From contig CAWGXH010000004.1 of assembly GCA_963826525.1 (NCBI GenBank), forward strand, positions 608,001 through 672,000: a stretch of DNA of 64,000 bases, given 5' to 3'. Below, piece by piece: positions 1 to 64,000 of this stretch (its first letter is position 1; every line of letters starts with the position of its first letter). The DNA comes from an uncultured Methanomicrobiaceae archaeon. Its GTDB lineage: Archaea > Halobacteriota > Methanomicrobia > Methanomicrobiales > Methanoculleaceae. The notes under the pieces were generated by a model, which did no database searches, was not told where the DNA came from, and saw only the letters and a list, made by a program, of their open reading frames with translations. Both the position numbers and the translations under genes were made by a program.

Positions 1-430
1 GCAAGCGATCGACGCTGCATGATGCGGACGCGATATTGAACGCCGCGTTCACATCGGCGTGATCGGCGTGCCCGCAGTGCGGGCACTCAAATCGTTTTCG
101 CTGTCTGGTGCCCATCTCTCCGCACCGGCTGCAGTGCTTTGACGTACATGCCGGGTTGACGTAGGCAACCTGCACGCCCACTTTTCGTGCCTTGGTCTCC
201 ACCATCTTCTGGAGCTGGTAGAACAAGCCGTTATCGAGCGAAAACTCTATGGAGGCAGATTTCTTTCGCCTCCGGATCTGCCTTGTGCTGAAGAGCCTCC
301 TTCAAAATACTGCGTTCACGGATCTTTGCCCGCCTGGCCTTCGTAGACTTCCTGAGCTTTCCGGTACCTCTCGAAGAGATTTCGGTACTTCGCGGCGGTG
401 TGCGGAGCCTTCCTGCCAAGCTTCATCACC
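1..430 (-). mobile_element. tnpB: Degenerate IS200/IS605-family TnpB (RNA-guided nuclease) remnant running off the left edge
   Basis: Manual translation of ~280->1 gives FYQLQKMVETKARKVGVQVAYVNPACTSKHCSRCGEMG...FECPHCGHADHADVNAAFNIA (zinc ribbon plus RuvC-III D-x-N-A-A-x-N-I). Upstream MKLGRKAPH...KYRN is in another frame and is broken; no N-terminal half or tnpA. Confidence 0.85.
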
Positions 431-508
431 CTTGCCGCAGCACACCCTTCCTGCACACCCACCTTTCCACAACCTTCACCCCTCCCCGACTATGGTTCAC
501 CCGTTTTT

Positions 509-1180
509 TCACAGATCGAAATACCTCCATGCTTCGTCGATAAACAACGCCTGCATCCCAAACTTCATCGGCGCGACGATATCGTTCTCATAACTGTCGC
601 CGATGAAAAGCGTCTCTTCAGGCGCAATCTTCAGCCGTTCGAGCGCCATCATGAAGATACGCGGATTCGGTTTCTTACATCCCACATCGGAAGAAAAGAT
701 CACAAAATCGAACCGATCGTAAAAGCCGAGCGCCCGCATTTCGAGCTCCGAGAAAACCCGCTGCCCATTCGAAACGACCCCTTTGGGAAGGTCCTGAAAG
801 ATATCGAGCAGCCGATGGCTCTTGGTATGGGCATGCAGTCGACGGAGTGAAGCTGCCCGGAACGAACGGGCAAGCTGGACGCCAAGCTGCCTCCCGTCGA
901 TCTCCCAGATGGCATGCTCCGCACAGATGGATGCGAAGATCTCTTCCACCCGGACATCCGGGTATCGCTCCCACGATGCCTCCATCTGCTCCTGCACGCG
1001 TTGCCTGTAGGTGTCACGCAATCGGTCGGGAGTTATCCGGACACCCTGGTAGATGAGCCAGTTACTCAGCACCTCGTAGGTCCAGGTACTCCCCTCATCG
1101 GTTTTGATGTCGATGAGGGTATCATAGCAGTCGAAGAGAACGCCCTTCACCTTTTTCACGTCAAACGGGACTTCAAGCAT
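509..1180 (-). CDS. HAD-superfamily hydrolase/phosphatase
   Basis: Motif I LFDCYDTL, motif II VVSNG, KKPNPRIF and IGDSYEND; start taken at MLEVPF. Confidence 0.9.
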   Translation of the reverse strand: MLEVPFDVKKVKGVLFDCYDTLIDIKTDEGSTWTYEVLSNWLIYQGVRITPDRLRDTYRQRVQEQMEASWERYPDVRVEEIFASICAEHAIWEIDGRQLGVQLARSFRAASLRRLHAHTKSHRLLDIFQDLPKGVVSNGQRVFSELEMRALGFYDRFDFVIFSSDVGCKKPNPRIFMMALERLKIAPEETLFIGDSYENDIVAPMKFGMQALFIDEAWRYFDL

Positions 1181-2142
1181 GCCTTTGCCTCCCTTATGAG
1201 ATACTCCCGATGAGAAGGCGCCCAACCGAGCCGTGCGATCCGCATATACCCAAAAGCCATAAAGAACGGCAGCACGTCAGTCACCCGGTGAAAATCAGCC
1301 TCACCTTTGCTATAGTGCCAGAGGAAATGACCGATATAGGGCTCGCTCAGTTCACCGTTGCCGAATCGAGACGCAAAGAAATGCTTCATCTCGGCACAGA
1401 GAACACCCGGATCATGGACCGGATGCGCATTCCTCCATCCGCTTTCAAAATCGATTGCATAGACCTTTCCGTCGGAAAAGAGGTAATTGGCCGGGGTTGC
1501 ATCCCCGTGAATCATAGAACCCCGGAAACCGTGAAGGAGCCCGGCATCCCACCACCTTCCAAGAAGGTGATCGAACTGCTCCCGTTGATCGCGATCCAGC
1601 CGATTCTGGGCGAGTACCCTATGAAATTGTTCGAATTCACGCTGAACGTTGCACGAACCACGAGTTCCGTCATGGAGCCTCCGGAGCAGCGCCGCAACCG
1701 ACGGGAGGCGATCATGGAGCTGATGCTCCCGCCGGAGATACTTCCGGAGCGCTACACCCTCGATGTAGTCGGTCACGACGACATTGTGAAAATTACTCCG
1801 GTACGCGATCGTCCGGGGGACAGGGATCACCTTTGAAGCCCGTTTGAGGCGCCGGTATTCGTTTTTCATCGCTTTTTCTTCATCATACCGTCTCATCACG
1901 CCTGTCGGCTCACCGAAAAACTTACCGACAACGCTGACACCCTCCCCGGAGAACGCATACCGACACACTGTATGGGATGCCGGGCTGATCCGATACACCC
2001 CTACCTTGCAGTCCGGGTTCCGTATCCTGTCGTCGAGCACCTCAATCAACCAGTCCCTGAAGCGATCGCCCGGTTTCAGCGTATTTACATACTGCTCCGC
2101 CACGTTCCAAAAACCTCCTCGTGATCCGTTCGCATATCGCAC
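1156..2142 (-). CDS. Aminoglycoside-phosphotransferase/choline-kinase-like protein
   Basis: Catalytic loop HGDATPANYL and metal-binding IDFE; overlaps the HAD gene, suggesting an operon. Confidence 0.8.
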   Translation of the reverse strand: MRYANGSRGGFWNVAEQYVNTLKPGDRFRDWLIEVLDDRIRNPDCKVGVYRISPASHTVCRYAFSGEGVSVVGKFFGEPTGVMRRYDEEKAMKNEYRRLKRASKVIPVPRTIAYRSNFHNVVVTDYIEGVALRKYLRREHQLHDRLPSVAALLRRLHDGTRGSCNVQREFEQFHRVLAQNRLDRDQREQFDHLLGRWWDAGLLHGFRGSMIHGDATPANYLFSDGKVYAIDFESGWRNAHPVHDPGVLCAEMKHFFASRFGNGELSEPYIGHFLWHYSKGEADFHRVTDVLPFFMAFGYMRIARLGWAPSHREYLIREAKACLKSRLT

Positions 2143-2570
2143 CCCGGTGGTCGGCAGTTTTTATTGACAGTTCCCGTCCTTCCGCCGTCCTCGGCACGAA
2201 GATGGGCGGATAGCAATGAATGCACGGCACGCATCACGCCGCAGCACCCGCATATGCAGAGCGGAGTTCTGAAGAAGAACGCACGTACCAGTCCTTGAAA
2301 ATTCGTTCCTCCCATGTTCCCCTCCTCCCGCTCACAGGAACCTTCCACCACATCAATCGACCAGGGAGTAAACCGATAACCCGGATGAGGTGTAAATACG
2401 TTTCGACCGCCGGAAGATACCGGCAACCTGCACCCGTACCGCCGGGGTGGAGCACAGAGAGGGAGAAGATGTGCCCGTGCCACCCACACATTATTAATTC
2501 ATGCTGGTATTCCTACACTACCGGTCACCCAGGAGAATATCTGACCGCCGACAGACGGGGATACAAGGCC

Positions 2571-3518
2571 ATGGACTATCACGTACTCTTTCACCTTGCA
2601 CGGGTCAAACCGCTGACAGGATGGAGCATCGGCGGATCCCTCATCGGGATCGGCGTCGCAGTCTGGCAGGTGGGGTATGCCGGCGTAGACTGGCCGCTCC
2701 TCCTTCTGGCCGTGAGCTGCGCCATTCTTCTGCAGTACGTGGCACACCCCCTCAATGATCTGATGGACCGCGACGTCGATGCAGCAGCAAAGATCCCGGA
2801 GACCGGGCGGGCCAAACCGCTCGTGGCGGGAACGGTGACAGAGGCGGAGCTGAAAGCATTCAGCGTCGTCCTGATCCTCATCGCCGTGCTGATCAGCGGA
2901 TATCTCATCCTCATACGGCCGCTTGCCCTGGGGTTTGCCCTCTTCGGGTTCTTCGCCCTCATCGGGTACAACACAGCCCCTCTGCGGCTCGCCTATCACC
3001 CCTACACCGAGTATTACCTGGCAGTTCCTGCAAACGCACTGGTCGTCGTAGCGGTGGCATATGTCGCTACGGAGAGCGTAACTCCGGTTGCAGTCGTCCT
3101 CGGCATCCTCCACGGCTTTGCAGCATCCGCATTCTTCGTCAGCATGATGTCGATGGATCTCCCCTCCGATATCCGGAACGGAAAGATCACCACTGTCGGA
3201 AGGCACCCCACCCTTCCATGGGGACTGATCTTCCCGGGGATCGGCCTGCTCATCGCTACAGCACTCATCGTCCTCGTTCTTCCCGGGGCGATGGGGAGCA
3301 GCGGCGCACTGCTGATCGCGGCGATCACCGTGCCGGTCTACCTTGTCCTCGCCGCCCTCGGCAGCCGGGTCGATGTCGTCCGCCGGGCGTATCTCCGGGG
3401 TGTCGAGGCAGCATTTGAAGAAAAAACCGGCAATCTCAGACTTTTGCAGCTTTACGTGAGCATCTTCTACTCGGTCGCCCTCCTGGCCGTCTGTGTGGGG
3501 GTGCAGCCCCATGGCTGA
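2571..3518 (+). CDS. UbiA-family (MenA-like) membrane prenyltransferase
   Basis: NDLMDRDVD first Asp-rich motif, Y...PLRLAY, DLPSDIRNGKITT second motif, many TM helices; start at MDYHVL. Confidence 0.85.
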   Translation: MDYHVLFHLARVKPLTGWSIGGSLIGIGVAVWQVGYAGVDWPLLLLAVSCAILLQYVAHPLNDLMDRDVDAAAKIPETGRAKPLVAGTVTEAELKAFSVVLILIAVLISGYLILIRPLALGFALFGFFALIGYNTAPLRLAYHPYTEYYLAVPANALVVVAVAYVATESVTPVAVVLGILHGFAASAFFVSMMSMDLPSDIRNGKITTVGRHPTLPWGLIFPGIGLLIATALIVLVLPGAMGSSGALLIAAITVPVYLVLAALGSRVDVVRRAYLRGVEAAFEEKTGNLRLLQLYVSIFYSVALLAVCVGVQPHG

Positions 3519-4506
3519 CGGAACGAACGGCATGATCCCATTTTCTGCGTTTCTCGCCGGAGTCAGGCCCGCTATCGACCGGCGTATCGAAGGGGTGGCA
3601 ACAGAAGACGGAACGCTTGACGAGGAGGTGATCCGCCTGCTCCTGAAGGGAAAGCGGATGCGGGCGGGGCTCCTCCTCTGCGTTCACCAGACACTCGCCA
3701 ACGGCGGCGGGGGATGGACCCGGGCGCTCGATCTTGCCTGTGCGGTGGAGCTCGCCCACGCATCGAGCCTCATCCTCGACGACATGCTCGACGAGGATAC
3801 GTCCCGCCGGGGGCTCGGCACCCTTCACCTCACACGGGGGCAGAAGCAGGCAATGCTGGATACCATCGGCGTTCTCTCCCTTCCCTATGCACTCGCCGCT
3901 CCGTACGGAGCAGAGTACGTCGCCATGCTCGCATCGACCCAGCGGAGCATGGCTTCCGGGGTGACGAAGGAGCTCTATCCCTCCCCGCACCTCCCGGCAC
4001 CGGCGCTCTACGATACCATCATCACCCAAAAAACCGGCCGTCTCTTCTCGCTCACCGCAGCCTGGGGCAGTATGGCTGCAGGTCAGAGCAGCAGTATGAC
4101 GGATGCGTTTGCCCGGTACGGCCTCCGGGTCGGGAGGGCGATGCAGATCGCCGACGATATTGCCGATCTGTCCCTGATCGTCTCGGGCAGGAAAGAGAGC
4201 GGGTTCGGGTCGGAGATCCTTCTCCTGCGCCGTGTCTGCGGCGACGGATACTGCACCGAACTTCTGCAGGAGAACAGGGGAAAACACCTCAAGCCCGTCC
4301 AGGTGCACCGTCTCTGGTCGACCGAGGGGATCGAACAGGCACTGACGGCGGCTCTTGACGCCGAGGTGACGGGATCGATGGAGAGCATCCGGCAGTTCCC
4401 GGAACGGGAGGTCTTTGTCCGGGCGGCCAGAGAGATCGTCGCCATGGTGCTTCGGGAGGAGACGCCCGGAGAACGGTTGCCGGAAACACTGGAAAACAGG
4501 ATATAA
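3511..4506 (+). CDS. Polyprenyl diphosphate synthase (trans-IPPS family)
   Basis: GKRMR, AVELAHASSLILDDMLDEDTSRRG (FARM), KTGRLF, QIADDIAD (SARM); overlaps the UbiA stop codon. Confidence 0.9.
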   Translation: MADGTNGMIPFSAFLAGVRPAIDRRIEGVATEDGTLDEEVIRLLLKGKRMRAGLLLCVHQTLANGGGGWTRALDLACAVELAHASSLILDDMLDEDTSRRGLGTLHLTRGQKQAMLDTIGVLSLPYALAAPYGAEYVAMLASTQRSMASGVTKELYPSPHLPAPALYDTIITQKTGRLFSLTAAWGSMAAGQSSSMTDAFARYGLRVGRAMQIADDIADLSLIVSGRKESGFGSEILLLRRVCGDGYCTELLQENRGKHLKPVQVHRLWSTEGIEQALTAALDAEVTGSMESIRQFPEREVFVRAAREIVAMVLREETPGERLPETLENRI

Positions 4507-4539
4507 ATAACCATCCGATCAACGTGAGAAGGAGAAATT

Positions 4540-4725
4540 ATGCCTGTCGTAACCATACAGTTATCAAAGGGTCGGACGCTCGAACAGAAGCGGCAGCTGG
4601 CGGAAGAGATCACGAACACGATCGTGAATACCCTCGGGGTCGACCCGAGCTGGGTCACCATCCTGATCAACGAGCTCGATCGTGAGAACATTGCAAAATC
4701 CGGCAAGCTCCTCAGCGAGTCGTAA
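4540..4725 (+). CDS. dmpI: 4-oxalocrotonate tautomerase family protein (DmpI-like)
   Basis: Catalytic Pro1 (MPVVTIQLSKGRTLEQKRQL), 61 aa, GGAG RBS. Confidence 0.85.
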   Translation: MPVVTIQLSKGRTLEQKRQLAEEITNTIVNTLGVDPSWVTILINELDRENIAKSGKLLSES

Positions 4726-4825
4726 AACCGGGTTACCCCCTTTTTCCTGCAGACAGCGCACGGCAACGATAAAATAGCCCGGACGAGCATGATGAGATAC
4801 GGCACTCCGCCGCAGAAGGGATCCT

Positions 4826-5174
4826 ATGGCACGCGACCTTGACGAGAGAGACCTTGCGATACTCAGAAAACTCGCTCCCGAGTACCGAGGGAGTCCTCTG
4901 TCCCGAGTCGGGGCACGCATTCCACTCGATACTCCCCCCGGTCTCGAATCACATCGCAGAAGACGACGCAGACTTCGCCGGGCGGATAAGCCGCCTCTCT
5001 GAGGATGACTGGCACTACCTCACCGAGCAGATCCTGAAGGGGCGCGAGAGCCTCTCGTGCATGCCCGAAGAGGACGTCGATCTGGTACTCCGGCAGATCA
5101 CGACGCACGTCTCGGAAGAGACCGCCGATCGGGTCAGAAGACTCTACCACCTCTCTGAGTGCGGGATGCTGTAG
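4826..5174 (+). CDS. Hypothetical protein; one frameshift near 4884
   Basis: ATG 4826 gives MARDLDERDLAILRKLAPEY; removing one C after GTAC joins it to EGVLCPESGHAFHSILPPVSNH. Confidence 0.65.
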
Positions 5175-5297
5175 TCCCGGAGCAGATCCCAAAATATCGG
5201 CCGATACCCGGCTGGAAGAACCTTCTTCGCAGGCGGAGCATCCCGATTCGGCTGCCCGGATGCAGAGATTTATAGGATAGCAGCCCCACCTGACCGT

Positions 5298-5780
5298 ATG
5301 GAACTATCTGAACAGCTCACGAGCGTGCCGGGAATCTTGCGGCCGTTCAAGGCGTTCATAACCGAGGCCGGTCTTGCCGATGGCGACCAGATCGCCTACT
5401 ACGGCTGCCCCGGTACCTGTACGCCGTTTATCGAACTGCTTGCTTTCTCTATCCGCGACCTGCTGCTCTCCCAGGTCTACGTACCCTACGTGGACGAACT
5501 CGGCGCCCGGAGCCTCAGGACGGTGACGGAGGTGGGGATGCAGGTGAGTGGGGAGCCTGCGACCGTCGATCCGGCCGTGATCGTCCTGATGGGGGGGTTG
5601 TCCATGCCGAACGTCCCCGTCTCCCGCGATCAGGTGTTGCAGGTCGTCGAGGCACACCAGCCATCTGCTCTGGTCGGCGTCTGCTTCATGAAGATGTTTG
5701 AAAAGATGGGATGGCTCGAGTCGTTCGACTTCGACCTCATCATCGACGCCACGATCGACCCGGTCAACATCTGGAGGTGA
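5298..5780 (+). CDS. DUF2124-family archaeal protein
   Basis: YYGCPGTCTPFIELLAF, VLMGGLSMP and GVCFMKMF motifs; TATA box (TTTATA) upstream. Confidence 0.75.
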   Translation: MELSEQLTSVPGILRPFKAFITEAGLADGDQIAYYGCPGTCTPFIELLAFSIRDLLLSQVYVPYVDELGARSLRTVTEVGMQVSGEPATVDPAVIVLMGGLSMPNVPVSRDQVLQVVEAHQPSALVGVCFMKMFEKMGWLESFDFDLIIDATIDPVNIWR

Positions 5781-7176
5781 CCGGAGCACCGGCGGTGCAC
5801 CGGGCTGCCGGCCGCCCTATCTTCCGCAGGGTGAACCGGAATGCTGCTCCCGCTTCCGGCCTGCCGGTCACCCGGTCGTCAGCCCGGATCGTGCCGCCGT
5901 ACCGCTCGACAAGCATCCTTGCGATGAAGAGGCCGAGCCCTTTGCCGCTCTTCGTCGTCCTCCCTCGTGTAAAACGGGAGAATATGCGTGACTTCATCGG
6001 ATTGGGGACACCGGGGCCGGTGTCCTCTACCGTGACCTCGACATCCTCGCCGTCCTCGGCGACCTTCACGGAGACCCGCACGTCCGGGGCACCGAACTTG
6101 AGGCTGTTTCCGATGAGGTTTGTGAAGACCTCCGGAAGGAGGTCATCCGCAGCAACCAGAACCGGAGTTCCGTCGTAGACGATATCTGCATCCGGATGGT
6201 GGCTGATCTCGGCTCTGATGATCTCGTCGAGGTCGACCGTCTGCAGGGTGCAGTCCTGCGACCGGAGACGCCGGATGGTGGAGACATTCTGGATTATCTC
6301 GATGCTCCGCTGTATGCCGGAGCGGAGCTTCCTGACCATATCCCGATCCTGACCGTTCAGGGTCTCGACGAGCAGGTCACTGTACCCGAGGGCGACGGCG
6401 TTGGCGTTGTTGATGTCGTGCGCCATGATATCCAGGTAGAGATTGGCGTCCTCGTTTGCGACCCGCAGCGCCTCCTCAGCCTGTATCCGGTCGGTAATAT
6501 CCTTCCCCGAGCAGAGGAAACCGGTGATCGCACCCGTTTCGTCACGAAGAGCGCTGTCCTGCCACAGGACGGTATACTCCTTCCCCTCCCGGGAGACGAT
6601 CGGCATCTCCTTCTGATCGAATGCCGACGCATCCCCCGCCATGATGCGGGCAAACGCCTGCCGGGCTTCTTCTCGGTGCCGCTCAGGAACGACAGTGTCG
6701 AACCAGTTCTTTTCGATAAGTTCGGCCTCGGAGAACCCGAGCAGTTCGGATCCGCGCCGGTTGACGAGCCCGATCGTCTGATCGGTGTTGATGATGACGA
6801 GAAGGACGCCTGCGGTATTGAGAATTGTCTGGATACGATCCTTCTCGCGCTGGATCGTCCTCTGCTGACCCTTGAGCTGGTCGCTCAAGGTGGCAACGAC
6901 GAATGCGATGACGATGAACATTAGTGCCCGGAAGTAGTCGTTGAGCGTCAGATCTTCCGGCCTGAAGAGGAGGCTGCTCGCGACGACGAGCCCCGCGAGG
7001 GACATGGCAACGAGGATACTCTTCTTTTCCCACCACAGGGCGCTGATAATGATGGGTATGTAGAAGAAGTGCGAGAAGACCGTGCCCAGCATCAGTACAG
7101 CATGGAAGTAATACGTCAGGAATACCGAAACGGTCAGCAGGACGGCCATGATTAGTACACGGTACTTCTCGTGCAT
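5764..7176 (-). CDS. Membrane PAS/PAC sensor histidine kinase
   Basis: N-terminal TM helices, PAS/PAC (KDITDR), H-box AHDINN, N-box NLIGNSLKF, G-boxes DTGPG and GKGLGL. Confidence 0.92.
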   Translation of the reverse strand: MHEKYRVLIMAVLLTVSVFLTYYFHAVLMLGTVFSHFFYIPIIISALWWEKKSILVAMSLAGLVVASSLLFRPEDLTLNDYFRALMFIVIAFVVATLSDQLKGQQRTIQREKDRIQTILNTAGVLLVIINTDQTIGLVNRRGSELLGFSEAELIEKNWFDTVVPERHREEARQAFARIMAGDASAFDQKEMPIVSREGKEYTVLWQDSALRDETGAITGFLCSGKDITDRIQAEEALRVANEDANLYLDIMAHDINNANAVALGYSDLLVETLNGQDRDMVRKLRSGIQRSIEIIQNVSTIRRLRSQDCTLQTVDLDEIIRAEISHHPDADIVYDGTPVLVAADDLLPEVFTNLIGNSLKFGAPDVRVSVKVAEDGEDVEVTVEDTGPGVPNPMKSRIFSRFTRGRTTKSGKGLGLFIARMLVERYGGTIRADDRVTGRPEAGAAFRFTLRKIGRPAARCTAGAPVTSRC

Positions 7177-7928
7177 CGCAGATCTACCTCATCCCTATCT
7201 GTTCTTCGCCATATTTATAATTATTTCAATATAATAATGGTAGCATATACCAAGATAGGAAGTATTGCACAGGACGCAGGGCTGTGATCATGATTTCGGG
7301 TCATAGGGCAGTATGACCGCAATTCCCGTTGTCAGAGATCATGTTGAAAGCAGCCGGCACGCACGGCAGGCGCTCCGGAACGGAACCACCGAGGGGCAAT
7401 CTGCCCGCCGCTCCACCCACGTCACCCCCGCGCATGATCGGGGATCCCCGACACAGAACCGCATAGTACACCAGAAGCCCCCTCTCAGGCGAAGGAGAGC
7501 ATTCAGACGCTGAAAATATTTAGTACAGAAGTGCGAAATGTGCGAAGATGCGGTTTGGGATCTGACGTCCGGGACGGTCGAAGGATCTGCAGTACGGCTC
7601 GGGGAGAACCTCGCCAGGCATATCCCTAGGGAGCAGCACGGCTCGTTACGAATACCATCCGGAGGCTCAAGAGCCGGAAGAAGCAGATCACTTTTTAGAT
7701 CCCGCCCGGGCGTGAGGTCTCACGTCCCCCCCCTCCCCGATAGACAATCCCGATCTCGACAAAAGGGCAAATAGGTAACTCTAATCTGTTTTCAAAAGAA
7801 ACAATGGGATTGAAACAAACCGGCGGGACACCCGTATCCGCATAGCCCGCCGGTTCACGGAACAGATACCCGGGCCGACGTGAACGGCCGGACTAACTGA
7901 ACCGAAGAGAACTACTGGTGGAACAGCC

Positions 7929-10463
7929 GTGTCAGCAGACCTTATCAAAGCTTTGAAATCAATGTACTTTCCGGATACCGATATCCCGACACTTGCCGGA
8001 GCATTCCCCTCCTCCGTAACCGAGTATCTCAGGGAGTGCCCGGTTCCGGAGACCCGCGACATCATCGAGACACTCCTCTATGTTTACATCGCAGAGAACA
8101 GCTGCTACCGGAACGGCAAGGGGCAGGGTGTGGTCGAACAGAGCTGCTTCGCCTACACCTCAGGCCCGCTCTTCACCCTCAAACAGCTCGGCCTTGTCGA
8201 GGAAGGGAAATTCTATGGGATGACGGTCATCAGGACGACTTCCGCAGGAGAGCGGGTGGCCGCGCCGCTCATGAACAGCAGGCTGTCCGGGGTCGATATC
8301 GGGGAACTGGCGCGAAGCACCCACACCATCGTTCCGGTGCTGCTCGCCGGGACGGTAAAGGGGTCTGTACGTCAACAAGACATTTCCCGCATCGCTCCCG
8401 AAGAACGAACGGACGTTCATCAACTTCCTCTTGAATAACAATCCGTCGCTCTTCCGGGAGTGCGAAGGGTTCGCCGCCCGGCTGAAAGAGGCGGGGTGTG
8501 CGGCACTTGCATACGCTTACGACCTCGACGGCTGCCGGACCGAAGGGACGGCGTATACGTTCCCGCCCGAGTTCCCTTATATCCTGAAAGGGATCCTCGA
8601 ACGCATTGATCCCAATACCCGCGACCGGTACGAGGCGCTCCTCGACGACCTGTACCTCCCGGTACACGGTCCTCCGATACCTGGCGACGGGAGAGGAGCT
8701 CGACCGGGTGAAGGCTTCGTCCGCCCATCGGAGGGAGCTTCTCCGCACCCTCGAGGTACTTGGGGACGCCGTCTGCATCCTCGAGCACGCCCCGCTAAAC
8801 GACGAGGCAGGCCCCGTCAGGTGCCTCATCAGGGATCGCTCCGTCTACGAAAACCGCATTGCAGACCTCGGGCGGGCGCTCATGCGGGAGGTCGCGAGGG
8901 TGCTCGACGTCGAGGGGGCGGTGCCGAACACCGCTCCTGCCTGCGAGCCGCAGTTCGATCTGCACCCCATCTTCCCGGCACCGGAGGAGATGGGTCCACC
9001 GGACGAGGGCGAGGGCGCAGCATGCCCCGCACTGGAGGCTGCCATCGAGATCGAAGAGGTCCTGGATAGCCATCTCCGGGATAGTCTTATGTCTTCCGGA
9101 CCGGAGGATGTCGAAGAGAGCGAAGAGGCCTTCGATAGCCATCTCCAGGACAACCTTACGCCACCTGCACCGGAGGATGTCGAAGAGAGCGAAGAGACCC
9201 GGACACCGGCCAGGGGGGATGCGGAGGGGGAGGCCAAAGATGAAGAACCGGAAGAGAGGCCGCCCCTCCCCGCACCTGCTGCTGTCCTGAAGGAGAAACC
9301 GCAAAAGAAGGCAAAGAAACCCCGGAAGGGGGTGGAGCCACTCCCGGTACCGGAGCCGGGAGAGGACATGGATATCTTCCTCGGCCATACAGGGGGGGAA
9401 GATCAGGTATTCTGGTCCCCGGGAAAGCTGAACAACGGACATATGATCATCCTCGGGGGGTCCGGGGCGGGCAAGACCGAGACGATCCGGTGTATCGCGG
9501 GCGAACTCAGCGCCAGGAACCTGCCGGTCGTGCTGATCGACTTCCACGGCGATATGGCCTCGACTGCAGGGCCGCTGCGCTCCTATAAGATCCGGGAGGG
9601 AGGTTCGTATTACTTCAACCCCCTCGAACTCGACGCCGAGATCGACGAGATCAGTCCGCTGCGTGCGACGTCGGACTTCGTCGACGCCATCTCCATCAAT
9701 TTTCCGACATTGGGTATCCAGCAGCGCCGCAAGATCAAGACCATCATCAAGGATTGCTACCGGATGGGTGGGATCACCGGAGACACCGCGACCTGGTCAC
9801 GGACGCTCGACTTCGACGATATCGAAGCGGAGATCATGGAGTGCGAGGACGAGGCTATCCCGGCATACCTCGAGGATATCTTCGACTACAAACTCTTCTC
9901 GGGTGATGAGAAGATCGCAATCCCGACCATTCTCTCCGGCGGAGTAACCCATATCAACCTGAGTGCCCTCCCCGAGAGCCTCCGCTCCCTCTTCGCCGAC
10001 CTCTTCCTCCGCCGGATCTACTACACCCTGCAGGCGATGGGGGAGATCCCGCGGGGAACGGAGAACGAGCTGGAGAAGTTCCGCCTCTTCGTCATCGTCG
10101 ACGAGGCAAAGTCTCCTGGTAAGCCAGAAGAGCGGCTCGAAGGCGACGGTCAAGGCGGTCCTGAACAAGTACGCCACCGAGATGCGGAAGTTCGGTGTCT
10201 CCCTGATCCTCGCGTCCCAGCTGATCGCCCACTTCAACGAGGAGATCCTGGCCAACATTGCCGTGAAATTTTGCATGCGGGCAGAAAATAAGAAACAGGC
10301 GCAGGAGAATGCAAAGTTCTTCGAGGTGAGCGAAAAAGATCTCTTAAACTTCCAGCCGGGAGAGGGAATCCTCATCATCGGCTCCGAGAAGATGAACGTG
10401 CGGATCGTTCCGACCATGGGGCGGAACCTGCAAGCCGTGGACAACCCTTATGTAGAGGAGTGA
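7929..10463 (+). CDS. Large (~840 aa) protein with unknown N-terminus, acidic linker and C-terminal HerA/FtsK-like (DUF87) ATPase; three frameshifts (~8367, ~8656, ~10112)
   Basis: ORFs 7929, 8431, 8606 and 9963 join with single-base corrections. Walker A GGSGAGKT, LIDFHGD, Walker B FVIVDEA, arginine finger MRKFGVSLILASQ. Confidence 0.8.
9065..9197 (+). repeat. Imperfect 69-bp tandem duplication inside the ATPase linker
   Basis: GATAGCCATCTCC...CCGGAGGATGTCGAAGAGAGCGAAGAG occurs twice (DSHLxD...PEDVEESEE x2). Confidence 0.85.
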
Positions 10464-10496
10464 CCACTCCCTGCACGAACCCGGGAGAGATACCGT

Positions 10497-11093
10497 ATGG
10501 CAGTCGACGATGCACTGAAGGAGTATCGGGAGCGGCGTAACTTCGACCGAACGCCAGAGCCGCCTCCCGAACCGGAGAAAACCGGGCGACAGTCTATCTT
10601 CGTCATCCAGAAGCACGATGCCCGAAATCTCCACTACGATTTCAGGCTGGAGGCGGACGGGGTGCTCAAATCCTGGGCGGTTCCGAAGGGTCTTTCCACC
10701 GACCCTGCAACGAAGCGCCTCGCCGTGCCCACCGAAGACCACCCGCTCGAGTACGCCGGGTTCGAGGGGATTATCCCGGCGGGGGAGTACGGGGCAGGCA
10801 CCGTGCTCGTCTGGGATAGGGGCATCTACCGGAATGAGACCGAACGGGACGGAACCCCGGTCTCCGTCCGCGAAGCCCTCGAGAGTGGCCATCTCTCCGT
10901 CTGGCTCGAGGGGGGGAAGCTCCGCGGCGGGTATGCCCTCACCCGCTTCAAGACCGGCAGGGACGAAGCCTGGCTTATCGTCAAGAAGAACGACGCCGGC
11001 GCGAACCCCCATCGAAACCCCGTCACCACCGAACCGCGATCCATCCTGACCGGCCGGACACTCGAGGAGATCGCAGCGGGCAGGCAGGCATGA
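10497..11093 (+). CDS. Stand-alone DNA ligase D 3'-phosphoesterase (PE) domain protein
   Basis: LKEYRERRNFDRTPEP, FVIQKHDARNLHYDFRLE, SWAVPKG, TEDHPLEY, YGAGTVLVWDRG. Confidence 0.93.
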   Translation: MAVDDALKEYRERRNFDRTPEPPPEPEKTGRQSIFVIQKHDARNLHYDFRLEADGVLKSWAVPKGLSTDPATKRLAVPTEDHPLEYAGFEGIIPAGEYGAGTVLVWDRGIYRNETERDGTPVSVREALESGHLSVWLEGGKLRGGYALTRFKTGRDEAWLIVKKNDAGANPHRNPVTTEPRSILTGRTLEEIAAGRQA

Positions 11094-11251
11094 GGCAGGA
11101 GCCGGGTCCACCCGACCGCCGTGCTCCCGGGGAGATCCCGCTGGAGATGGGAGAATACATCTGCCCCATCTGCGGCAGGATCTTCTCCACGCATGCCGAG
11201 CTCCACCGGCACGTCCTGAGAGAGCACGAAAGCCCGCCGGGACTCCGGTAA
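11090..11251 (+). CDS. 53-aa C2H2 zinc-finger microprotein (below the ORF-track cutoff)
   Basis: ATGA overlap with the PE stop; MRQEPGPPDRRAPGEIPLEMGEYICPICGRIFSTHAELHRHVLREHESPPGLR*. Confidence 0.8.
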   Translation: MRQEPGPPDRRAPGEIPLEMGEYICPICGRIFSTHAELHRHVLREHESPPGLR

Positions 11252-12000
11252 TACCAACAATTTCTACCCCCGAAGCGGGCAGGCATACCGCACACAGGAA
11301 CGTATGCGGCCCACCGCTCTGAAAAGTACCTGCTGCTCATCACGACTCGGCCCCCGACCAGCGTCCCGGGCATCTCACACACGGATGCAAGCGGCCCCGC
11401 CCGACATGAACACCTCCCAATGGCTCCCGATGCCTCCCCCGGAAAGGTGGCAGTCACCCCACCCGCATCCACCATCGGCGGACTCTCCGGCACAGACTGA
11501 TCGGAGGTGGATTTGTGTTGAAACGCAGGCATCTCATGCTGACCGCGATTCTGGCAGTTGCATGGATCTCGAGTACCGGGTGCGGCACCATGACGGCGGT
11601 GCCGCCGTAATCCAATATGAGGGTTTGCCCCGCTGCCCCGGGCAGAGGGAAATTGGACTGGCAGGGAGTGTCCGGGGGCATTCCGGTAGTCATCAAGCGC
11701 ATCCCGGGGTGTATCGTCCCCGGGCAATCTCCAAACCTGATCCGGCAAAAGAAGCAATTACAAAACCCAGATACCCGATGAATCGGTCGGAAGCCCGCCC
11801 AGGTAGTATCGAATGCAGGTGTCCTCGATCACCCAGAAAAGACCGGTGGGGGCATGAGAGAGAGAAAAAGGACTTTGGGCCATTAGCGCATACATAGTAA
11901 TAATAGATCAAAATTTTTACATACCAGAGTGCAAATAAACCGCGGAAAGTCATTTTTTTCTAATTAGGGCAAAAATTCGCATTTTATTTTGCAAGGCACA

Positions 12001-12022
12001 CGGGATACATCGAGGTATCCCG
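12001..12022. promoter_or_regulatory. Perfect inverted repeat CGGGATAC-N6-GTATCCCG in the AT-rich region upstream of the speD-like gene
   Basis: Read directly; about 35 bp upstream of an AAAAAAATTTAAAA BRE/TATA-like element at ~12053-12066. Confidence 0.45.
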
Positions 12023-12130
12023 AAACAAACAGCGTATTATCATTAGCACGATAAAAAAATTTAAAACCTGAACCGTCGACAACTACTTAGATCATTTCGA
12101 TCGGATGGAATTTCTCACAGGTGAACAAAC

Positions 12131-12578
12131 ATGACAACCAATGTTATGGCAAACAGCGCCGTGGCTAACAACGCCGCGGCATCGATGGTAAGCGATCAGG
12201 AGATCATTGCGGAGTTCAAGCAGCGCCAGGCCTGGGGGCTCTACATGAGCGTCGACCTCAAGGAATGCGACCCCGCAGCAATCAGAGATGCAGAGAAGAT
12301 TCACCAGTTCGTCGTCGAACTCTGTGACCTGATTGACATGAAACGCTTCGGCGAGCCGCAGATCATCCACTTCGGCCCGAACGAGAGGGTTGCCGGCTAC
12401 TCCATGACCCAGCTGATCGAGACCTCGTGCATCACGGCACACTTCGCGAACGAGACGAACGGAGCATACCTCGACATCTTCAGCTGCAAGGAAGTACGGC
12501 CCTGCAAAGACCGCGGAGTTCTGCAAGACCTTCTTCGGCGCAAAGTCTGTTACCTACAACGTGCTTTTCAGAGACTAA
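12131..12578 (+). CDS. speD: S-adenosylmethionine decarboxylase-family pyruvoyl proenzyme; frameshift near 12492
   Basis: WGLYMSVDLKEC, GYSMTQLIETSCITAHF, YLDIFSCKE; corrected tail YGPAKTAEFCKTFFGAKSVTYNVLFRD*. Confidence 0.8.
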
Positions 12579-12783
12579 ACAGAGCATATTTTCACCCCGG
12601 ATGTATTAACCGAAGAAATATGTTGAGAGCATGGGCTCTCGTCCGGCGTGAAGGGTGGATTGTTCGCATCCATCCGATCGCATCTTTTTTCCCGCTGCGC
12701 AGAACGGAGCAGCGAAGCGTCGAAAGCCGGCAGCTCCGGAGAATGGCGGTTTTTAAGAAGGGAACTGCAAAAAAAGAGTGGTG

Positions 12784-13680
12784 TTAGGGAGTCTCGTACG
12801 GGTTCCGGAGAGCCTTCGGCGTTCCGTCCGACTTCAGACCGAACGTCTTGCGCTCGTCGACGTGCTTCTGGTTCTTCGTGATCTTCTCGGTTGCGAGTTT
12901 CTTCACGAGGTCGAGACCGGGCTTGACACCTGCCATGTCCTTGGTCTCGAAGAGTCCAGCCGCCATGGCGCCGTCCCAGACAGCGTTACCCTTCATCGAG
13001 CGGACGAAGACGGTGCTCCATCCGTCGGGGCTTCCGACGGAACCGGTCGAGATGTCGGCGAGGTTTGCAACGTAGTCGAGGCAGACGTGACACCCGGGCT
13101 GCACATACTTGTGGATGAGCTTTAAGGGCATCTGGCTGACTGCGCCGCGCTCGGTGTAGACCGTGAACTTGCCCTTGCCGATGTCCATCTTCTTGACGGA
13201 CTCCATCTTCTGGTTGCAGTGATCCTCGACGATCGCCTCGAGTGCCTGGTAGGAGAGGTTCTCCATACAGTAGATACCGAGGACGAGGGCGATCTTGCTG
13301 TCGACGTCACGCATGCCGATCGGGTAGAGCTGGCACTTCCGGGTTGCCTGCACCTGGCAGGGCGTCCCGACGATACCGACACGGTCAAGACCGTAGCTGC
13401 GGGTTGCCTCCTTGATCAGCTGCAGGTTCGGGCTGATGGTATACCGGGTTCCGGCTGCCGCCAGGAGTTCTTCCTTCGTGGTTACGACCGTGGGCTGAGG
13501 CTTCCAGGGCTCGTCGCTCGGGCCTGCAACGATGGCACCGTCGATGATGCCTTCCTCGAGTGCATAGGCAAAGAGCGTGGTGACAATACCTCCGTCCTGG
13601 GCCTTCTTCTGGATGTCCTTGTCTGCCGACCGTGCGGATATGACAGACTTGTAGTTGCCGAGTACGTCCATTTTGGTCAC
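12784..13680 (-). CDS. frhB: F420-reducing hydrogenase beta subunit
   Basis: AQDGGIVT, AAAGTRY, VGTPCQ, GIYCMEN, GCHVCLDY, ADISTGSVGSPDGWS. Confidence 0.96.
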   Translation of the reverse strand: MTKMDVLGNYKSVISARSADKDIQKKAQDGGIVTTLFAYALEEGIIDGAIVAGPSDEPWKPQPTVVTTKEELLAAAGTRYTISPNLQLIKEATRSYGLDRVGIVGTPCQVQATRKCQLYPIGMRDVDSKIALVLGIYCMENLSYQALEAIVEDHCNQKMESVKKMDIGKGKFTVYTERGAVSQMPLKLIHKYVQPGCHVCLDYVANLADISTGSVGSPDGWSTVFVRSMKGNAVWDGAMAAGLFETKDMAGVKPGLDLVKKLATEKITKNQKHVDERKTFGLKSDGTPKALRNPYETP

Positions 13681-13681
13681 C

Positions 13682-14660
13682 TCACTTCATAGCTCCGTTG
13701 ATGGCATCGATGATACCCTCATAGTTGTTCATGACGTCGAAGTTGAACCAGCTCCTGGGGCACTGCGCGTAGCAGGCGCCGCACTTGATGCAGAGGTCGC
13801 GGTTCACGTTCGGCTTGCCGTACTCCATCGTGATGGCACGGACGGGGCAGGTGCCGGCGCAGGTACCGCATCCCATGCAGAGGGACTGGTTGATGACATC
13901 GTACATCAGGTCGCATCCGCAGGCCTCGTCACCGCGCTGTGCGAGCTGCATGAGCGGCTTTAGGTATGCGGTTGCGAGCTGCCTTCTGCTCGTCGTTGCC
14001 CTTTAAGAGCAGGTAGGCCATGACGGCGATGTTCCTGATTGCCTGGGGGCACGGGGGACAGGACGGCAGGTACAGGTCGACGTCCACCACTTCACTGATG
14101 GGGACGAAGGCTTCCTGACCAGGCTGGTTCCACTGGCCACCGCGGCAGAACCGGGTAATGTTGCCGTATGCCGCACAGGCACCGTAGGCGACCAGGACTG
14201 CCGACTTGGCTCTTGCCTGTTTGAGTTCTTCTACCGAGAGTTCGTCGTTCAGACAGCACGATCCCTCAACAAGGCACACGTCCATCTCGGGGACGTGGCG
14301 CACATCGACCAGCGTCAGGGCATAGACCAGTTCCGCATAGTCATCGAGCAGCTTGAAGAGACCCTCGTAGTTGTCTGCCAACGTCACGAGACATCCCGTA
14401 CATCCGCTCAGGTGTAATTCACCAATGGTTATCTTATCTGCCACAGGCTTTTCCTCCTTAAGTTCAATATCCACCTTTTGTTCGACACTCACATCAGAGG
14501 GCTTCACTGCAGGTTTCGTCTGCGGCAGGCTCGCTGCAGGCTTCTCCTCCGGCGTCTTCCCCGTCGGCACCGGATCCGGTTTTTTCACCGGTTCCTTCTG
14601 CTCCGGTTCGTCGCGGGGTTCCCCCATGATGATCCTTTTGATGGTTGATAGCAGCCCCAT
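13682..14660 (-). CDS. frhG: F420-reducing hydrogenase gamma subunit; frameshift near 13980; alternative GTG start at 14444
   Basis: [20 protein letters not shown], ferredoxin motifs [12 protein letters not shown] and [12 protein letters not shown]. Confidence 0.94.
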
Positions 14661-15124
14661 AATTTACCCCAATCTCTTCGAGTACAGATCTGTACCGTTT
14701 TGGGAATGGCCTTTTCAACCTCCTCAGTGAGCCCTAACTCAAACTCATGGCTGACACGCTTCGGCTGGCATCCGATGATCGTGATATCGATCACATCCTT
14801 CAGTCGCTGCAGCGGTTCGGAGAGATCCCACGAATGGGCATCACGATAGGAGCCCGGCGGCAGGTCTTCCGGCCGTATCTTTGCGAGGTCACCGGGGTTT
14901 CCGCCGAAATCGGCGATATCCACGATGATTAACTTCTTGACCGGAACTTCCCCATCCTCCATCAGGGTGAAGAGGAAATGCGGGGCACCGAGCCCCGCAT
15001 CGATCACCTTGATATTGTCGGGCAGTTGCAGTTTCTGGAGTTCCTCCACTACGGCAGGTCCAAATCCGTCGTCTGCGAAGAGAGGGTTTCCGCACCCTGC
15101 TATCACGATCTCGCGGAATAGCAT
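14494..15124 (-). CDS. frhD: Hydrogenase maturation protease; frameshift near 14686, 3' end inferred
   Basis: IAGCGNPLFADDGFG, VIDAG, DAHSW; lies between frhA and frhG. Confidence 0.92.
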
Positions 15125-15134
15125 ACGTGTACAC

Positions 15135-16504
15135 TCACTGAATGAGTTTCTGGGCCACTATCCTCTTGTCCTCATCAACCACCAGCATGTGTGTGGCACA
15201 CGACACACAGGGGTCGTAGGCACGCACGATAACTTCCGCGAGACGCCAGGGTGCACCGGTCAGTGCACGGCTGCAAGTGGGGAAGTTCCAGGTGGTCGGA
15301 ACGAGCATCGAGTAGGTACTCGACGCGGCCGTCCTTGACCTGAGCCATGTGGACGTCCGTTCCGCGGGGGGCTTCGTTTGCCGCCCAGCCGAGCGAGCCG
15401 TCACCCTGCGGGATGTAGTCCGCAACGACATCGCCGGAAGTGTTCAGTGCATCACAGTGCCTCGATGATACCGTAGGCAGTCTCGGGGAACTCCATCTGC
15501 CGGGCAATCTGCAGGCCGATGGCACCCTTCTCATCGTAATTCTTGTACTGAACGAGACGGGCACGCGGTCCGACCTCGACGGGCTGGCCGTCGTAGAGCG
15601 GAACGCCGGTGCAGGCCTGCATCTGCGGCCAGGTCTTCGTACCTACGGGTGTGGTTCCACCGATGGGGTAGTTCGGGTCAGCCTCATCGACTTCCATCTC
15701 ACCCATGTACCAGTCCCAGGGGCGCACTTCGGTGAAGCGCTCGGGGTACCAGGATGGGTTGCAGTCCAGGCTCGAGCTGCCGTAGACGGGAGCCGTGGCC
15801 ATGTAGCCCTGGTTGTGGTAGCCGAGGTCCTTCGGGATCGGGACTTCGGTTCCGCCGACCTCAGCCCAGTCACGGTTCTGGAAGTTCCGGAGAACCGCGA
15901 TCATGAACTCCATCTGGTCCTGTGCAAGGACACGTGCCTCCTTGGCAAGGTCGTAGATCTTGGCCTTGGCACGGGGGGTGATGTTCGTGTACATACCGCC
16001 GACGCGGGGGTTGCTCGGGTGGATGGCCTCGCCGCCGACTATCTCGCCGATCGTCTGCCCGATCTCACGGAGCCGCTGGATCCGGAGCGCAACGCTGCGG
16101 ACGGGCTCTTCCTTGGTGAACGGGTTGATCTTGGTGTCGGTGCCGGGGATGTACATGTCCGGGAGCGTGAGAATATTGTGGATGGCGTGGCTGTGCATCC
16201 TGTTGGCACACTGCAGGATGTAACGCAGCAACTTTGCGTCCTCCGGGATCTCACACCCGATCGATGCTTCCATCGACTCAACGCCCGCAAGCGTGTGGGC
16301 AATCGGACAGATACCGCAGACCCTCGATGCTATCTTAGGGACCTGCTCCATCGTTTTGCCGATTGCGAGTTTCTCAACGCCCCTCACGGGCGTGATGCTG
16401 AGCCAGTCTCCGCGCTCGATAATACCTTCGTCATTGACCTTCAGGACGAGCTTGGAGTGGCCTTCGTGTCTCGTAGTTGGGGAAATCTCTACAACTTTCG
16501 ACAA
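15135..16504 (-). CDS. frhA: F420-reducing [NiFe] hydrogenase alpha subunit; frameshifts near 15455 and 15317
   Basis: TTRHEGH, RVCGICPIAH, EAPRG, RAYDPCVSCATH plus cleavable tail; TTG start; Cys rather than Sec type. Confidence 0.96.
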
Positions 16505-16732
16505 TTATATCGCCTCATTCCGATATTTTGGTGTTCTGTTTGCTATACCGGGGTTACCACACAAATCTGTACAGTAATACGTACGAGGTACGTCAAAATG
16601 ACTTATGACGAAAACAGAGTTTATACCTTTCGTTTTAGCACAAAATGTGTTAGCACAAATCGCTAAAAAGGTAACACGGGATAGTATTATTCATTGACGA
16701 ATTATAAAAATTATTTAATACATACCCTGTTA

Positions 16733-17671
16733 TTACACATAGTCCCCAAGTTCTCCGACGAGCTCGGCAATAGTGGCCTTGCGCTCTGCGTACGCGTCGT
16801 GCTGGTGGATACTCTCCTCATTCGTCTGTTTTATCGTCACAACCGAGTCACCCGAGATCTGCCTGAACTGGACAATAACCTTCTTGGCCATCTCGCGCAC
16901 GCAGTCTTCCACGAATCGTGGGTTTTTATGCGCCTCCATGACGACGTAGCTCTCGTCCCCACGCTTGAGGAGTTCGTAGATACGCGCGCTCATCGAGTCT
17001 TTCAGGATCTTGATGATCTTCTCGAGGCTGACGTGCTGGTCGTCGTCGGTCTCGATGGCGAGGAAACCCTTCCCCCGCTGGTTGTGCGATGCCATCGGCA
17101 CCTCGGCGAGGAACCGGTCGATCGTCTCATCCCCGACGCCGAGCCCCGAGAGGACGTGCATCGCATGGTCCTTCATGATGTTCTGGGCACAGGGACAGGC
17201 GGTCATGCCGGTTACTTCCGCACCGATGCTCTTCCTGATGATCGGAGACCCATCGTTCCGCTGAGCGACGGCACTCGCGTGAACGTTCACCACTTCCTGG
17301 CAGTTCGTCTCGCTCACCGGCGTCTCGCGCCGGACCATAAACTGGCTCACCATCCAGACTTCGGTACGCTCCGCGTACTCGTGGCGGTCGAGCAGCCGCC
17401 GGGCGACGACGCTGCAGAGGTCTTCGATCTCCTTAACTTCACCGTCAGTAGCCTGTTGCAGCACCTCGTCGATGACCTCGAAGTTCCGCGAGAGGTTCGC
17501 ACCTTTCAGGCTCCCCGGCAGGTCGACGAAGACATCAAATGTGGATATGAATATAACCGGCCGTTTGCCGGGACGTGCAACCTCGACGAGTTTTTTGACG
17601 TTTTTAACGCCGACCCGTGTCAGATTAATTCGAACATCCGGGCAGGTCGATTGAACATCCGGTAATTCCAT
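16733..17671 (-). CDS. mptA: GTP cyclohydrolase IV (methanopterin biosynthesis)
   Basis: LPDVQ, LTRVGV, KGANLSR, GMTACPCAQ, SHNQRG, NPRFVED, ESIHQH. Confidence 0.92.
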   Translation of the reverse strand: MELPDVQSTCPDVRINLTRVGVKNVKKLVEVARPGKRPVIFISTFDVFVDLPGSLKGANLSRNFEVIDEVLQQATDGEVKEIEDLCSVVARRLLDRHEYAERTEVWMVSQFMVRRETPVSETNCQEVVNVHASAVAQRNDGSPIIRKSIGAEVTGMTACPCAQNIMKDHAMHVLSGLGVGDETIDRFLAEVPMASHNQRGKGFLAIETDDDQHVSLEKIIKILKDSMSARIYELLKRGDESYVVMEAHKNPRFVEDCVREMAKKVIVQFRQISGDSVVTIKQTNEESIHQHDAYAERKATIAELVGELGDYV

Positions 17672-17794
17672 TGCAAATCCTCAATAGATTATCGATAAAC
17701 AGGTTCACAAGCATGAACCTTAAAATAATCTATTAAGAAAATCAACCGTCGTCTCATATAATATTTATCAACCTTGCTGCCGATATCATTCTGA

Positions 17795-18793
<999 letters not shown>

Positions 18794-19022
18794 GCACCCA
18801 TCCATCTCTTTTTCCCGGAGAATCCCGATACCCGGCAGCATTTTATACCAGGCCTGCCCATTCGTGCTGCCGGGCTCTCACCTGCCGACACTGCTCCGGT
18901 GCCCTGAAGTGAGTGTGACGGGCTATGGATCGGGTCAGATCCGAAAGATACCCCCGGGAGAGCGGGTCTGCCGGTTGTTCGCGGTCGATACCGGTAAATA
19001 CCTTCCGGGAATACCACCGGGT

Positions 19023-19511
19023 ATGGCCGTCTGCATCATTTATCACTCGGAGACCGGAAACACCCGGAACGTAGCCGAACGGGTTGCCCGGGAGACCGGT
19101 GCCGACCTCGTGGAAGTAAAGGATCTCACAGGCTACTCGAAGGCGGGGATGTACCTCAAAGGCGCCCCGAAAGCCATGCGAGGCGAGAAGGCCGACATAA
19201 ACCCCGCCACCATCGACGTTTCGGGCTACGAGACCGTCGTCCTCGGCAGTCCCGTCTGGGCGTTCAACCCAACACCGGCCGTCAACGCCGCCGTCGCTGC
19301 CCTGCAGGGGATCGAGGGGAAGACTGTAATCGTCTTCTGCACAGCGGGCGGAATGCCAGGCAAGACCCTCGAGGCGATGAAGGCGATGCTTACGGAACGG
19401 GGCGCCACCGTCCGTGGGGCGATCTCGTTCACGGAGCGGGATCTGCAGAAGGCAGAGGCAACGGATGCCCTGATCGACCTTATCAGGCCACGGGCAGCCA
19501 GCAGCACGTAA
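19023..19511 (+). CDS. Flavodoxin-family protein
   Basis: YHSETGNT FMN loop, LGSPVW, FCTAGG. Confidence 0.88.
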   Translation: MAVCIIYHSETGNTRNVAERVARETGADLVEVKDLTGYSKAGMYLKGAPKAMRGEKADINPATIDVSGYETVVLGSPVWAFNPTPAVNAAVAALQGIEGKTVIVFCTAGGMPGKTLEAMKAMLTERGATVRGAISFTERDLQKAEATDALIDLIRPRAASST

Positions 19512-19562
19512 CGTGCCAAAAGCGGCAGAACCATCTTCCTCCAGGACAGACGAGATGGCACT

Positions 19563-19940
19563 ATGCAGACCGAACTTGTGATCGAATGGAGACACCCTGC
19601 AGGCGATGCCGGGGCGACCTCGGTGCGGTGCGGCGAGCACGGGGTGGTGCTCCGAGGCGTCCTTGCAGAGATCGCCACGCTCCTCGAGATGGAGGGGATC
19701 ACCGTGACCGTCGTCGAGACGCCCCTCCCGAGCGCGGCGGGTGCAGGCATCCTCTTTAACGGAACGCCGCTCGAGGATCTCATCGCGGGAATGGAGATGC
19801 CCCCCGTCCCCTCATCACCCTGCGCCTCCTGCGCCGGATGCGAGGACGAGGGCGCGTGCCCCGGGGGCGAAGAGGGGGCGGTCATGGTTCCACCCGACCT
19901 CATCGGCCGGGCTGCGCTCAAGGCGCTCGGCCGGGAATGA
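19563..19940 (+). CDS. DUF2703-like Cys-rich protein
   Basis: LVIEWRH, ILFNGTPLED, PCASC; recognised from memory. Confidence 0.55.
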   Translation: MQTELVIEWRHPAGDAGATSVRCGEHGVVLRGVLAEIATLLEMEGITVTVVETPLPSAAGAGILFNGTPLEDLIAGMEMPPVPSSPCASCAGCEDEGACPGGEEGAVMVPPDLIGRAALKALGRE

Positions 19941-20006
19941 GCGAGGGCGACGAAAAGACTCACTCTTTTTTGCAGATTTTGAAGTGAACGGAAAAATAGG
20001 GGGCGG

Positions 20007-22082
20007 TCAGTACCCGCATGATCCGGGTCGTGGTCGAGAGCGCCGCCTCGAGCTCCTCCGGCGTTATGGCAAAACTCGTCCCGTTCCAGGTGACGGTAAG
20101 GGCGTCGCCGCCTGCCCGGCCGATGACACGGTGCTCGATGCCGGCGAGGGCGGAAGTGTCCCTGCAGGCGACCAGGAACCGGCCGTAGGTCTCGGAGAAG
20201 AGCTCCTCGATCGGATCGCCGGGAAGCTCCACCGTCGATCCCGGTGCAAGCTTCGCGAGGGCGGCAAGGAGACCGCCGCGGGAGAGATCGGTGGCGGCGG
20301 TCACGCTACCCGCCCGCACGAGATTCCGGACGGTTGCCACGATGCCCGGGTCGGCGAGAGCGGGCGCCATGCCGCCGCAACCCGTCACCGCGTCGAGGAC
20401 CGAGCCGCCGAAGTCGGGTTTAGTGGTGCCGATGAGGACGAGCAGGTCGCCGTCTCCCGCAGCCGCCCACCGCCGCACCTCATCGCTCCGCCCCGCCATA
20501 CCGAGGGATGGGGTGGGCTTGATCTGGGTCTCAAGCTCGTCGCTCTCATTGTAGAGCGAGACGTTGCCGCCGACGATCGGGATCGCCATCCGGCGTGCCA
20601 TATCCCCGAGCCCGATGACGGACTGCTCGAGCTGCCAGGCGATCTCCGGGTGGACGGGGCTTGCGAAGTTCAGACAGTTGACGATGCAGAGCGGATCCGC
20701 ACCGAGGCAGGCGAGGTTGCTTGCATTCTCGATGACCGCGTTCGCCGTCCCCTCGTAGGGTTTGAGATAGATGTGATGCGGGTTGCAGCCGCAGGAGAGG
20801 ACAAGCGCTTCTCCCTCGAGCCGGAGCACTGCGGCGTCGCCTCCGTGAGAGACTGTCCGGAGCTGGACGTCCTTATCATACTGTTCGGCCACCCAGTCCT
20901 TCCAGGCCACCTCCGGATGGGCGAGCACCCGGAGGGCGAGCTCTTTACCGGGGTTATCGGCCGGGCAAACGCAGTCTCTGCCTGATACGGCCGTGTCTCC
21001 CAGGCACAGAGGGGAGCGCCGGCGACCAGAAGGTCGATCGGAAGATCAGCGGCCGTCTCACCGTGGAACGTCACGATATACCGGGGCTCTTCGATCACCT
21101 CGCCGATATCGCTCCACCGGAGATCATACTTCTCGGCGATCGTGCCCATGAGGGCGACGTCGGCCGCCTCTACCTCAAGGAGCATCCGCTCCTGCGACTC
21201 GGCGAGCATGATCTCACGGGGCGTCATACCCGTCTCCCGGAGGTGCACGCGGTCGGCGTGGATAACGGCACCGAACGTGCTCGCCATCTCGCTTGATGCG
21301 CCGGCGAGCCCCGCCGCCCCGAGGTCGCGGCAGGCAAGCACCTTGCCGGTCTCCGCCATCTCGAGGATCGCCTCGATCAGCAGCTTCTCGGTGAAGGGAT
21401 CGCCGACCTGCACACTCGGCCGATCCTCCGCCTCGGCATCCTCCGAGAGATCCCGGGAAGCGAACGACGCCCCTCCAAGGCCGTCACGCCCGGTCGATGC
21501 CCCGACGAGGACGAGGTGGGCTCCCGGCTTCTTCACCCGGGCGGTCAGGAACCGATCGGGGCGGACGGTGCCGACACAGACGACGTTGACGAGCGGGTTT
21601 CCTGCATAGCAGGGATCGAACCCGAGCTCCCCCCGGACGACCGGAACGCCGATGCAGTTCCCGTAGTCGCCGATGCCGCTGACGACGTGCTCGAAGAGGT
21701 AGCGGTTCTTCTCCGCGTCGAGCGTCCCGAAGTAGAGCGGGTCCATAAGAGCGATCGGCCGGGCTCCCATTGAGAGGACGTCACGGACGATACCTCCGAC
21801 GCCTGTCGCAGATCCGTCGTAGGGGTCGACATAACTCGGGTGGTTGTGGCTCTCCATTCCGATGGCAATGGCACAGGTATCGCTGAACCGTACGATGGCG
21901 GCGTCGTCCCCAGGTCCGAGCAGCACCGCAGGTCCTTCCGTCGGCAGCGTCTTTAAGAGAGGACGGGTGGATCGGTAACTGCAGTGTTCACTCCAGAGGT
22001 TCTCAAAGCAGGCGATCTCGACCTCGGTCAGATCGCGCTGCAGGGTTGTTCGCAGCAGTTCAAGGTCCTGGGCCGGTAACAT
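20007..22082 (-). CDS. purL: Phosphoribosylformylglycinamidine synthase II; frameshifts near 20942 and probably ~20014
   Basis: [53 protein letters not shown]. Confidence 0.96.
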
Positions 22083-22174
22083 AGTGAAAAAAGGTGTGGC
22101 TGCTACCTACATAAGCATGTCCACGAGCACCGGCAGGCAACCTTTTATTGAGGTTTCACTGCCCATGTATACGT

Positions 22175-22792
22175 ATGACCGCCTCATACGAGGATCTTCT
22201 GAAGAAGGCCTATACCAATATCACCGAGCCGACCGCGACCGAGGAGCGGTTCACCATCCCCCCGCCGCGTGTCTTCATCGAAGGAAAGACAACCGTCCTT
22301 GAAAACTTCGCCGAGATAGCCGATACGCTCAGGCGCGACCAGGATCACCTCATGAAGCACCTCCTCTCCGAGCTCGGCACCGCCGGGAAGATCGACGGGA
22401 ACCGTGCCATATTCAGCGGAAAGTTCGAGCAGGAGCAGATCGGCACGATCATCAAGGGTTACGTAGACGATTACGTCATCTGTTCCGAGTGCGGGAAACC
22501 GGATACCCGACTCGTGAAGGATGCCCGGATTCTCATGCTCCGGTGCGACGCCTGCGGAGGGCACCGTCCGGTGCGGAAGCGGAGAGCCGCCGCCGATGCC
22601 TCGGAGTCGTCGAAACTGGCTGAAGGAGCCATTCTGGATGTCACCATCCAGTTCCTCTCGAAACGCGGCGACGGCGTGGTCAAGATGGATCGCTACACGA
22701 TGTACGTCGCGAACGCAAAACCGGGCCAGTCCGTCAAGGTCAAGATCACCAGGATCGCAGGCTCGATCGTCTTCACTGAGCGGGCCGAGTGA
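22175..22792 (+). CDS. eif2b: Translation initiation factor aIF-2 beta with C-terminal TRAM domain
   Basis: [18 protein letters not shown]...CDACG zinc ribbon, TRAM tail. Confidence 0.95.
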
Positions 22793-23410
22793 TCAGGGTT
22801 TCCTGATCTCGACCCACCATCCTGCCTCTTCTTCCCGGATGCAGTACACGGCAACGCCGCTTTCTTCGAGTTCTTCCATAAGAAGGGACTCTGGCAGGCT
22901 GCCGCTCCGGCGCTGTATATCCTCATCCCAGCGCGGGTTTTTGCGCCGCATCTTTGCAAAGATCGCTTCGCGGAGCGGAGCGGATCCGAAGCTTCCCCCG
23001 ATGTAGGCGACGCCGCCGGGAGAGAGCAGCCGCTCGATCTCGGCAAATGCATGGGCCCGGTCGGCCCAGAAGAAGAGTGACCCGCGGCTGACGGCAAGGG
23101 CGATGGTGCCGGACTTCACCGGCATGGTGTGCACATCGGCGACGATCGGGTCGACGAGCGATTCTACCCCGCTCCCAGCAGTGTTCTCCCGGGTGAAGAG
23201 CGCCATCGCCGGGTCACTGTCGAGCGCGATGCAGGGCAGCCCGCTTTCCCGGGCAAGAGCGATGGCGAGGAGGCCCGGACCGCTGCCGATATCCATACAG
23301 CGGCCGCTCCGTATCCCCGACCAGCCAAGGAGGCGGTGGGCGATGACGGGGTAGATCGGGGCGAAGACCTCCCGGGCGATCCGGTTGAAGCCTTCGGCGC
23401 TCTTCTGCAT
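22793..23410 (-). CDS. Class I SAM-dependent methyltransferase
   Basis: MDIGSGPG, ADVHTMP, VSRGSLFFW, RLLSPGG. Confidence 0.88.
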   Translation of the reverse strand: MQKSAEGFNRIAREVFAPIYPVIAHRLLGWSGIRSGRCMDIGSGPGLLAIALARESGLPCIALDSDPAMALFTRENTAGSGVESLVDPIVADVHTMPVKSGTIALAVSRGSLFFWADRAHAFAEIERLLSPGGVAYIGGSFGSAPLREAIFAKMRRKNPRWDEDIQRRSGSLPESLLMEELEESGVAVYCIREEEAGWWVEIRKP

Positions 23411-23419
23411 ACGCCCGGA

Positions 23420-23704
23420 TTACTTGGCGTTGATCGCCGCGAGCTCGCGAAGCAGTCCTGAGGCATAGCCGGAGAGCCTTTTTGCAGCATCCTGCACCGC
23501 ATCGAGCGGAGCGCGATCACCCTTTGTGGTGACGATGAGTTCGGGGTCGGAGAACTTGAACGGCTGCTTGTACTGCGCTACGTCCACGGCAGGGTCTTTC
23601 AGCAGCTCGTCGGTGAGGGCATTCATATAGGTGTTGCCTTCGCCTTCGAAGAGAATCCGTGCCTTCTTCTCCTCTAGCTCCAGAACTTTGATCTTAATGG
23701 CCAT
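23420..23704 (-). CDS. rpoL: DNA-directed RNA polymerase subunit L (Rpo11)
   Basis: IKVLE...FEGEGNTYMNALTDELLKDPAVDVAQY. Confidence 0.9.
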   Translation of the reverse strand: MAIKIKVLELEEKKARILFEGEGNTYMNALTDELLKDPAVDVAQYKQPFKFSDPELIVTTKGDRAPLDAVQDAAKRLSGYASGLLRELAAINAK

Positions 23705-23817
23705 ATGTACCCTAGGTATGGGGAGCGGAATTCCCATATACGTATGGGTCAGGCCCGCCGGGATGACAGGTCACCGTTTCCGGGGCGGGGCGACACCCGC
23801 ATCACCGGAAACTACCC

Positions 23818-24539
23818 CTACCACCGGAAGCATTCCATATCGTAGCCGGCATGGGGCATCCCGAACGGCACCAGGTGGCTCATATGGACGACCCGGTAGT
23901 CCCGGGCGCCGACCGATTCCGCGAGCCCGACGGCATCGGCGTAGTTCATGTGCTTGTGAATGGAGTAGCCGGCAGGGGCGATGCCGTCGACGAGGAGAAG
24001 GTCTACGCCGCAGAGGAGGTCGCGACTCTTCTCCGGGATATCGAGCCTGGTATCGGAGGTGTAGGCGATCCGAACGCTGTTGTGCTCAAGAAGGATGCCG
24101 ACGGTGTAGACCGACGGGTGGTTGACGGGAAAAAAGGTGCACCGGACGCCGAAGAGGTCGAAGGGAGTGTATGCCTCGACGGGATGCTGCGGAAGCGGGA
24201 GGAAGTGGAAAAACTGCGTGCAGTACCTCCATCACCGGCGGGGGAGCGTAGACGGGCGGCATCCCCTGCACCCGGTAGAACTCGCCGTAGCCGACGAAGT
24301 GGTCGTAGTGGCCGTGTGTCCAGACGACGGCGTCGATGTGAGGGGAGCATGCCCGCAGGAGCTGCTGGCGGAGGTCAGGCGAGGTGTCGATGAGGATATG
24401 TCTGCCCCCGACCTCGAGGAGCAGTGATGTCCGGAGGCGCGTCCTCCCCGACTCGAAGGCCGCACGGCAGGTCTCGCAGGCACACCCAATCTTCGGTGTC
24501 CCGATGGCGTCGCCGGTGCCGAGGAGCGTGAGGATCAGT
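23818..24539 (-). CDS. MBL-fold metallo-hydrolase (PhnP-like); frameshift near 24226; start reconstructed
   Basis: LLGTGDAIGTP, CxCxxC, THGHYDH, AYTSDT, KHMN, HMSH. Confidence 0.88.
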
Positions 24540-25835
24540 ACGTACGCCGGGCCAGTGCCCCGGATCACATTCCGCTCCTCGACCCGGAGCAGCCCTTGTT
24601 CGATGTCGACGGGCTCGAATCCGGCGGCGGTGCTCCATCAGTGCGGAGATTATCGCTTCTTTCATCATCATCCGGAGGTCGGAGCCCGAGAAACCCTCAG
24701 TCCGTGCGGCGAGGTCGGAAAAGTCGCAGGTGCAGTCGACGGAGGAGCCGACCTTCTCGAGGATCTGCCGGCGCATCTCCTCGTCGGGGAGCGGGAACTC
24801 GACGATATCGTCGAAGCGCCGCCACGCCGCCTCGTCGAGCAGCCGGGGGTGGTTCGTTGCGCCGATTAAGAGGACGCCGTTCTTCACGAAACTGATCTGG
24901 TCGATGTTCTTGAGGAGCATATTGACCGCCCGCTTCATGGCACCGTGATCGTCGGAGATGCGGGTCTTTGCGACGAAGTCGAACTCGTCGATGAAGAGTA
25001 TGCAGGGCGAGAGTTTCCTGGCGAGTTCGAAGATCCGGTCAATGTTCTTCGAGGTCTCGCCGAGGTACTGGGAGGTGACCATGGCAAGCCGGACTTCGAG
25101 GAGGGGCATGTGGAGTTCGCGGGACATCGCAAGCGCGAGCGACGTCTTCCCGGTGCCGGGCGGGCCGACGAAGAGGAGCCTGCCGAACTCGTAGATCCCC
25201 CGCGCCCTGAGGAAGTCTCGATTCTCAAGGGCGATGCCGATCTTCTGGATGGCTTCCATCTGCCGGGGCGTGCAGACCAGCCTGTCGAGAGAGAACTCGA
25301 TCTCGTCGGGGGCGTTGATGATGATGAGGTCGCGCGCCTCCCGCATCTCCTCGCTCTCCCCGACAACCCGCGAAACCCGGGCATCTAAGTACTCCTTCGT
25401 ATCCTCGAACCGGAAGTTATGCTTCCGGACATCCTGATAACTGACGGAGATGGAGTCTTTTCCCTCAAAGAAGTATGCAAGAACCGGGTTCTTCTCTATC
25501 CGGGGGGCTCCTCCCTTCTTGATAAACCAGACGGTCGCAGGGTCGAGCGAGGTGACGGAGAGACGCTGCCCGAACTCTTCATACCCGACGAAAGGGTTCT
25601 TCCGGATCGCCTGGACGGCGGCATCGTCACCATCGAAGACCTTCCTGATCGCCCCTTCGCTCACGAGCAGGGGGCGCTTGACCTCCGGGCTGCCTCCGCT
25701 ACCGGCACCGAAAAATCGCCGGATCTGCGGGTTTAGATCGTTTATGTCGAGATCCTGGTTTTTATTGAAGATCTCCGCCGTGAGCAGAATCTCCATGATA
25801 CCAAGGACGTCGCTGCTTCTCTCTTGGCTGGACAT
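24536..25835 (-). CDS. AAA+ ATPase (CDC48/FtsH-like core); frameshift near 24619
   Basis: GPPGTGKT, LFIDEFD, GATNHPRLLDEAAWRRFD, GFSGSDL. Confidence 0.92.
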
Positions 25836-25878
25836 AGGTCTGAACGAATATATGGGCGCGCGGGATCGATAAGCGTAG

Positions 25879-26754
25879 CTACCGGGTGGTGACGGTGCAT
25901 CCGTCTTCGATGACGATCAGGGTATGCTCCGCCTGCGAGACGAACGAGCCCGGTGTATCGTGGAGAACCGGGTAGGACTGGAGCGTCTGCGACCGCACAA
26001 GGCTCGCGAGGCCGATATCGACCTTATCCGTGTGCACCCAGCGGCGGGCGAACGGGAGGCCGCGGGACGACCTCGCCACCTCGAGGATGCGTTTTGCCGA
26101 GGGGAGCCGGGCGGGTTTCGTCGAGATCTGCCGGAAGATCTCGGCCCGCGCGCGTTCGGTGACCCGGCCGCTCCCGGTCGTAGCGAACGGTTCGATGGCG
26201 ACGACCATCCCCTCCTCAAGGACGGGGCCGCCGGCGGTGGCGATGTTCGGGATGTTCGAGCCTGCGTGGAGATCGAAGCGGCCAAGGCCGTGGCCGGTGA
26301 GGTTTGCAACCGGCTTATAGCCGAGCGCCTCTATCTCGCGCTGGATCGCGGCACCGATCTCGCCGGCGGTTATGCCCGGCCGTACCGTCGCGATCGCCGC
26401 ATCGAGGGCGTTTTTCGATGCCGCGACGAGCGATGCGTGGTTGCCGAGATCGACGGTCAGTGCCGTGTCGGCGATGTAGCCGTCGAGGTGCACCCCGAGG
26501 TCGACCTTGACGAGGTCACCCCGGGCGAAGAGACGCTCATCTCCCGGTGCGGCGGTGTCGTGGGCGGCATCCTCGTTGAAGGAGACGTTCAGGGGAAACG
26601 CAAGCGCTCCCCCCTCTTCGATCACCAGTCCTTCGACATGCTCAACCATCTCAAGGAGCCCCGCTCCCTCGCGCACCCTCTCCGCTCCGCGCCGGAGCGC
26701 CTTCGCTGCCAGCGCTCCTGCCTCTCTATACAGGTCATATTCCTCGCTCTTCAT
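25879..26754 (-). CDS. map: Type II methionine aminopeptidase
   Basis: AFPLN, AAHDT, KVDLGVHLDGYIADTA, NLTGH, AIEPFAT, QAEHT. Confidence 0.96.
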   Translation of the reverse strand: MKSEEYDLYREAGALAAKALRRGAERVREGAGLLEMVEHVEGLVIEEGGALAFPLNVSFNEDAAHDTAAPGDERLFARGDLVKVDLGVHLDGYIADTALTVDLGNHASLVAASKNALDAAIATVRPGITAGEIGAAIQREIEALGYKPVANLTGHGLGRFDLHAGSNIPNIATAGGPVLEEGMVVAIEPFATTGSGRVTERARAEIFRQISTKPARLPSAKRILEVARSSRGLPFARRWVHTDKVDIGLASLVRSQTLQSYPVLHDTPGSFVSQAEHTLIVIEDGCTVTTR

Positions 26755-27879
26755 AGTATAAGCTCCATTGGATACCGCGTGAACCGGTCAAAACCGTCCG
26801 CGCTCACCGCCCCCATATCCTCGAGGCGTACACCGCCGATCCCTTTGTAGTAGAGACCGGGTTCGATCGTCACTACGTTGCCGGCGATAAGGGTCTCGCC
26901 CGTGGGCCCGAGAGAGGGCTGCTCGTGGACGTCGAGCCCGACGCCGTGACCGAGGCTGTGGATGAAACCCTGGGTGTCGGTCGCATACCCACGTTCACGG
27001 AAGAACTCGACCACCCGCTGATAGAGATCCCCACCGCCGGCGCCGGGTCGAACCAGAGACGATGCCATCTCATGAGCGTCACGCACCGCCTCGTACATCT
27101 CGCGGATCTCGGGGGAGGGCTCTCCCCATACCACTGTGCGGGTCATATCGGCGTGATACCCGCTCTTTTCGTCCTGCGGGAAGATATCGATGACGATCGG
27201 CTCTCCTGCAAGAAGCGGCCCGCTCCCGGTATGGTGAGGGGACGCGGTGTCGGGGCCGCAGGCGACGATCGTTTCCCTCGCCACGCACCCGAACCCGAAG
27301 AGCAGACAGTGCATCTCCGCCCTGACCCGCTCGGAGGTGAGCGGTTCGCCGCCGTGATGGAGGACGCCGTCCACGGGGCGGGCGCTCCTGATCAGGGTGA
27401 CCGCCCGGTCCATCGCGGCCTCGGTGGCACGCTGCACCGACCGGATACTGCTCAAGCTCCTCCGGAGATTTGACCGCACGCATCGCCTCGACCGTACCGG
27501 CATCGAGCATGACCGGCACAAACCTCTCGATCTCGCGGGCAAGCCCGAGCGGGAAGCGCTCCGGCACCAGCACCGCCCCTCCTGCCAGATCTCCAATCAT
27601 GCGGGCGGTCGCCTCAGTCCGGCTCGCCCCGTCTTTGAGGTATTCGAAGAATCCTGCGTCGGACCGGGTGAGGACCGCGGCGCCGGATTCGCGCACCGCC
27701 CGCTCGTACTCCATCTGCGGTACGATCAGCATTCCCCGCTCACCGGGCTTTTTGATGAAGACCACCGGGTCGGTCGTCGTAAATCGGGTCAGGTAGCGCA
27801 CGTTCGCATCCGCCGACGGTCCGTACGCGACGTATGCGCACGCCCCCGCATCTCTGATCGCCGTATCCAGCATAGTCAT
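26751..27879 (-). CDS. Xaa-Pro aminopeptidase (M24B); frameshift near 27454
   Basis: RAVKSPEE, IDIFP, GYHADMTRT, HSLGHGVGLDVHE, TIEPGLY, GVRLED. Confidence 0.93.
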
Positions 27880-27935
27880 CCCATTCTCTCTTCCGGTGAA
27901 ACCACAAGTACTTTTACCATCATGTTCAAGTATGA

Positions 27936-28172
27936 ATGATGGATGAGGCAACCAAACAGGTCTTCAAAGGGAAGTTCGTCATCCTTACGGTGATGCTGAA
28001 TATTATCATCCTCTGTGTTGCGATGGGCGCCTTTATACTCTTCCGGTACTCGTCGAGCACCGCCGCGATCGCCCTCGGCGTCGTGCTGCTCGCCGTCGCG
28101 CTGGTCTCATTGCTCTCGTTCCGGAAACGCTACGGCGCGACGAAACTCTGGCTCGACGAGCACGCATCGTGA
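27936..28172 (+). CDS. Small two-TM membrane protein
   Basis: Two hydrophobic helices; followed by RBS and the next gene. Confidence 0.7.
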   Translation: MMDEATKQVFKGKFVILTVMLNIIILCVAMGAFILFRYSSSTAAIALGVVLLAVALVSLLSFRKRYGATKLWLDEHAS

Positions 28173-28178
28173 GGCGGC

Positions 28179-28514
28179 ATGGGGCAGAACGACAGCAGCG
28201 GGAGTCCGGCAGGTATGCTTGAGAAACTGAAGTCCGAGATTGAACTCGTAACCCGGCACCTGCAGGTGATACGGGCGGTCGCCGAGCACCAGCCGATCGG
28301 GATTATGAAACTCTCGGACATCCTCGACCTTCCCTATCACCGTGTCCGCTACTCGCTGCGTATCCTCGAGCAGGAAGGCTACATTCGCGCGTCGCCGGCA
28401 GGAGCGGTGGCGACCCCGCGTGCCGAAGAGTTGATCCGGGCTCTGGACGGTCAGGTCGACGACCTCATCGGGCTCCTGCAGACCCTCAGGGAGGAGAATT
28501 CCCGCAATCTTTAA
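28179..28514 (+). CDS. Winged-helix transcriptional regulator (archaeal conserved)
   Basis: QPIGIMKLS...HRVRYSLRILEQEGYIRASPAGA. Confidence 0.8.
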   Translation: MGQNDSSGSPAGMLEKLKSEIELVTRHLQVIRAVAEHQPIGIMKLSDILDLPYHRVRYSLRILEQEGYIRASPAGAVATPRAEELIRALDGQVDDLIGLLQTLREENSRNL

Positions 28515-28551
28515 TAGGCTTGCCGCAGACCTTAATAGAGCACTTTGTTGT

Positions 28552-28624
28552 GCCGCCATAACTCAGTTGGTAGAGTGGCTGGCTGTTAACCAGCATGTCA
28601 CAGGTTCGAGTCCTGTTGGCGGCG
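28552..28624 (+). tRNA. tRNA-Asn(GTT)
   Basis: GCCGCCA/TGGCGGC acceptor stem, GCTGG-CTGTTAA-CCAGC anticodon arm, GGTTCGAGTCC T arm; TTAATA box upstream. Confidence 0.96.
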
Positions 28625-28740
28625 TCCTGGAGTCGGATTCGATTCCTTTGCTTATTTTGTGTACTATTTCCCTGACGACCTTCCGTGCCCAGCGTAGCCT
28701 GGCCGCACCCGGAAGGCTATGAGGAGGCCCTGCTCCCCGG

Positions 28741-29821
28741 TCAGAGTTTCGGGACCGTGCATTCGGAGCAGAGCGGTATGGCCTGCCCGGAGAGCTTCGC
28801 TCTGCGGAAAGCCACGTATTTTTCGCCGTTCCAGATCTCTGAAAAATTCTCTTTCAGAATATTGCCGAAATTGAACTTCTCAGGGTCCGGATAGCACGAA
28901 CAGGGCACCGCATATCCATCGACGGTGATATAGCAGGATCTGAAGGCGTTTCTGCAGAGCCGCACGTCCTCGTGCAGATACGGGGGAATATCAGTGCCGA
29001 TAACTCCTCCATTCCGCAGGCCGAACCACTCAAACGGGATTCCATACTCTGTAGCCCGTCGTGCCGCCTCACGCAGAACGGTTCTGGTGCTCTCCGGATT
29101 CTCGCTCAACTTCAGGCCGGCCATGCGCTGATCCAGAACGTCTTCTCCAAAGACCAGGGCCTCCTGGGCAAACACGCGGTCAATCCCCCACTCGTGCGCC
29201 GTCGTAACAACATCCGGGAGATCGTGAATATTCTCTGTCGTCCCCGTGAACATAAATGCGAGCCGTGGTTTCCCGGGCTCCCGCCGATGCTCCATCAAAG
29301 TCTGCACGCTCCTACGGATGGTGTCAAAGCAGGAGCCCCTCCGTATCCTCTCAAAGGTGGAGGGAGAAGATGAATCGAAGGATACCGTCACCGAATCTAT
29401 CCCGGATGCAACCAGCTGACGAGCAACGGATTCATCGATAAGCATGGCATTCGTTGTTGTCCCGACGGCGATGCCGCGGCCTGTACAGTCGTGCACCATT
29501 TGCAAGAGATCCCTGCAGAGGAGCGGTTCCCCGATACCCTGGAGATGGATTCGCTTCAGATAGGGAAACTGCTCTACAATCTTCACGAAATCTGAAAACA
29601 GTAAGTCCATTCCTCCTCTGCTCCAGACAGAGTGCTCACAGAAAGGGCAGGAGAGATTGCACCGGGTTGTGGGTTCAATCTGAATTGTATCCGGTTGTGA
29701 AACCAGTCGTGTAAGCCCAAGTATCTGTTCGACCCTCCGGAGGAGGAGGTTGGTGAGATATGGTAATCGTCCATACAAAGCCAGACCCCCGGTGCTCCCA
29801 GTAAACCTGACTAAGAAACAT
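28741..29821 (-). CDS. Radical SAM/SPASM(Twitch) protein; probable homopolymer frameshift near 29788
   Basis: CNLSCPFC, QGIGEPLL, C...DGYAVPC...FGNI...IWN...CSEC; ATG 29821 joins the frame after removing one base. Confidence 0.88.
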
Positions 29822-29863
29822 ATACTTTCCGATCACGCAAGCGGCACCCTGAGGGGGCAGGTG

Positions 29864-30497
29864 CTACCGCCCTGACGCCCGCTCTTCGTAGCAGGGGATG
29901 CAGACCCGCTCCCCGTCGAGCATGCGCATCTTCGCATCGGCGACCGGCTCACCGCAGCAGGCGCAGGCGATCGACGCGAAGATCCGCGCCGTCTGCGGCG
30001 GCTCGACGGAGACTTCCCGGACGGCAACGACGCTCTCTTCGGGCAGGGTGAGAATCTGCTCCGTCACCGCCTGCATCAGTTCGTAGAACCGCTTGCTGCT
30101 CGTCGTCGGTCGCGTTGTCGGAGAAGACCTTCTTGCGGAGGTCGTCCATCTCTGACCGCTCCGGAATATCCGGATTGCAGACCAGAACACGGACAGCCCG
30201 TCCGCTCTCCCGGCTGATGAAAGTGAAGACGTGCTTTCCGTAATCCCTGATGAACAGGTTGCCCTTTCCGGCGGTACAGCCGGTGACCATCTGGATGGCA
30301 TCGACGCCGCATGCGTCCGTCTCCGCGATCGCGACCAGTTCCTCATCATACGGCCTTGCGACCCCAAGCGCCTTCATCGCGGCAAGGGATGCCCGGTAGC
30401 CGGTGGCAAGGCCGGGACATGCATGACCGTGGAACGTTACGCACTCCTCGAAGGAGGGATAGGAAAATCCGGGTGATCCGGAATCATTCTGACACAT
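29864..30497 (-). CDS. fmdE: FmdE-family protein with C-terminal zinc finger; frameshift near 30094
   Basis: FHGHACPGLATG, ETDACGVDAIQ, GCTAGKGN, CACCGE...CIPC. Confidence 0.88.
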
Positions 30498-30537
30498 AGA
30501 TAACAACTCGTCGTTTCTGAATTTGAGTCTTATTCAA

Positions 30538-31302
30538 TCAGCTATTCCCAATCTCGGGGACGACGCATCGAACGCCACCGAGTTCGCCGATGATCACCGG
30601 CAGGCCGTAGACATCCCGGATAATATCGGAGGTGATCCCATCGTGCCCGCCGCAGTGGTGCACCTTCCCGTCCTTCAGGAAGATGAACCGGTCGGCAAAC
30701 CGGAGGGCCTGGTTGAGGTCGTGCATGGTCATCACCGCCGCGATGTTATGCTGTCGGACGACGTCCACGATCGTGGTCAGGATCTCGACCTGGTTCTTCA
30801 GGTCGAGGCTGCTCGTCGGTTCATCGAGGAGGAGGACCTTCGGTTCCTGCACCAGCGCCCGGCCGATAGCGATCTTCTGCAGTTCCCCACCGCTCATCTC
30901 GTCGATGTAGGCGAGGCGGAGGTGATTCATGGAGAGGCGGTGGAAAATGGCGTCCACGATCGCCAGGTCACGCTCGGTGACATCCCAGCCGATATGGGGG
31001 CGACGGCCGAGGAGGACCGCATCGAACGCGGTCAGCCTGCCGGTCTCGACCCGCTGGGGGACATAGCCGACCCGGCGTGCGATCTCCATGATATCCAGCG
31101 TGACCAGGTCCTCCTCACCCAGGTAGACGGTTCCTCTCCGGGGGTGAAGGATGCGATTGAGGCATTTTAAGAGCGTCGTCTTCCCCACGCCGTTCGGGCC
31201 GAGGATGGCCACGACCTGTCCCGGCTCGATGGTGAATGCGATCTCCTGGAGCACCTCCCGGTTCCGGTAGAGGAACTCGAGGTTCTCGACGGAGAGGATC
31301 AT
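30538..31302 (-). CDS. Type II (iron-siderophore/cobalamin/metal) ABC transporter ATPase
   Basis: GPNGVGKT, MSGGELQ, LLLDEPTSSLD, MHDLN. Confidence 0.93.
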   Translation of the reverse strand: MILSVENLEFLYRNREVLQEIAFTIEPGQVVAILGPNGVGKTTLLKCLNRILHPRRGTVYLGEEDLVTLDIMEIARRVGYVPQRVETGRLTAFDAVLLGRRPHIGWDVTERDLAIVDAIFHRLSMNHLRLAYIDEMSGGELQKIAIGRALVQEPKVLLLDEPTSSLDLKNQVEILTTIVDVVRQHNIAAVMTMHDLNQALRFADRFIFLKDGKVHHCGGHDGITSDIIRDVYGLPVIIGELGGVRCVVPEIGNS

Positions 31303-32421
31303 CGCCGGTACCCCCGGAGGAGCAGGTAGATGAAGACCGGGGCGCCCATAAAAGCGGTCAGAACCGCCACGGGGAGCACGTACGGTGCCACGATGACCCG
31401 GGCGACGGTGTCGGAGGCGAGCAACAGGACGGCACCCATTACGCAGGAGCCGGGGATCAGGAATCGCTGGTCGTCCCCGATGATCCGCCTGACCATATGC
31501 GGGCAGACGAGCCCCACGAAGCCGATGACCCCGAGGAATGAGACGATCACCGCGGATACCAGCGCCGCAACGACCATTCCGATATTCCTGACCATCTCGA
31601 CGTTGACGCCAAGACCCTCGCGGTCTCGTCGCCGGCGTCGATGGAGTTGTAGTTCCAGCGGTTTGCGATGAAGAAGATGCACGCCGCTGCGACGACCACC
31701 GTCATGATCCCGAGTTCTTGCCAGTTGATACGGCCGACGTCGCCGAACGTCCAGAAGACGACCGCAGCGAGCTGGGCATCGCTGGCGAAGTACCTGGAGG
31801 AACATCGTGCCTGCGGTAAAGAGCGAGGAGAGCGCGACTCCCGCGAGCACCATCACCTCCGGCGACGCCCCCCGTACCCTCGAGATGAGCAGGATCACCG
31901 CGGTCGCAAGGAGGCAGAAGAAGAACGCTACCAGCGTCGTCAGGTAAGGATTGTTGATGGTGACGGCGTTCGCGACCGTCGACTGCATCTGTCCCGGTGC
32001 CGAGGATGATGACCGAGACCGCAGCCCCGAACGCACCGGCGTTCGAGATGCCGAGGGTGAAGGGCGAGCCGAGCGGGTTTCGAAGGATCGACTGCATCGC
32101 GACACCGGCTACCGAGAGCCCGACACCGGCGGCGATGGCGGCGAGCGCCTGCGGGAGGCGGATGTTCCAGATGATCGCATCCCACTTGGCCGATGTAGTG
32201 CCTATGTGGGGAACCCCCAGGTGAAGCGCCCAGTTGACCCAGTCGATTATACCGTTCACAATGGTGAGAAATACGTCATAGGGAGGAATACTTACCGCAC
32301 CGATCGAAATGGAGAAGATGAGGAGGATGAAGAGGAAGCCGGTCCCCCCCACGATCCAGAGGTGCTTGCGCCGCACGTACCCCAGGTAATCCGTAGGGAT
32401 TGCCCCGTCTGCAAAGTGCAC
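31299..32421 (-). CDS. FecCD/BtuC-family ABC permease; frameshifts near 31994, 31793 and 31616
   Basis: WNIRLP, QSILRNPLGSPFTLG, GVIGFVGLVCPH. Confidence 0.92.
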
Positions 32422-32470
32422 GCCTCTACAGCCTCCCCTGCAGTTGTGATCTCTCAGTGTTCATGTCGAA

Positions 32471-33626
32471 TCACAGCGGAATCTGCGTGAATCCCAGGTT
32501 CTCGTACTGAGCATTCAGGTCTGAGAAGACCGGTTCTCCGATGAAGAACGTATAGATCTCGTCTGCTTTCTGCACCGGGTCGACATCGGCAAATCGGTCG
32601 GGATAGAGCGTCTTCCCGATGAAGTAGGCGTCTGCGAGCACGGTCTCGTAGTTGGTGTTGTAGAAGTTGTACGGGAGGACGCCGTAGACGTTGCCGCTCT
32701 TCACCGCGGAGAGGCCCTTGAGTGACGGGTCGGTCTTCAGTTCTCCGACGGCACCTTTGTTGTCCGCCTGGATGGTGCCGGCGTCAACGAAGATGAACTC
32801 GGGATCCCAGTCGACGATTGCTTCTTTCGCAACATCGGCATGTGCCGTACCCATGCCAGCGGCGACGTTCTTTGCATGCACCCAAGAAAACGGCGGATAC
32901 GCTGGTTCGGTGGAGATGATGCCGTGGGCTCCGGCGGAACTCACGCCGCCGATGTAGACGGCCTTCTGTTCGGACTCGGGAATATCCCCTGTCCGGCGTT
33001 CCAGGTCGGCAATCGTCGCATCGACGTAGGCGATAACCTCTTCGGCCCGGTCCTGCTTCCCGAGAACCTGACCCATGGTACGGAGGCCGCCGTACATCTC
33101 CGCCTTCTCGGCGTCGTTCCGGAGCGAACCGTAGGGGAACGCCACAACGGCAATGCCGGTCTTATCCTGAAGTTTGTTCGCTTCTTCGGCACTCGTTCCG
33201 TATGCCGTCCCGCTCGAACCCGTCTTGAAGACGAGCTGCGGGTCGACGCCGATGATCTTCTCCGGGTCGTCCTTGCCCCGGAACTCGCCGATCAGGGGGA
33301 GATCCCTGAACTGCGACCCGTAAGCGAGAGTGTAGGGACGGCCTTCGATCGCCTGATCCTCCTTCTCGATAGAATCGACGCCGACGACGAGATCCTGCTC
33401 CTGCAGATACACGAGATAGCGCAGGCAGCCTGAACCGGAACAGACGACGCTCTCCGGGGGCGATGGTCACCGTGACCTCTCTCCCGAATCCGTCGGTGAC
33501 GGTGATCTCCGTTCCGGACGCGCTGCCGACGTCCCGCGTGGTCACAGACTCACCGGTACAGCCTGCAACGGCCACCATCCCGATGATAAGGAGCCCGATC
33601 AGAGTAACACTAAACTCATTTTTCAT
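32471..33626 (-). CDS. ABC substrate-binding lipoprotein; frameshift near 33463
   Basis: Lipobox VAGC, TDGFGREV, DPEKII, AVKSGNVY. Confidence 0.9.
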
Positions 33627-34179
33627 GTTATTTCCTCAGGAATATTCCATTAAGGATCTGAATTAGGCACACATAACTTAAAAATATTAGCAATTGGTAT
33701 CGATAATACCTTGAATGATAGTCACCAGCCTTAATTTTCCACGGACAGTCTCTGCCGTGGGACACCGTACCGGTGTCCTATTTAGAGCACCCGTAAGAGG
33801 AGCACACTTCAGCTACAGTCCATAGTCTGAAGGTCGCCGGAAGAGAATGAGGCGGATCACCGTACTCCCCCGGCAAATCGGTCGGCAGCGTGACGAATGC
33901 AGCCGGGAGATCGGTATCCCGGGCTCCAGAGAGAAGAGATGCGGTCAGATGAATGAAAAGTATCCGCCCATCTAGGTCACAGACACTGTCGATGCTCCGG
34001 GAGCAGTCGGCAGGACGGAATGTAAGAATGAGACCCACCGTCTTCCAGAGGGCGGACGTATGCGTGCTCCTGAAACAGTGCACGACCCGGAGAGTAGAAA
34101 GGCGTACCTCTGCGAGGCAGCAATCACGAAATCAGATCCTCTTCACACAACGAAAACAAGTATTTCGATGAAGAGGGAA

Positions 34180-34307
34180 GGTAATAGCAGCGAATCATGC
34201 TTCCCGAGGACTCGCGTACCTCGAGTACAACATGATACGTGAGTGGGCTTCACTGCTGGGTTCGGAATGGGTCCAGGTGTTTCCCCACTGCTATGGCCGC
34301 TATTACC
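34180..34307 (-). rRNA. rrf: 5S rRNA (unlinked copy)
   Basis: Reverse complement GGTAATAGCGGCCATAGCAGTGGGGAAACACCTGGACCCATTCCGAACCCAGCAGTGAAGCCC...GCTGCTATTACC; terminal helix pairs; own TTATAT box upstream. Confidence 0.96.
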
Positions 34308-34605
34308 ACGCTACTATACTATTCGGCCTTCGGAGATATAAGGATAGTGCTCCTCTCCCTGTGGACGGCTCCGGGGTATGACAGAGGTGCTCCGATCGCT
34401 GCCCGGCCCCGGGCAGGGGGCACCTCGTGCGAAGAGTCTCCGAACCCCCGGGGCTACCGGGAACGGGCGATTTGGCGACTAACCGGCCGCGCATAATTTT
34501 TTAAGAGAAGAGAACGATCTCTATATGCACCGGGGTTCCTGAACACCGGGAATTACTGAGATTTCGCCGCATTTCCCCGATGCCCTATACAGCAAGAGTC
34601 ATTTT

Positions 34606-34681
34606 GGGCCCGTCAGCTTAGTCCGGTCAGAGCGCCCGGCTCATAACCGGGCGGTCGTGGGTTCGAATCCCTCCGGGCCCA
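34606..34681 (+). tRNA. tRNA with CAT anticodon, most likely tRNA-Ile2 (agmatidine-modified)
   Basis: GGGCCCG/CGGGCCC-A acceptor typical of archaeal Ile tRNAs, CCCGG-CTCATAA-CCGGG, no intron; one extra C before AGCT. Confidence 0.88.
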
Positions 34682-34921
34682 CTCCTAATCCTGAAAGTCC
34701 GTAGATTAGCCCCCACTTTTGGTCAGAACCTGCCCGATACCGGGAGGTGAGGCGGCAGGATCAGGGCATACTTTTCATCCGGTACCGTTATTTCACCCCG
34801 GCAGATACACCGACGAACAGATCGGGCGACCTCTCTGACTGCTTCCGCAGGAGGAGAGCAATTCCTGCCTCGCCACAGCAAACCTTACGTGCAGGGAGTG
34901 TGTAGTTCAGTGTGATCGCCA

Positions 34922-35966
34922 GTGACTACGCCAACCATCTCCCCCCCGGTCAGGCTGCTCCTCATCGGGGCGGGAATCGTCATCGTGTTCGGGGGGGTGC
35001 GGACCGCAACCCCGATCCTCGGCCCGCTGCTCCTCGCCGTCTTCCTCGCTATGGTCACCATCCCGCTGCTGCGCTGGCTCGAAAGGCGGGGGCTGCCCAC
35101 CGCTGCTGCGTTCGGAGTCCTCATCGCAGGACTGGTCGCAGCCTCTCTCGGTCTAGCGGCATTCGTCGGCGCGGCGTTCAACCGAGCTCGTCGAGACGCT
35201 GCCGGTCTATCAGGAGCAGGTGCAGATCCGGATCTCCGATCTGGAGTCGATTCTGGCGGCATCCGGGGTCAACACAGCGTCACTGCAGCTCTACGACCTG
35301 ATCGACCGGGGCGTGATCGTCAGTCAGCTGGCAGCCTTTGTGAGCAGCCTCGGCACCGCCGTATTCGACATCACTCTTATTCTGATAGGAACCGGCTTTC
35401 TACTGCTCGAGGCATCCCGGTTCTCCACCGGGATAGAACGGCGGCTCGGAGCGGACAGCCCGCTGATCGGCCGGTTCCGACAGTCCAGCCGGATTCTCAT
35501 CGACTACATCGTGGTCAGGACGAAGGTCAACCTGATCACCGGGATCGGTGTCGGGGGCTTCCTCTACGCACTTGGGGTGGACTTCGCCCTGCTATGGGGG
35601 CTTCTCACCTTCGTTCTGAGTTATATCCCCTACCTCGGCCTCGCCCTGGCAGCCCTTCCGGCTGTGATCCTGGCATGGCTGGAGCTTGGGCCCCTCGCCG
35701 TGCTGATCATCCTCGTCGGGATCACCATCATCAATTTCATCGCGGAAAATGTCTTTTTCCCACAGATAGCCAGCGAAGGGCTTGACCTCTCACCCTTCAT
35801 CGTCCTGGCATCGGTCATCTTCTGGGGATTCATCCTTGGTGCGGCAGGAGTCTTCCTCGCCGTGCCCCTGACACTCGCCGTGAAGATGCTCCTTGAGAAC
35901 TGGCAGGAAACACGCTGGCTTGCAGTGCTGATGAGCTCGAGTGACCGGCAAGACGAGCAGGCATAG
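34922..35966 (+). CDS. AI-2E family transporter; frameshift near 35184
   Basis: PLLRWLERRGLP, GVDFALLWG...SYIPYLG, LSPFIVLASVIFWG...GVFLAVPLT. Confidence 0.92.
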
Positions 35967-36059
35967 AACGTACATGTTGTACCGGACTGGGCATCCCCAC
36001 GTTCCCCCACCAGCAGCACGCCATAAGACTTTTCTCTCCTTCGCCCAGAGGGGAGGGGC

Positions 36060-36434
36060 ATGTTTGAGCGGATGGGCGGAAGTTCGGGCAGGAACATCGG
36101 GTTTCGAATAAGTGGAATGCTCACCGGAGAGGAGGCGAAGGCGATCCTCGTCCCGGAACTGCACCGAGCTATCGAAGCGTACAGCTACGTTCACCTGCTG
36201 CTGCACCTCGACGGGTTCAAGGGGATGACATCCGGAGCGATAATTGAGGAACTGAAGAACTCCCCCGAAATACAGCAGATCAAGCGCATAGCCATCGTCG
36301 GCGACCCGGGTGCAGGGGAGCTGGCGGCGGTGCAGCTCTTCGGGGCATTCCTCCTCCCCACCGGTACCAGAATCCAGCACTTCCGGAGCGACGCAATCCA
36401 GCAGGCATGGGACTGGCTATACGAAGAGGAGTAG
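36060..36434 (+). CDS. SpoIIAA-like (STAS/SEC14) protein, copy 1
   Basis: IGFRISGMLT, RIAIVGD, AWDWL. Confidence 0.8.
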   Translation: MFERMGGSSGRNIGFRISGMLTGEEAKAILVPELHRAIEAYSYVHLLLHLDGFKGMTSGAIIEELKNSPEIQQIKRIAIVGDPGAGELAAVQLFGAFLLPTGTRIQHFRSDAIQQAWDWLYEEE

Positions 36435-36540
36435 TGCCCGAACGTAAGAGAAGCGGGCAACAGAAGGCCGGAGGGGATCTTCCACAACAGATATCTGCTG
36501 TGAAACAGTATCCACGAGCCATCGGAGCGGGAGGGAAGCC

Positions 36541-36981
36541 ATGCAACCAGCGGGCGAAAGAGGGGCGGATCAGCGGGGAGGGATCGTAGCGGCGATACTC
36601 ATCGTCATCGCCCTTCTTTTTGCTCTTGCCGGCACTGCTGCGGCTCTGGCCGCAATTTCGCCCGGGAACTCTGGAGACGACCGATACGGCGAGGCGCTCC
36701 GTGAACTCGACCAGACACTCATCGAACTCGAGCACCTTGACGAGCGCACCTCAGAGACAGCAGTCCGGGACGCACGGGAGAAGGCCTCTGTCGCCGCCCG
36801 GGCGGTACACGAAGCGGCAGGTGCGGATACCCACGGCCTCGCCGAGGCTTTTGAGGCTCTGGACAGGGCTTTCGCAGCGCTCCCGGAGGATGCTTCAGGG
36901 CCTGAGGCAGCCGGCGCGATCCGTGAGGAGGTGATCGCGCTCAGAGCAGCATGGCACCAGTGCTTCACTCGCCGGGGTTGA
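36541..36981 (+). CDS. Secreted or anchored alpha-helical protein, paralog of 43965
   Basis: Hydrophobic N-terminus; LPEDASGPEA...IREEV..LRAA. Confidence 0.65.
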   Translation: MQPAGERGADQRGGIVAAILIVIALLFALAGTAAALAAISPGNSGDDRYGEALRELDQTLIELEHLDERTSETAVRDAREKASVAARAVHEAAGADTHGLAEAFEALDRAFAALPEDASGPEAAGAIREEVIALRAAWHQCFTRRG

Positions 36982-37080
36982 GCAGGGATCTTCTTCCCAG
37001 GTAGGTTTTTCATACTTCACCGGGTCTGCATGGATTCTGGTACCCATACTATTATGAACTCCCGGCAGGAGTTTGGATAC

Positions 37081-37491
37081 ATGATCGAACTGCTGCACGC
37101 GAGCGTGGGAAACATCATCGGGTATCGGATCAGCGGAATCCTCACCGGGCATGATCTAACCGGGATCCTCATCCCGGATCTTGAGCGGGTGTTCATCGAG
37201 TACGGATCGATCCGGCTGCTCCTCGAGATCAGGGGCTTTCAGGGCGAAGACCCGGACGCAGCCCTGCAGAAGGCGATTCCAGGTGACCTGCCCGGGTCTA
37301 TTGAACGTCTGGCCGTCATCGTCCCGGAAGAGGAGCGTGACGCCTGGACGGGGACGGGGCTGCAGTCCGTCCTCGCATCGGCCGGTGCCGTTGCCCGGTT
37401 CTTCCCGCCCGGACGGCAGGAAGAGGCGTTGGACTGGGTAGCGGCGGGCGGAAAGCATACGACAGAGCTGACATCGACGTTCGGGCGCTGA
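37081..37491 (+). CDS. SpoIIAA-like protein, copy 2
   Basis: IGYRISGILT, IRLLLEI, RLAVI, RFF...EALDWV. Confidence 0.8.
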   Translation: MIELLHASVGNIIGYRISGILTGHDLTGILIPDLERVFIEYGSIRLLLEIRGFQGEDPDAALQKAIPGDLPGSIERLAVIVPEEERDAWTGTGLQSVLASAGAVARFFPPGRQEEALDWVAAGGKHTTELTSTFGR

Positions 37492-37542
37492 TCCACCCGG
37501 GAAAGGAGAACGCTTATCTGTTTTGACTGCGAAAGGGCAACC

Positions 37543-37959
37543 ATGCTTGACCGGATGAAAGAGAGTTCAGGATGCGTGGTCGGGTTTCGGTTCGACGGGA
37601 AACTGAGCGAGAGCGATTACCAGGCAACGCTCCTCCCAGAGCTCGAAAAGGTTCTTGAAACGTGCGATAACGCCAGGATTCTCCTGAAGATCGAGAGGTT
37701 CCACAGCTGGATGCCGGGGGGCTACTGGGAGGAACTGAAGACCTGGCCGGGGATCGCCTCCGTCGACCGGATCGCCATCGTCGGCGGAGAGCAGTGGCGA
37801 GAGTGGATGACTCACCTCCCGGGACTCTTCGTCGGTTTCACCGATATCGACGTTCGGTACTTCCGGGAGAGCCGCCAGGTGGATGCATGGGGCTGGCTCG
37901 GAAGGGACGAGCCTCAGACCGCCCCCCGCGAGACGATGCCGATGCAGGGACGCGGATAA
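37543..37959 (+). CDS. SpoIIAA-like protein, copy 3
   Basis: VGFRFDGKLSESDY, RIAIVG...W, VRYF...AWGWL. Confidence 0.85.
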   Translation: MLDRMKESSGCVVGFRFDGKLSESDYQATLLPELEKVLETCDNARILLKIERFHSWMPGGYWEELKTWPGIASVDRIAIVGGEQWREWMTHLPGLFVGFTDIDVRYFRESRQVDAWGWLGRDEPQTAPRETMPMQGRG

Positions 37960-38022
37960 TCCGGCGAGACGGGGGGCGGGAGAACCTTTTTTACCCCGGC
38001 AGGTGCACATCTCTGCAATCCG

Positions 38023-38911
38023 ATGAACTACCGAGCCGATGACGGCGGGTGGATCCGCTTCTCCCGTCCCGAACCGGGGGAGCTCCGCCGTCAGGGCCTG
38101 CTGCCCGTGGATATGCACGTCCACACAAACCATTCGGACTCGCCGACGAGGGTGAGGGATGCCCTCAAACTCGCCGCCCGACAGGGGATCGGGCTCTCCA
38201 TCACCGACCACAACCGGATAAGCGGTGTCCTCGAAGCCCTGCGGCTGGATACCGGCGTTCCGGTCGTCCCCGGGATCGAGGTCAGTGCGGACGACGGGCC
38301 GCATATCCTCCTCTATTTTTCCTCATACGGAGACCTTCGGGAGTTCTATGCCCGGCACATCGAGAGAAATACACGGTCGGCCCCGTATATCGGGATACGG
38401 CTGACTACGGAGGAGATCCTCGACGCCCGGGAGGGCTACCCATGCGTCGTTGCAGAGGCGCACCCGTGCGGATACGTCTTCCTGAACCGGGGGATAGAAC
38501 GGGGTATCAACGGGGAGTGCATCGGCGAAGATCTCTTCTCCCGCCTCGACGCCCTCGAGGTGATCTGCGGCGGGATGGCACGGGCGCATAACCGGAGAGC
38601 GGCGGAGGCTCGCCAATAAACACCAGCTTGGGCGAACAGGAGGAACCGACGGGCACCTCCTGTACGAACTCGGCGGGGTCGTCACCTGCCCCTACGCCGA
38701 GACAACGGAAGAACTCCTGGAGGCTGTCCTCCGACGGGAGACGATCATAATCGGCCAGGAGAAGACGATATTCGGCAAGGCGGTGATGGGGACGGCAGTC
38801 CTGCCACACCACCTCCCGTATACGGTGCCGATCCTCCGGAGCCGGTGGGAGCAGAACCTACCCCGCATCGAGAGGTTCGTGCAGTCCCGGCGTACCAGAA
38901 AAAAAGGATAG
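38023..38911 (+). CDS. PHP-domain phosphoesterase; frameshift near 38608
   Basis: DMHVHTNHSD, ITDHN, PGIEV, EAHP, GGTDGH. Confidence 0.88.
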
Positions 38912-39088
38912 TCGTTGGGGATCGAACTCTGCCGGCGTCCACTCCCGGGCAGATGGTCGACAGGCTCATACCGCTCCCGTTCCCTGAACTGCTCCGGAAT
39001 GCGGGTACGGTACCGGCGTTGTTTCTGCTCGCCATCACGGGAAGTGAAAGATATTCGAACGGAATGCAGCGTAAGCCCGGGTATCCCC

Positions 39089-40519
39089 TCACCCGAGCGG
39101 GGAGAAGAGTCGGGAGATCGATTCCTTGATCCGGATCCGGGTCGGCCGCTCTGCATAGCGGTCCGGCGTTACCTCGGTGCAGACGGCGAGATCCTCGGTA
39201 AATCGCCGCTTCATCTCGATCCCGACGGCTGAGTCGTAGAAGAAGGCGTTCGCCTCGAAGTTCAGCCGGAAACTGCGGACGTCCCAGTTCGCACTGCCCA
39301 CCGACCCCGCTCTGCCGTCGACCACGATGGTCTTTGCATGGATGAAGCCGTTGTCGTAGGTGTAAACCCGAACTCCCGCATCGAGCAGGTCGGCGGCGAA
39401 GGAGAGGGACGCCCAGTAGACGAAAGGGTGGTCGGGCTTGCAGGGGATCATCAGCCGGACATCGACGCCGGAGAGCGCTGCGAGTCGCAGGGCGTCAGAG
39501 ATGCTCTCGTCGGGGATGAAGTAGGGCGTCTGGACGTAGCAGGACTCCCGGGCGGAGTTGATCAACTTGATGTAGCCCTCTTTGATGGGGTTCCAGCGGG
39601 TGTCAGGGCCCCCGGAGACGATCTGGACCGGGGTGGTGCCGGGCTCTTTAACCTCAGGGAAGTACTGTCCGGTCGCCTCCATCGACTCGTCTGTTGCGAA
39701 ATGCCAGTCCAGGAAAAACCGGAGTTGCAGCAGGCTCACGGCCTGTCCGGTGATCATCACCGCGGTATCCCGCCAGTAACCCATCGGTCCCTTGCCCAGG
39801 TACTCGTCCCCGATGTTGAACCCGCCGATAAAGCCGACAGCGCCGTCGATGACGACTATCTTTCGGTGGTTCCGGTAGTTGAGGCGGTAGATCGAGGGGA
39901 AGAAGACACCGATCTTCCCGCCGGCGTCGGTCAGTTCACGGAAGGCCTCCTTCGACCCCCCGCCGGCCCGGGTTCCCAGGGCATCGAAGAGCAGTCGGAC
40001 CTCGAGACCCTCCCTGGCTTTTCCAGCGAGCGCGTGGACGACTTCCCGCCCGAGCTCGTCGTTGTTCACGATGAAGTATTCGAGATGGATATGGTGGCGG
40101 GCGTTCCCGATCGCTGCAAAAAGTGCATCGAACTTCTCTTTTCCATCGGTATAGAGATCGATGCGATTATTCTCGGTCAGAAACGCCCGGTTGTTCTGGA
40201 GCAGGGCAAAGATGATATCGCGATAGGGTTCCGCATCGGGATTCGAGAACCGGTGTGTCCGGTCGGCCAGATCCAGGTGCTGCTCTTCGAAGATCGCCCT
40301 GAGAATCCGATCGTCCTTCTCCTTGATGGCGAACATCTTCTGCCGCGTGTAGTTCTGTCCGAAGAGCAGGTAGAGCACAAAGCCGATAGGGGGAAGGAAG
40401 AAGAGAACCATCAACCATGCCAGCGCCGCCGTGGGATTTTTCCGCTCGAAGAAGACGACAACAATGGCAAAGAGGATATTGACGAGGACGATGATGCTGA
40501 AGATGAGCGACCAATCCAT
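39089..40519 (-). CDS. cls: Cardiolipin synthase (ClsA-type, two N-terminal TM helices)
   Basis: Two HKD motifs: NHRKIVVIDG...GGFN and HAKTIVVDG...GSAN. Confidence 0.94.
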   Translation of the reverse strand: MDWSLIFSIIVLVNILFAIVVVFFERKNPTAALAWLMVLFFLPPIGFVLYLLFGQNYTRQKMFAIKEKDDRILRAIFEEQHLDLADRTHRFSNPDAEPYRDIIFALLQNNRAFLTENNRIDLYTDGKEKFDALFAAIGNARHHIHLEYFIVNNDELGREVVHALAGKAREGLEVRLLFDALGTRAGGGSKEAFRELTDAGGKIGVFFPSIYRLNYRNHRKIVVIDGAVGFIGGFNIGDEYLGKGPMGYWRDTAVMITGQAVSLLQLRFFLDWHFATDESMEATGQYFPEVKEPGTTPVQIVSGGPDTRWNPIKEGYIKLINSARESCYVQTPYFIPDESISDALRLAALSGVDVRLMIPCKPDHPFVYWASLSFAADLLDAGVRVYTYDNGFIHAKTIVVDGRAGSVGSANWDVRSFRLNFEANAFFYDSAVGIEMKRRFTEDLAVCTEVTPDRYAERPTRIRIKESISRLFSPLG

Positions 40520-40774
40520 ATCGGGAACCTCTCTGCCGTGCCATCTTTTTCCGACACGCGAAAGGGGCATCCTCCGAGCGCCGAACTGCAAATAAAACCT
40601 CTTGTCCTGGTGGTATATAAAATAGGTGTCTCCGGCAGGGGCGGCTCTCCGGGGGCAAGTGAAGAGGGGAATTTATATATCTCAGTGTATGGATTGTGCC
40701 GGTATACTTGCGCATATCTGCCGTGCGTCGACCGGGGGGATGAACCGGTCACGCGGAGGAGCGCAGGAGGTATT

Positions 40775-41296
40775 ATGAGCGATCTTGTTGTCATAGCGTA
40801 TGGTGATGAATCCACGGCCTATACGGTTCGTGATAAACTGGCTGACCTTACCAAGGAGCACGTGATCGAGCTTGAGGACCTGGTCGTTGTCGTCCACCAT
40901 AAGGACGGAAAGACCGAGATAAAACAGAGCACCGACCTGGTCGGCCTCGGGGCGCTCTCCGGCGCTTTCTGGGGCCTGTTGATCGGACTTATCTTCTTCG
41001 TGCCGATCTTCGGTCTGGCGATAGGTGCGATTGCAGGCGCCCTCGGCGGGCGTTTCTCCGACTACGGCATCGATGACAAATTCATCAAGGAAGTGGCCGA
41101 GAATGTCCAGCCCGGGAATTCTGCCGTCTTTCTGCTGATCAAGAAGATGACGCCGGACAAGGTTGTCGACGCCATCAAGGGGTACCACGGCACCGTAATC
41201 CAGACGTCGCTCTCGAGCGAGGAGGAGGAACGTCTCCGCGACGCATTCAGCACCGGGACACCGGCAAAAGCCGAAGTGCCGCCACCCTCTCCGTAG
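40775..41296 (+). CDS. DUF1269-family glycine-zipper membrane protein
   Basis: MSDLVVIAY, GALSGAFWGLLIG, DYGIDDKFIKEV, PGNSAVFLL, TSLS. Confidence 0.9.
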   Translation: MSDLVVIAYGDESTAYTVRDKLADLTKEHVIELEDLVVVVHHKDGKTEIKQSTDLVGLGALSGAFWGLLIGLIFFVPIFGLAIGAIAGALGGRFSDYGIDDKFIKEVAENVQPGNSAVFLLIKKMTPDKVVDAIKGYHGTVIQTSLSSEEEERLRDAFSTGTPAKAEVPPPSP

Positions 41297-41451
41297 TCAT
41301 TTTTTAGAGCGGCGGAACAGAGCAACGATTCGGGAACACCGGGGCGACCCGTCCCCCGGCGTATAACCGATATCAGCGGGCGAGCCCGGTCCGTCCGCAC
41401 CAATGGGCGGCGGCGGCACTCACCCCGTACCGGCAACCACACCAGTAGGAA

Positions 41452-42078
41452 GTGATGGAGAGTATGCGTGATGTCAGAGTAGCCAGTTTTGAACGCGACG
41501 ATGCGGTGCATGTTGAATTCCGGTTTAAGGCGCTCGATCAACTTCTCGATTCGACAGATCCGTCTCCCCTGCCGGAGCGGGAGCTCACGGAGTTCGCCGA
41601 GGGGTATATCTCCGGGTATCTCAGAGAGTGCAGGCTGCAGAATCTCGCAGGGCTCGTCATCAGCCTCCCACAGAACCAGGTCTCCCCGGAGATGCTGATG
41701 CTCCTCCCCGACACCATCCGCCGGCAGTTCAGGTTTCGGTTAAGCGACCTCGACCACGAGACACGGCTTTCGCTGCGTGAAGGGAAGATAAGCCTAGCGA
41801 TTGCAGTCTTTAATGCCGCCATCGCAGTCCTGTTCGTCAGTGTCTTTGCGAGCTATCTCGAGTCGCTCGTTGTCATCCTCCTGGGCGGCCTGGTCACCAT
41901 CTTAAACTGGGTGACCATCTGGGACACCTACGAGTATTTCGTGTATGACTACCGGCACCTGGTGCACAGACGCAGGATCTATCGGAAGATTCCGACTCTG
42001 GAGATCCGGGTTCTGGGTTGGCCATCCGCCGATAACCCGGAGGAAACAGTTTCTATCGCCGACCGACAGACCGGGTGA
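41452..42078 (+). CDS. Hypothetical two-TM protein
   Basis: DPSPLPEREL soluble N-domain, then two TM helices ending WVTIW..YEY. Confidence 0.7.
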   Translation: MMESMRDVRVASFERDDAVHVEFRFKALDQLLDSTDPSPLPERELTEFAEGYISGYLRECRLQNLAGLVISLPQNQVSPEMLMLLPDTIRRQFRFRLSDLDHETRLSLREGKISLAIAVFNAAIAVLFVSVFASYLESLVVILLGGLVTILNWVTIWDTYEYFVYDYRHLVHRRRIYRKIPTLEIRVLGWPSADNPEETVSIADRQTG

Positions 42079-42398
42079 AGCCCCGGCGACGACTCCGGCA
42101 CCCCTAAGAGTGCCGTGCTCAACCGGCCTGCCGCAACACGCTGCCGCCTGACCTATGCGTATATATGCGGGTGCCGAATCCCGCCCGGGGTATGGGTATG
42201 GGTATGCACATGCGGGCTCTCCCGGCCTCAAAGAGGCAACGAGACTGCCCCGCCGGACAGCAATCGGAGCTCGAACGCAGGATGGCGGTGCAGGGATACC
42301 GGCTGAAGCCCGCAATCTGCGGGATCTCTCTCGTGGAATTCGGGAACCACTACTGTTCTACGGTCATGCCGTGACGGAGAACCGGCGAACCGGAGCCC

Positions 42399-42938
42399 TC
42401 AAAAGATAACCGAAAAGACCCCGAGCGACAGAAGGAGCAGCACGGTCGTGATCAAAATCCAGCCGATCGTGATGAAGAGGAGCGACAGTCTCCGGTCCCA
42501 CTGCAGTATCCAGCCGATGACGGCACTCGAATAGAGGCCGAGGAAAGGCACTGCCGGGAGGACAATGAGGGTTGCGGCACCGAATTTCGACAGAATCGTC
42601 ATCTTCTCCATCTTCTTTTCAGTGCGCTCAAGGAGGTCCCGGACACGCTCCGATGTCAGGGCAAAGGCATCGCAGATATAAAAGATGGCGAGCACCATGC
42701 CGATCTCCACGAGCGTCATGATAACGAGCACCACCAGGGGGGCGAGCCCCATGCCCAATCCGACAAAAGCGGCATTTGCCTGGAGAATGATCGTGGACGA
42801 GACCAGACTGAGCACCCGCCCGAACGAGATGCCGAGTGCAGAACCAAGGATCAGCGGAAGGAGCGTGGTAAAGAGAAAGGCGACCGCCAGCGCCTTTGCA
42901 GCCTGGCGCAACCAGGTGATCACTCTCGAGAGGTTCAT
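42399..42938 (-). CDS. Small multidrug-export-like membrane protein
   Basis: Hydrophobic; KFGAATLIVLPAVPFLGLY. Confidence 0.6.
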   Translation of the reverse strand: MNLSRVITWLRQAAKALAVAFLFTTLLPLILGSALGISFGRVLSLVSSTIILQANAAFVGLGMGLAPLVVLVIMTLVEIGMVLAIFYICDAFALTSERVRDLLERTEKKMEKMTILSKFGAATLIVLPAVPFLGLYSSAVIGWILQWDRRLSLLFITIGWILITTVLLLLSLGVFSVIF

Positions 42939-43188
42939 GTGTTCTTACCATCCAGGCTACAGCCGGATTCCACTTTTCCAGGTGTGCAGAGAGAGCCGGA
43001 GGAGTATAAAAAAATACCGGATACTCCTGGCCTGACCCGCCGTCAGTAACCATCCAGGCGGGTCAGTGACTCAAATTCCATCCGGACGGGCTGCTCGTCA
43101 TACCGATCGCCTGCCGGCAGACCACGGTTTCCAGACCGATGCGGAGCAGATATATATAGTATCATCGAACCCTTCGCATGGTGTTATT

Positions 43189-43739
43189 ATGGTCAATGTA
43201 AAGTTCGGCGCCAGCTCCCTGAGTCCGGCGCAGTTGTGGCTCCGCCCCGCTGGCTTGTGCTGCTCCTCGGGATTATCGCGATCCTCTTTGGTTTTCTCTT
43301 CTTCGTCTACCCCGTCCAGACGCTGACGCTTCTCGTCACTTTCCTCGGCATCTACTGGTTGTTCAACGGTATCGTCGTCCTGTTCAGCCTCTGGACCGAT
43401 AAAACCGGACGGGGCTGGAAACTGCTGGTCAGTATCCTCGGTATCCTTGCAGGAATTCTCGTGCTCGCCTATCCCCTCTACAGCGCAATTCTCATCCCGA
43501 CCTTCCTTGCCATATTCATCGGCGTGGAGGGGCTGATCATCGGGGCAGTCTACCTGATGCAGGGATTTTCCGGCGGAGGGTGGGGAACCGGGATTCTCGG
43601 CATCTTAAGCATCGTCTTCGGGCTGATCCTGATCGCAAACCCATTGATCGCCGCCGCCGGCCTGGTGCTGCTCTTTGCAGGACTCGCCATCATCGGCGGG
43701 GTTGCGGCGATCATCCTTGCCTTCCGGATGCCGCGGTGA
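43189..43739 (+). CDS. HdeD/DUF308 membrane protein; 5' frameshift near 43236
   Basis: Repeated GI..I..G...P helical hairpins. Confidence 0.85.
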
Positions 43740-43964
43740 CGGAGGAACCCGAAGGGAGGGGCGTTCATCTCCCCTCTTTTCCGTTCCCGAAGAGGCGTAC
43801 TTCTGTGAACGGATAGTCCCCGGCTTGGGAGGAGACAGGGTGCCTCTGCCTGACGGGCGGAGCATCGACCATCCGGATCGAGTTTTGGCATCCCGTTATT
43901 TTTATATAGCGCCAATTATATTCTCACCCCGAGCAGTAATTGCTATTCTGCTCGGGAGATAGAT

Positions 43965-44382
43965 ATGAAAACGTGGATGTTTTTCGTCGCTGGAGCCCTT
44001 ATCCTGGTCTGTGCCGCTGCCGGGTGCACCCAGCCAACCCAGCAACAGGCGGAGGCACAGCTCTGCCAGAATCTTGATGACCTCGGAGTAGCGCTTCAGA
44101 ATATGCAGAACCTCAACGCAACCTCTTCTGTGGGAGATATTCGGGCTGCACGGGATCAGGCGCAGTCTGCCATGAATAATGTCAGGAACTCTGCAAACCA
44201 GCTCGCCAACGTCCGTATCGACGACCTCAACACGGCGTACAATAACCTCGATCAGACCGTGCAGGCTCTTCCCAACGATGCAAGCGTCCCTGAGGCACTC
44301 CAGACCATCCGCCCGGAGGTGCAGGATGTCCGGGCTGCACGGCAGAACCTCAGTGCAGCAGCTGAACTGCACGCAACAGTGA
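43965..44382 (+). CDS. Helical lipoprotein, paralog of 36541; frameshift near 44357
   Basis: Lipobox AAGC; corrected C-terminus QLNCTQQ* supplies a second Cys to pair with QLCQ. Confidence 0.75.
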
Positions 44383-44746
44383 CGGGCAGAAACCCGGAGC
44401 GAGGAGCGGCCACAGGTTCGGGGGATCCGGTGACCGGCCTGTGCGAGGACTGATGTGCAGCAACAAGCGTGGAGAGAGACCCGGAAGGCATCAGAAGAAG
44501 CAATGTCCGGGGCGATGGATCACTCTTCTCCTCTCTTCATTATCGGGAATCCGTTACGATACCATGGGAAGGAGGGTAGAGAGATCCGGCTTCCATTCAG
44601 GTAACCTCGCTCGCCTCCTCACGATCCAATAATCGATCGCACGTAAAAGGTATGGCCACACATTTATATCTCAGTGTGAATATTCACGTTCTGTTCCCGC
44701 AACGGTATCCTATCGGATTCACGTGGAGAACAGGGAGAAACGATAC

Positions 44747-45103
44747 ATGCCAAAAGTAGATCCGCGGACGTTCTGGGTCGGGGTGATTATCGGGCTCATT
44801 GCCGCACTCATCATTAATATCCTGATAGCGATTGGTGGTGCGTTTGTCGGCGGTATTATTGCGGGCTGGCTCGCCGGGGGAGGGAAGAAGACCGGAGGCA
44901 TAGCAGGAGTCTACACCGGCCTCTTAGATGCACTTGTCCTGGCGGTGTACCTCACGGTGCTGGGCATGGAAGCCGCTCCGAGCGATCTTGTCCTTCTTCG
45001 CTTCCTCGGCTCGACGCTCTTCATCACGCTGATGCTCTTCCCGCTCCTCGGCTTCGTCGGCTATCTGGGAGGAGTGCTGGGAGGAGCCCTGAAGGAGCGG
45101 TGA
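44747..45103 (+). CDS. DUF5518-like Gly-rich membrane protein
   Basis: GGIIAGWLAGG...GGIAG, GYLGGVLG. Confidence 0.65.
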   Translation: MPKVDPRTFWVGVIIGLIAALIINILIAIGGAFVGGIIAGWLAGGGKKTGGIAGVYTGLLDALVLAVYLTVLGMEAAPSDLVLLRFLGSTLFITLMLFPLLGFVGYLGGVLGGALKER

Positions 45104-45181
45104 AGCAGGTGATCACGGGATCGGTCGAAATGGGTGCGGTGGAGCCTGTTCCGATCCGCGACGCCGAGAATGAGGTGATCG

Positions 45182-46475
45182 ATGAGCAGGTCTGATAGTG
45201 AGATGCCCCCCGCTTTTCATGTCATGGCAAAACCGACCGGCGCACAGTGCAATCTTGACTGTGCGTACTGCTTCTTCTTAAAGAAGGAAGGACTGTACCC
45301 GGACAGCAATTTTCGGATGACCGATGAAGTGATGGAGGAGTTCATCCGCCAGACGATCAAGGGGCATCGCGTACCCAGCGTGACGATTGCCTGGCAGGGG
45401 GGGGAGCCGACCCTGATGGGACTGGATTTCTTCCGCCGCTCTGTGGAGGTGCAGAAAAAGTATGCAAGGCTGAAAACCCGTATCGAGAACACGTTCCAGA
45501 CAAACGGGATCCTCCTCGACGACGAATGGTGCCGGTTCTTCCACGACAACAATTTCCTCGTCGGTTTGAGCATGGACGGCCCCGGGGAACTTCATGACGT
45601 CTACCGGAGAGACAGGAGGGGGCGAGGCACGTTCGACCGGGTTCTCAAGGCCGCCGATCTGCTCCAGGAAGCATCATGTCGAATTCAACATCCTCTGCAC
45701 GGTCAACAGCACGAATGCCGACTATCCGCTGGAGGTGTACCGGTTCTTTCGCGACGAACTCTCCGCGCCGTATATCCAGTTCATCCCCATCGTGGAGCGG
45801 GAGAACGAGACCGGATTCCAGGAAGGGAGCACGGTGACCGATCGATCCGTCCGGCCGGATCAATGGGGGCGGTTCCTGATCGGGATCTTCGATGAGTGGG
45901 TCCGGAGAGACGTGGGCCGGATGTTTGTCCTGAACTTCGACGGGGCACTTGCGGGCTGGCTCGGGATGGCAGGGACGGTCTGCATCTTCGGGCCCACCTG
46001 CGGTCTCGGGGTGGCGCTCGAGCATAACGGAGACCTGTACTCCTGCGACCACTTCGTCGAGCCGGATCACTTCCTCGGCAACATCCTCACGACGCCGCTG
46101 GCAGATCTCGTAAACTCTGAAAAACAGCGGGAGTTCGGGATGGCCAAGCGCGATACGCTTCCCCGGTACTGCCGGGAGTGCGGGTTCCTTCCCGTCTGCA
46201 ACGGGGAATGCCCGAAGAACCGGTTCATTGAAACGCCGGACGGCGAGGCGCGCTTAAACTACCTCTGCGAAGGCTATAAAGCGTTCTTCTCCCACGCCGA
46301 CCGTCCGATGCGGATGATGGCCGACCTGCTCCGGCAGGGGCGGAGCGCCGATGAGGTGATGCCGATGCTCGCTGCAGAAGAGAGGAGATCCGGGAAGACG
46401 CCGGCAAAAGTCGGCCGGAACGATCCCTGCCCCTGCGGGAGCGGTTTGAAGTACAAGAAATGCTGCGGGAGGTGA
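45182..46475 (+). CDS. Anaerobic sulfatase-maturating enzyme (radical SAM/SPASM) with SEC-C motif; frameshift near 45668
   Basis: [56 protein letters not shown]. Confidence 0.94.
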
Positions 46476-46561
46476 ATGGTGCGCCGAAACCATGATGGCT
46501 TCGGAGGGCGGTGAAGGGATCGTCATACACCACACGTTACACCACACGTGCGGAGTTTTCT

Positions 46562-47396
46562 ATGAAGGATGAGTCCGAATATCCGGTTGGATTCAAGGGG
46601 TCGAGTTACGAGGGATTCATCCTTCTCCTCTCCCTCCTGTCGATCTTCAATATCATCTTCCTCGTCTTCCCCGGTATGAGTCCCAATGCGACCCGGGTTG
46701 TTTTCATCGTAGACCTCCTCTTATCGTTTATCTTTCTGCTGGACTTTCTCTTCCGGTTGTTCACGGCCGAATCGAAAGTGCAGTACTTTCTCCGGGGCCA
46801 GGGCTGGGCGGATCTCCTCTCCTCGGCGCCGTTTCGCGGCATGAAGTCCTTCCGTCTCTTCCGGATTGCAAGCGATGTCCGGCTGATGCGCACATTCGGA
46901 ATCAAACGATTAAAATATGAATTCTCTGAACAGAGGGCAGAAGGAGCGCTCCTTATCGTCTTTTTCTTCATCATTCTCCTCATCGAGGTGAGTGCCACGC
47001 TCGTCACTCGATGCAGAGAGCACGGCCCCGGATGCAAACATCCGGACGGCGGGAGACGCACTCTGGTGGGCGTACGTTACAATCGCGACGGTGGGTTATG
47101 GTGATCAATACCCCGTCACCGCACAGGGACGGATTGTGGGTATTATCCTCATGACCGCAGGGGTAAGCGTGTTCGGAACCCTCGCCGGGTTCCTCTCGAA
47201 TAAGTTGACGGCACCCCGGAAGAAAAATTCGAAGAAAACCACCTCCGCACAAGACCGACAGCAAGAGACAATGAACGAGCTTCGGGAGATGTTGGCTCAC
47301 CAGAAGGAGATGTATCGGGCTATCGTCACGCGGCTGGAGAAGATCGAGCAGGCATTGAAGATCGAGAAGGGCGAAGAAAAAGAGCGGCTGCCATGA
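46562..47396 (+). CDS. 6-TM voltage-gated-type potassium channel; frameshift near 47005
   Basis: S4-like [23 protein letters not shown] filter, C-terminal coiled coil. Confidence 0.92.
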
Positions 47397-47492
47397 GCGG
47401 CCGGTCGCCGGATGCGGCAATGTATTCTGTCGGAAGTATAATAACTGTTGAATAGAATCGTTGTCGCACTTTCCGAATGGGGGGGAGAAGAT

Positions 47493-49844
47493 ATGCCAGA
47501 AAAATGGAAAGGTGTCGTCAATGTCGATTCCAGGGACTCGGTCCCGGACTGGACGCCGTACGAAGAACCGAAAGCACCGGACGGTGCCCCGAACGTCCTG
47601 ATGATCGTCCTCGACGACGTCGGGTTCTCTGCCATGTCCTGCTATGGCGGACTGATCGAAACGCCGAACATCGACCGCCTGGCAGAAAACGGGCTCCTAT
47701 ACACCCAGTGGCACACAACAGCGCTCTGCTCGCCGACCCGTGCCTGCCTGCTCACCGGCAGGAATCACACCACCGCCGGGATGGCCTGTATCGCCGAAGC
47801 GACCACCGGGTTCCCGAACTCCAACGGCCACATCCCGTTTGAATGCGCCACGCTCGCAGAGGTGCTGGTCGAGCAGGGCTACAACACCTACATGCTGGGT
47901 AAGTGGCACCTCTGCCCACAGGAAGAGATGCACCTGGCCTCGACCAAACGAAACTGGCCGGCCGGTCGGGGATTCGAACGGTATTACGGTTTCCTGGGAG
48001 GCGAGACCAACCAGTACTATCCGGCCCTGGTCTACGATAATCACCCGATCGAGCAGCCGAAAACTCCCGAACAGGGCTACCACCTGACCGAAGACCTGAC
48101 CGACACCGCGATCGAATTCATCCGGGACGCCAAGCAGATCAACCCGGACAAACCCTTCTTCATGTACTACTGCCCCGGGGCAACACACGCTCCGCACCAT
48201 GCTCCGAAGGAGTGGATCGAGAAGTACCGGGGCAGATTCGACATGGGTTATGAGCGCTACCGGGAGCTGGTGCTTGCACGGCAGAAGCAGATGGGTATCG
48301 TTCCTGAGAATACGGAACTGCCGTCGATCAACCCTATCGGCACACCGGAGACAAGGACGGGCCCCGACGGGAAACCATACCCGGAACTCGACACCGTCCG
48401 GCCCTGGGACTCGCTCAACGATGCGGAGAAGAGACTCTTCACCCGGATGGCCGAGGTCTACGCCGGGTTCCTCTCCCACACCGATCACCAGATCGGCCGG
48501 CTCATCGACTTCCTGGAGGAGACCGGCGAACTCGACAATACCCTGATCGCGCTCGTCTCCGACAACGGCGCCAGCGCCGAGGGCGGGCCGAACGGCTCGG
48601 TCAACGAGAACAAGTTCTTCAACGGCATTCCTGATTCTCTCGAAGAAAACCTGCGGATGCTTGACGACCTCGGGAGCCCGAAGACCTACAACCACTACTG
48701 CTCGGGGTGGGCGATGGCTTTCAACACTCCGTTCAAGATGTGGAAGCGCTACTGCTACGCCGGAGGCATTGCCGATGCCTGCATATTCCACTGGCCGCGG
48801 GGAATCACGGCAAAGGGCGAGAAACGCCACCAGTACCACCATGCCATCGACGTTGCGCCCACCATCCTGGAATGTATCGGCATCCCGATGCCCGATACCG
48901 TGAAAGGGTACACCCAGTGGCCCGTCGAGGGCATCAGCATGCGCTACACCTACGATAAGGGCGATGCTCCAACAGAGCGGCACACCCAGTTCTATTCCAT
49001 GCTCGGTTCACGTGGTTCCTGGCATGATGGCTGGAAGGCGGTCACCACCCATCCGACCATCGCCGGGTGGGGGCACTTCACCGAGGATACCTGGGAGCTC
49101 TACCATGTCGAAGAAGATCGCTCGGAGACCCGGGATCTGGCCGAACAGCACCCGCACAAGCTCCTCGAACTGATCGCACTCTGGTGGCACGAGGCCGGAA
49201 AGTACAAGGGGCTGCCGCTCGAAGATCGCACGGCACCGGAAGTTCTGACCGTACCCGGCCCCAACCCGCGCCGCAACGCAACCTCTTCGTCTACTACCCG
49301 AACACCGCCCCGGTCCCCGAAGGGGTGGCGGTGAATATCCGCAACCGGTCCTATGCCATCGCCGCGGACATCGACGTACCGAAGGGAGGTGCCGAAGGAG
49401 TCCTCCTCGCTCTCGGGAGCAGGTTCGGCGGGCATGCTCTCTACGTCAAGGAGAACCGCCTGCATTACGTGTACAACTTCGTGGGGAGCCTCGAGCAGCA
49501 TGTTGTCTCGGAGGATATGGTTCCGGTCGGCAGGGCAACGCTCTCCGTTGCGTTCACCAAGGAGCGTGAGGAGCCCAGGGGTACGGCCCACGGGACGCTG
49601 GAACTCTACTTCAACGACCGGAAGGTGGGCGAAGGACAGAATCAAGACCCAACCGGGGTACTTCGATCTCGCCGGCAAAGGGCTTTCCATCGGGCGGCAC
49701 CTGGGCGAGGCGGTGACCGACGACTATCCGGGCGAATCGCCTTGGACATTCACCGGGACAATCCATAAGGTCATGGTGGATGTCACCGGCGAGCCGTACG
49801 TCCACCTCGAGAAAGAGGCAGCCGCAATGATGGCCCGGGAGTAA
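47493..49844 (+). CDS. Cys-type arylsulfatase (~780 aa, no signal peptide, C-terminal beta-rich domain); frameshifts near 49255 and 49640
   Basis: NVLMIVLDDVG, ALCSPTRACLLTGR, GKWHL, HAPH, SDNG. Confidence 0.94.
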
Positions 49845-49986
49845 TGGGCTGGTAGTATCGGGGAACGATACGAAAGCGGGGTGGGTGGGAATCTGCGCCG
49901 GGATGTCCGGGCGCGTGAAGCGGGCTCCCGCCCCTCCCACAAAACGTGGGTTTGAGGATCTCCGTCCCCAAACCGTCGTTCCACTT

Positions 49987-50580
49987 TTACGGGGGATTCA
50001 CCGTTTGTTCAGGAGCGGTTCCGAGCTCTTCAAGCGCCCGCTCGATGGGCGTTTTCGGTGCGTGGAAGGTCATCCGGGTGAGGCAATCGAGGACAGCATA
50101 CTCCGCCCGGGCGCGAGCCTCTTCAGGCGGAGAGGGACGCACGGGAGCCCACACGCATTCAAATACATCCCTCTGCAGTGCCGCCCTGAGAGGGGCAATT
50201 GCCCGCGGATCTCCGATCTCTCCGAGTGCCCAGGCCGCAATCCAGACAAAATCATCGCAGGCATTCGAGAGTGCCCGGATGAGCGGTTCGACTGCCCGCG
50301 GATCTTTGAGCCTCCCAAGTGCCCAGGCAGCAACCATATTCAGGGTAAATGCATCTTCTCCCGAAACGTACGGCCGCGAAAAGTCCAGCGAGGCGATCAG
50401 AGGATCGACCGCACGGGCATCTCCGAGGTGGCCGAGTGCCCAGGCTGCTTTCCAGCGCACCTTGCTATTCACATCGCCCAGTTTTGCGATAAGAGACGGT
50501 ACCGGGTCGTCGCCGAGATTGGGAAACTCCTCTCGCCAATCCCAGCAGCCTTCTCCAGGTTCTTCCGGTGAGGGGCTCAT
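49987..50580 (-). CDS. HEAT/PBS-lyase repeat protein
   Basis: Three repeats AAWALG..GD.RAV.PL. Confidence 0.85.
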   Translation of the reverse strand: MSPSPEEPGEGCWDWREEFPNLGDDPVPSLIAKLGDVNSKVRWKAAWALGHLGDARAVDPLIASLDFSRPYVSGEDAFTLNMVAAWALGRLKDPRAVEPLIRALSNACDDFVWIAAWALGEIGDPRAIAPLRAALQRDVFECVWAPVRPSPPEEARARAEYAVLDCLTRMTFHAPKTPIERALEELGTAPEQTVNPP

Positions 50581-51108
50581 GCCCGTGAATGGGGTACACC
50601 TGCATATATGTTTAGCCGAATATCGCGTGGCTCCGGAGCGATGCATCGGCGAGCGGCAATCGGACACTGTGCAACGGACGAAGAAGACGGAGGGGTTTTC
50701 TGAGGAACGCGCCGGTACATCCTGCAATCTCCCTATACGACCACTGCGAAAACGAAATCTCCGCCAGATCCTGTTATGGCGGCCAGACCGAGACACCGGA
50801 GAATCAAACCGGCCGATGGAAAACAATTACCTGTATGTGCACCGGCATCCTACAGGGCTCGGTTCGCTGGACGGTTCTACACCGATCCGGTGCGATTTGC
50901 CGATTCAGGCCTTATAACGCCGGAGAAGATCATTTTAACCGACAAATATAATAAACGGGCAATATAATTGGCGCCGGTAGCTGTTCGCCCCGGCGACTCT
51001 CGCCCGCTCGATCACCAGGATCGTGCGACCCGGGTCCGGTGAACCACACCAGGCGGCTGCAACAGGGGACACGGGGACGACAGCTCAACGGTATATGAGG
51101 TGATATCC

Positions 51109-51645
51109 ATGATGCGAAGAAGAGCAGCAGGCGGCCCGCGAGGTCGCGAAGAGGCTGGCGGCGCACACCAGTATAAAATGCGCGAGAAACTCGTCTCCAT
51201 CGGAGATGACTTCTGGATCGAAGATAATGCCGGAAAAAAGGCCTTTAAAGTGGACGGCAAAGCGTTGCGTGTGCGCAACACCCTGATAATCCAGAACACG
51301 GAGGGGCAGGATCTCTATAAGATCCAGGAGAAGATGCTCCATATCAAAGACACCATGGAGATCGAACGGGGGGCCGGTGGTACGGCGGCGACAATCAAGA
51401 AGGCCCTGATCACGCCGATCCGTGATCGTTGGACGGTAAGTATCCCCGGGGAGCAGGACTGGGATGTGCAGGGCAACATCGTCGACCACGAGTACCATAT
51501 CGATGCCGGGCGGGAGCGTGTCGCCGAGGTTTCGAAGAAATGGTTCCGGGTCCGGGACACGTACGGCGTGGAAGTGGAACCGGGGCATGACGATGCGCTC
51601 ATCCTCGCCGTTACGGCGGCGATCGACCAGATGTCGCACGATTAA
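51109..51645 (+). CDS. LURP-one-related/Tubby-C (scramblase-like) protein
   Basis: KLVSIGDDFWIED, VDGKALR, KKWFRVRDTYGV, AIDQM. Confidence 0.88.
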   Translation: MMRRRAAGGPRGREEAGGAHQYKMREKLVSIGDDFWIEDNAGKKAFKVDGKALRVRNTLIIQNTEGQDLYKIQEKMLHIKDTMEIERGAGGTAATIKKALITPIRDRWTVSIPGEQDWDVQGNIVDHEYHIDAGRERVAEVSKKWFRVRDTYGVEVEPGHDDALILAVTAAIDQMSHD

Positions 51646-52070
51646 GAGGGGACCGACGGAATCAAAGGGAGAATGGGTGGTCAGTCCCGGAAACAGGACT
51701 CCTGCCATCGTATTCCCCTTCCGACCAACCGGTTCCTGGATTCCCGGTCATGGCGTCAACCATGAGCACTCCGAGGAAGATACCGAAGGAGAGAGATACA
51801 TCCGAACATCCGGAAGACTGGCAGACCCGAATGAAAGAGAGCCGTTCATCCATTTAATATAACCACATATTTATAATAAAATCTTTATATCATCCGATCC
51901 ACAGTAGGCCGAGCCCGCCTCCTGCATGCATACACCCGAAGAAGTCGACGGAGATTGCTGATCGACGCCTTCGGGGCTCTTGGTGCCGCTTCTTATAACG
52001 GCAGTATAAGCGTAGTATACGGCTGGAGCGGGCCATCTGAGAACAGATTCAGTAAAGGGGGAATAAAGAA

Positions 52071-52628
52071 ATGGCTGAAGTTATGTATGGACCGATGCAG
52101 CTCCTGGTCATCGGATTTCCGAACCCGGACTTCCACGGCCAGATTCGCCGTGCGCTCGGGTCGGTCATGGAGGAGGGAATTATCAGGCTGATCGACCTCC
52201 GGTTCGTGTACAAAGACGCAGACGGCAAGGTCAGTGCCATGGAGGCTACCCAGCTGAGCGATGAGGAGCGGGAGCGCTTCGGCGCCGCCGTCGGCGCACT
52301 CATCGGCCTCGGGGCCGGCGGAGTGGAAGGAGCACAGAAAGGCGCCGAAACCGGCTCCATGGCGGCCGCCCAGCGGACCTTTGGGATGACCGAGGAGGAC
52401 GTCCAGAGGATCACCGACGCCATCCCGAACGACAGCGCCGCCGCCGTCTTCCTCATCGAGCACCTCTGGGCAAAGGACCTCAAGGAGGCACTCCGCGATG
52501 CCAACGGATACCTCGTCGCCCAGGGCATGATCACACCGGAAGCCCTTGTCATGATAGGAGATGCACTGCGCGAAGCAGCTGAAGGTGCAGAGGAGGAGAA
52601 AAAACCGATGGCGGCACCGGCACGCTGA
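52071..52628 (+). CDS. DUF1269/DUF6325-like protein
   Basis: GPMQLLVIGF, IRLIDL, glycine zipper, IEHLWA. Confidence 0.8.
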   Translation: MAEVMYGPMQLLVIGFPNPDFHGQIRRALGSVMEEGIIRLIDLRFVYKDADGKVSAMEATQLSDEERERFGAAVGALIGLGAGGVEGAQKGAETGSMAAAQRTFGMTEEDVQRITDAIPNDSAAAVFLIEHLWAKDLKEALRDANGYLVAQGMITPEALVMIGDALREAAEGAEEEKKPMAAPAR

Positions 52629-52866
52629 AGCGATGCCGAGATTGGCCCACTCTCATTTTTTATTCGGGGTGTTCGCCTCCTGAACACGAATCCTTGATCG
52701 TTCAGGATACCACTGTTCCTAGCCTCTTCAGGAACCCGCCATAATTGACGTGCCGCTCTCCGGTATGAGCGTGAATGGAACCAGGCAACCGGCGGCATCT
52801 GCTCGAAAAGCTCATTTAAACCATCTGCGTGTTACAGCCCCTGCCCCCACAGGGGAGGGAAGTAGT

Positions 52867-53319
52867 ATGGCAGAGCAAGGCAGAGTCATGGGCCCTGTTG
52901 ATTACCTGATCGTCAGGTTTCCGGGGAACAAGTTCAGCGGTGAGATCATCCCCGAGCTTGCCAACCTGGTACAGAGCGGCATCATCCGGGTTATCGATCT
53001 CGTCTTCACCATGAGGGACGAGACAGGGCAGTTGGTGAAGGTTGAGGCGAAGGACCTGCAGGGAGAGATGGGCAATGCCTACAGGGAACTGGCGCGGCAC
53101 ACCGACGAATGGTTCTCCGAGGGCGACATCGAGGTCCTCACGGAGGGGCTGGCGAAGAACAGCTCGGCCGCACTCCTGCTCTTCGAGAACGTCTGGGCCA
53201 TCCGGTTCAAGGAAGCATTGATGAATGCGGATGCCGAGCTGATCGACATGGGCAGGATCCCGCCGGAGACGATTGAAAAGGCAGAGAAGAAGATCATCAA
53301 GGTTGAGCGAGGTGTTTGA
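52867..53319 (+). CDS. DUF6325-like protein
   Basis: MGPVDYLIVRFPG..FSGE, IRVIDL, SSAALLLFENVWA, GRIP. Confidence 0.82.
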   Translation: MAEQGRVMGPVDYLIVRFPGNKFSGEIIPELANLVQSGIIRVIDLVFTMRDETGQLVKVEAKDLQGEMGNAYRELARHTDEWFSEGDIEVLTEGLAKNSSAALLLFENVWAIRFKEALMNADAELIDMGRIPPETIEKAEKKIIKVERGV

Positions 53320-53558
53320 AGATGCGAGGAAGAGGGCTGATGCTTGTTGCGGGGCATAGGATGGGCAAGCAACAGGCGCAGCGGCAGATGGCACAGGCGG
53401 AAGAATCCAAGCAGCAGGGGGCGCAGGAGGCCGCACAGGCAGCAGCGCCGCCCACGGACGATGTCATCGCGCAGATCGAGAAGCTCTCCGCACTGCATGA
53501 GTCTGGAGCCCTGACCGACGAGGAATTCGCCGCCGCCAAGAAGAAGCTTCTGGGCTGA
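53316..53558 (+). CDS. SHOCT-domain protein
   Basis: QIEKLSALHESGALTDEEFAAAKKKLLG. Confidence 0.88.
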   Translation: MKMRGRGLMLVAGHRMGKQQAQRQMAQAEESKQQGAQEAAQAAAPPTDDVIAQIEKLSALHESGALTDEEFAAAKKKLLG

Positions 53559-53899
53559 TCCCATCAATTTTCTTTCATACTGTATCAATCGCTCGAATCA
53601 CCGAAGAGCCCTGAAATTGTTCCATGTGCCTGTCCTCTACGCGGGGGCCGGGAGTCCGCAGGCAATGCCTTTTCGATGGAGATTAGTGGCAGCCAGTGCT
53701 TCTGCGCCATATGTGAAAAAAGGAAAGAGACAGACGTGGTCCGCGAGGTCGCGGCCATTGCTCTTTATTCCTAGAAACTTTAATCGACCCTCCGTATCGG
53801 CGGGCACTCCCACGTAGCATCCACGACTTCCTGGTGCGGGACACACAGGCGCAGAATGGGGAACCATGCGCCGCTGCCTGCGGAGCCGCAGCTGCCTTC

Positions 53900-54404
53900 G
53901 CTTCGAGGCCGTTCACGAGCTCGAGCCGCGCCGGGACCCGTGCCGATGCGCTTCAGCTCGCCGGCAGTCAGAATCTGGGCGCCTGCATTCCGGATACCGT
54001 CCTCGATCTTTCCAGCGAACTGCGGGTCGACGAAGAGGCCGACGGCCACCGCGCCGGGGTTGAGAGTATCCCCCAGGTGGGCCGCCTTGACGTTCAGCTC
54101 CGCTGGGCTGCCCGGCGGTTTGCCGGCGACGGCGGGCAGGCCGGTCTTCATGCTGCGCTCGCCGGACGGGCACACCTTTGTCATGCAGACGTATACGAAC
54201 CACGTCGACCGCGCCCTGACCGAGGCGGATCTCCCAAACCTGGCCCAGCGGCTGAAGCTGGGGGAGGGGTGGCAGTTCAAGGCGAAGACCCTCGACCGGA
54301 ACCTGATCATCGATACAACCGGCCTGGCTCGCATCGTCGCCGACGACCTGGCGAACATGTACCAAGGCTGTATCGACAACGTCTGTACCTTTGGCCCCTG
54401 GTAA
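53900..54404. pseudogene. Two back-to-back 5'-truncated gene fragments (minus ~53900-54110; plus ~54135-54404)
   Basis: Minus: ELNVKAAHLGDTLNPGAVAVGLFVDP... with high GC3. Plus: RPVFMLRSPDGHTFVMQTY...DDLANMYQ. Neither has a convincing start or RBS. Confidence 0.5.
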
Positions 54405-54531
54405 TCGGGGCCTACTATCCACAAGAGAGATCCCGAGGAATATTTTTAAATCAACGGTAAGATATCGGGGAACGTGGAATCAGATCAGCGGTTGAACGGC
54501 TTCCGCCCACCGGGGCAGGTGGAGTGGTGAG

Positions 54532-55441
54532 ATGGTAGAGACCGTGTCATTTCTGGACTTCCTCGGGACGATCGGCGTTCTTGCGGCAGTGATCTTTGTA
54601 ATCTCCAGTATGCTCGCCATGGGATTCTCCCTGACCGTACAACAGATCATCGAACCGCTGAAGAATATACGGCTGGTGATCCTCTCCCTAATTGCGAACT
54701 TTGTCCTGGTACCGCTGCTCACGCTGGTTCTCCTGACGATCTTTCCGCTCTCCGAAGGACTCTCTATCGGTCTGTTCGTCCTCGGGACTGCCGCGGGAGC
54801 CCCGTTCCTGCCGAAACTCGCGCAGGTGGCGAAGGGAGATATCGCCTTTGCCGTGGGGCTGATGGTGCTCCTGATGGTGGTGACGATCGCCTACGTGCCG
54901 ATCGTCCTGCCGCTGCTCCTTTCCGGTGTCACGATCGATCCCTGGGCGATCGCCCAATCACTCATCCTGCTGATGCTCGTCCCACTCGCCGTCGCCCTGT
55001 TCATCCGGGCCCGGTACAAAGAGTGTGGCGGCGGGCCTCCTGCCTCTGATGAACCAGGCGACGAGTCTCTCACTTCTCGTGTTGTTCGTGGCCTTCTTCG
55101 TGGTCTACTTCACGGACCTGCTGGGCATGATCGGCACCACCGCAGTCCTCACAACGATCATCTTCGTGGTGGTCTCGCTTGTCATCGGCTACCTCCTCGG
55201 CGGTCCGGGCGGCGGCACAAAAAGGGTGCTCGCCGTCGGGACGGCGCAGCGCAACCTCTCGGCAGCGCTGGCGATTGCCGCCCTTAACTTCACCGACCCG
55301 GACGTCATGGTCATGATCCTGGTGGTCGGGCTGGTGGGTCTCGTGATATTGATGTTCGTCGGCGGGGAGATGGGCAAGCGGGCGGAGGCGCCGTCTACGG
55401 CCGCTCCAGAGGAGAAGCCCAAGAAGGCACCACAGGGATAA
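54532..55441 (+). CDS. Bile acid:sodium symporter (BASS) family; frameshift near 55024
   Basis: SMLAMG, ANFVLVP, AAGAPFLPKL, GTAQRN. Confidence 0.9.
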
Positions 55442-55657
55442 GGAGCGGAGAGAAGAGGCATTTTTTCTGCACCGCCAGGGGGGAGACGATCGAGGGAAGA
55501 ATGCCGGAAGCGCCAGCCGAAAGGAGGGCACACGTCACCGAGAACATCCTGCCGCTGCGCGATCGGCCTGTGGATCTCCCCCCTGGGAGCTGCAGTATAT
55601 TTATGTGGACCGGACGCCACGCTTCAGCAGTTATAGGAATCAGATGGAGGAACCTTC

Positions 55658-56344
55658 ATGCGCATTGGACGCCGCACGAGCCTGATCATAGTCATAGTGC
55701 TGATCGGCGCCATCACCGTCCTCTACGCCCTCGACCTGGCGGAGAGCAGATCGGAAGTGACGGAGCTTGCACCTGCAGAGGTGCGGGAGTACCAGGGGGA
55801 GCAGCTCTCCTCGATTGCGGATTTTCGTGAGAACTCGATTCATGGCCCGCAGTACGTGAATGCGAGCACCTACACGCTCACCATTGACGGACAGGTGGCG
55901 AGCAGAAAGGTATACTCCTACGATGCGCTCCTGGAGCGGTTCCCTCACTACCGCAAGGTTGTTACCCTCTACTGCGTGGAAGGCTGGGATGTCACCATCC
56001 TCTGGGAGGGGATAAGAGTTAAGGATCTCCTGCAGGAGGCGGGGGTGGAGCCGGGGGCGAGTACGGTCATATTCTACGCAGAGGACGGCTACTCCTCTTC
56101 ACTTCCCCTTGCCTACATCGAAGACCGGGACATCCTGCTGGCCTATGCCATGAACAACGTCACCCTGCCAGCGGAGCGGGGATTCCCCTTCCAGCTGGTG
56201 GCCGAGGACCGCTGGGGCTATAAGTGGGTGAAATGGGTAACCAGGATCGAGGTATCCGACGATGAGAACTACCGCGGCTACTGGGAGAGCCGGGGGTATG
56301 CAAACAACGGGAGCATTGACCGATCCTTCTTTGATCGGGGATAG
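55658..56344 (+). CDS. Sulfite-oxidase/MsrP-like molybdopterin oxidoreductase
   Basis: N-terminal RR plus TM helix, LYCVEGW (Mo-ligand Cys), RGFPFQLV...WGYKWVKWV, GYWESRGY. Confidence 0.9.
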   Translation: MRIGRRTSLIIVIVLIGAITVLYALDLAESRSEVTELAPAEVREYQGEQLSSIADFRENSIHGPQYVNASTYTLTIDGQVASRKVYSYDALLERFPHYRKVVTLYCVEGWDVTILWEGIRVKDLLQEAGVEPGASTVIFYAEDGYSSSLPLAYIEDRDILLAYAMNNVTLPAERGFPFQLVAEDRWGYKWVKWVTRIEVSDDENYRGYWESRGYANNGSIDRSFFDRG

Positions 56345-56357
56345 GGAGGGAACAAGG

Positions 56358-56585
56358 ATGGTGCGGTTCACCTATCGGAAACTGGTCTCCTGGACCCTCC
56401 TCGCATTTACGCTCCTCTTCCTGATCAGCGGCTTCGGGATCACGGAACCACGGCTGGTGCAGCCCCTGACGTTTGGGCTTCTCGATAAGGCGCTCTCCCA
56501 GCAGATCCACTTTCTTCTCTGGGGCCCATTCCTGATCGTGCTGGTGCTACACGTATACTACAACTGCGGCATCTTCAGGAAGTGA
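56358..56585 (+). CDS. 75-aa two-TM protein with H-x13-H helix
   Basis: MVRFTYRK...LISGFG...QIHFLLWGPFLIVLVLHVY; GGAGG upstream. Confidence 0.7.
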   Translation: MVRFTYRKLVSWTLLAFTLLFLISGFGITEPRLVQPLTFGLLDKALSQQIHFLLWGPFLIVLVLHVYYNCGIFRK

Positions 56586-56946
56586 TGCTGGATGATGTTC
56601 GTCGACAGGGAGTCGGGAAGCGGGCGAAGGTGCCGTCGGCGGCTACCCGTGAGAAGAAGTCCATTACTTCCGAAAAATGAAAAGCGAGGAGTCCGGGTCT
56701 GATACCCGGCGTTCCGGTTGCCGCCGTCGTCATCGTTTCGGTCGGCGTTACCGTCAGTGTCGTCTCGGTGGTCATCGTTTCGGTCGGCGTTACCGTCAGT
56801 GTCGTCTCGGTGGTCATCGTTTCAGACGGTGTCGTTTCGGTCGGCGTTGCCGTCGGTGTCGCGTTCCCCGCCGGCGAAACACACCCTGCCACCAGGACCG
56901 CCGCTGCCATGAACAGCAGGATCAGCAGGATCAGTTTTTTCAACAT
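56575..56946 (-). CDS. Small Thr-rich lipoprotein (3' end uncertain)
   Basis: MLKK + hydrophobic stretch + VAGC lipobox, then TPTET repeats. Confidence 0.7.
   Translation of the reverse strand: MLKKLILLILLFMAAAVLVAGCVSPAGNATPTATPTETTPSETMTTETTLTVTPTETMTTETTLTVTPTETMTTAATGTPGIRPGLLAFHFSEVMDFFSRVAADGTFARFPTPCRRTSSSITS
56729..56823. repeat. Perfect 42-bp tandem repeat, ~2.3 copies
   Basis: GTCATCGTTTCGGTCGGCGTTACCGTCAGTGTCGTCTCGGTG at 56729 and 56771, partial copy at 56813. Confidence 0.92.
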
Positions 56947-57351
56947 CGATAAGCCCCCCTTGGTTCGGGCATGAAGAGATTCAACATTCAATCTACGATA
57001 TAAAATTAACGGAATATGTTGGTGCCCGTGAAAGGCCTTCTCCCGGCCCATGCGCCTATTTTCCTCCCCCGGAGGAGGAACTGCCAGATCTCCTGCAGTT
57101 GATTCGGCGGTGTTCGAGACTGCAGCCCTCAACCACGCCGACCACGGCAGTATGGTCATAGTCCATGTGGGTCGTGCGTTCAAGGTCATCACCGGCAGGC
57201 AACCGTTACTGCCGGAAGATACCTGCCAATCAAAACGGATGGCCATTATCTGGAAAGTATTATTAAAACCGGATCCTATGACTTGACTAGTTGCGGCAGG
57301 GGAACGGCGATGTCATCGCACATACCGCGTCACAACCTATGGAGCAGGAAT

Positions 57352-57801
57352 ATGTTTCGCATGGGAGCCCCAAGGACCGCACGGAGAACTTCCCACCGGA
57401 CATCGCGCCGTGTCATGCGCCGCACCACACAGCGAACCGTTCTGGTCGGCGGGACCGCCGCCGCGATCAAACTCTCGCAGAATGACGTCGACCAGATCGA
57501 GCAGCACACCGGCAAGGAGGCCGAAGACCTCTCCGAGCAGGAGCTCGACAAGGCAATGGACGATCAGGGCATCAAGGAGCAGGAGCTGACCGACCAGGAC
57601 GTGACCGCAATCGAGGCCGGTATGGCGAAAGAACAGGCTCCGCAGCCTGACGTAGCGCCCCCGGCAGCCCCTCCGCCCGAGGCTGTGCCTGCCGAACCGT
57701 CCTACATCGGCGAACTGGAGAAACTTGCCGGGTTTCGGGATAAAGGGATCATCACCGAGGAAGAGTTCCAGGCCAAGAAGAAGCAGCCCCTGGGATTGTA
57801 G
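57352..57801 (+). CDS. SHOCT-domain protein with Arg-rich N-terminus
   Basis: ELEKLAGFRDKGIITEEEFQAKKK; N-terminal RTARRTSHRTSRRVMRR. Confidence 0.82.
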   Translation: MFRMGAPRTARRTSHRTSRRVMRRTTQRTVLVGGTAAAIKLSQNDVDQIEQHTGKEAEDLSEQELDKAMDDQGIKEQELTDQDVTAIEAGMAKEQAPQPDVAPPAAPPPEAVPAEPSYIGELEKLAGFRDKGIITEEEFQAKKKQPLGL

Positions 57802-57864
57802 ATCCGGAGATTCTGGCATGGACAAACCTCACTCAACAACAACCGTATCTCCTGCGAGAGGGAG

Positions 57865-58911
57865 GTGACCATGCCCGCTCCGTCCCGCCTCGCATCCCTC
57901 ACCCGGGTTGTCATCATCAGTACCGTCGTCGTCACCGGCATGTACCTCGGCGCCGCGGTCGTGAGCCCGGTGCTCGTCGGGTTCATTCTGGCGATCGTTG
58001 TCACACCAATTGTGCATCGCCTGGAAGAGCGCGGATTGCCCCGGCTCGCTGCGGTGCTGGCGATGGTCGGGGTGATCGTCGGCGTTGCCCTGCTGCTCAT
58101 CGCCGTCTTCAGCCTGTCGCTGATCGAGCTCGACAGCGCCCTGCCCGCCTACCAGGATCTGCTACAGGCGCAGCTGGCGGCACTGCAGGCATGGCTTGCG
58201 GACCTCGGGATCATGACCTCTCTCCAGCTGCCCGATGCATCTTCGGGGCCTGTGCTCATCCCCTCGCTCGGGGAGATCCTCGCCGGACTCTCCATTCTGG
58301 TCGTCGATTTTCTGGTCATCCTGATCGTGGCCGTCTTCATGCTCCTCGAGGTGACCTCGATCCGGGGAAAACTCCAGAAGAGCCTCGGGCTCGACGTTGA
58401 GGCCGAACTCGACCGTTCCGCGAACAATCTGGTCGCATACGCGGCGCTCCGCACCAGAAGCGGCCTTGCGACCGGCATCGTTATCGCGATTCTCCTGCTG
58501 CTCCTCGGGATCGACGCCCCGGCGCTCTGGGCGGTCCTCATCGTCGTGCTCGGCTACATACCCTACTTCGGGCTGCCCATAGCATCGGTGCCCCCTATCG
58601 GGCTTGCCTGGCTCCAGCACGGCCTCCCTGGAGCGCTCGCCGTCGCGGTCGGCATCTTCGTCGTCGACCTTCTCGCTCGCCGCTTCCTCCTGCCGTACCC
58701 CGCCGAACAGGCGCTCCGAATCTCCCCACTGGCGATCGTCCTCTCGGTCCTCGCCTGGACGCTGGTGCTCGGCGTTCCGGGGCTTTTTCTAGGTGCTCCC
58801 CTGACTCTGCTCATAAAGGCGGTGCTGTCGAGTTCGGAAGAGACTGGGTGGCTGGCGATACTGATGGAGCCGTCCAATGATAGCGAAAGTACCGGAGAAC
58901 TGTCCAGGTGA
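57865..58911 (+). CDS. AI-2E family transporter, copy 2
   Basis: RLEERGLPR, GYIPYFG, ISPLAIVLSVLAW...GLFLGAPLT. Confidence 0.9.
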   Translation: MTMPAPSRLASLTRVVIISTVVVTGMYLGAAVVSPVLVGFILAIVVTPIVHRLEERGLPRLAAVLAMVGVIVGVALLLIAVFSLSLIELDSALPAYQDLLQAQLAALQAWLADLGIMTSLQLPDASSGPVLIPSLGEILAGLSILVVDFLVILIVAVFMLLEVTSIRGKLQKSLGLDVEAELDRSANNLVAYAALRTRSGLATGIVIAILLLLLGIDAPALWAVLIVVLGYIPYFGLPIASVPPIGLAWLQHGLPGALAVAVGIFVVDLLARRFLLPYPAEQALRISPLAIVLSVLAWTLVLGVPGLFLGAPLTLLIKAVLSSSEETGWLAILMEPSNDSESTGELSR

Positions 58912-59049
58912 CCGATAGGCCGCACGCTCTCCCCAAAAATATAATATATTGGCAATAGTAATGCAGTCAACCGAAATCTGCGATCGAACCCAAAAATATC
59001 CAATAGATATCGTCTATGAGGTGATTGGACTGCTGATGGAGCGAACCTG

Positions 59050-60972
59050 ATGCATGCCCGAGCCGGGTGGCCGGTGCGGGAACCGGGAAGCCGGAACGGT
59101 CGAGCCCGTGCAGTAGGGAAAACGCTCTTCCTGGCTCTCCTGCTCGGCGTACTGGTGGGCACGGGGGCCGCCCAGATGCAGGACAATACCGGTGTCCAGG
59201 AGCTGACCGGGCGAATAGAACCCGGTCAGGCGATCGTGTACGATCTCCCTGGTTTGCAGGCGGGAGAGAACCTGGACGCCTATGCAGAGGGAACCTCAGG
59301 AGATCTTGACCCGTTCCTCGCCGTAGCGAACCCGGATCTCAACGCGAGCCGGGTGCGTACCGAGTTCGCAGCCGACGTGAACCGCTCCCTGGCAGCGGGG
59401 CAGGACCCACTCAGGGTGATCCCGGAGACTGCCGGCCGGTACTTCCTCGCCTGGAACGACGATACGAACGGCACCTATAACGCCGCCCTGCAGTACCGCA
59501 TTCCCGCCGACGGCGACTATCTCCTGATCGTAATCGGCTCTCCGGCAGAACGAGGGCGGACCTTCGGGGATTACCGTCTCCTGGTCGGAATCGACGACCC
59601 GCAGGTGCTGACCGGCCAGGCCGAGCCGACCGGAGCCACCATTGCGATCCTGAATACCTCCGTTTCGAAGATGCGCGTCGGTGTCCAGGAGGTGACGGGG
59701 AACCTCTCCGCCAATACCTCATCGACCTTCTACATCTTGAGCCCGGTAGAGAAGAACGACACCTTCTACGCCTCCATCGAAGCGACATCCGGGAACCTGA
59801 TCCCGGCGATGGTCCTGCGGGACTACGGCGGCAAGCCCCTCGCAGCGGTGGCTACTGAAACGGGGAAGACCAGCGCCACGCTCCAGTACACCTTCGCCGG
59901 CACCAGCAGCAACGATCGGCTGGAGGTGCTCTCAAGCCCGCTGGACGGGACCAACACGACAGGAGACTTCCGCCTGCTGACCGGTTTGAACGCCCCCGGC
60001 GTGCTGGCGGGCAACGAGTCGCCCGGCGGCATCGCCGTCCTGCAGGCGCCCATCCCGGTCAAAGTCGGCGTCGAATTGGACCAGATCACCGGCGTGGACC
60101 AGGTCAGCGAGAACTTCGCCGTGGTGGCCAACATCTGGATGCAGTGGAACGACCCTGCCCTGGCATTCAGCCCGGACGAATGCGACTGCCGGGTCAAGAT
60201 CTACCGGAGCATCGACGATTTTGTCACGGCCGAGGGTTCACGGTGGCCGGAGTTTACGCTCTACAACCAGCAGGCGCAGCGCTGGACGCAGAACCAGATC
60301 ATCGTGGTGGAGCCCAACGGCACCGCCACCTACTATGAACACTTCTGGACAACCCTGCAGGCGCCGGAATTCAATTTCAGGGCCTACCCGTTCGATACCC
60401 AGGAGTTCTTCATCCGCATCGACTCGCTCTATCCCGAAGAATTGTATGTCTACGAGCCCTGGCCGGAGAAGACCGCCGTCGGCACCCAGCTAGGGGAGGA
60501 GGAGTGGTACATCACCTCGAGCGATACCAACATCAGCACGGTCGAGATCACGACCCAGAACTCCCGCTACTCATTCGACTTCTTCGCAGCCCGCCATCTC
60601 ACCTACTACCTCCTCCGCATCCTGCTGCCCATCTTTATCATCATCCTCCTGACCTACATCACGTTCCTCCTCAAAGACTACGGGAAGCGCGCTGAGATAG
60701 CCAGCGCCAATCTGCTCCTCTTCATCGCGTTCAACTTCACCATCGCCGGAAACCTGCCGCACCTTGGCTACCTGACCTTCCTGGACTCCATTCTGATCGC
60801 CACCTTCGTCATCACCGGCGCTACGGTGGCCTACAACCTCTACCTGAGATGGCTGGCGACTGCGGCGGAGAAAGAGATCGCCGAACGGATCGACCGGGTG
60901 ATAGTCTGGCTCTACCCGTTGGCGTACATCACCGCGCTCATTTTTGGCCTGTTTGTAGAAGGGTTCTTCTGA
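59050..60972 (+). CDS. Pentameric ligand-gated ion channel with two tandem N-terminal beta domains (DeCLIC-like)
   Basis: Signal peptide, duplicated N-domains, W.DP.L, Pro-loop FRAYPFDTQ, GEEEW, pre-M1 RHLTYYLLRILLP, M2-M3 LPHLGYLTFLD, four TM helices. Confidence 0.92.
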   Translation: MHARAGWPVREPGSRNGRARAVGKTLFLALLLGVLVGTGAAQMQDNTGVQELTGRIEPGQAIVYDLPGLQAGENLDAYAEGTSGDLDPFLAVANPDLNASRVRTEFAADVNRSLAAGQDPLRVIPETAGRYFLAWNDDTNGTYNAALQYRIPADGDYLLIVIGSPAERGRTFGDYRLLVGIDDPQVLTGQAEPTGATIAILNTSVSKMRVGVQEVTGNLSANTSSTFYILSPVEKNDTFYASIEATSGNLIPAMVLRDYGGKPLAAVATETGKTSATLQYTFAGTSSNDRLEVLSSPLDGTNTTGDFRLLTGLNAPGVLAGNESPGGIAVLQAPIPVKVGVELDQITGVDQVSENFAVVANIWMQWNDPALAFSPDECDCRVKIYRSIDDFVTAEGSRWPEFTLYNQQAQRWTQNQIIVVEPNGTATYYEHFWTTLQAPEFNFRAYPFDTQEFFIRIDSLYPEELYVYEPWPEKTAVGTQLGEEEWYITSSDTNISTVEITTQNSRYSFDFFAARHLTYYLLRILLPIFIIILLTYITFLLKDYGKRAEIASANLLLFIAFNFTIAGNLPHLGYLTFLDSILIATFVITGATVAYNLYLRWLATAAEKEIAERIDRVIVWLYPLAYITALIFGLFVEGFF

Positions 60973-61025
60973 GCACGGCGCCGCTGCCGCACGCATATTT
61001 ATGTATCGACGGCCAATGCACTGGC

Positions 61026-62057
61026 ATGAACTGCCCGGTCTGCGGGGGAGACTGTATCGAGGACGCTCCCGCGCTCCTTGCACGGCTGCCGCACACCTTC
61101 GCCCCCTGCCCCGACTGCATGGGGCTCACCTACGACAAGCGCGCCCCGCCCCCCGACCTCTCGCCTGCCGAGCCCTGCCCCGACTGCGGAAAGCGGTTCA
61201 TCGATGATGTCTTCGCCCATATCTGGGCGGTCATGGCAGGCGCGGGGGATCTCTCCCGGGACAACCCGCTCGCCGCCGCCGGAACACCCCTCATCCATCC
61301 GGGCGTTGCCATGCACCGCCCGCCGTACCTCTCTCCCCGGTCGCTGGTGCTCCTCTCCCGCACCGTCTCGGAAAAAAGTGCAGAAAAGCTCGTCGCCGAA
61401 GTTCCGGAGGTCCGGGGCGTGGTGCGGACATGCGACGGCGTCCCCGGTATCACCGATCCGGAAACGGACGTTGACGGGCGGCGGCATGCCCTCCTCGCGG
61501 GCTGTGACGTGCGCGCCGATATCTTCGGTACGCCGGCAGGCGCTATCGCCGTCTACAAACAGCAGTCCGTCATCCACATCGAGTTCCCCCACGGCCAGAA
61601 TCCCAAGATCCTCGCGACCTATCAGGCAGTCCGCGAGAGATCTCCCCGTACATTCGTCGATGCCTGCTGCGGGGCGGGAACGCTCGGCCTTGTAGCGGGC
61701 GTCATGGGCGTCCCCGCAGTGATCTGCAACGACGCATGGCATGCCGCCGCTTTCTGGACTGCGTGCAATATCGGGGTGAACCGCGAGGCGCTCGGGGTGG
61801 AGGGCGTGCGGCTCCTGCATTCGATCGCGGAACTCGAAGAGCGCCCGGTCGCGGGTGAACCGGTGCTGGTCGCCGTCGCAGAGGGTGCGCGGACAATCAG
61901 GGTATACCACGGCGATCTCCGCCTGCTCCCTCCCCTGCTCCCGGGCGACGTCGATCTCACCGCGCTCGACCTCTTCGGGAAGGGTGACCGCGAGAGGATC
62001 AGCGAGATTACCACGCTCTGGACTGCTGCCGTAGGCGGAGATGTTTATATCCCCTAG
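61026..62057 (+). CDS. Cys-rich, SAM-methyltransferase-like protein
   Basis: CPVC, CPDC, CPDCGKRFID; FVDACCGAGTLG, CNDAW. Confidence 0.7.
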   Translation: MNCPVCGGDCIEDAPALLARLPHTFAPCPDCMGLTYDKRAPPPDLSPAEPCPDCGKRFIDDVFAHIWAVMAGAGDLSRDNPLAAAGTPLIHPGVAMHRPPYLSPRSLVLLSRTVSEKSAEKLVAEVPEVRGVVRTCDGVPGITDPETDVDGRRHALLAGCDVRADIFGTPAGAIAVYKQQSVIHIEFPHGQNPKILATYQAVRERSPRTFVDACCGAGTLGLVAGVMGVPAVICNDAWHAAAFWTACNIGVNREALGVEGVRLLHSIAELEERPVAGEPVLVAVAEGARTIRVYHGDLRLLPPLLPGDVDLTALDLFGKGDRERISEITTLWTAAVGGDVYIP

Positions 62058-62071
62058 GCACCATGATATAC

Positions 62072-62378
62072 GGGGACTAGCCAGGGTGGCTCGGCGTCAC
62101 CTGTAACCCGAAACCGCCGTTATGCGGGAGGCGAAGTCTGAGGAAGGCTGTGGCGGCCTGCCGGAGCCGGTGCGTCCTGACGGAGAAACCTCGTCCTGTG
62201 AGGTCGGCGGACAGGCATCAATACTCCGGAGGGGGTGGCGACCTGTTGCCGCGGGAACCGGTCCAGGCCCGGAAGGGAGCAGACTTACCGTGGACGTTCG
62301 GCGCCCATGGGGTTGCGGGGTGGAGGAAGGATGCCCCGGTGAACGCAGGTACGAGCTGTCGACCGATGACGTGTCCCC
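62072..62378 (+). ncRNA. ffs: Archaeal SRP (7S) RNA
   Basis: GGGGAC/GTCCCC terminal helix, Alu CTGTAACCC, helix 8 CCAGGCCCGGAAGGGAGCA; TTTATA ~25 bp upstream. Confidence 0.95.
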
Positions 62379-62391
62379 AACGGCGATTTCT

Positions 62392-63345
62392 ATGGCAAAG
62401 GTTACGATTATCGGAGCGACAGGCAATGTCGGCTCGTTTGCAGCACATACCATTTCTGAGATTCCCCATGTTACCGATCTGCTGCTGATGGGCAGGCCCG
62501 GCCGTGAGGAATTTTTAGAAGGATGCTGCCGCGATATGGCCGACTCGTTTGCTGCACGGGGCACGCAGATGCGCCTTGCCCACAGCACACAGGTTGCCGA
62601 TGTAGAAGGATCGGATGTCATCATCTGTACGTCCGGTATGCCGCGGCAGGTCGGGCAGGACAGAAACGATCTGGCATTCGAGAATGCCAGAATGGTAGCC
62701 GAGACCGCCGAAATCGTCGGAGAGCGAGCGCCGGACGCCCTTCTGTTCATGGTCACGAACCCTGTCGACGTCATGACGGCCGTCGCCCTCAAATATTCGG
62801 GGTTCGAACCCCGGCAGGTCTTCGGGCTCGGCACACACCTTGACTCGATGCGCCTCAAAGCACTCATCGCCGAATACTTCAAGGTACACGTAAGCGAAGT
62901 CCACACACGTATCATCGGTGAGCACGGCGAGAGCATGGTTCCGCTCTGGTCGGCGACGACGATAGGCGGCATTCAGGTCTGCAATCTGCCGACGTTCTCG
63001 GGACTCCCTCACCGCGAGATGATGAATACGGTGCGCTCGAGCGGTCAGTTTATCATAAGAAACAAAGGTTCTACGGTCTATGGGCCAGGCGAGGCGATCG
63101 CAACCCTTGTCCGGACGATCCTCGGTGATGAAAACCGCATCCTGACAGTCTCAAGTTACATCAAGAGTGAAGTCCACGGCATCGGTGATGTCTGCATCGG
63201 TGTGCCCGCTAGGATCAACAGAAACGGCGTATATCCCGTACCGATTAAACTTGCGGAGAGGGAAGTGACCGGCTTTGCTGAGTCTGTCGAGAAGATCCGC
63301 ACGATCACGGCGGATGTCATTGAAAAACTGGAGCAGTGCCGTTAA
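62392..63345 (+). CDS. mdh: LDH-like malate (2-hydroxyacid) dehydrogenase
   Basis: IIGATGNVG, GMPRQVGQDRNDL, VTNPVD, LDSMR, IGEHG. Confidence 0.9.
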   Translation: MAKVTIIGATGNVGSFAAHTISEIPHVTDLLLMGRPGREEFLEGCCRDMADSFAARGTQMRLAHSTQVADVEGSDVIICTSGMPRQVGQDRNDLAFENARMVAETAEIVGERAPDALLFMVTNPVDVMTAVALKYSGFEPRQVFGLGTHLDSMRLKALIAEYFKVHVSEVHTRIIGEHGESMVPLWSATTIGGIQVCNLPTFSGLPHREMMNTVRSSGQFIIRNKGSTVYGPGEAIATLVRTILGDENRILTVSSYIKSEVHGIGDVCIGVPARINRNGVYPVPIKLAEREVTGFAESVEKIRTITADVIEKLEQCR

Positions 63346-63387
63346 GCGGCGAGTGCTCCCTGCAAAAAATGGGTAATCCGGATCGGC

Positions 63388-63642
63388 TCACAGCAGGGTG
63401 AGCTCGACGATCTCGGCACTGCCGACACCGTCAAGTTCCCGGAGCGATTTTTCGACTTCGTCGGGTGCCCCTTCCTTATCAGGAACGACGACAACCGTCT
63501 TTAACGCGACAAGGCCGAATCCGATAGGTTCCTCTACGAGGTCCTTTACCGGCACGGCAGCCGTGATCGCCGCCTTGAGCGCTTCGCGGTCAACCTCGGG
63601 TGACTCGGGCATGATCTTTAAGATGATGGCGACGTCTCCCAT
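63388..63642 (-). CDS. ef1b: Elongation factor 1-beta
   Basis: KIMPESPEVD, EEPIGFGLVAL. Confidence 0.95.
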   Translation of the reverse strand: MGDVAIILKIMPESPEVDREALKAAITAAVPVKDLVEEPIGFGLVALKTVVVVPDKEGAPDEVEKSLRELDGVGSAEIVELTLL

Positions 63643-63644
63643 CG

Positions 63645-63809
63645 TTATGGCCCCTGGAATCCACACTTCTGGCATTCGTATGAGACGCTCTGTTCTCTGC
63701 AGCGGTAGCACCTGCTGATTGCAGCCGAACACTCCGGGCACTTGAACTGCGTGGCACCGGTCTCTGCGAGGGGTCCGTTACAGGATGTGCATCGATCTGT
63801 TGCTATCAT
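63645..63809 (-). CDS. Double zinc-ribbon protein (DUF1610-like)
   Basis: CTSC..FKCPEC..RCYRCR..YECQKCGFQGP; usual neighbour of ef1b. Confidence 0.9.
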   Translation of the reverse strand: MIATDRCTSCNGPLAETGATQFKCPECSAAISRCYRCREQSVSYECQKCGFQGP

Positions 63810-63854
63810 TATTACTTCCTCAAGCGGTATCCTATCATATCTTCCCCGAACCAA

Positions 63855-64000
63855 TTAAAATCTCGTGTCAATGACGGTTCCATGAGGCGTCACTCCGTCC
63901 AGAACCTGCGCTATCCGTTCGTCGAATCTGCCGTTTATTACCGTCGTCCGGACATTGTGCTCGAGAACGAACGGGATCAGGGCAGGGTCGACCTCCTCGC
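63855..64000 (-). CDS. C-terminus of an amino-acid/uridylate-kinase-family protein (partial)
   Basis: VDPALIPF...TVINGR...GTVI; synteny with zinc ribbon and ef1b. Confidence 0.7.
   Translation of the reverse strand, partial: EEVDPALIPFVLEHNVRTTVINGRFDERIAQVLDGVTPHGTVIDTRF

Follow-up and report, generated by a model that had tools for sequence, protein, structure and literature searches.

A probable mosaic of gene modules beside stable RNA genes in a Methanomicrobiales methanogen, with a recurrent sulfatase cohort of putative organosulfate function

Described relatives of the locus

In anaerobic bacteria, sulfatase genes form loci with genes for anaerobic sulfatase-maturating enzymes (anSMEs), with examples of the AtsA/AtsB and ChuR types. 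The locus described here, a stretch of ~26 kb, lies in 64,000 nucleotides (the window) from an uncultured Methanomicrobiaceae archaeon and resembles these loci. Its Cys-type (CxPxR) sulfatase is nearest to AtsA of Pseudomonas aeruginosa, the closest solved relative (PDB 1HDH, E 1e-73; 1HDH/4CXK, E 1e-73 to 1e-75), the adjacent radical-SAM/SPASM maturase passes the NCBIfam equivalog cut-off, and anSME is the commonest neighbour of related sulfatases (26/39 loci). It differs in its methanogen host, an extra C-terminal domain of ~190 aa, the lack of an export signal and an anSME with a SEC-C end. Furthermore, LURP, DUF308, AI-2E, PF06695 and a soluble DUF1269/DUF6325-type protein (DUF1269b) were not found in any described sulfatase locus in the literature searched.

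DUF1269 proteins are encoded near ccyA in Microcystis (bioRxiv 10.1101/2024.07.07.602159); the present case is archaeal, and a soluble hairpin form is tied to LURP and one sulfatase orthologue group. HdeD-like genes and ion channels also occur near DUF1269/DUF6325 genes. The channel DeCLIC is a Ca2+-modulated pLGIC of a Desulfofustis deltaproteobacterium (PDB 6V4A; PMC9897478). The pLGIC of the stretch matches DeCLIC over its full length, N-terminal domain included (E 7e-127, residues 31-632), but is archaeal and only loosely in the cohort (2/39 sulfatase loci). An Oxidored_molyb domain, a Tat-like N-terminus and an adjoining small membrane protein (weak cytochrome b561/DUF4405) recall MsrPQ (YedYZ). 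However, with 59 bits the enzyme stays below the MsrP cut-off of 207 and does equally well on sulfite dehydrogenase models, and it measures 228 aa with a partner of only about 75-107 aa. MhCls is an archaeal cardiolipin synthase of Methanospirillum hungatei (PMC8141893); the Cls of the stretch is likewise a PLD-type enzyme with two N-terminal transmembrane (TM) segments from the same methanogen order, but is tied to the cohort only lineage-specifically.

As in tRNA-borne islands, the stretch begins directly after a tRNA and its content varies among close relatives. However, Pfam matched no integrase or transposase among its ORFs, no flanking repeat was seen, and GC is even at 0.57-0.63 without deviation, so that nothing marks such an island; the tRNA-proximal block A is, moreover, the conserved part.

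Borders and gene content

On the left, the stretch is bordered by 5S rRNA (34182..34304, minus strand; Rfam RF00001, 87 bits), with two more copies at 99% elsewhere on the contig (blastn against the own genome), and by a tRNA with CAT anticodon (34606..34682; coordinates refer to the plus strand unless noted). SRP RNA (62070..62380; Rfam RF01857, 184 bits) and then mdh (to 63345; Pfam Ldh_1_N and Ldh_1_C) form the right border. The tRNA is probably tRNA-Ile2, as in the initial annotation: despite the ARAGORN label Met(CAT), its acceptor and anticodon stems match tRNA-Ile(GAT), unlike those of the genome's other two CAT tRNAs, which makes this assignment plausible. A Pfam search of 146 ORFs of at least 75 aa (32.4 to 64 kb of the window) placed all families named in that annotation at the positions it gave. 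The stretch holds 27 confident genes and two doubtful ORFs, three of the genes (Cls, the PF06695 protein and the HEAT_PBS protein) on the minus strand. EF-1beta (Pfam) and McrA mark the host as a methanogenic archaeon. A/T-rich TATA-like boxes, judged by eye, lie upstream of at least 13 genes; the stretch comprises several transcription units, many genes having their own box.

Block A opens with AI-2E transporter a (34922..35966; Pfam PF01594 in two frames, with an apparent frameshift near 35183 and an intact 347-aa orthologue in the same-genus genome G001). Three SpoIIAA-like (STAS-like) genes (36060-36434, 37030-37491 and 37543-37959; Pfam PF11964) accompany a lipoprotein-like helical protein (36541-36981; sequence and hydropathy). 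A PHP-domain metallophosphoesterase (38023..38911; Pfam PF02811), apparently frameshifted near 38608 and intact in G001 (295 aa), adjoins the PLD-type cardiolipin synthase Cls (39089..40591, minus strand; NCBIfam TIGR04265, 556 bits, cut-off 290), an adjacency seen in six loci. The block ends with a membrane-type DUF1269 protein (40763..41296, start codon uncertain; Pfam PF06897, 2.4e-39, and orthologues) that has a hydrophobic glycine-zipper hairpin, and with orf41452 (41452..42078), whose 208 aa comprise a soluble N-terminal part and two TM segments. Pfam and NCBIfam gave no match for orf41452 and an atlas search returned unannotated clusters only; it recurs next to DUF308 and DUF1269-type genes.

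The next segment holds the sulfatase cohort (module B) among other genes. It contains a PF06695 membrane protein of the 'small multidrug export' type (42399..42938, minus strand; Pfam), an HdeD-like DUF308 membrane protein (43236..43739; Pfam PF03729), the helical protein orfH (43965-44453; hydropathy and adjacency) and a DUF5518 membrane protein (44723-45103; Pfam); DUF308 adjoins orfH in 10 loci and orfH adjoins DUF5518 in eight. The lipoprotein-like orfH and the helical protein of block A, both listed initially as helical secreted proteins, are paralogues, each with an N-terminal hydrophobic segment. The anSME (45182..46475; Pfam radical-SAM/SPASM) carries a CxxxCxxC motif, a C-terminal SEC-C motif and an apparent frameshift near 45668; its G001 orthologue scores 503 bits on TIGR03942, above the equivalog cut-off of 349. 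A Kv-like K+ channel (46511..47396; Pfam Ion_trans_2) has a TVGYGD filter, an S4-like segment and an apparent frameshift near 47030, with intact orthologues of 290 aa. The AtsA-like sulfatase (47493..49844, ~783 aa, with two apparent frameshifts; Pfam PF00884, 2.4e-65) carries a CSPTR motif (residue 79); its sequence, which resembles cytoplasmic AtsA, shows neither a signal peptide nor a TM segment. A HEAT_PBS repeat protein (49987..50826, minus strand; Pfam), also located between sulfatase and LURP on contig C5 of G001, is followed by a LURP-one-related (LOR) protein (51100..51645; Pfam PF04525) and DUF1269b (52071..52628; Pfam and alignments), upstream of which lie a conserved TATA box and a ~150-nt leader. 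The predicted structure of DUF1269b (pLDDT 86) showed no family tie to known folds (best Z 3.2).

Module C pairs a DUF6325 gene (52750-53319, probable start 52867; Pfam) with a small SHOCT-tailed protein 3 nt downstream (53316-53558, probable start 53322; Pfam); in 19 loci the two are paired on one strand, no more than 60 nt apart. DUF6325 is alignable to DUF1269b, but has no glycine-zipper segment. Module D consists of a BASS/SBF transporter (from 54532; Pfam; apparent frameshift near 55030), an MsrP-like Mo enzyme with a Tat-like N-terminus (55658-56344; Pfam molybdopterin oxidoreductase) and its small cytochrome-b-like membrane partner (to 56585; Pfam). The BASS/MsrP-like segment shares 89-95% nucleotide identity with 502.6-504.5 kb of contig C3 of the same genome (G000), where a second locus holds TMEM175, CLC, BASS and MsrPQ genes; 53782-56588 is a recent patchwork in common with C3. 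In module E, SHOCT-tailed protein 2 (57283-57801) and AI-2E transporter b (57865-58911; both Pfam) are collinear in G001, G016 and G018. The DeCLIC-type pLGIC (59050..60972), with its N-terminal domain of ~300 aa, is also encoded in the archaeal genomes G001, G010, G016, G018 and G024 besides G000.

Comparison of ORFs in two frames with intact orthologues gave seven apparent frameshifts in six genes (AI-2E a, PHP, anSME, K+ channel, sulfatase twice, BASS). In one comparison, 10 of 30 matched genes were frame-split at 1-34000 of the window and three of 13 in the region studied here. Split frames also occur outside the region, which points to assembly indels occurring window-wide rather than local decay.

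Conservation of the site and recurrence of the sulfatase subset

G001 is collinear with 28000-46469 and 56696-64000 of the window. Both the AI-2E/STAS/PHP/Cls/DUF1269 block and the SHOCT/AI-2E/pLGIC/mdh block are present at its site, with MscS, TMEM175 and DUF1269 genes where the sulfatase block would be; the sulfatase, K+ channel, HEAT and LURP genes of G001 are found on a different contig. PHP-Cls adjoins the mdh block in G001, G014, G016 and G018, and DNA matches show this arrangement in further genomes of genus g6. This suggests vertical inheritance of block A and the mdh block within this family.

Recurrence was assessed around the sulfatase with one locus per genome in the 39 further genomes that carry it within a sample of 301 genomes of the phylum, families being counted with local HMMs (mostly archaeal training sequences) on ORFs rather than curated gene calls. 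Besides anSME, neighbours were the DUF1269 superfamily (14), DUF308 (13), AI-2E (10), LURP (9) and PF06695 (9), with a chance expectation below one for each family (G000 copy numbers, same HMMs). In contrast to these, Cls and STAS-like genes appear once each, pLGIC and K+ channel twice, and PHP and MsrP-like genes never. Since the DUF1269 superfamily and LURP are missing at 25 and 30 of the 39 loci, any accessory role of these proteins may be optional or indirect. Anchoring on DUF1269b gave 76 loci, 34 of them Methanomicrobiaceae-type, and among these 34 we found LURP at 20, DUF308 at 16, sulfatase at 15, anSME at 12 and PF06695 at 11, against three each for Cls and STAS, two for pLGIC and one each for PHP and MsrP. 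At the genome level (301 genomes), sulfatase is present in 40, LURP in 23, DUF1269b in 16 and all three in 11; Fisher tests give p 6e-11 to 2e-16, values that treat related genomes as independent and so overstate the association. Of the 16 genomes that carry both LURP and the sulfatase, 14 have the two within 8 kb of each other; DUF1269b is no more than 10 kb from the sulfatase in 10 of 13. Hence, the sulfatase subset recurs elsewhere far above base rates, and the sulfatase-LURP-DUF1269b-DUF308-AI-2E association is found in varied orders and orientations in families f1-f4, f7, f10, f13 and f15.

The sulfatase tree is discordant with taxonomy: two clades occur inside one family, and Actinomycetota sulfatases are nested within archaeal clades (SH-aLRT 97). 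One Actinomycetota locus (L083) holds a 783-aa sulfatase, a DUF1269b-type gene, an Ion_trans_2 channel and, as maturase, FGE, which is non-homologous to anSME; another (L080) holds SulP, NhaP, sulfatase, a DUF1269b-type gene, AI-2E and a bestrophin-like gene. In Chloroflexota, LURP is followed tightly by DUF1269b (gaps of 2 and 52 nt). The initial annotation had described clustering of DUF1269, DUF6325, SHOCT, sulfatase and BASS genes in bacteria; this is partly right, as among 16 bacterial loci SHOCT is adjacent at nine, sulfatase present at two and BASS at none. Its cross-phylum co-occurrence of families holds for sulfatase, maturase, LURP, DUF1269/DUF6325-type, DUF308, AI-2E and PF06695, weakly for BASS and SHOCT, and fails for Cls, PHP, STAS, MsrPQ-like and pLGIC genes, which are lineage-specific neighbours only; the subset, not the whole set, is met again across several families of methanogens and, in part, in Actinomycetota and Chloroflexota. 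Horizontal sharing, also proposed there, fits the patchy sulfatase (40/301) with its discordant tree, but not block A, which appears vertical with mdh.

Competing explanations and a putative organosulfate role

With moderate confidence, we explain the stretch as a mosaic of small modules grown at one insertion-prone site between 5S rRNA/tRNA-Ile2 and SRP RNA/mdh. Mostly self-promoted modules would have been inserted into or beside the vertically inherited block A: the patchy module B with its signs of transfer, the DUF6325-SHOCT pair, module D, common to the second own locus via recent duplication or recombination, and module E. Outside this lineage, only modules B and C behave like units. The initial proposal that all ~30 genes belong to a single envelope system, shared horizontally, that would sense and process a compound of amphiphilic and perhaps sulfated nature and remodel lipids and ion flux, is very improbable. 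A locus of another family (L016 in G024) does pack 12 of the families, differently ordered, into 19 kb (Cls, BASS, DUF1269b, orfH, LURP, sulfatase, DUF6325-SHOCT, HEAT, anSME, DUF5518, pLGIC, orf41452, PF06695), and a Chloroflexia locus (L087) joins LURP, DUF1269, DUF6325-SHOCT and a SpoIIAA-like gene. A single unit is, however, not supported by the counts under both anchors (with the sulfatase, Cls 1/39 and PHP 0/39) or by the distribution of the set over two contigs in G001, and the missing mobility genes, the even GC and the many separate promoters also argue against it.

Regulation rather than a pathway might instead unite osmotic, ionic, acid and oxidative envelope genes, with DUF1269/DUF6325 (with SHOCT) as a general membrane-proximal element of stress response or regulation and the sulfatase as just one of many interchangeable cargo genes. 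We consider this unlikely, although unbiased clustering of the 76 DUF1269b-type loci gave MFS 11, P-type cation ATPase 10 (four taxon groups), SulP 7, NhaP 6, TMEM175 5, CLC 4 and Usp 4 as neighbours, transporters being common genes here counted without base-rate control. An ion channel or ion transporter lies within 6 kb in 12 of 22 non-methanogen loci, arginine deiminase genes occur in four of five Chloroflexota loci, and the C3 locus and the MscS and TMEM175 genes at the G001 site fit as well. Such a regulon, however, does not explain why the DUF1269b type is specifically linked, across domains, with one sulfatase orthologue group and with its maturase, and a crude test found no 8-mer common to the upstream regions of 13 families. 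A reading without any functional link, in which inherited synteny combines with chance gains at a recombination-prone site next to stable RNA genes, would account for the plain family-level synteny of block A and mdh and for the patchwork shared with C3, and relatives are not independent samples. We nevertheless consider it quite improbable, as the association persists across the families named above with differing orders and orientations, in two Actinomycetota loci whose maturase is non-homologous, and in the short LURP-DUF1269b gaps of Chloroflexota.

For module B of the mosaic, gene and domain content suggests a putative role in organosulfate processing by its AtsA-like sulfatase, anSME, LURP, soluble DUF1269-type protein, HdeD-like DUF308, AI-2E and small membrane protein. 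An organosulfate ester might be taken up by BASS, AI-2E or the PF06695 protein as candidate transporters and hydrolyzed in the cytoplasm, which would yield sulfate, a proton and an alcohol or phenol. The HdeD-like protein, the K+ channel and AI-2E, and elsewhere SulP and a Na+/H+ exchanger, could handle the resulting anion, proton and ion load. In a step that is the weakest of the proposal, LURP and the DUF1269-type soluble protein may serve as accessory binding or regulatory proteins, with membrane recruitment possibly via a ferredoxin-like core with a glycine-zipper hairpin and via the SHOCT partner of the hairpin-less paralogue. The gene order of module B is fluid and most pairs are promoter-separated, a pattern that loose co-selection would explain as readily as a mechanism. 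A sulfatase module of undescribed function is shared, with its partner genes, by several families of methanogens and, in part, by bacteria.

Recurrence of a sulfatase-centred cohort

The region between tRNA-Ile2 and the SRP RNA/mdh block (window 34900..60972) was read in the initial annotation as a single, horizontally shared system of about 30 genes. The families named there were all confirmed by Pfam searches of 146 ORFs, several being sharpened by NCBIfam and PDB searches, and the gene run itself is as described. The reading as one system is only partly supported: a smaller cohort around a sulfatase recurs elsewhere, but the whole set does not. This cohort comprises the sulfatase, an anaerobic sulfatase-maturating enzyme (anSME), LURP, the soluble protein DUF1269b (52071-52628), DUF308, AI-2E and PF06695. 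It recurs in unrelated genomes above base rate from either of two anchors and is undescribed as far as the literature searched reaches.

With DUF1269b as anchor, alignment A1, of 10 sequences, served to scan one genome per GTDB species; the best 80 of 448 confirmed stretches gave 76 loci, and families were counted with local HMMs trained iteratively on the ORFs from every locus. Among the 34 Methanomicrobiaceae-type loci within these best 80 of 448, LURP is present at 20, DUF308 at 16, sulfatase at 15, anSME at 12, PF06695 and the lipoprotein-like helical paralogue orfH at 11 each, DUF5518 at 6, BASS and SHOCT at 5 each, the K+ channel at 4, Cls, SpoIIAA-like (STAS) genes and AI-2E at 3 each, the pLGIC at 2, and PHP and MsrP at 1 each. 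The 13 Methanoregulaceae loci of the same selection carry DUF308 (7), sulfatase (5), anSME (5), the 208-aa protein orf41452 (5) and SHOCT (4), with LURP at 0, and its three Methanosarcinales loci carry sulfatase (3), anSME (2) and AI-2E (2). Cultured carriers among the DUF1269b-anchored loci are Methanoculleus frigidifontis and M. formosensis.

Of 301 genomes drawn evenly from the phylum, 40 have the sulfatase (17 of 101 genera), and one locus was taken from each of the 39 other than the genome under study, with about 6 kb per side where the contig allowed. These 39 loci contain anSME 26 times, a DUF1269-superfamily gene 14 times, DUF308 13, AI-2E 10, LURP 9 and PF06695 9 times. The genome under study (G000) holds, under the same HMMs and over 3.06 Mb, one LURP, three AI-2E, three PF06695-like, five DUF308 and about six DUF1269-superfamily genes, and these copy numbers give a chance expectation of less than one match per family over 39 loci. 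Further families at the sulfatase-anchored loci are BASS (5), K+ channel (2), pLGIC (2), SHOCT (2), STAS (1) and Cls (1), with PHP and MsrP at 0/39, and as a recurring cohort the full set of about 30 genes thus does not hold.

Co-occurrence across the 301 genomes agrees with above-chance association for part of the families (Fisher p 6e-11 to 2e-16, for related genomes that are not independent). LURP is present in 23 genomes and the DUF1269b type (E<=1e-25) in 16; sulfatase and LURP coincide in 16, sulfatase and DUF1269b in 13, LURP and DUF1269b in 14 and all three in 11, with 8, 6 and 5 of the overlaps falling outside the window's own order. LURP lies within 8 kb of a sulfatase gene in 14 of the 16 genomes with both, DUF1269b within 10 kb of the sulfatase in 10 of 13, and DUF1269b within 5 kb of LURP in 8 of 14. 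Genes no more than 1.2 kb apart were scored as adjacent pairs in the DUF1269b-anchored and relatives' loci, two of which (L009 and L026) are the same DNA. The pairs include LURP/DUF1269-superfamily (24), DUF1269-superfamily/SHOCT (20, in 7 taxon groups) and sulfatase/anSME (14), as well as DUF1269-superfamily/sulfatase (10, including two in Actinomycetota and three in Methanosarcinales), DUF308/orfH (10) and Cls/PHP (6).

Gene order, borders and assembly of the region

The host is an archaeon and a methanogen, with EF-1beta at 63388-63741 (Pfam) and McrA present in the genome. On the left, the region is bordered by 5S rRNA and by a tRNA with CAT anticodon and stems matching those of tRNA-Ile(GAT), and on the right by SRP RNA. 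The 5S rRNA (34176-34308), just before the tRNA, has 99% identical copies on the same contig at C4:452313-452444 and C4:1433011-1433142. Between the pLGIC gene and the SRP RNA lies a conserved 402-aa ORF (60849-62057) with Cys-x-x-Cys pairs and a DACCGAG stretch, which we take to resemble a SAM-binding motif; it has no Pfam or NCBIfam match and overlaps a 303-aa ORF of the other strand.

Relatives show how the run is put together. The same-genus genome G001 matches window 1-46469 and 56696-64000 collinearly; between anSME and the second SHOCT gene it carries MscS, TMEM175, DUF1269b and a further DUF1269 gene, and a different contig of G001 carries the sulfatase, HEAT and LURP genes and two K+ channel genes. 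In the genus g6 (G014, G016, G018), the order is AI-2E_a, DUF1269a, orf41452, STAS, PHP, Cls, STAS and then the mdh block, and several more g6 genomes have their DNA matches to Cls/STAS3 and to the mdh block lying almost end to end. These gene orders make block A (AI-2E_a, three STAS-like genes, a helical protein, PHP, Cls, the membrane protein DUF1269a and orf41452) together with mdh a family-level synteny, with additions accumulating in the space between them.

A single 26-kb operon was rejected: three genes run on the minus strand, and at least 13 genes were seen by eye to have a TATA-like box 5' of them. A crude search for a shared operator in the 200 nt upstream of members of 13 families, whose start codons are uncertain, gave no exact 8-mer that more than two families have in 20% or more of their sequences. 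The tRNA at the border would fit an integrated island, which was likewise rejected: there is no Pfam match to an integrase, transposase or recombinase among the 146 ORFs, GC is even (0.57-0.63) throughout, and there are no flanking direct repeats among the repeat families listed. The 132-bp repeat at 34176-34308, considered as an attachment site, is the 5S rRNA. Annotation should thus be cautious, as long co-oriented runs of membrane genes need not represent one system.

Decay into pseudogenes was considered because frame switches relative to intact orthologues occur in AI-2E_a, PHP, anSME, the K+ channel, the sulfatase (twice) and BASS. Compared with G001, they are equally common among the window's core genes (10 of 30 matched genes in window 1-34000, 3 of 13 in the region), and decay was rejected on this ground; it is preferable to regard the genes as intact and the assembly as prone to indels. 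The G000 assembly (3.06 Mb, 16 contigs, 5.3% contamination) is 87.6% complete, and this, together with frame switches in about one third of matched genes window-wide, suggests that it is prone to indels. ORF-based annotation of this genome is expected to split many genes.

Part of the region has a counterpart on contig C3. Window 53782-56588 is a patchwork of C3:502-509 kb at 81-97% nucleotide identity, and in the C3 copy MsrPQ is flanked by N-terminal and C-terminal BASS fragments. The wider C3 locus (490800-510400) carries BASS, DUF6325-SHOCT, methyltransferase, hemerythrin, acyltransferase, flavodoxin, TMEM175, CLC, MsrPQ-like genes and BASS fragments, as well as an MBL-fold gene, DUF1214/DUF1254 and DUF1269b; its MsrPQ-like copy shares 98% amino acid identity with that of the window. 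In the gap between the MsrQ-like gene and the second SHOCT gene (56717-56857), a 42-nt repeat stands three times in tandem, and the ORFs across it are doubtful and of no family, one frame being arginine-rich.

Enzymes, channels and the DUF1269/DUF6325/SHOCT proteins

Pairs of sulfatase and maturase are well known from gut and soil bacteria. The window's sulfatase is classed as a formylglycine (type I) enzyme by a CSPTR motif at residue 79 of the window's own translation and by the PF00884 fold (2.4e-65). It is AtsA-like (PDB 1HDH, E 1e-73), comprises about 783 aa with an additional C-terminal domain, and has no signal peptide or TM segment. Its NCBIfam scores stay below both the arylsulfatase equivalog cut-off (113 against 481) and that of choline sulfatase (68 against 433). 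The maturase is an anSME according to its CNLDCAYC motif and the 13 Cys in the C-terminal part of the window's copy, in line with CxxxCxxC and SPASM auxiliary clusters, and to TIGR03942 (503 bits against a cut-off of 349), scored on the intact G001 orthologue (87-88% identical). Its C-terminus (46359-46475) bears a SEC-C zinc-binding motif (PF02810, 1.2e-10), which is not known from characterised anSMEs. In the literature searched, judged by title or abstract, no paper deals with the role of such pairs in methanogens.

Cls is a cardiolipin synthase (TIGR04265, 556 bits against 290) with PLDc in two stretches, and the K+ channel has a TVGYGD filter and an S4-like segment. The pLGIC (59050-60972) is a full-length DeCLIC homologue (PDB 6V4A, E 7e-127 over residues 31-632 of 640), with ligand-binding domain, 4-TM pore domain and the extra N-terminal domain. 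This type is also found in G001, G010, G016, G018 and G024, usually directly 3' of an AI-2E gene (5 loci). A true MsrP (YedY) was rejected for the Mo enzyme (59 bits against a cut-off of 207, with SorA and SoxC models scoring alike), which is best called only MsrP-like.

The DUF1269 and DUF6325 proteins belong to one superfamily, with PF06897 and PF19850 matches and an alignable core. Alignment A1 has 21 invariant columns, its three DUF6325 rows being gapped over the hairpin; DUF1269b and DUF6325 align across the whole core, DUF6325 lacks the glycine-rich segment, and DUF1269a has a hydrophobic version of it. According to one preprint, DUF1269 is a ferredoxin-like domain in which a glycine zipper is embedded (10.1101/2024.07.07.602159). 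The predicted model of DUF1269b (pLDDT 86) has the order b-a-b-b, a helical hairpin at residues 64-100 and then a-b-a. A fold search with it, for which PII / CutA1 / NikR-C / ACT-like signal proteins of ferredoxin fold were the candidates considered, gave no Foldseek match at E<=1e-3, and VIA-align no clear match (best Z 3.2; NikR and ACT-like rows Z 2.5-2.9).

At 19 loci, DUF6325 is followed 3' by a SHOCT-tailed microprotein no more than 60 nt away; in the window the gap is 3 nt if the ATG at 53322 is used. Tethering of proteins to the inner membrane face is a published prediction for SHOCT-like domains (PMC11237479), and a SHOCT oligomerisation test was negative (PMC3581485). Complex prediction for DUF6325 and its SHOCT partner gave no verdict either way (score 0.01, mark 0.32), and no mention of DUF6325 was found in the literature searched.

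Upstream of DUF1269b (51886-52070), a conserved TATA box about 170 nt away precedes a leader of roughly 150 nt, in which sequence blocks are conserved and local hairpins occur. G000's own paralogues, including that on C3 (L013:945-1135), retain this leader, as do 25 related loci. A structured RNA was not supported: RNAalifold gave 0 pairs on 23 sequences, single-sequence folding z-scores of 8 sequences range from -2.9 to +0.9, and no Rfam family reaches its gathering score. Two further DUF1269b paralogues of G000 retain upstream only the last 45-50 codons of a LURP gene (C4:331622-331768 and C13:1391-1540), indicating that the duplications carried the LURP 3' end along with DUF1269b.

Bacterial loci, inheritance and possible role

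The initial annotation had stated that DUF1269, DUF6325, SHOCT, sulfatase and BASS genes cluster in unrelated bacteria. Pfam searches of the 268 ORFs chosen at up to 6 kb from the anchor in 22 non-methanogen loci bear this out for SHOCT, which flanks the anchor at 9/16 bacterial loci, and for the sulfatase at two Actinomycetota loci (L080 and L083), but not for BASS (0/16). In L083 the order is FGE-sulfatase, a 783-aa sulfatase and a DUF1269b-type gene, and an Ion_trans_2 channel follows two ORFs later; L080 contains SulP, NhaP, sulfatase, the DUF1269b-type anchor, AI-2E and a bestrophin-like gene. DUF1269, LURP and DUF1269b-type genes stand together at two Chloroflexota loci (L054 and L087), the gaps being 52 and 2 nt, and L087 has DUF6325-SHOCT and a SpoIIAA-like gene in addition. 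The link between the sulfatase, LURP and the DUF1269 type holds from either anchor, also with FGE instead of anSME in an aerobe.

An ion channel or ion transporter lies nearby at 12 of the 22 non-methanogen loci. Unbiased clustering of neighbours at the DUF1269b-anchored loci returned MFS (11), P-type cation ATPase (10), DUF169 (9), SulP (7), UPF0114 (7), NhaP (6), DUF2252 (6), TMEM175 (5), PPK2 (5), LAL regulators (5) and CLC (4). At four of the five Chloroflexota loci (L054, L061, L074, L087), arginine deiminase pathway genes, together with DcuC or Na+/H+ antiporter genes, accompany DUF1269b-type or DUF6325-SHOCT genes.

The sulfatase tree (66 rows, quick IQ-TREE, SH-aLRT support) has two well-supported clades within the window's own family. 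One holds the G001/G018/G011 type, with which the window's gene shares 94% identity; the other holds the G016/G009/G010 type together with four other families (f2, f4, f5, f10) and a sequence from Methanotrichaceae. The two Actinomycetota sulfatases fall within archaeal clades (support 97), suggesting inter-domain transfer, and the pattern fits a patchily inherited, transferable module.

The analysis establishes the enzymes' identities, the arrangement in modules and the recurrence. Regarding function, an imported organosulfate would probably be hydrolysed in the cytoplasm, the co-located membrane proteins would handle ions and protons, and LURP and DUF1269b may have an accessory role. In a more specific reading, which we consider rather unlikely, LURP and the soluble, hairpin-bearing DUF1269-type protein would be dedicated partners of a cytoplasmic organosulfate pathway that methanogens and some Actinomycetota share by transfer, acting either as a sensor/regulator pair or as a membrane-docking device that links the cleavage of sulfate esters to the way adjacent channels and transporters handle ions and protons. 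If true, this would be the first function for the DUF1269/DUF6325/SHOCT superfamily and for prokaryotic LURP proteins, and would point to organosulfate use in methanogens. The reproducible link between this sulfatase orthologue group, LURP and the DUF1269 type provides a concrete, testable context for these uncharacterised families.
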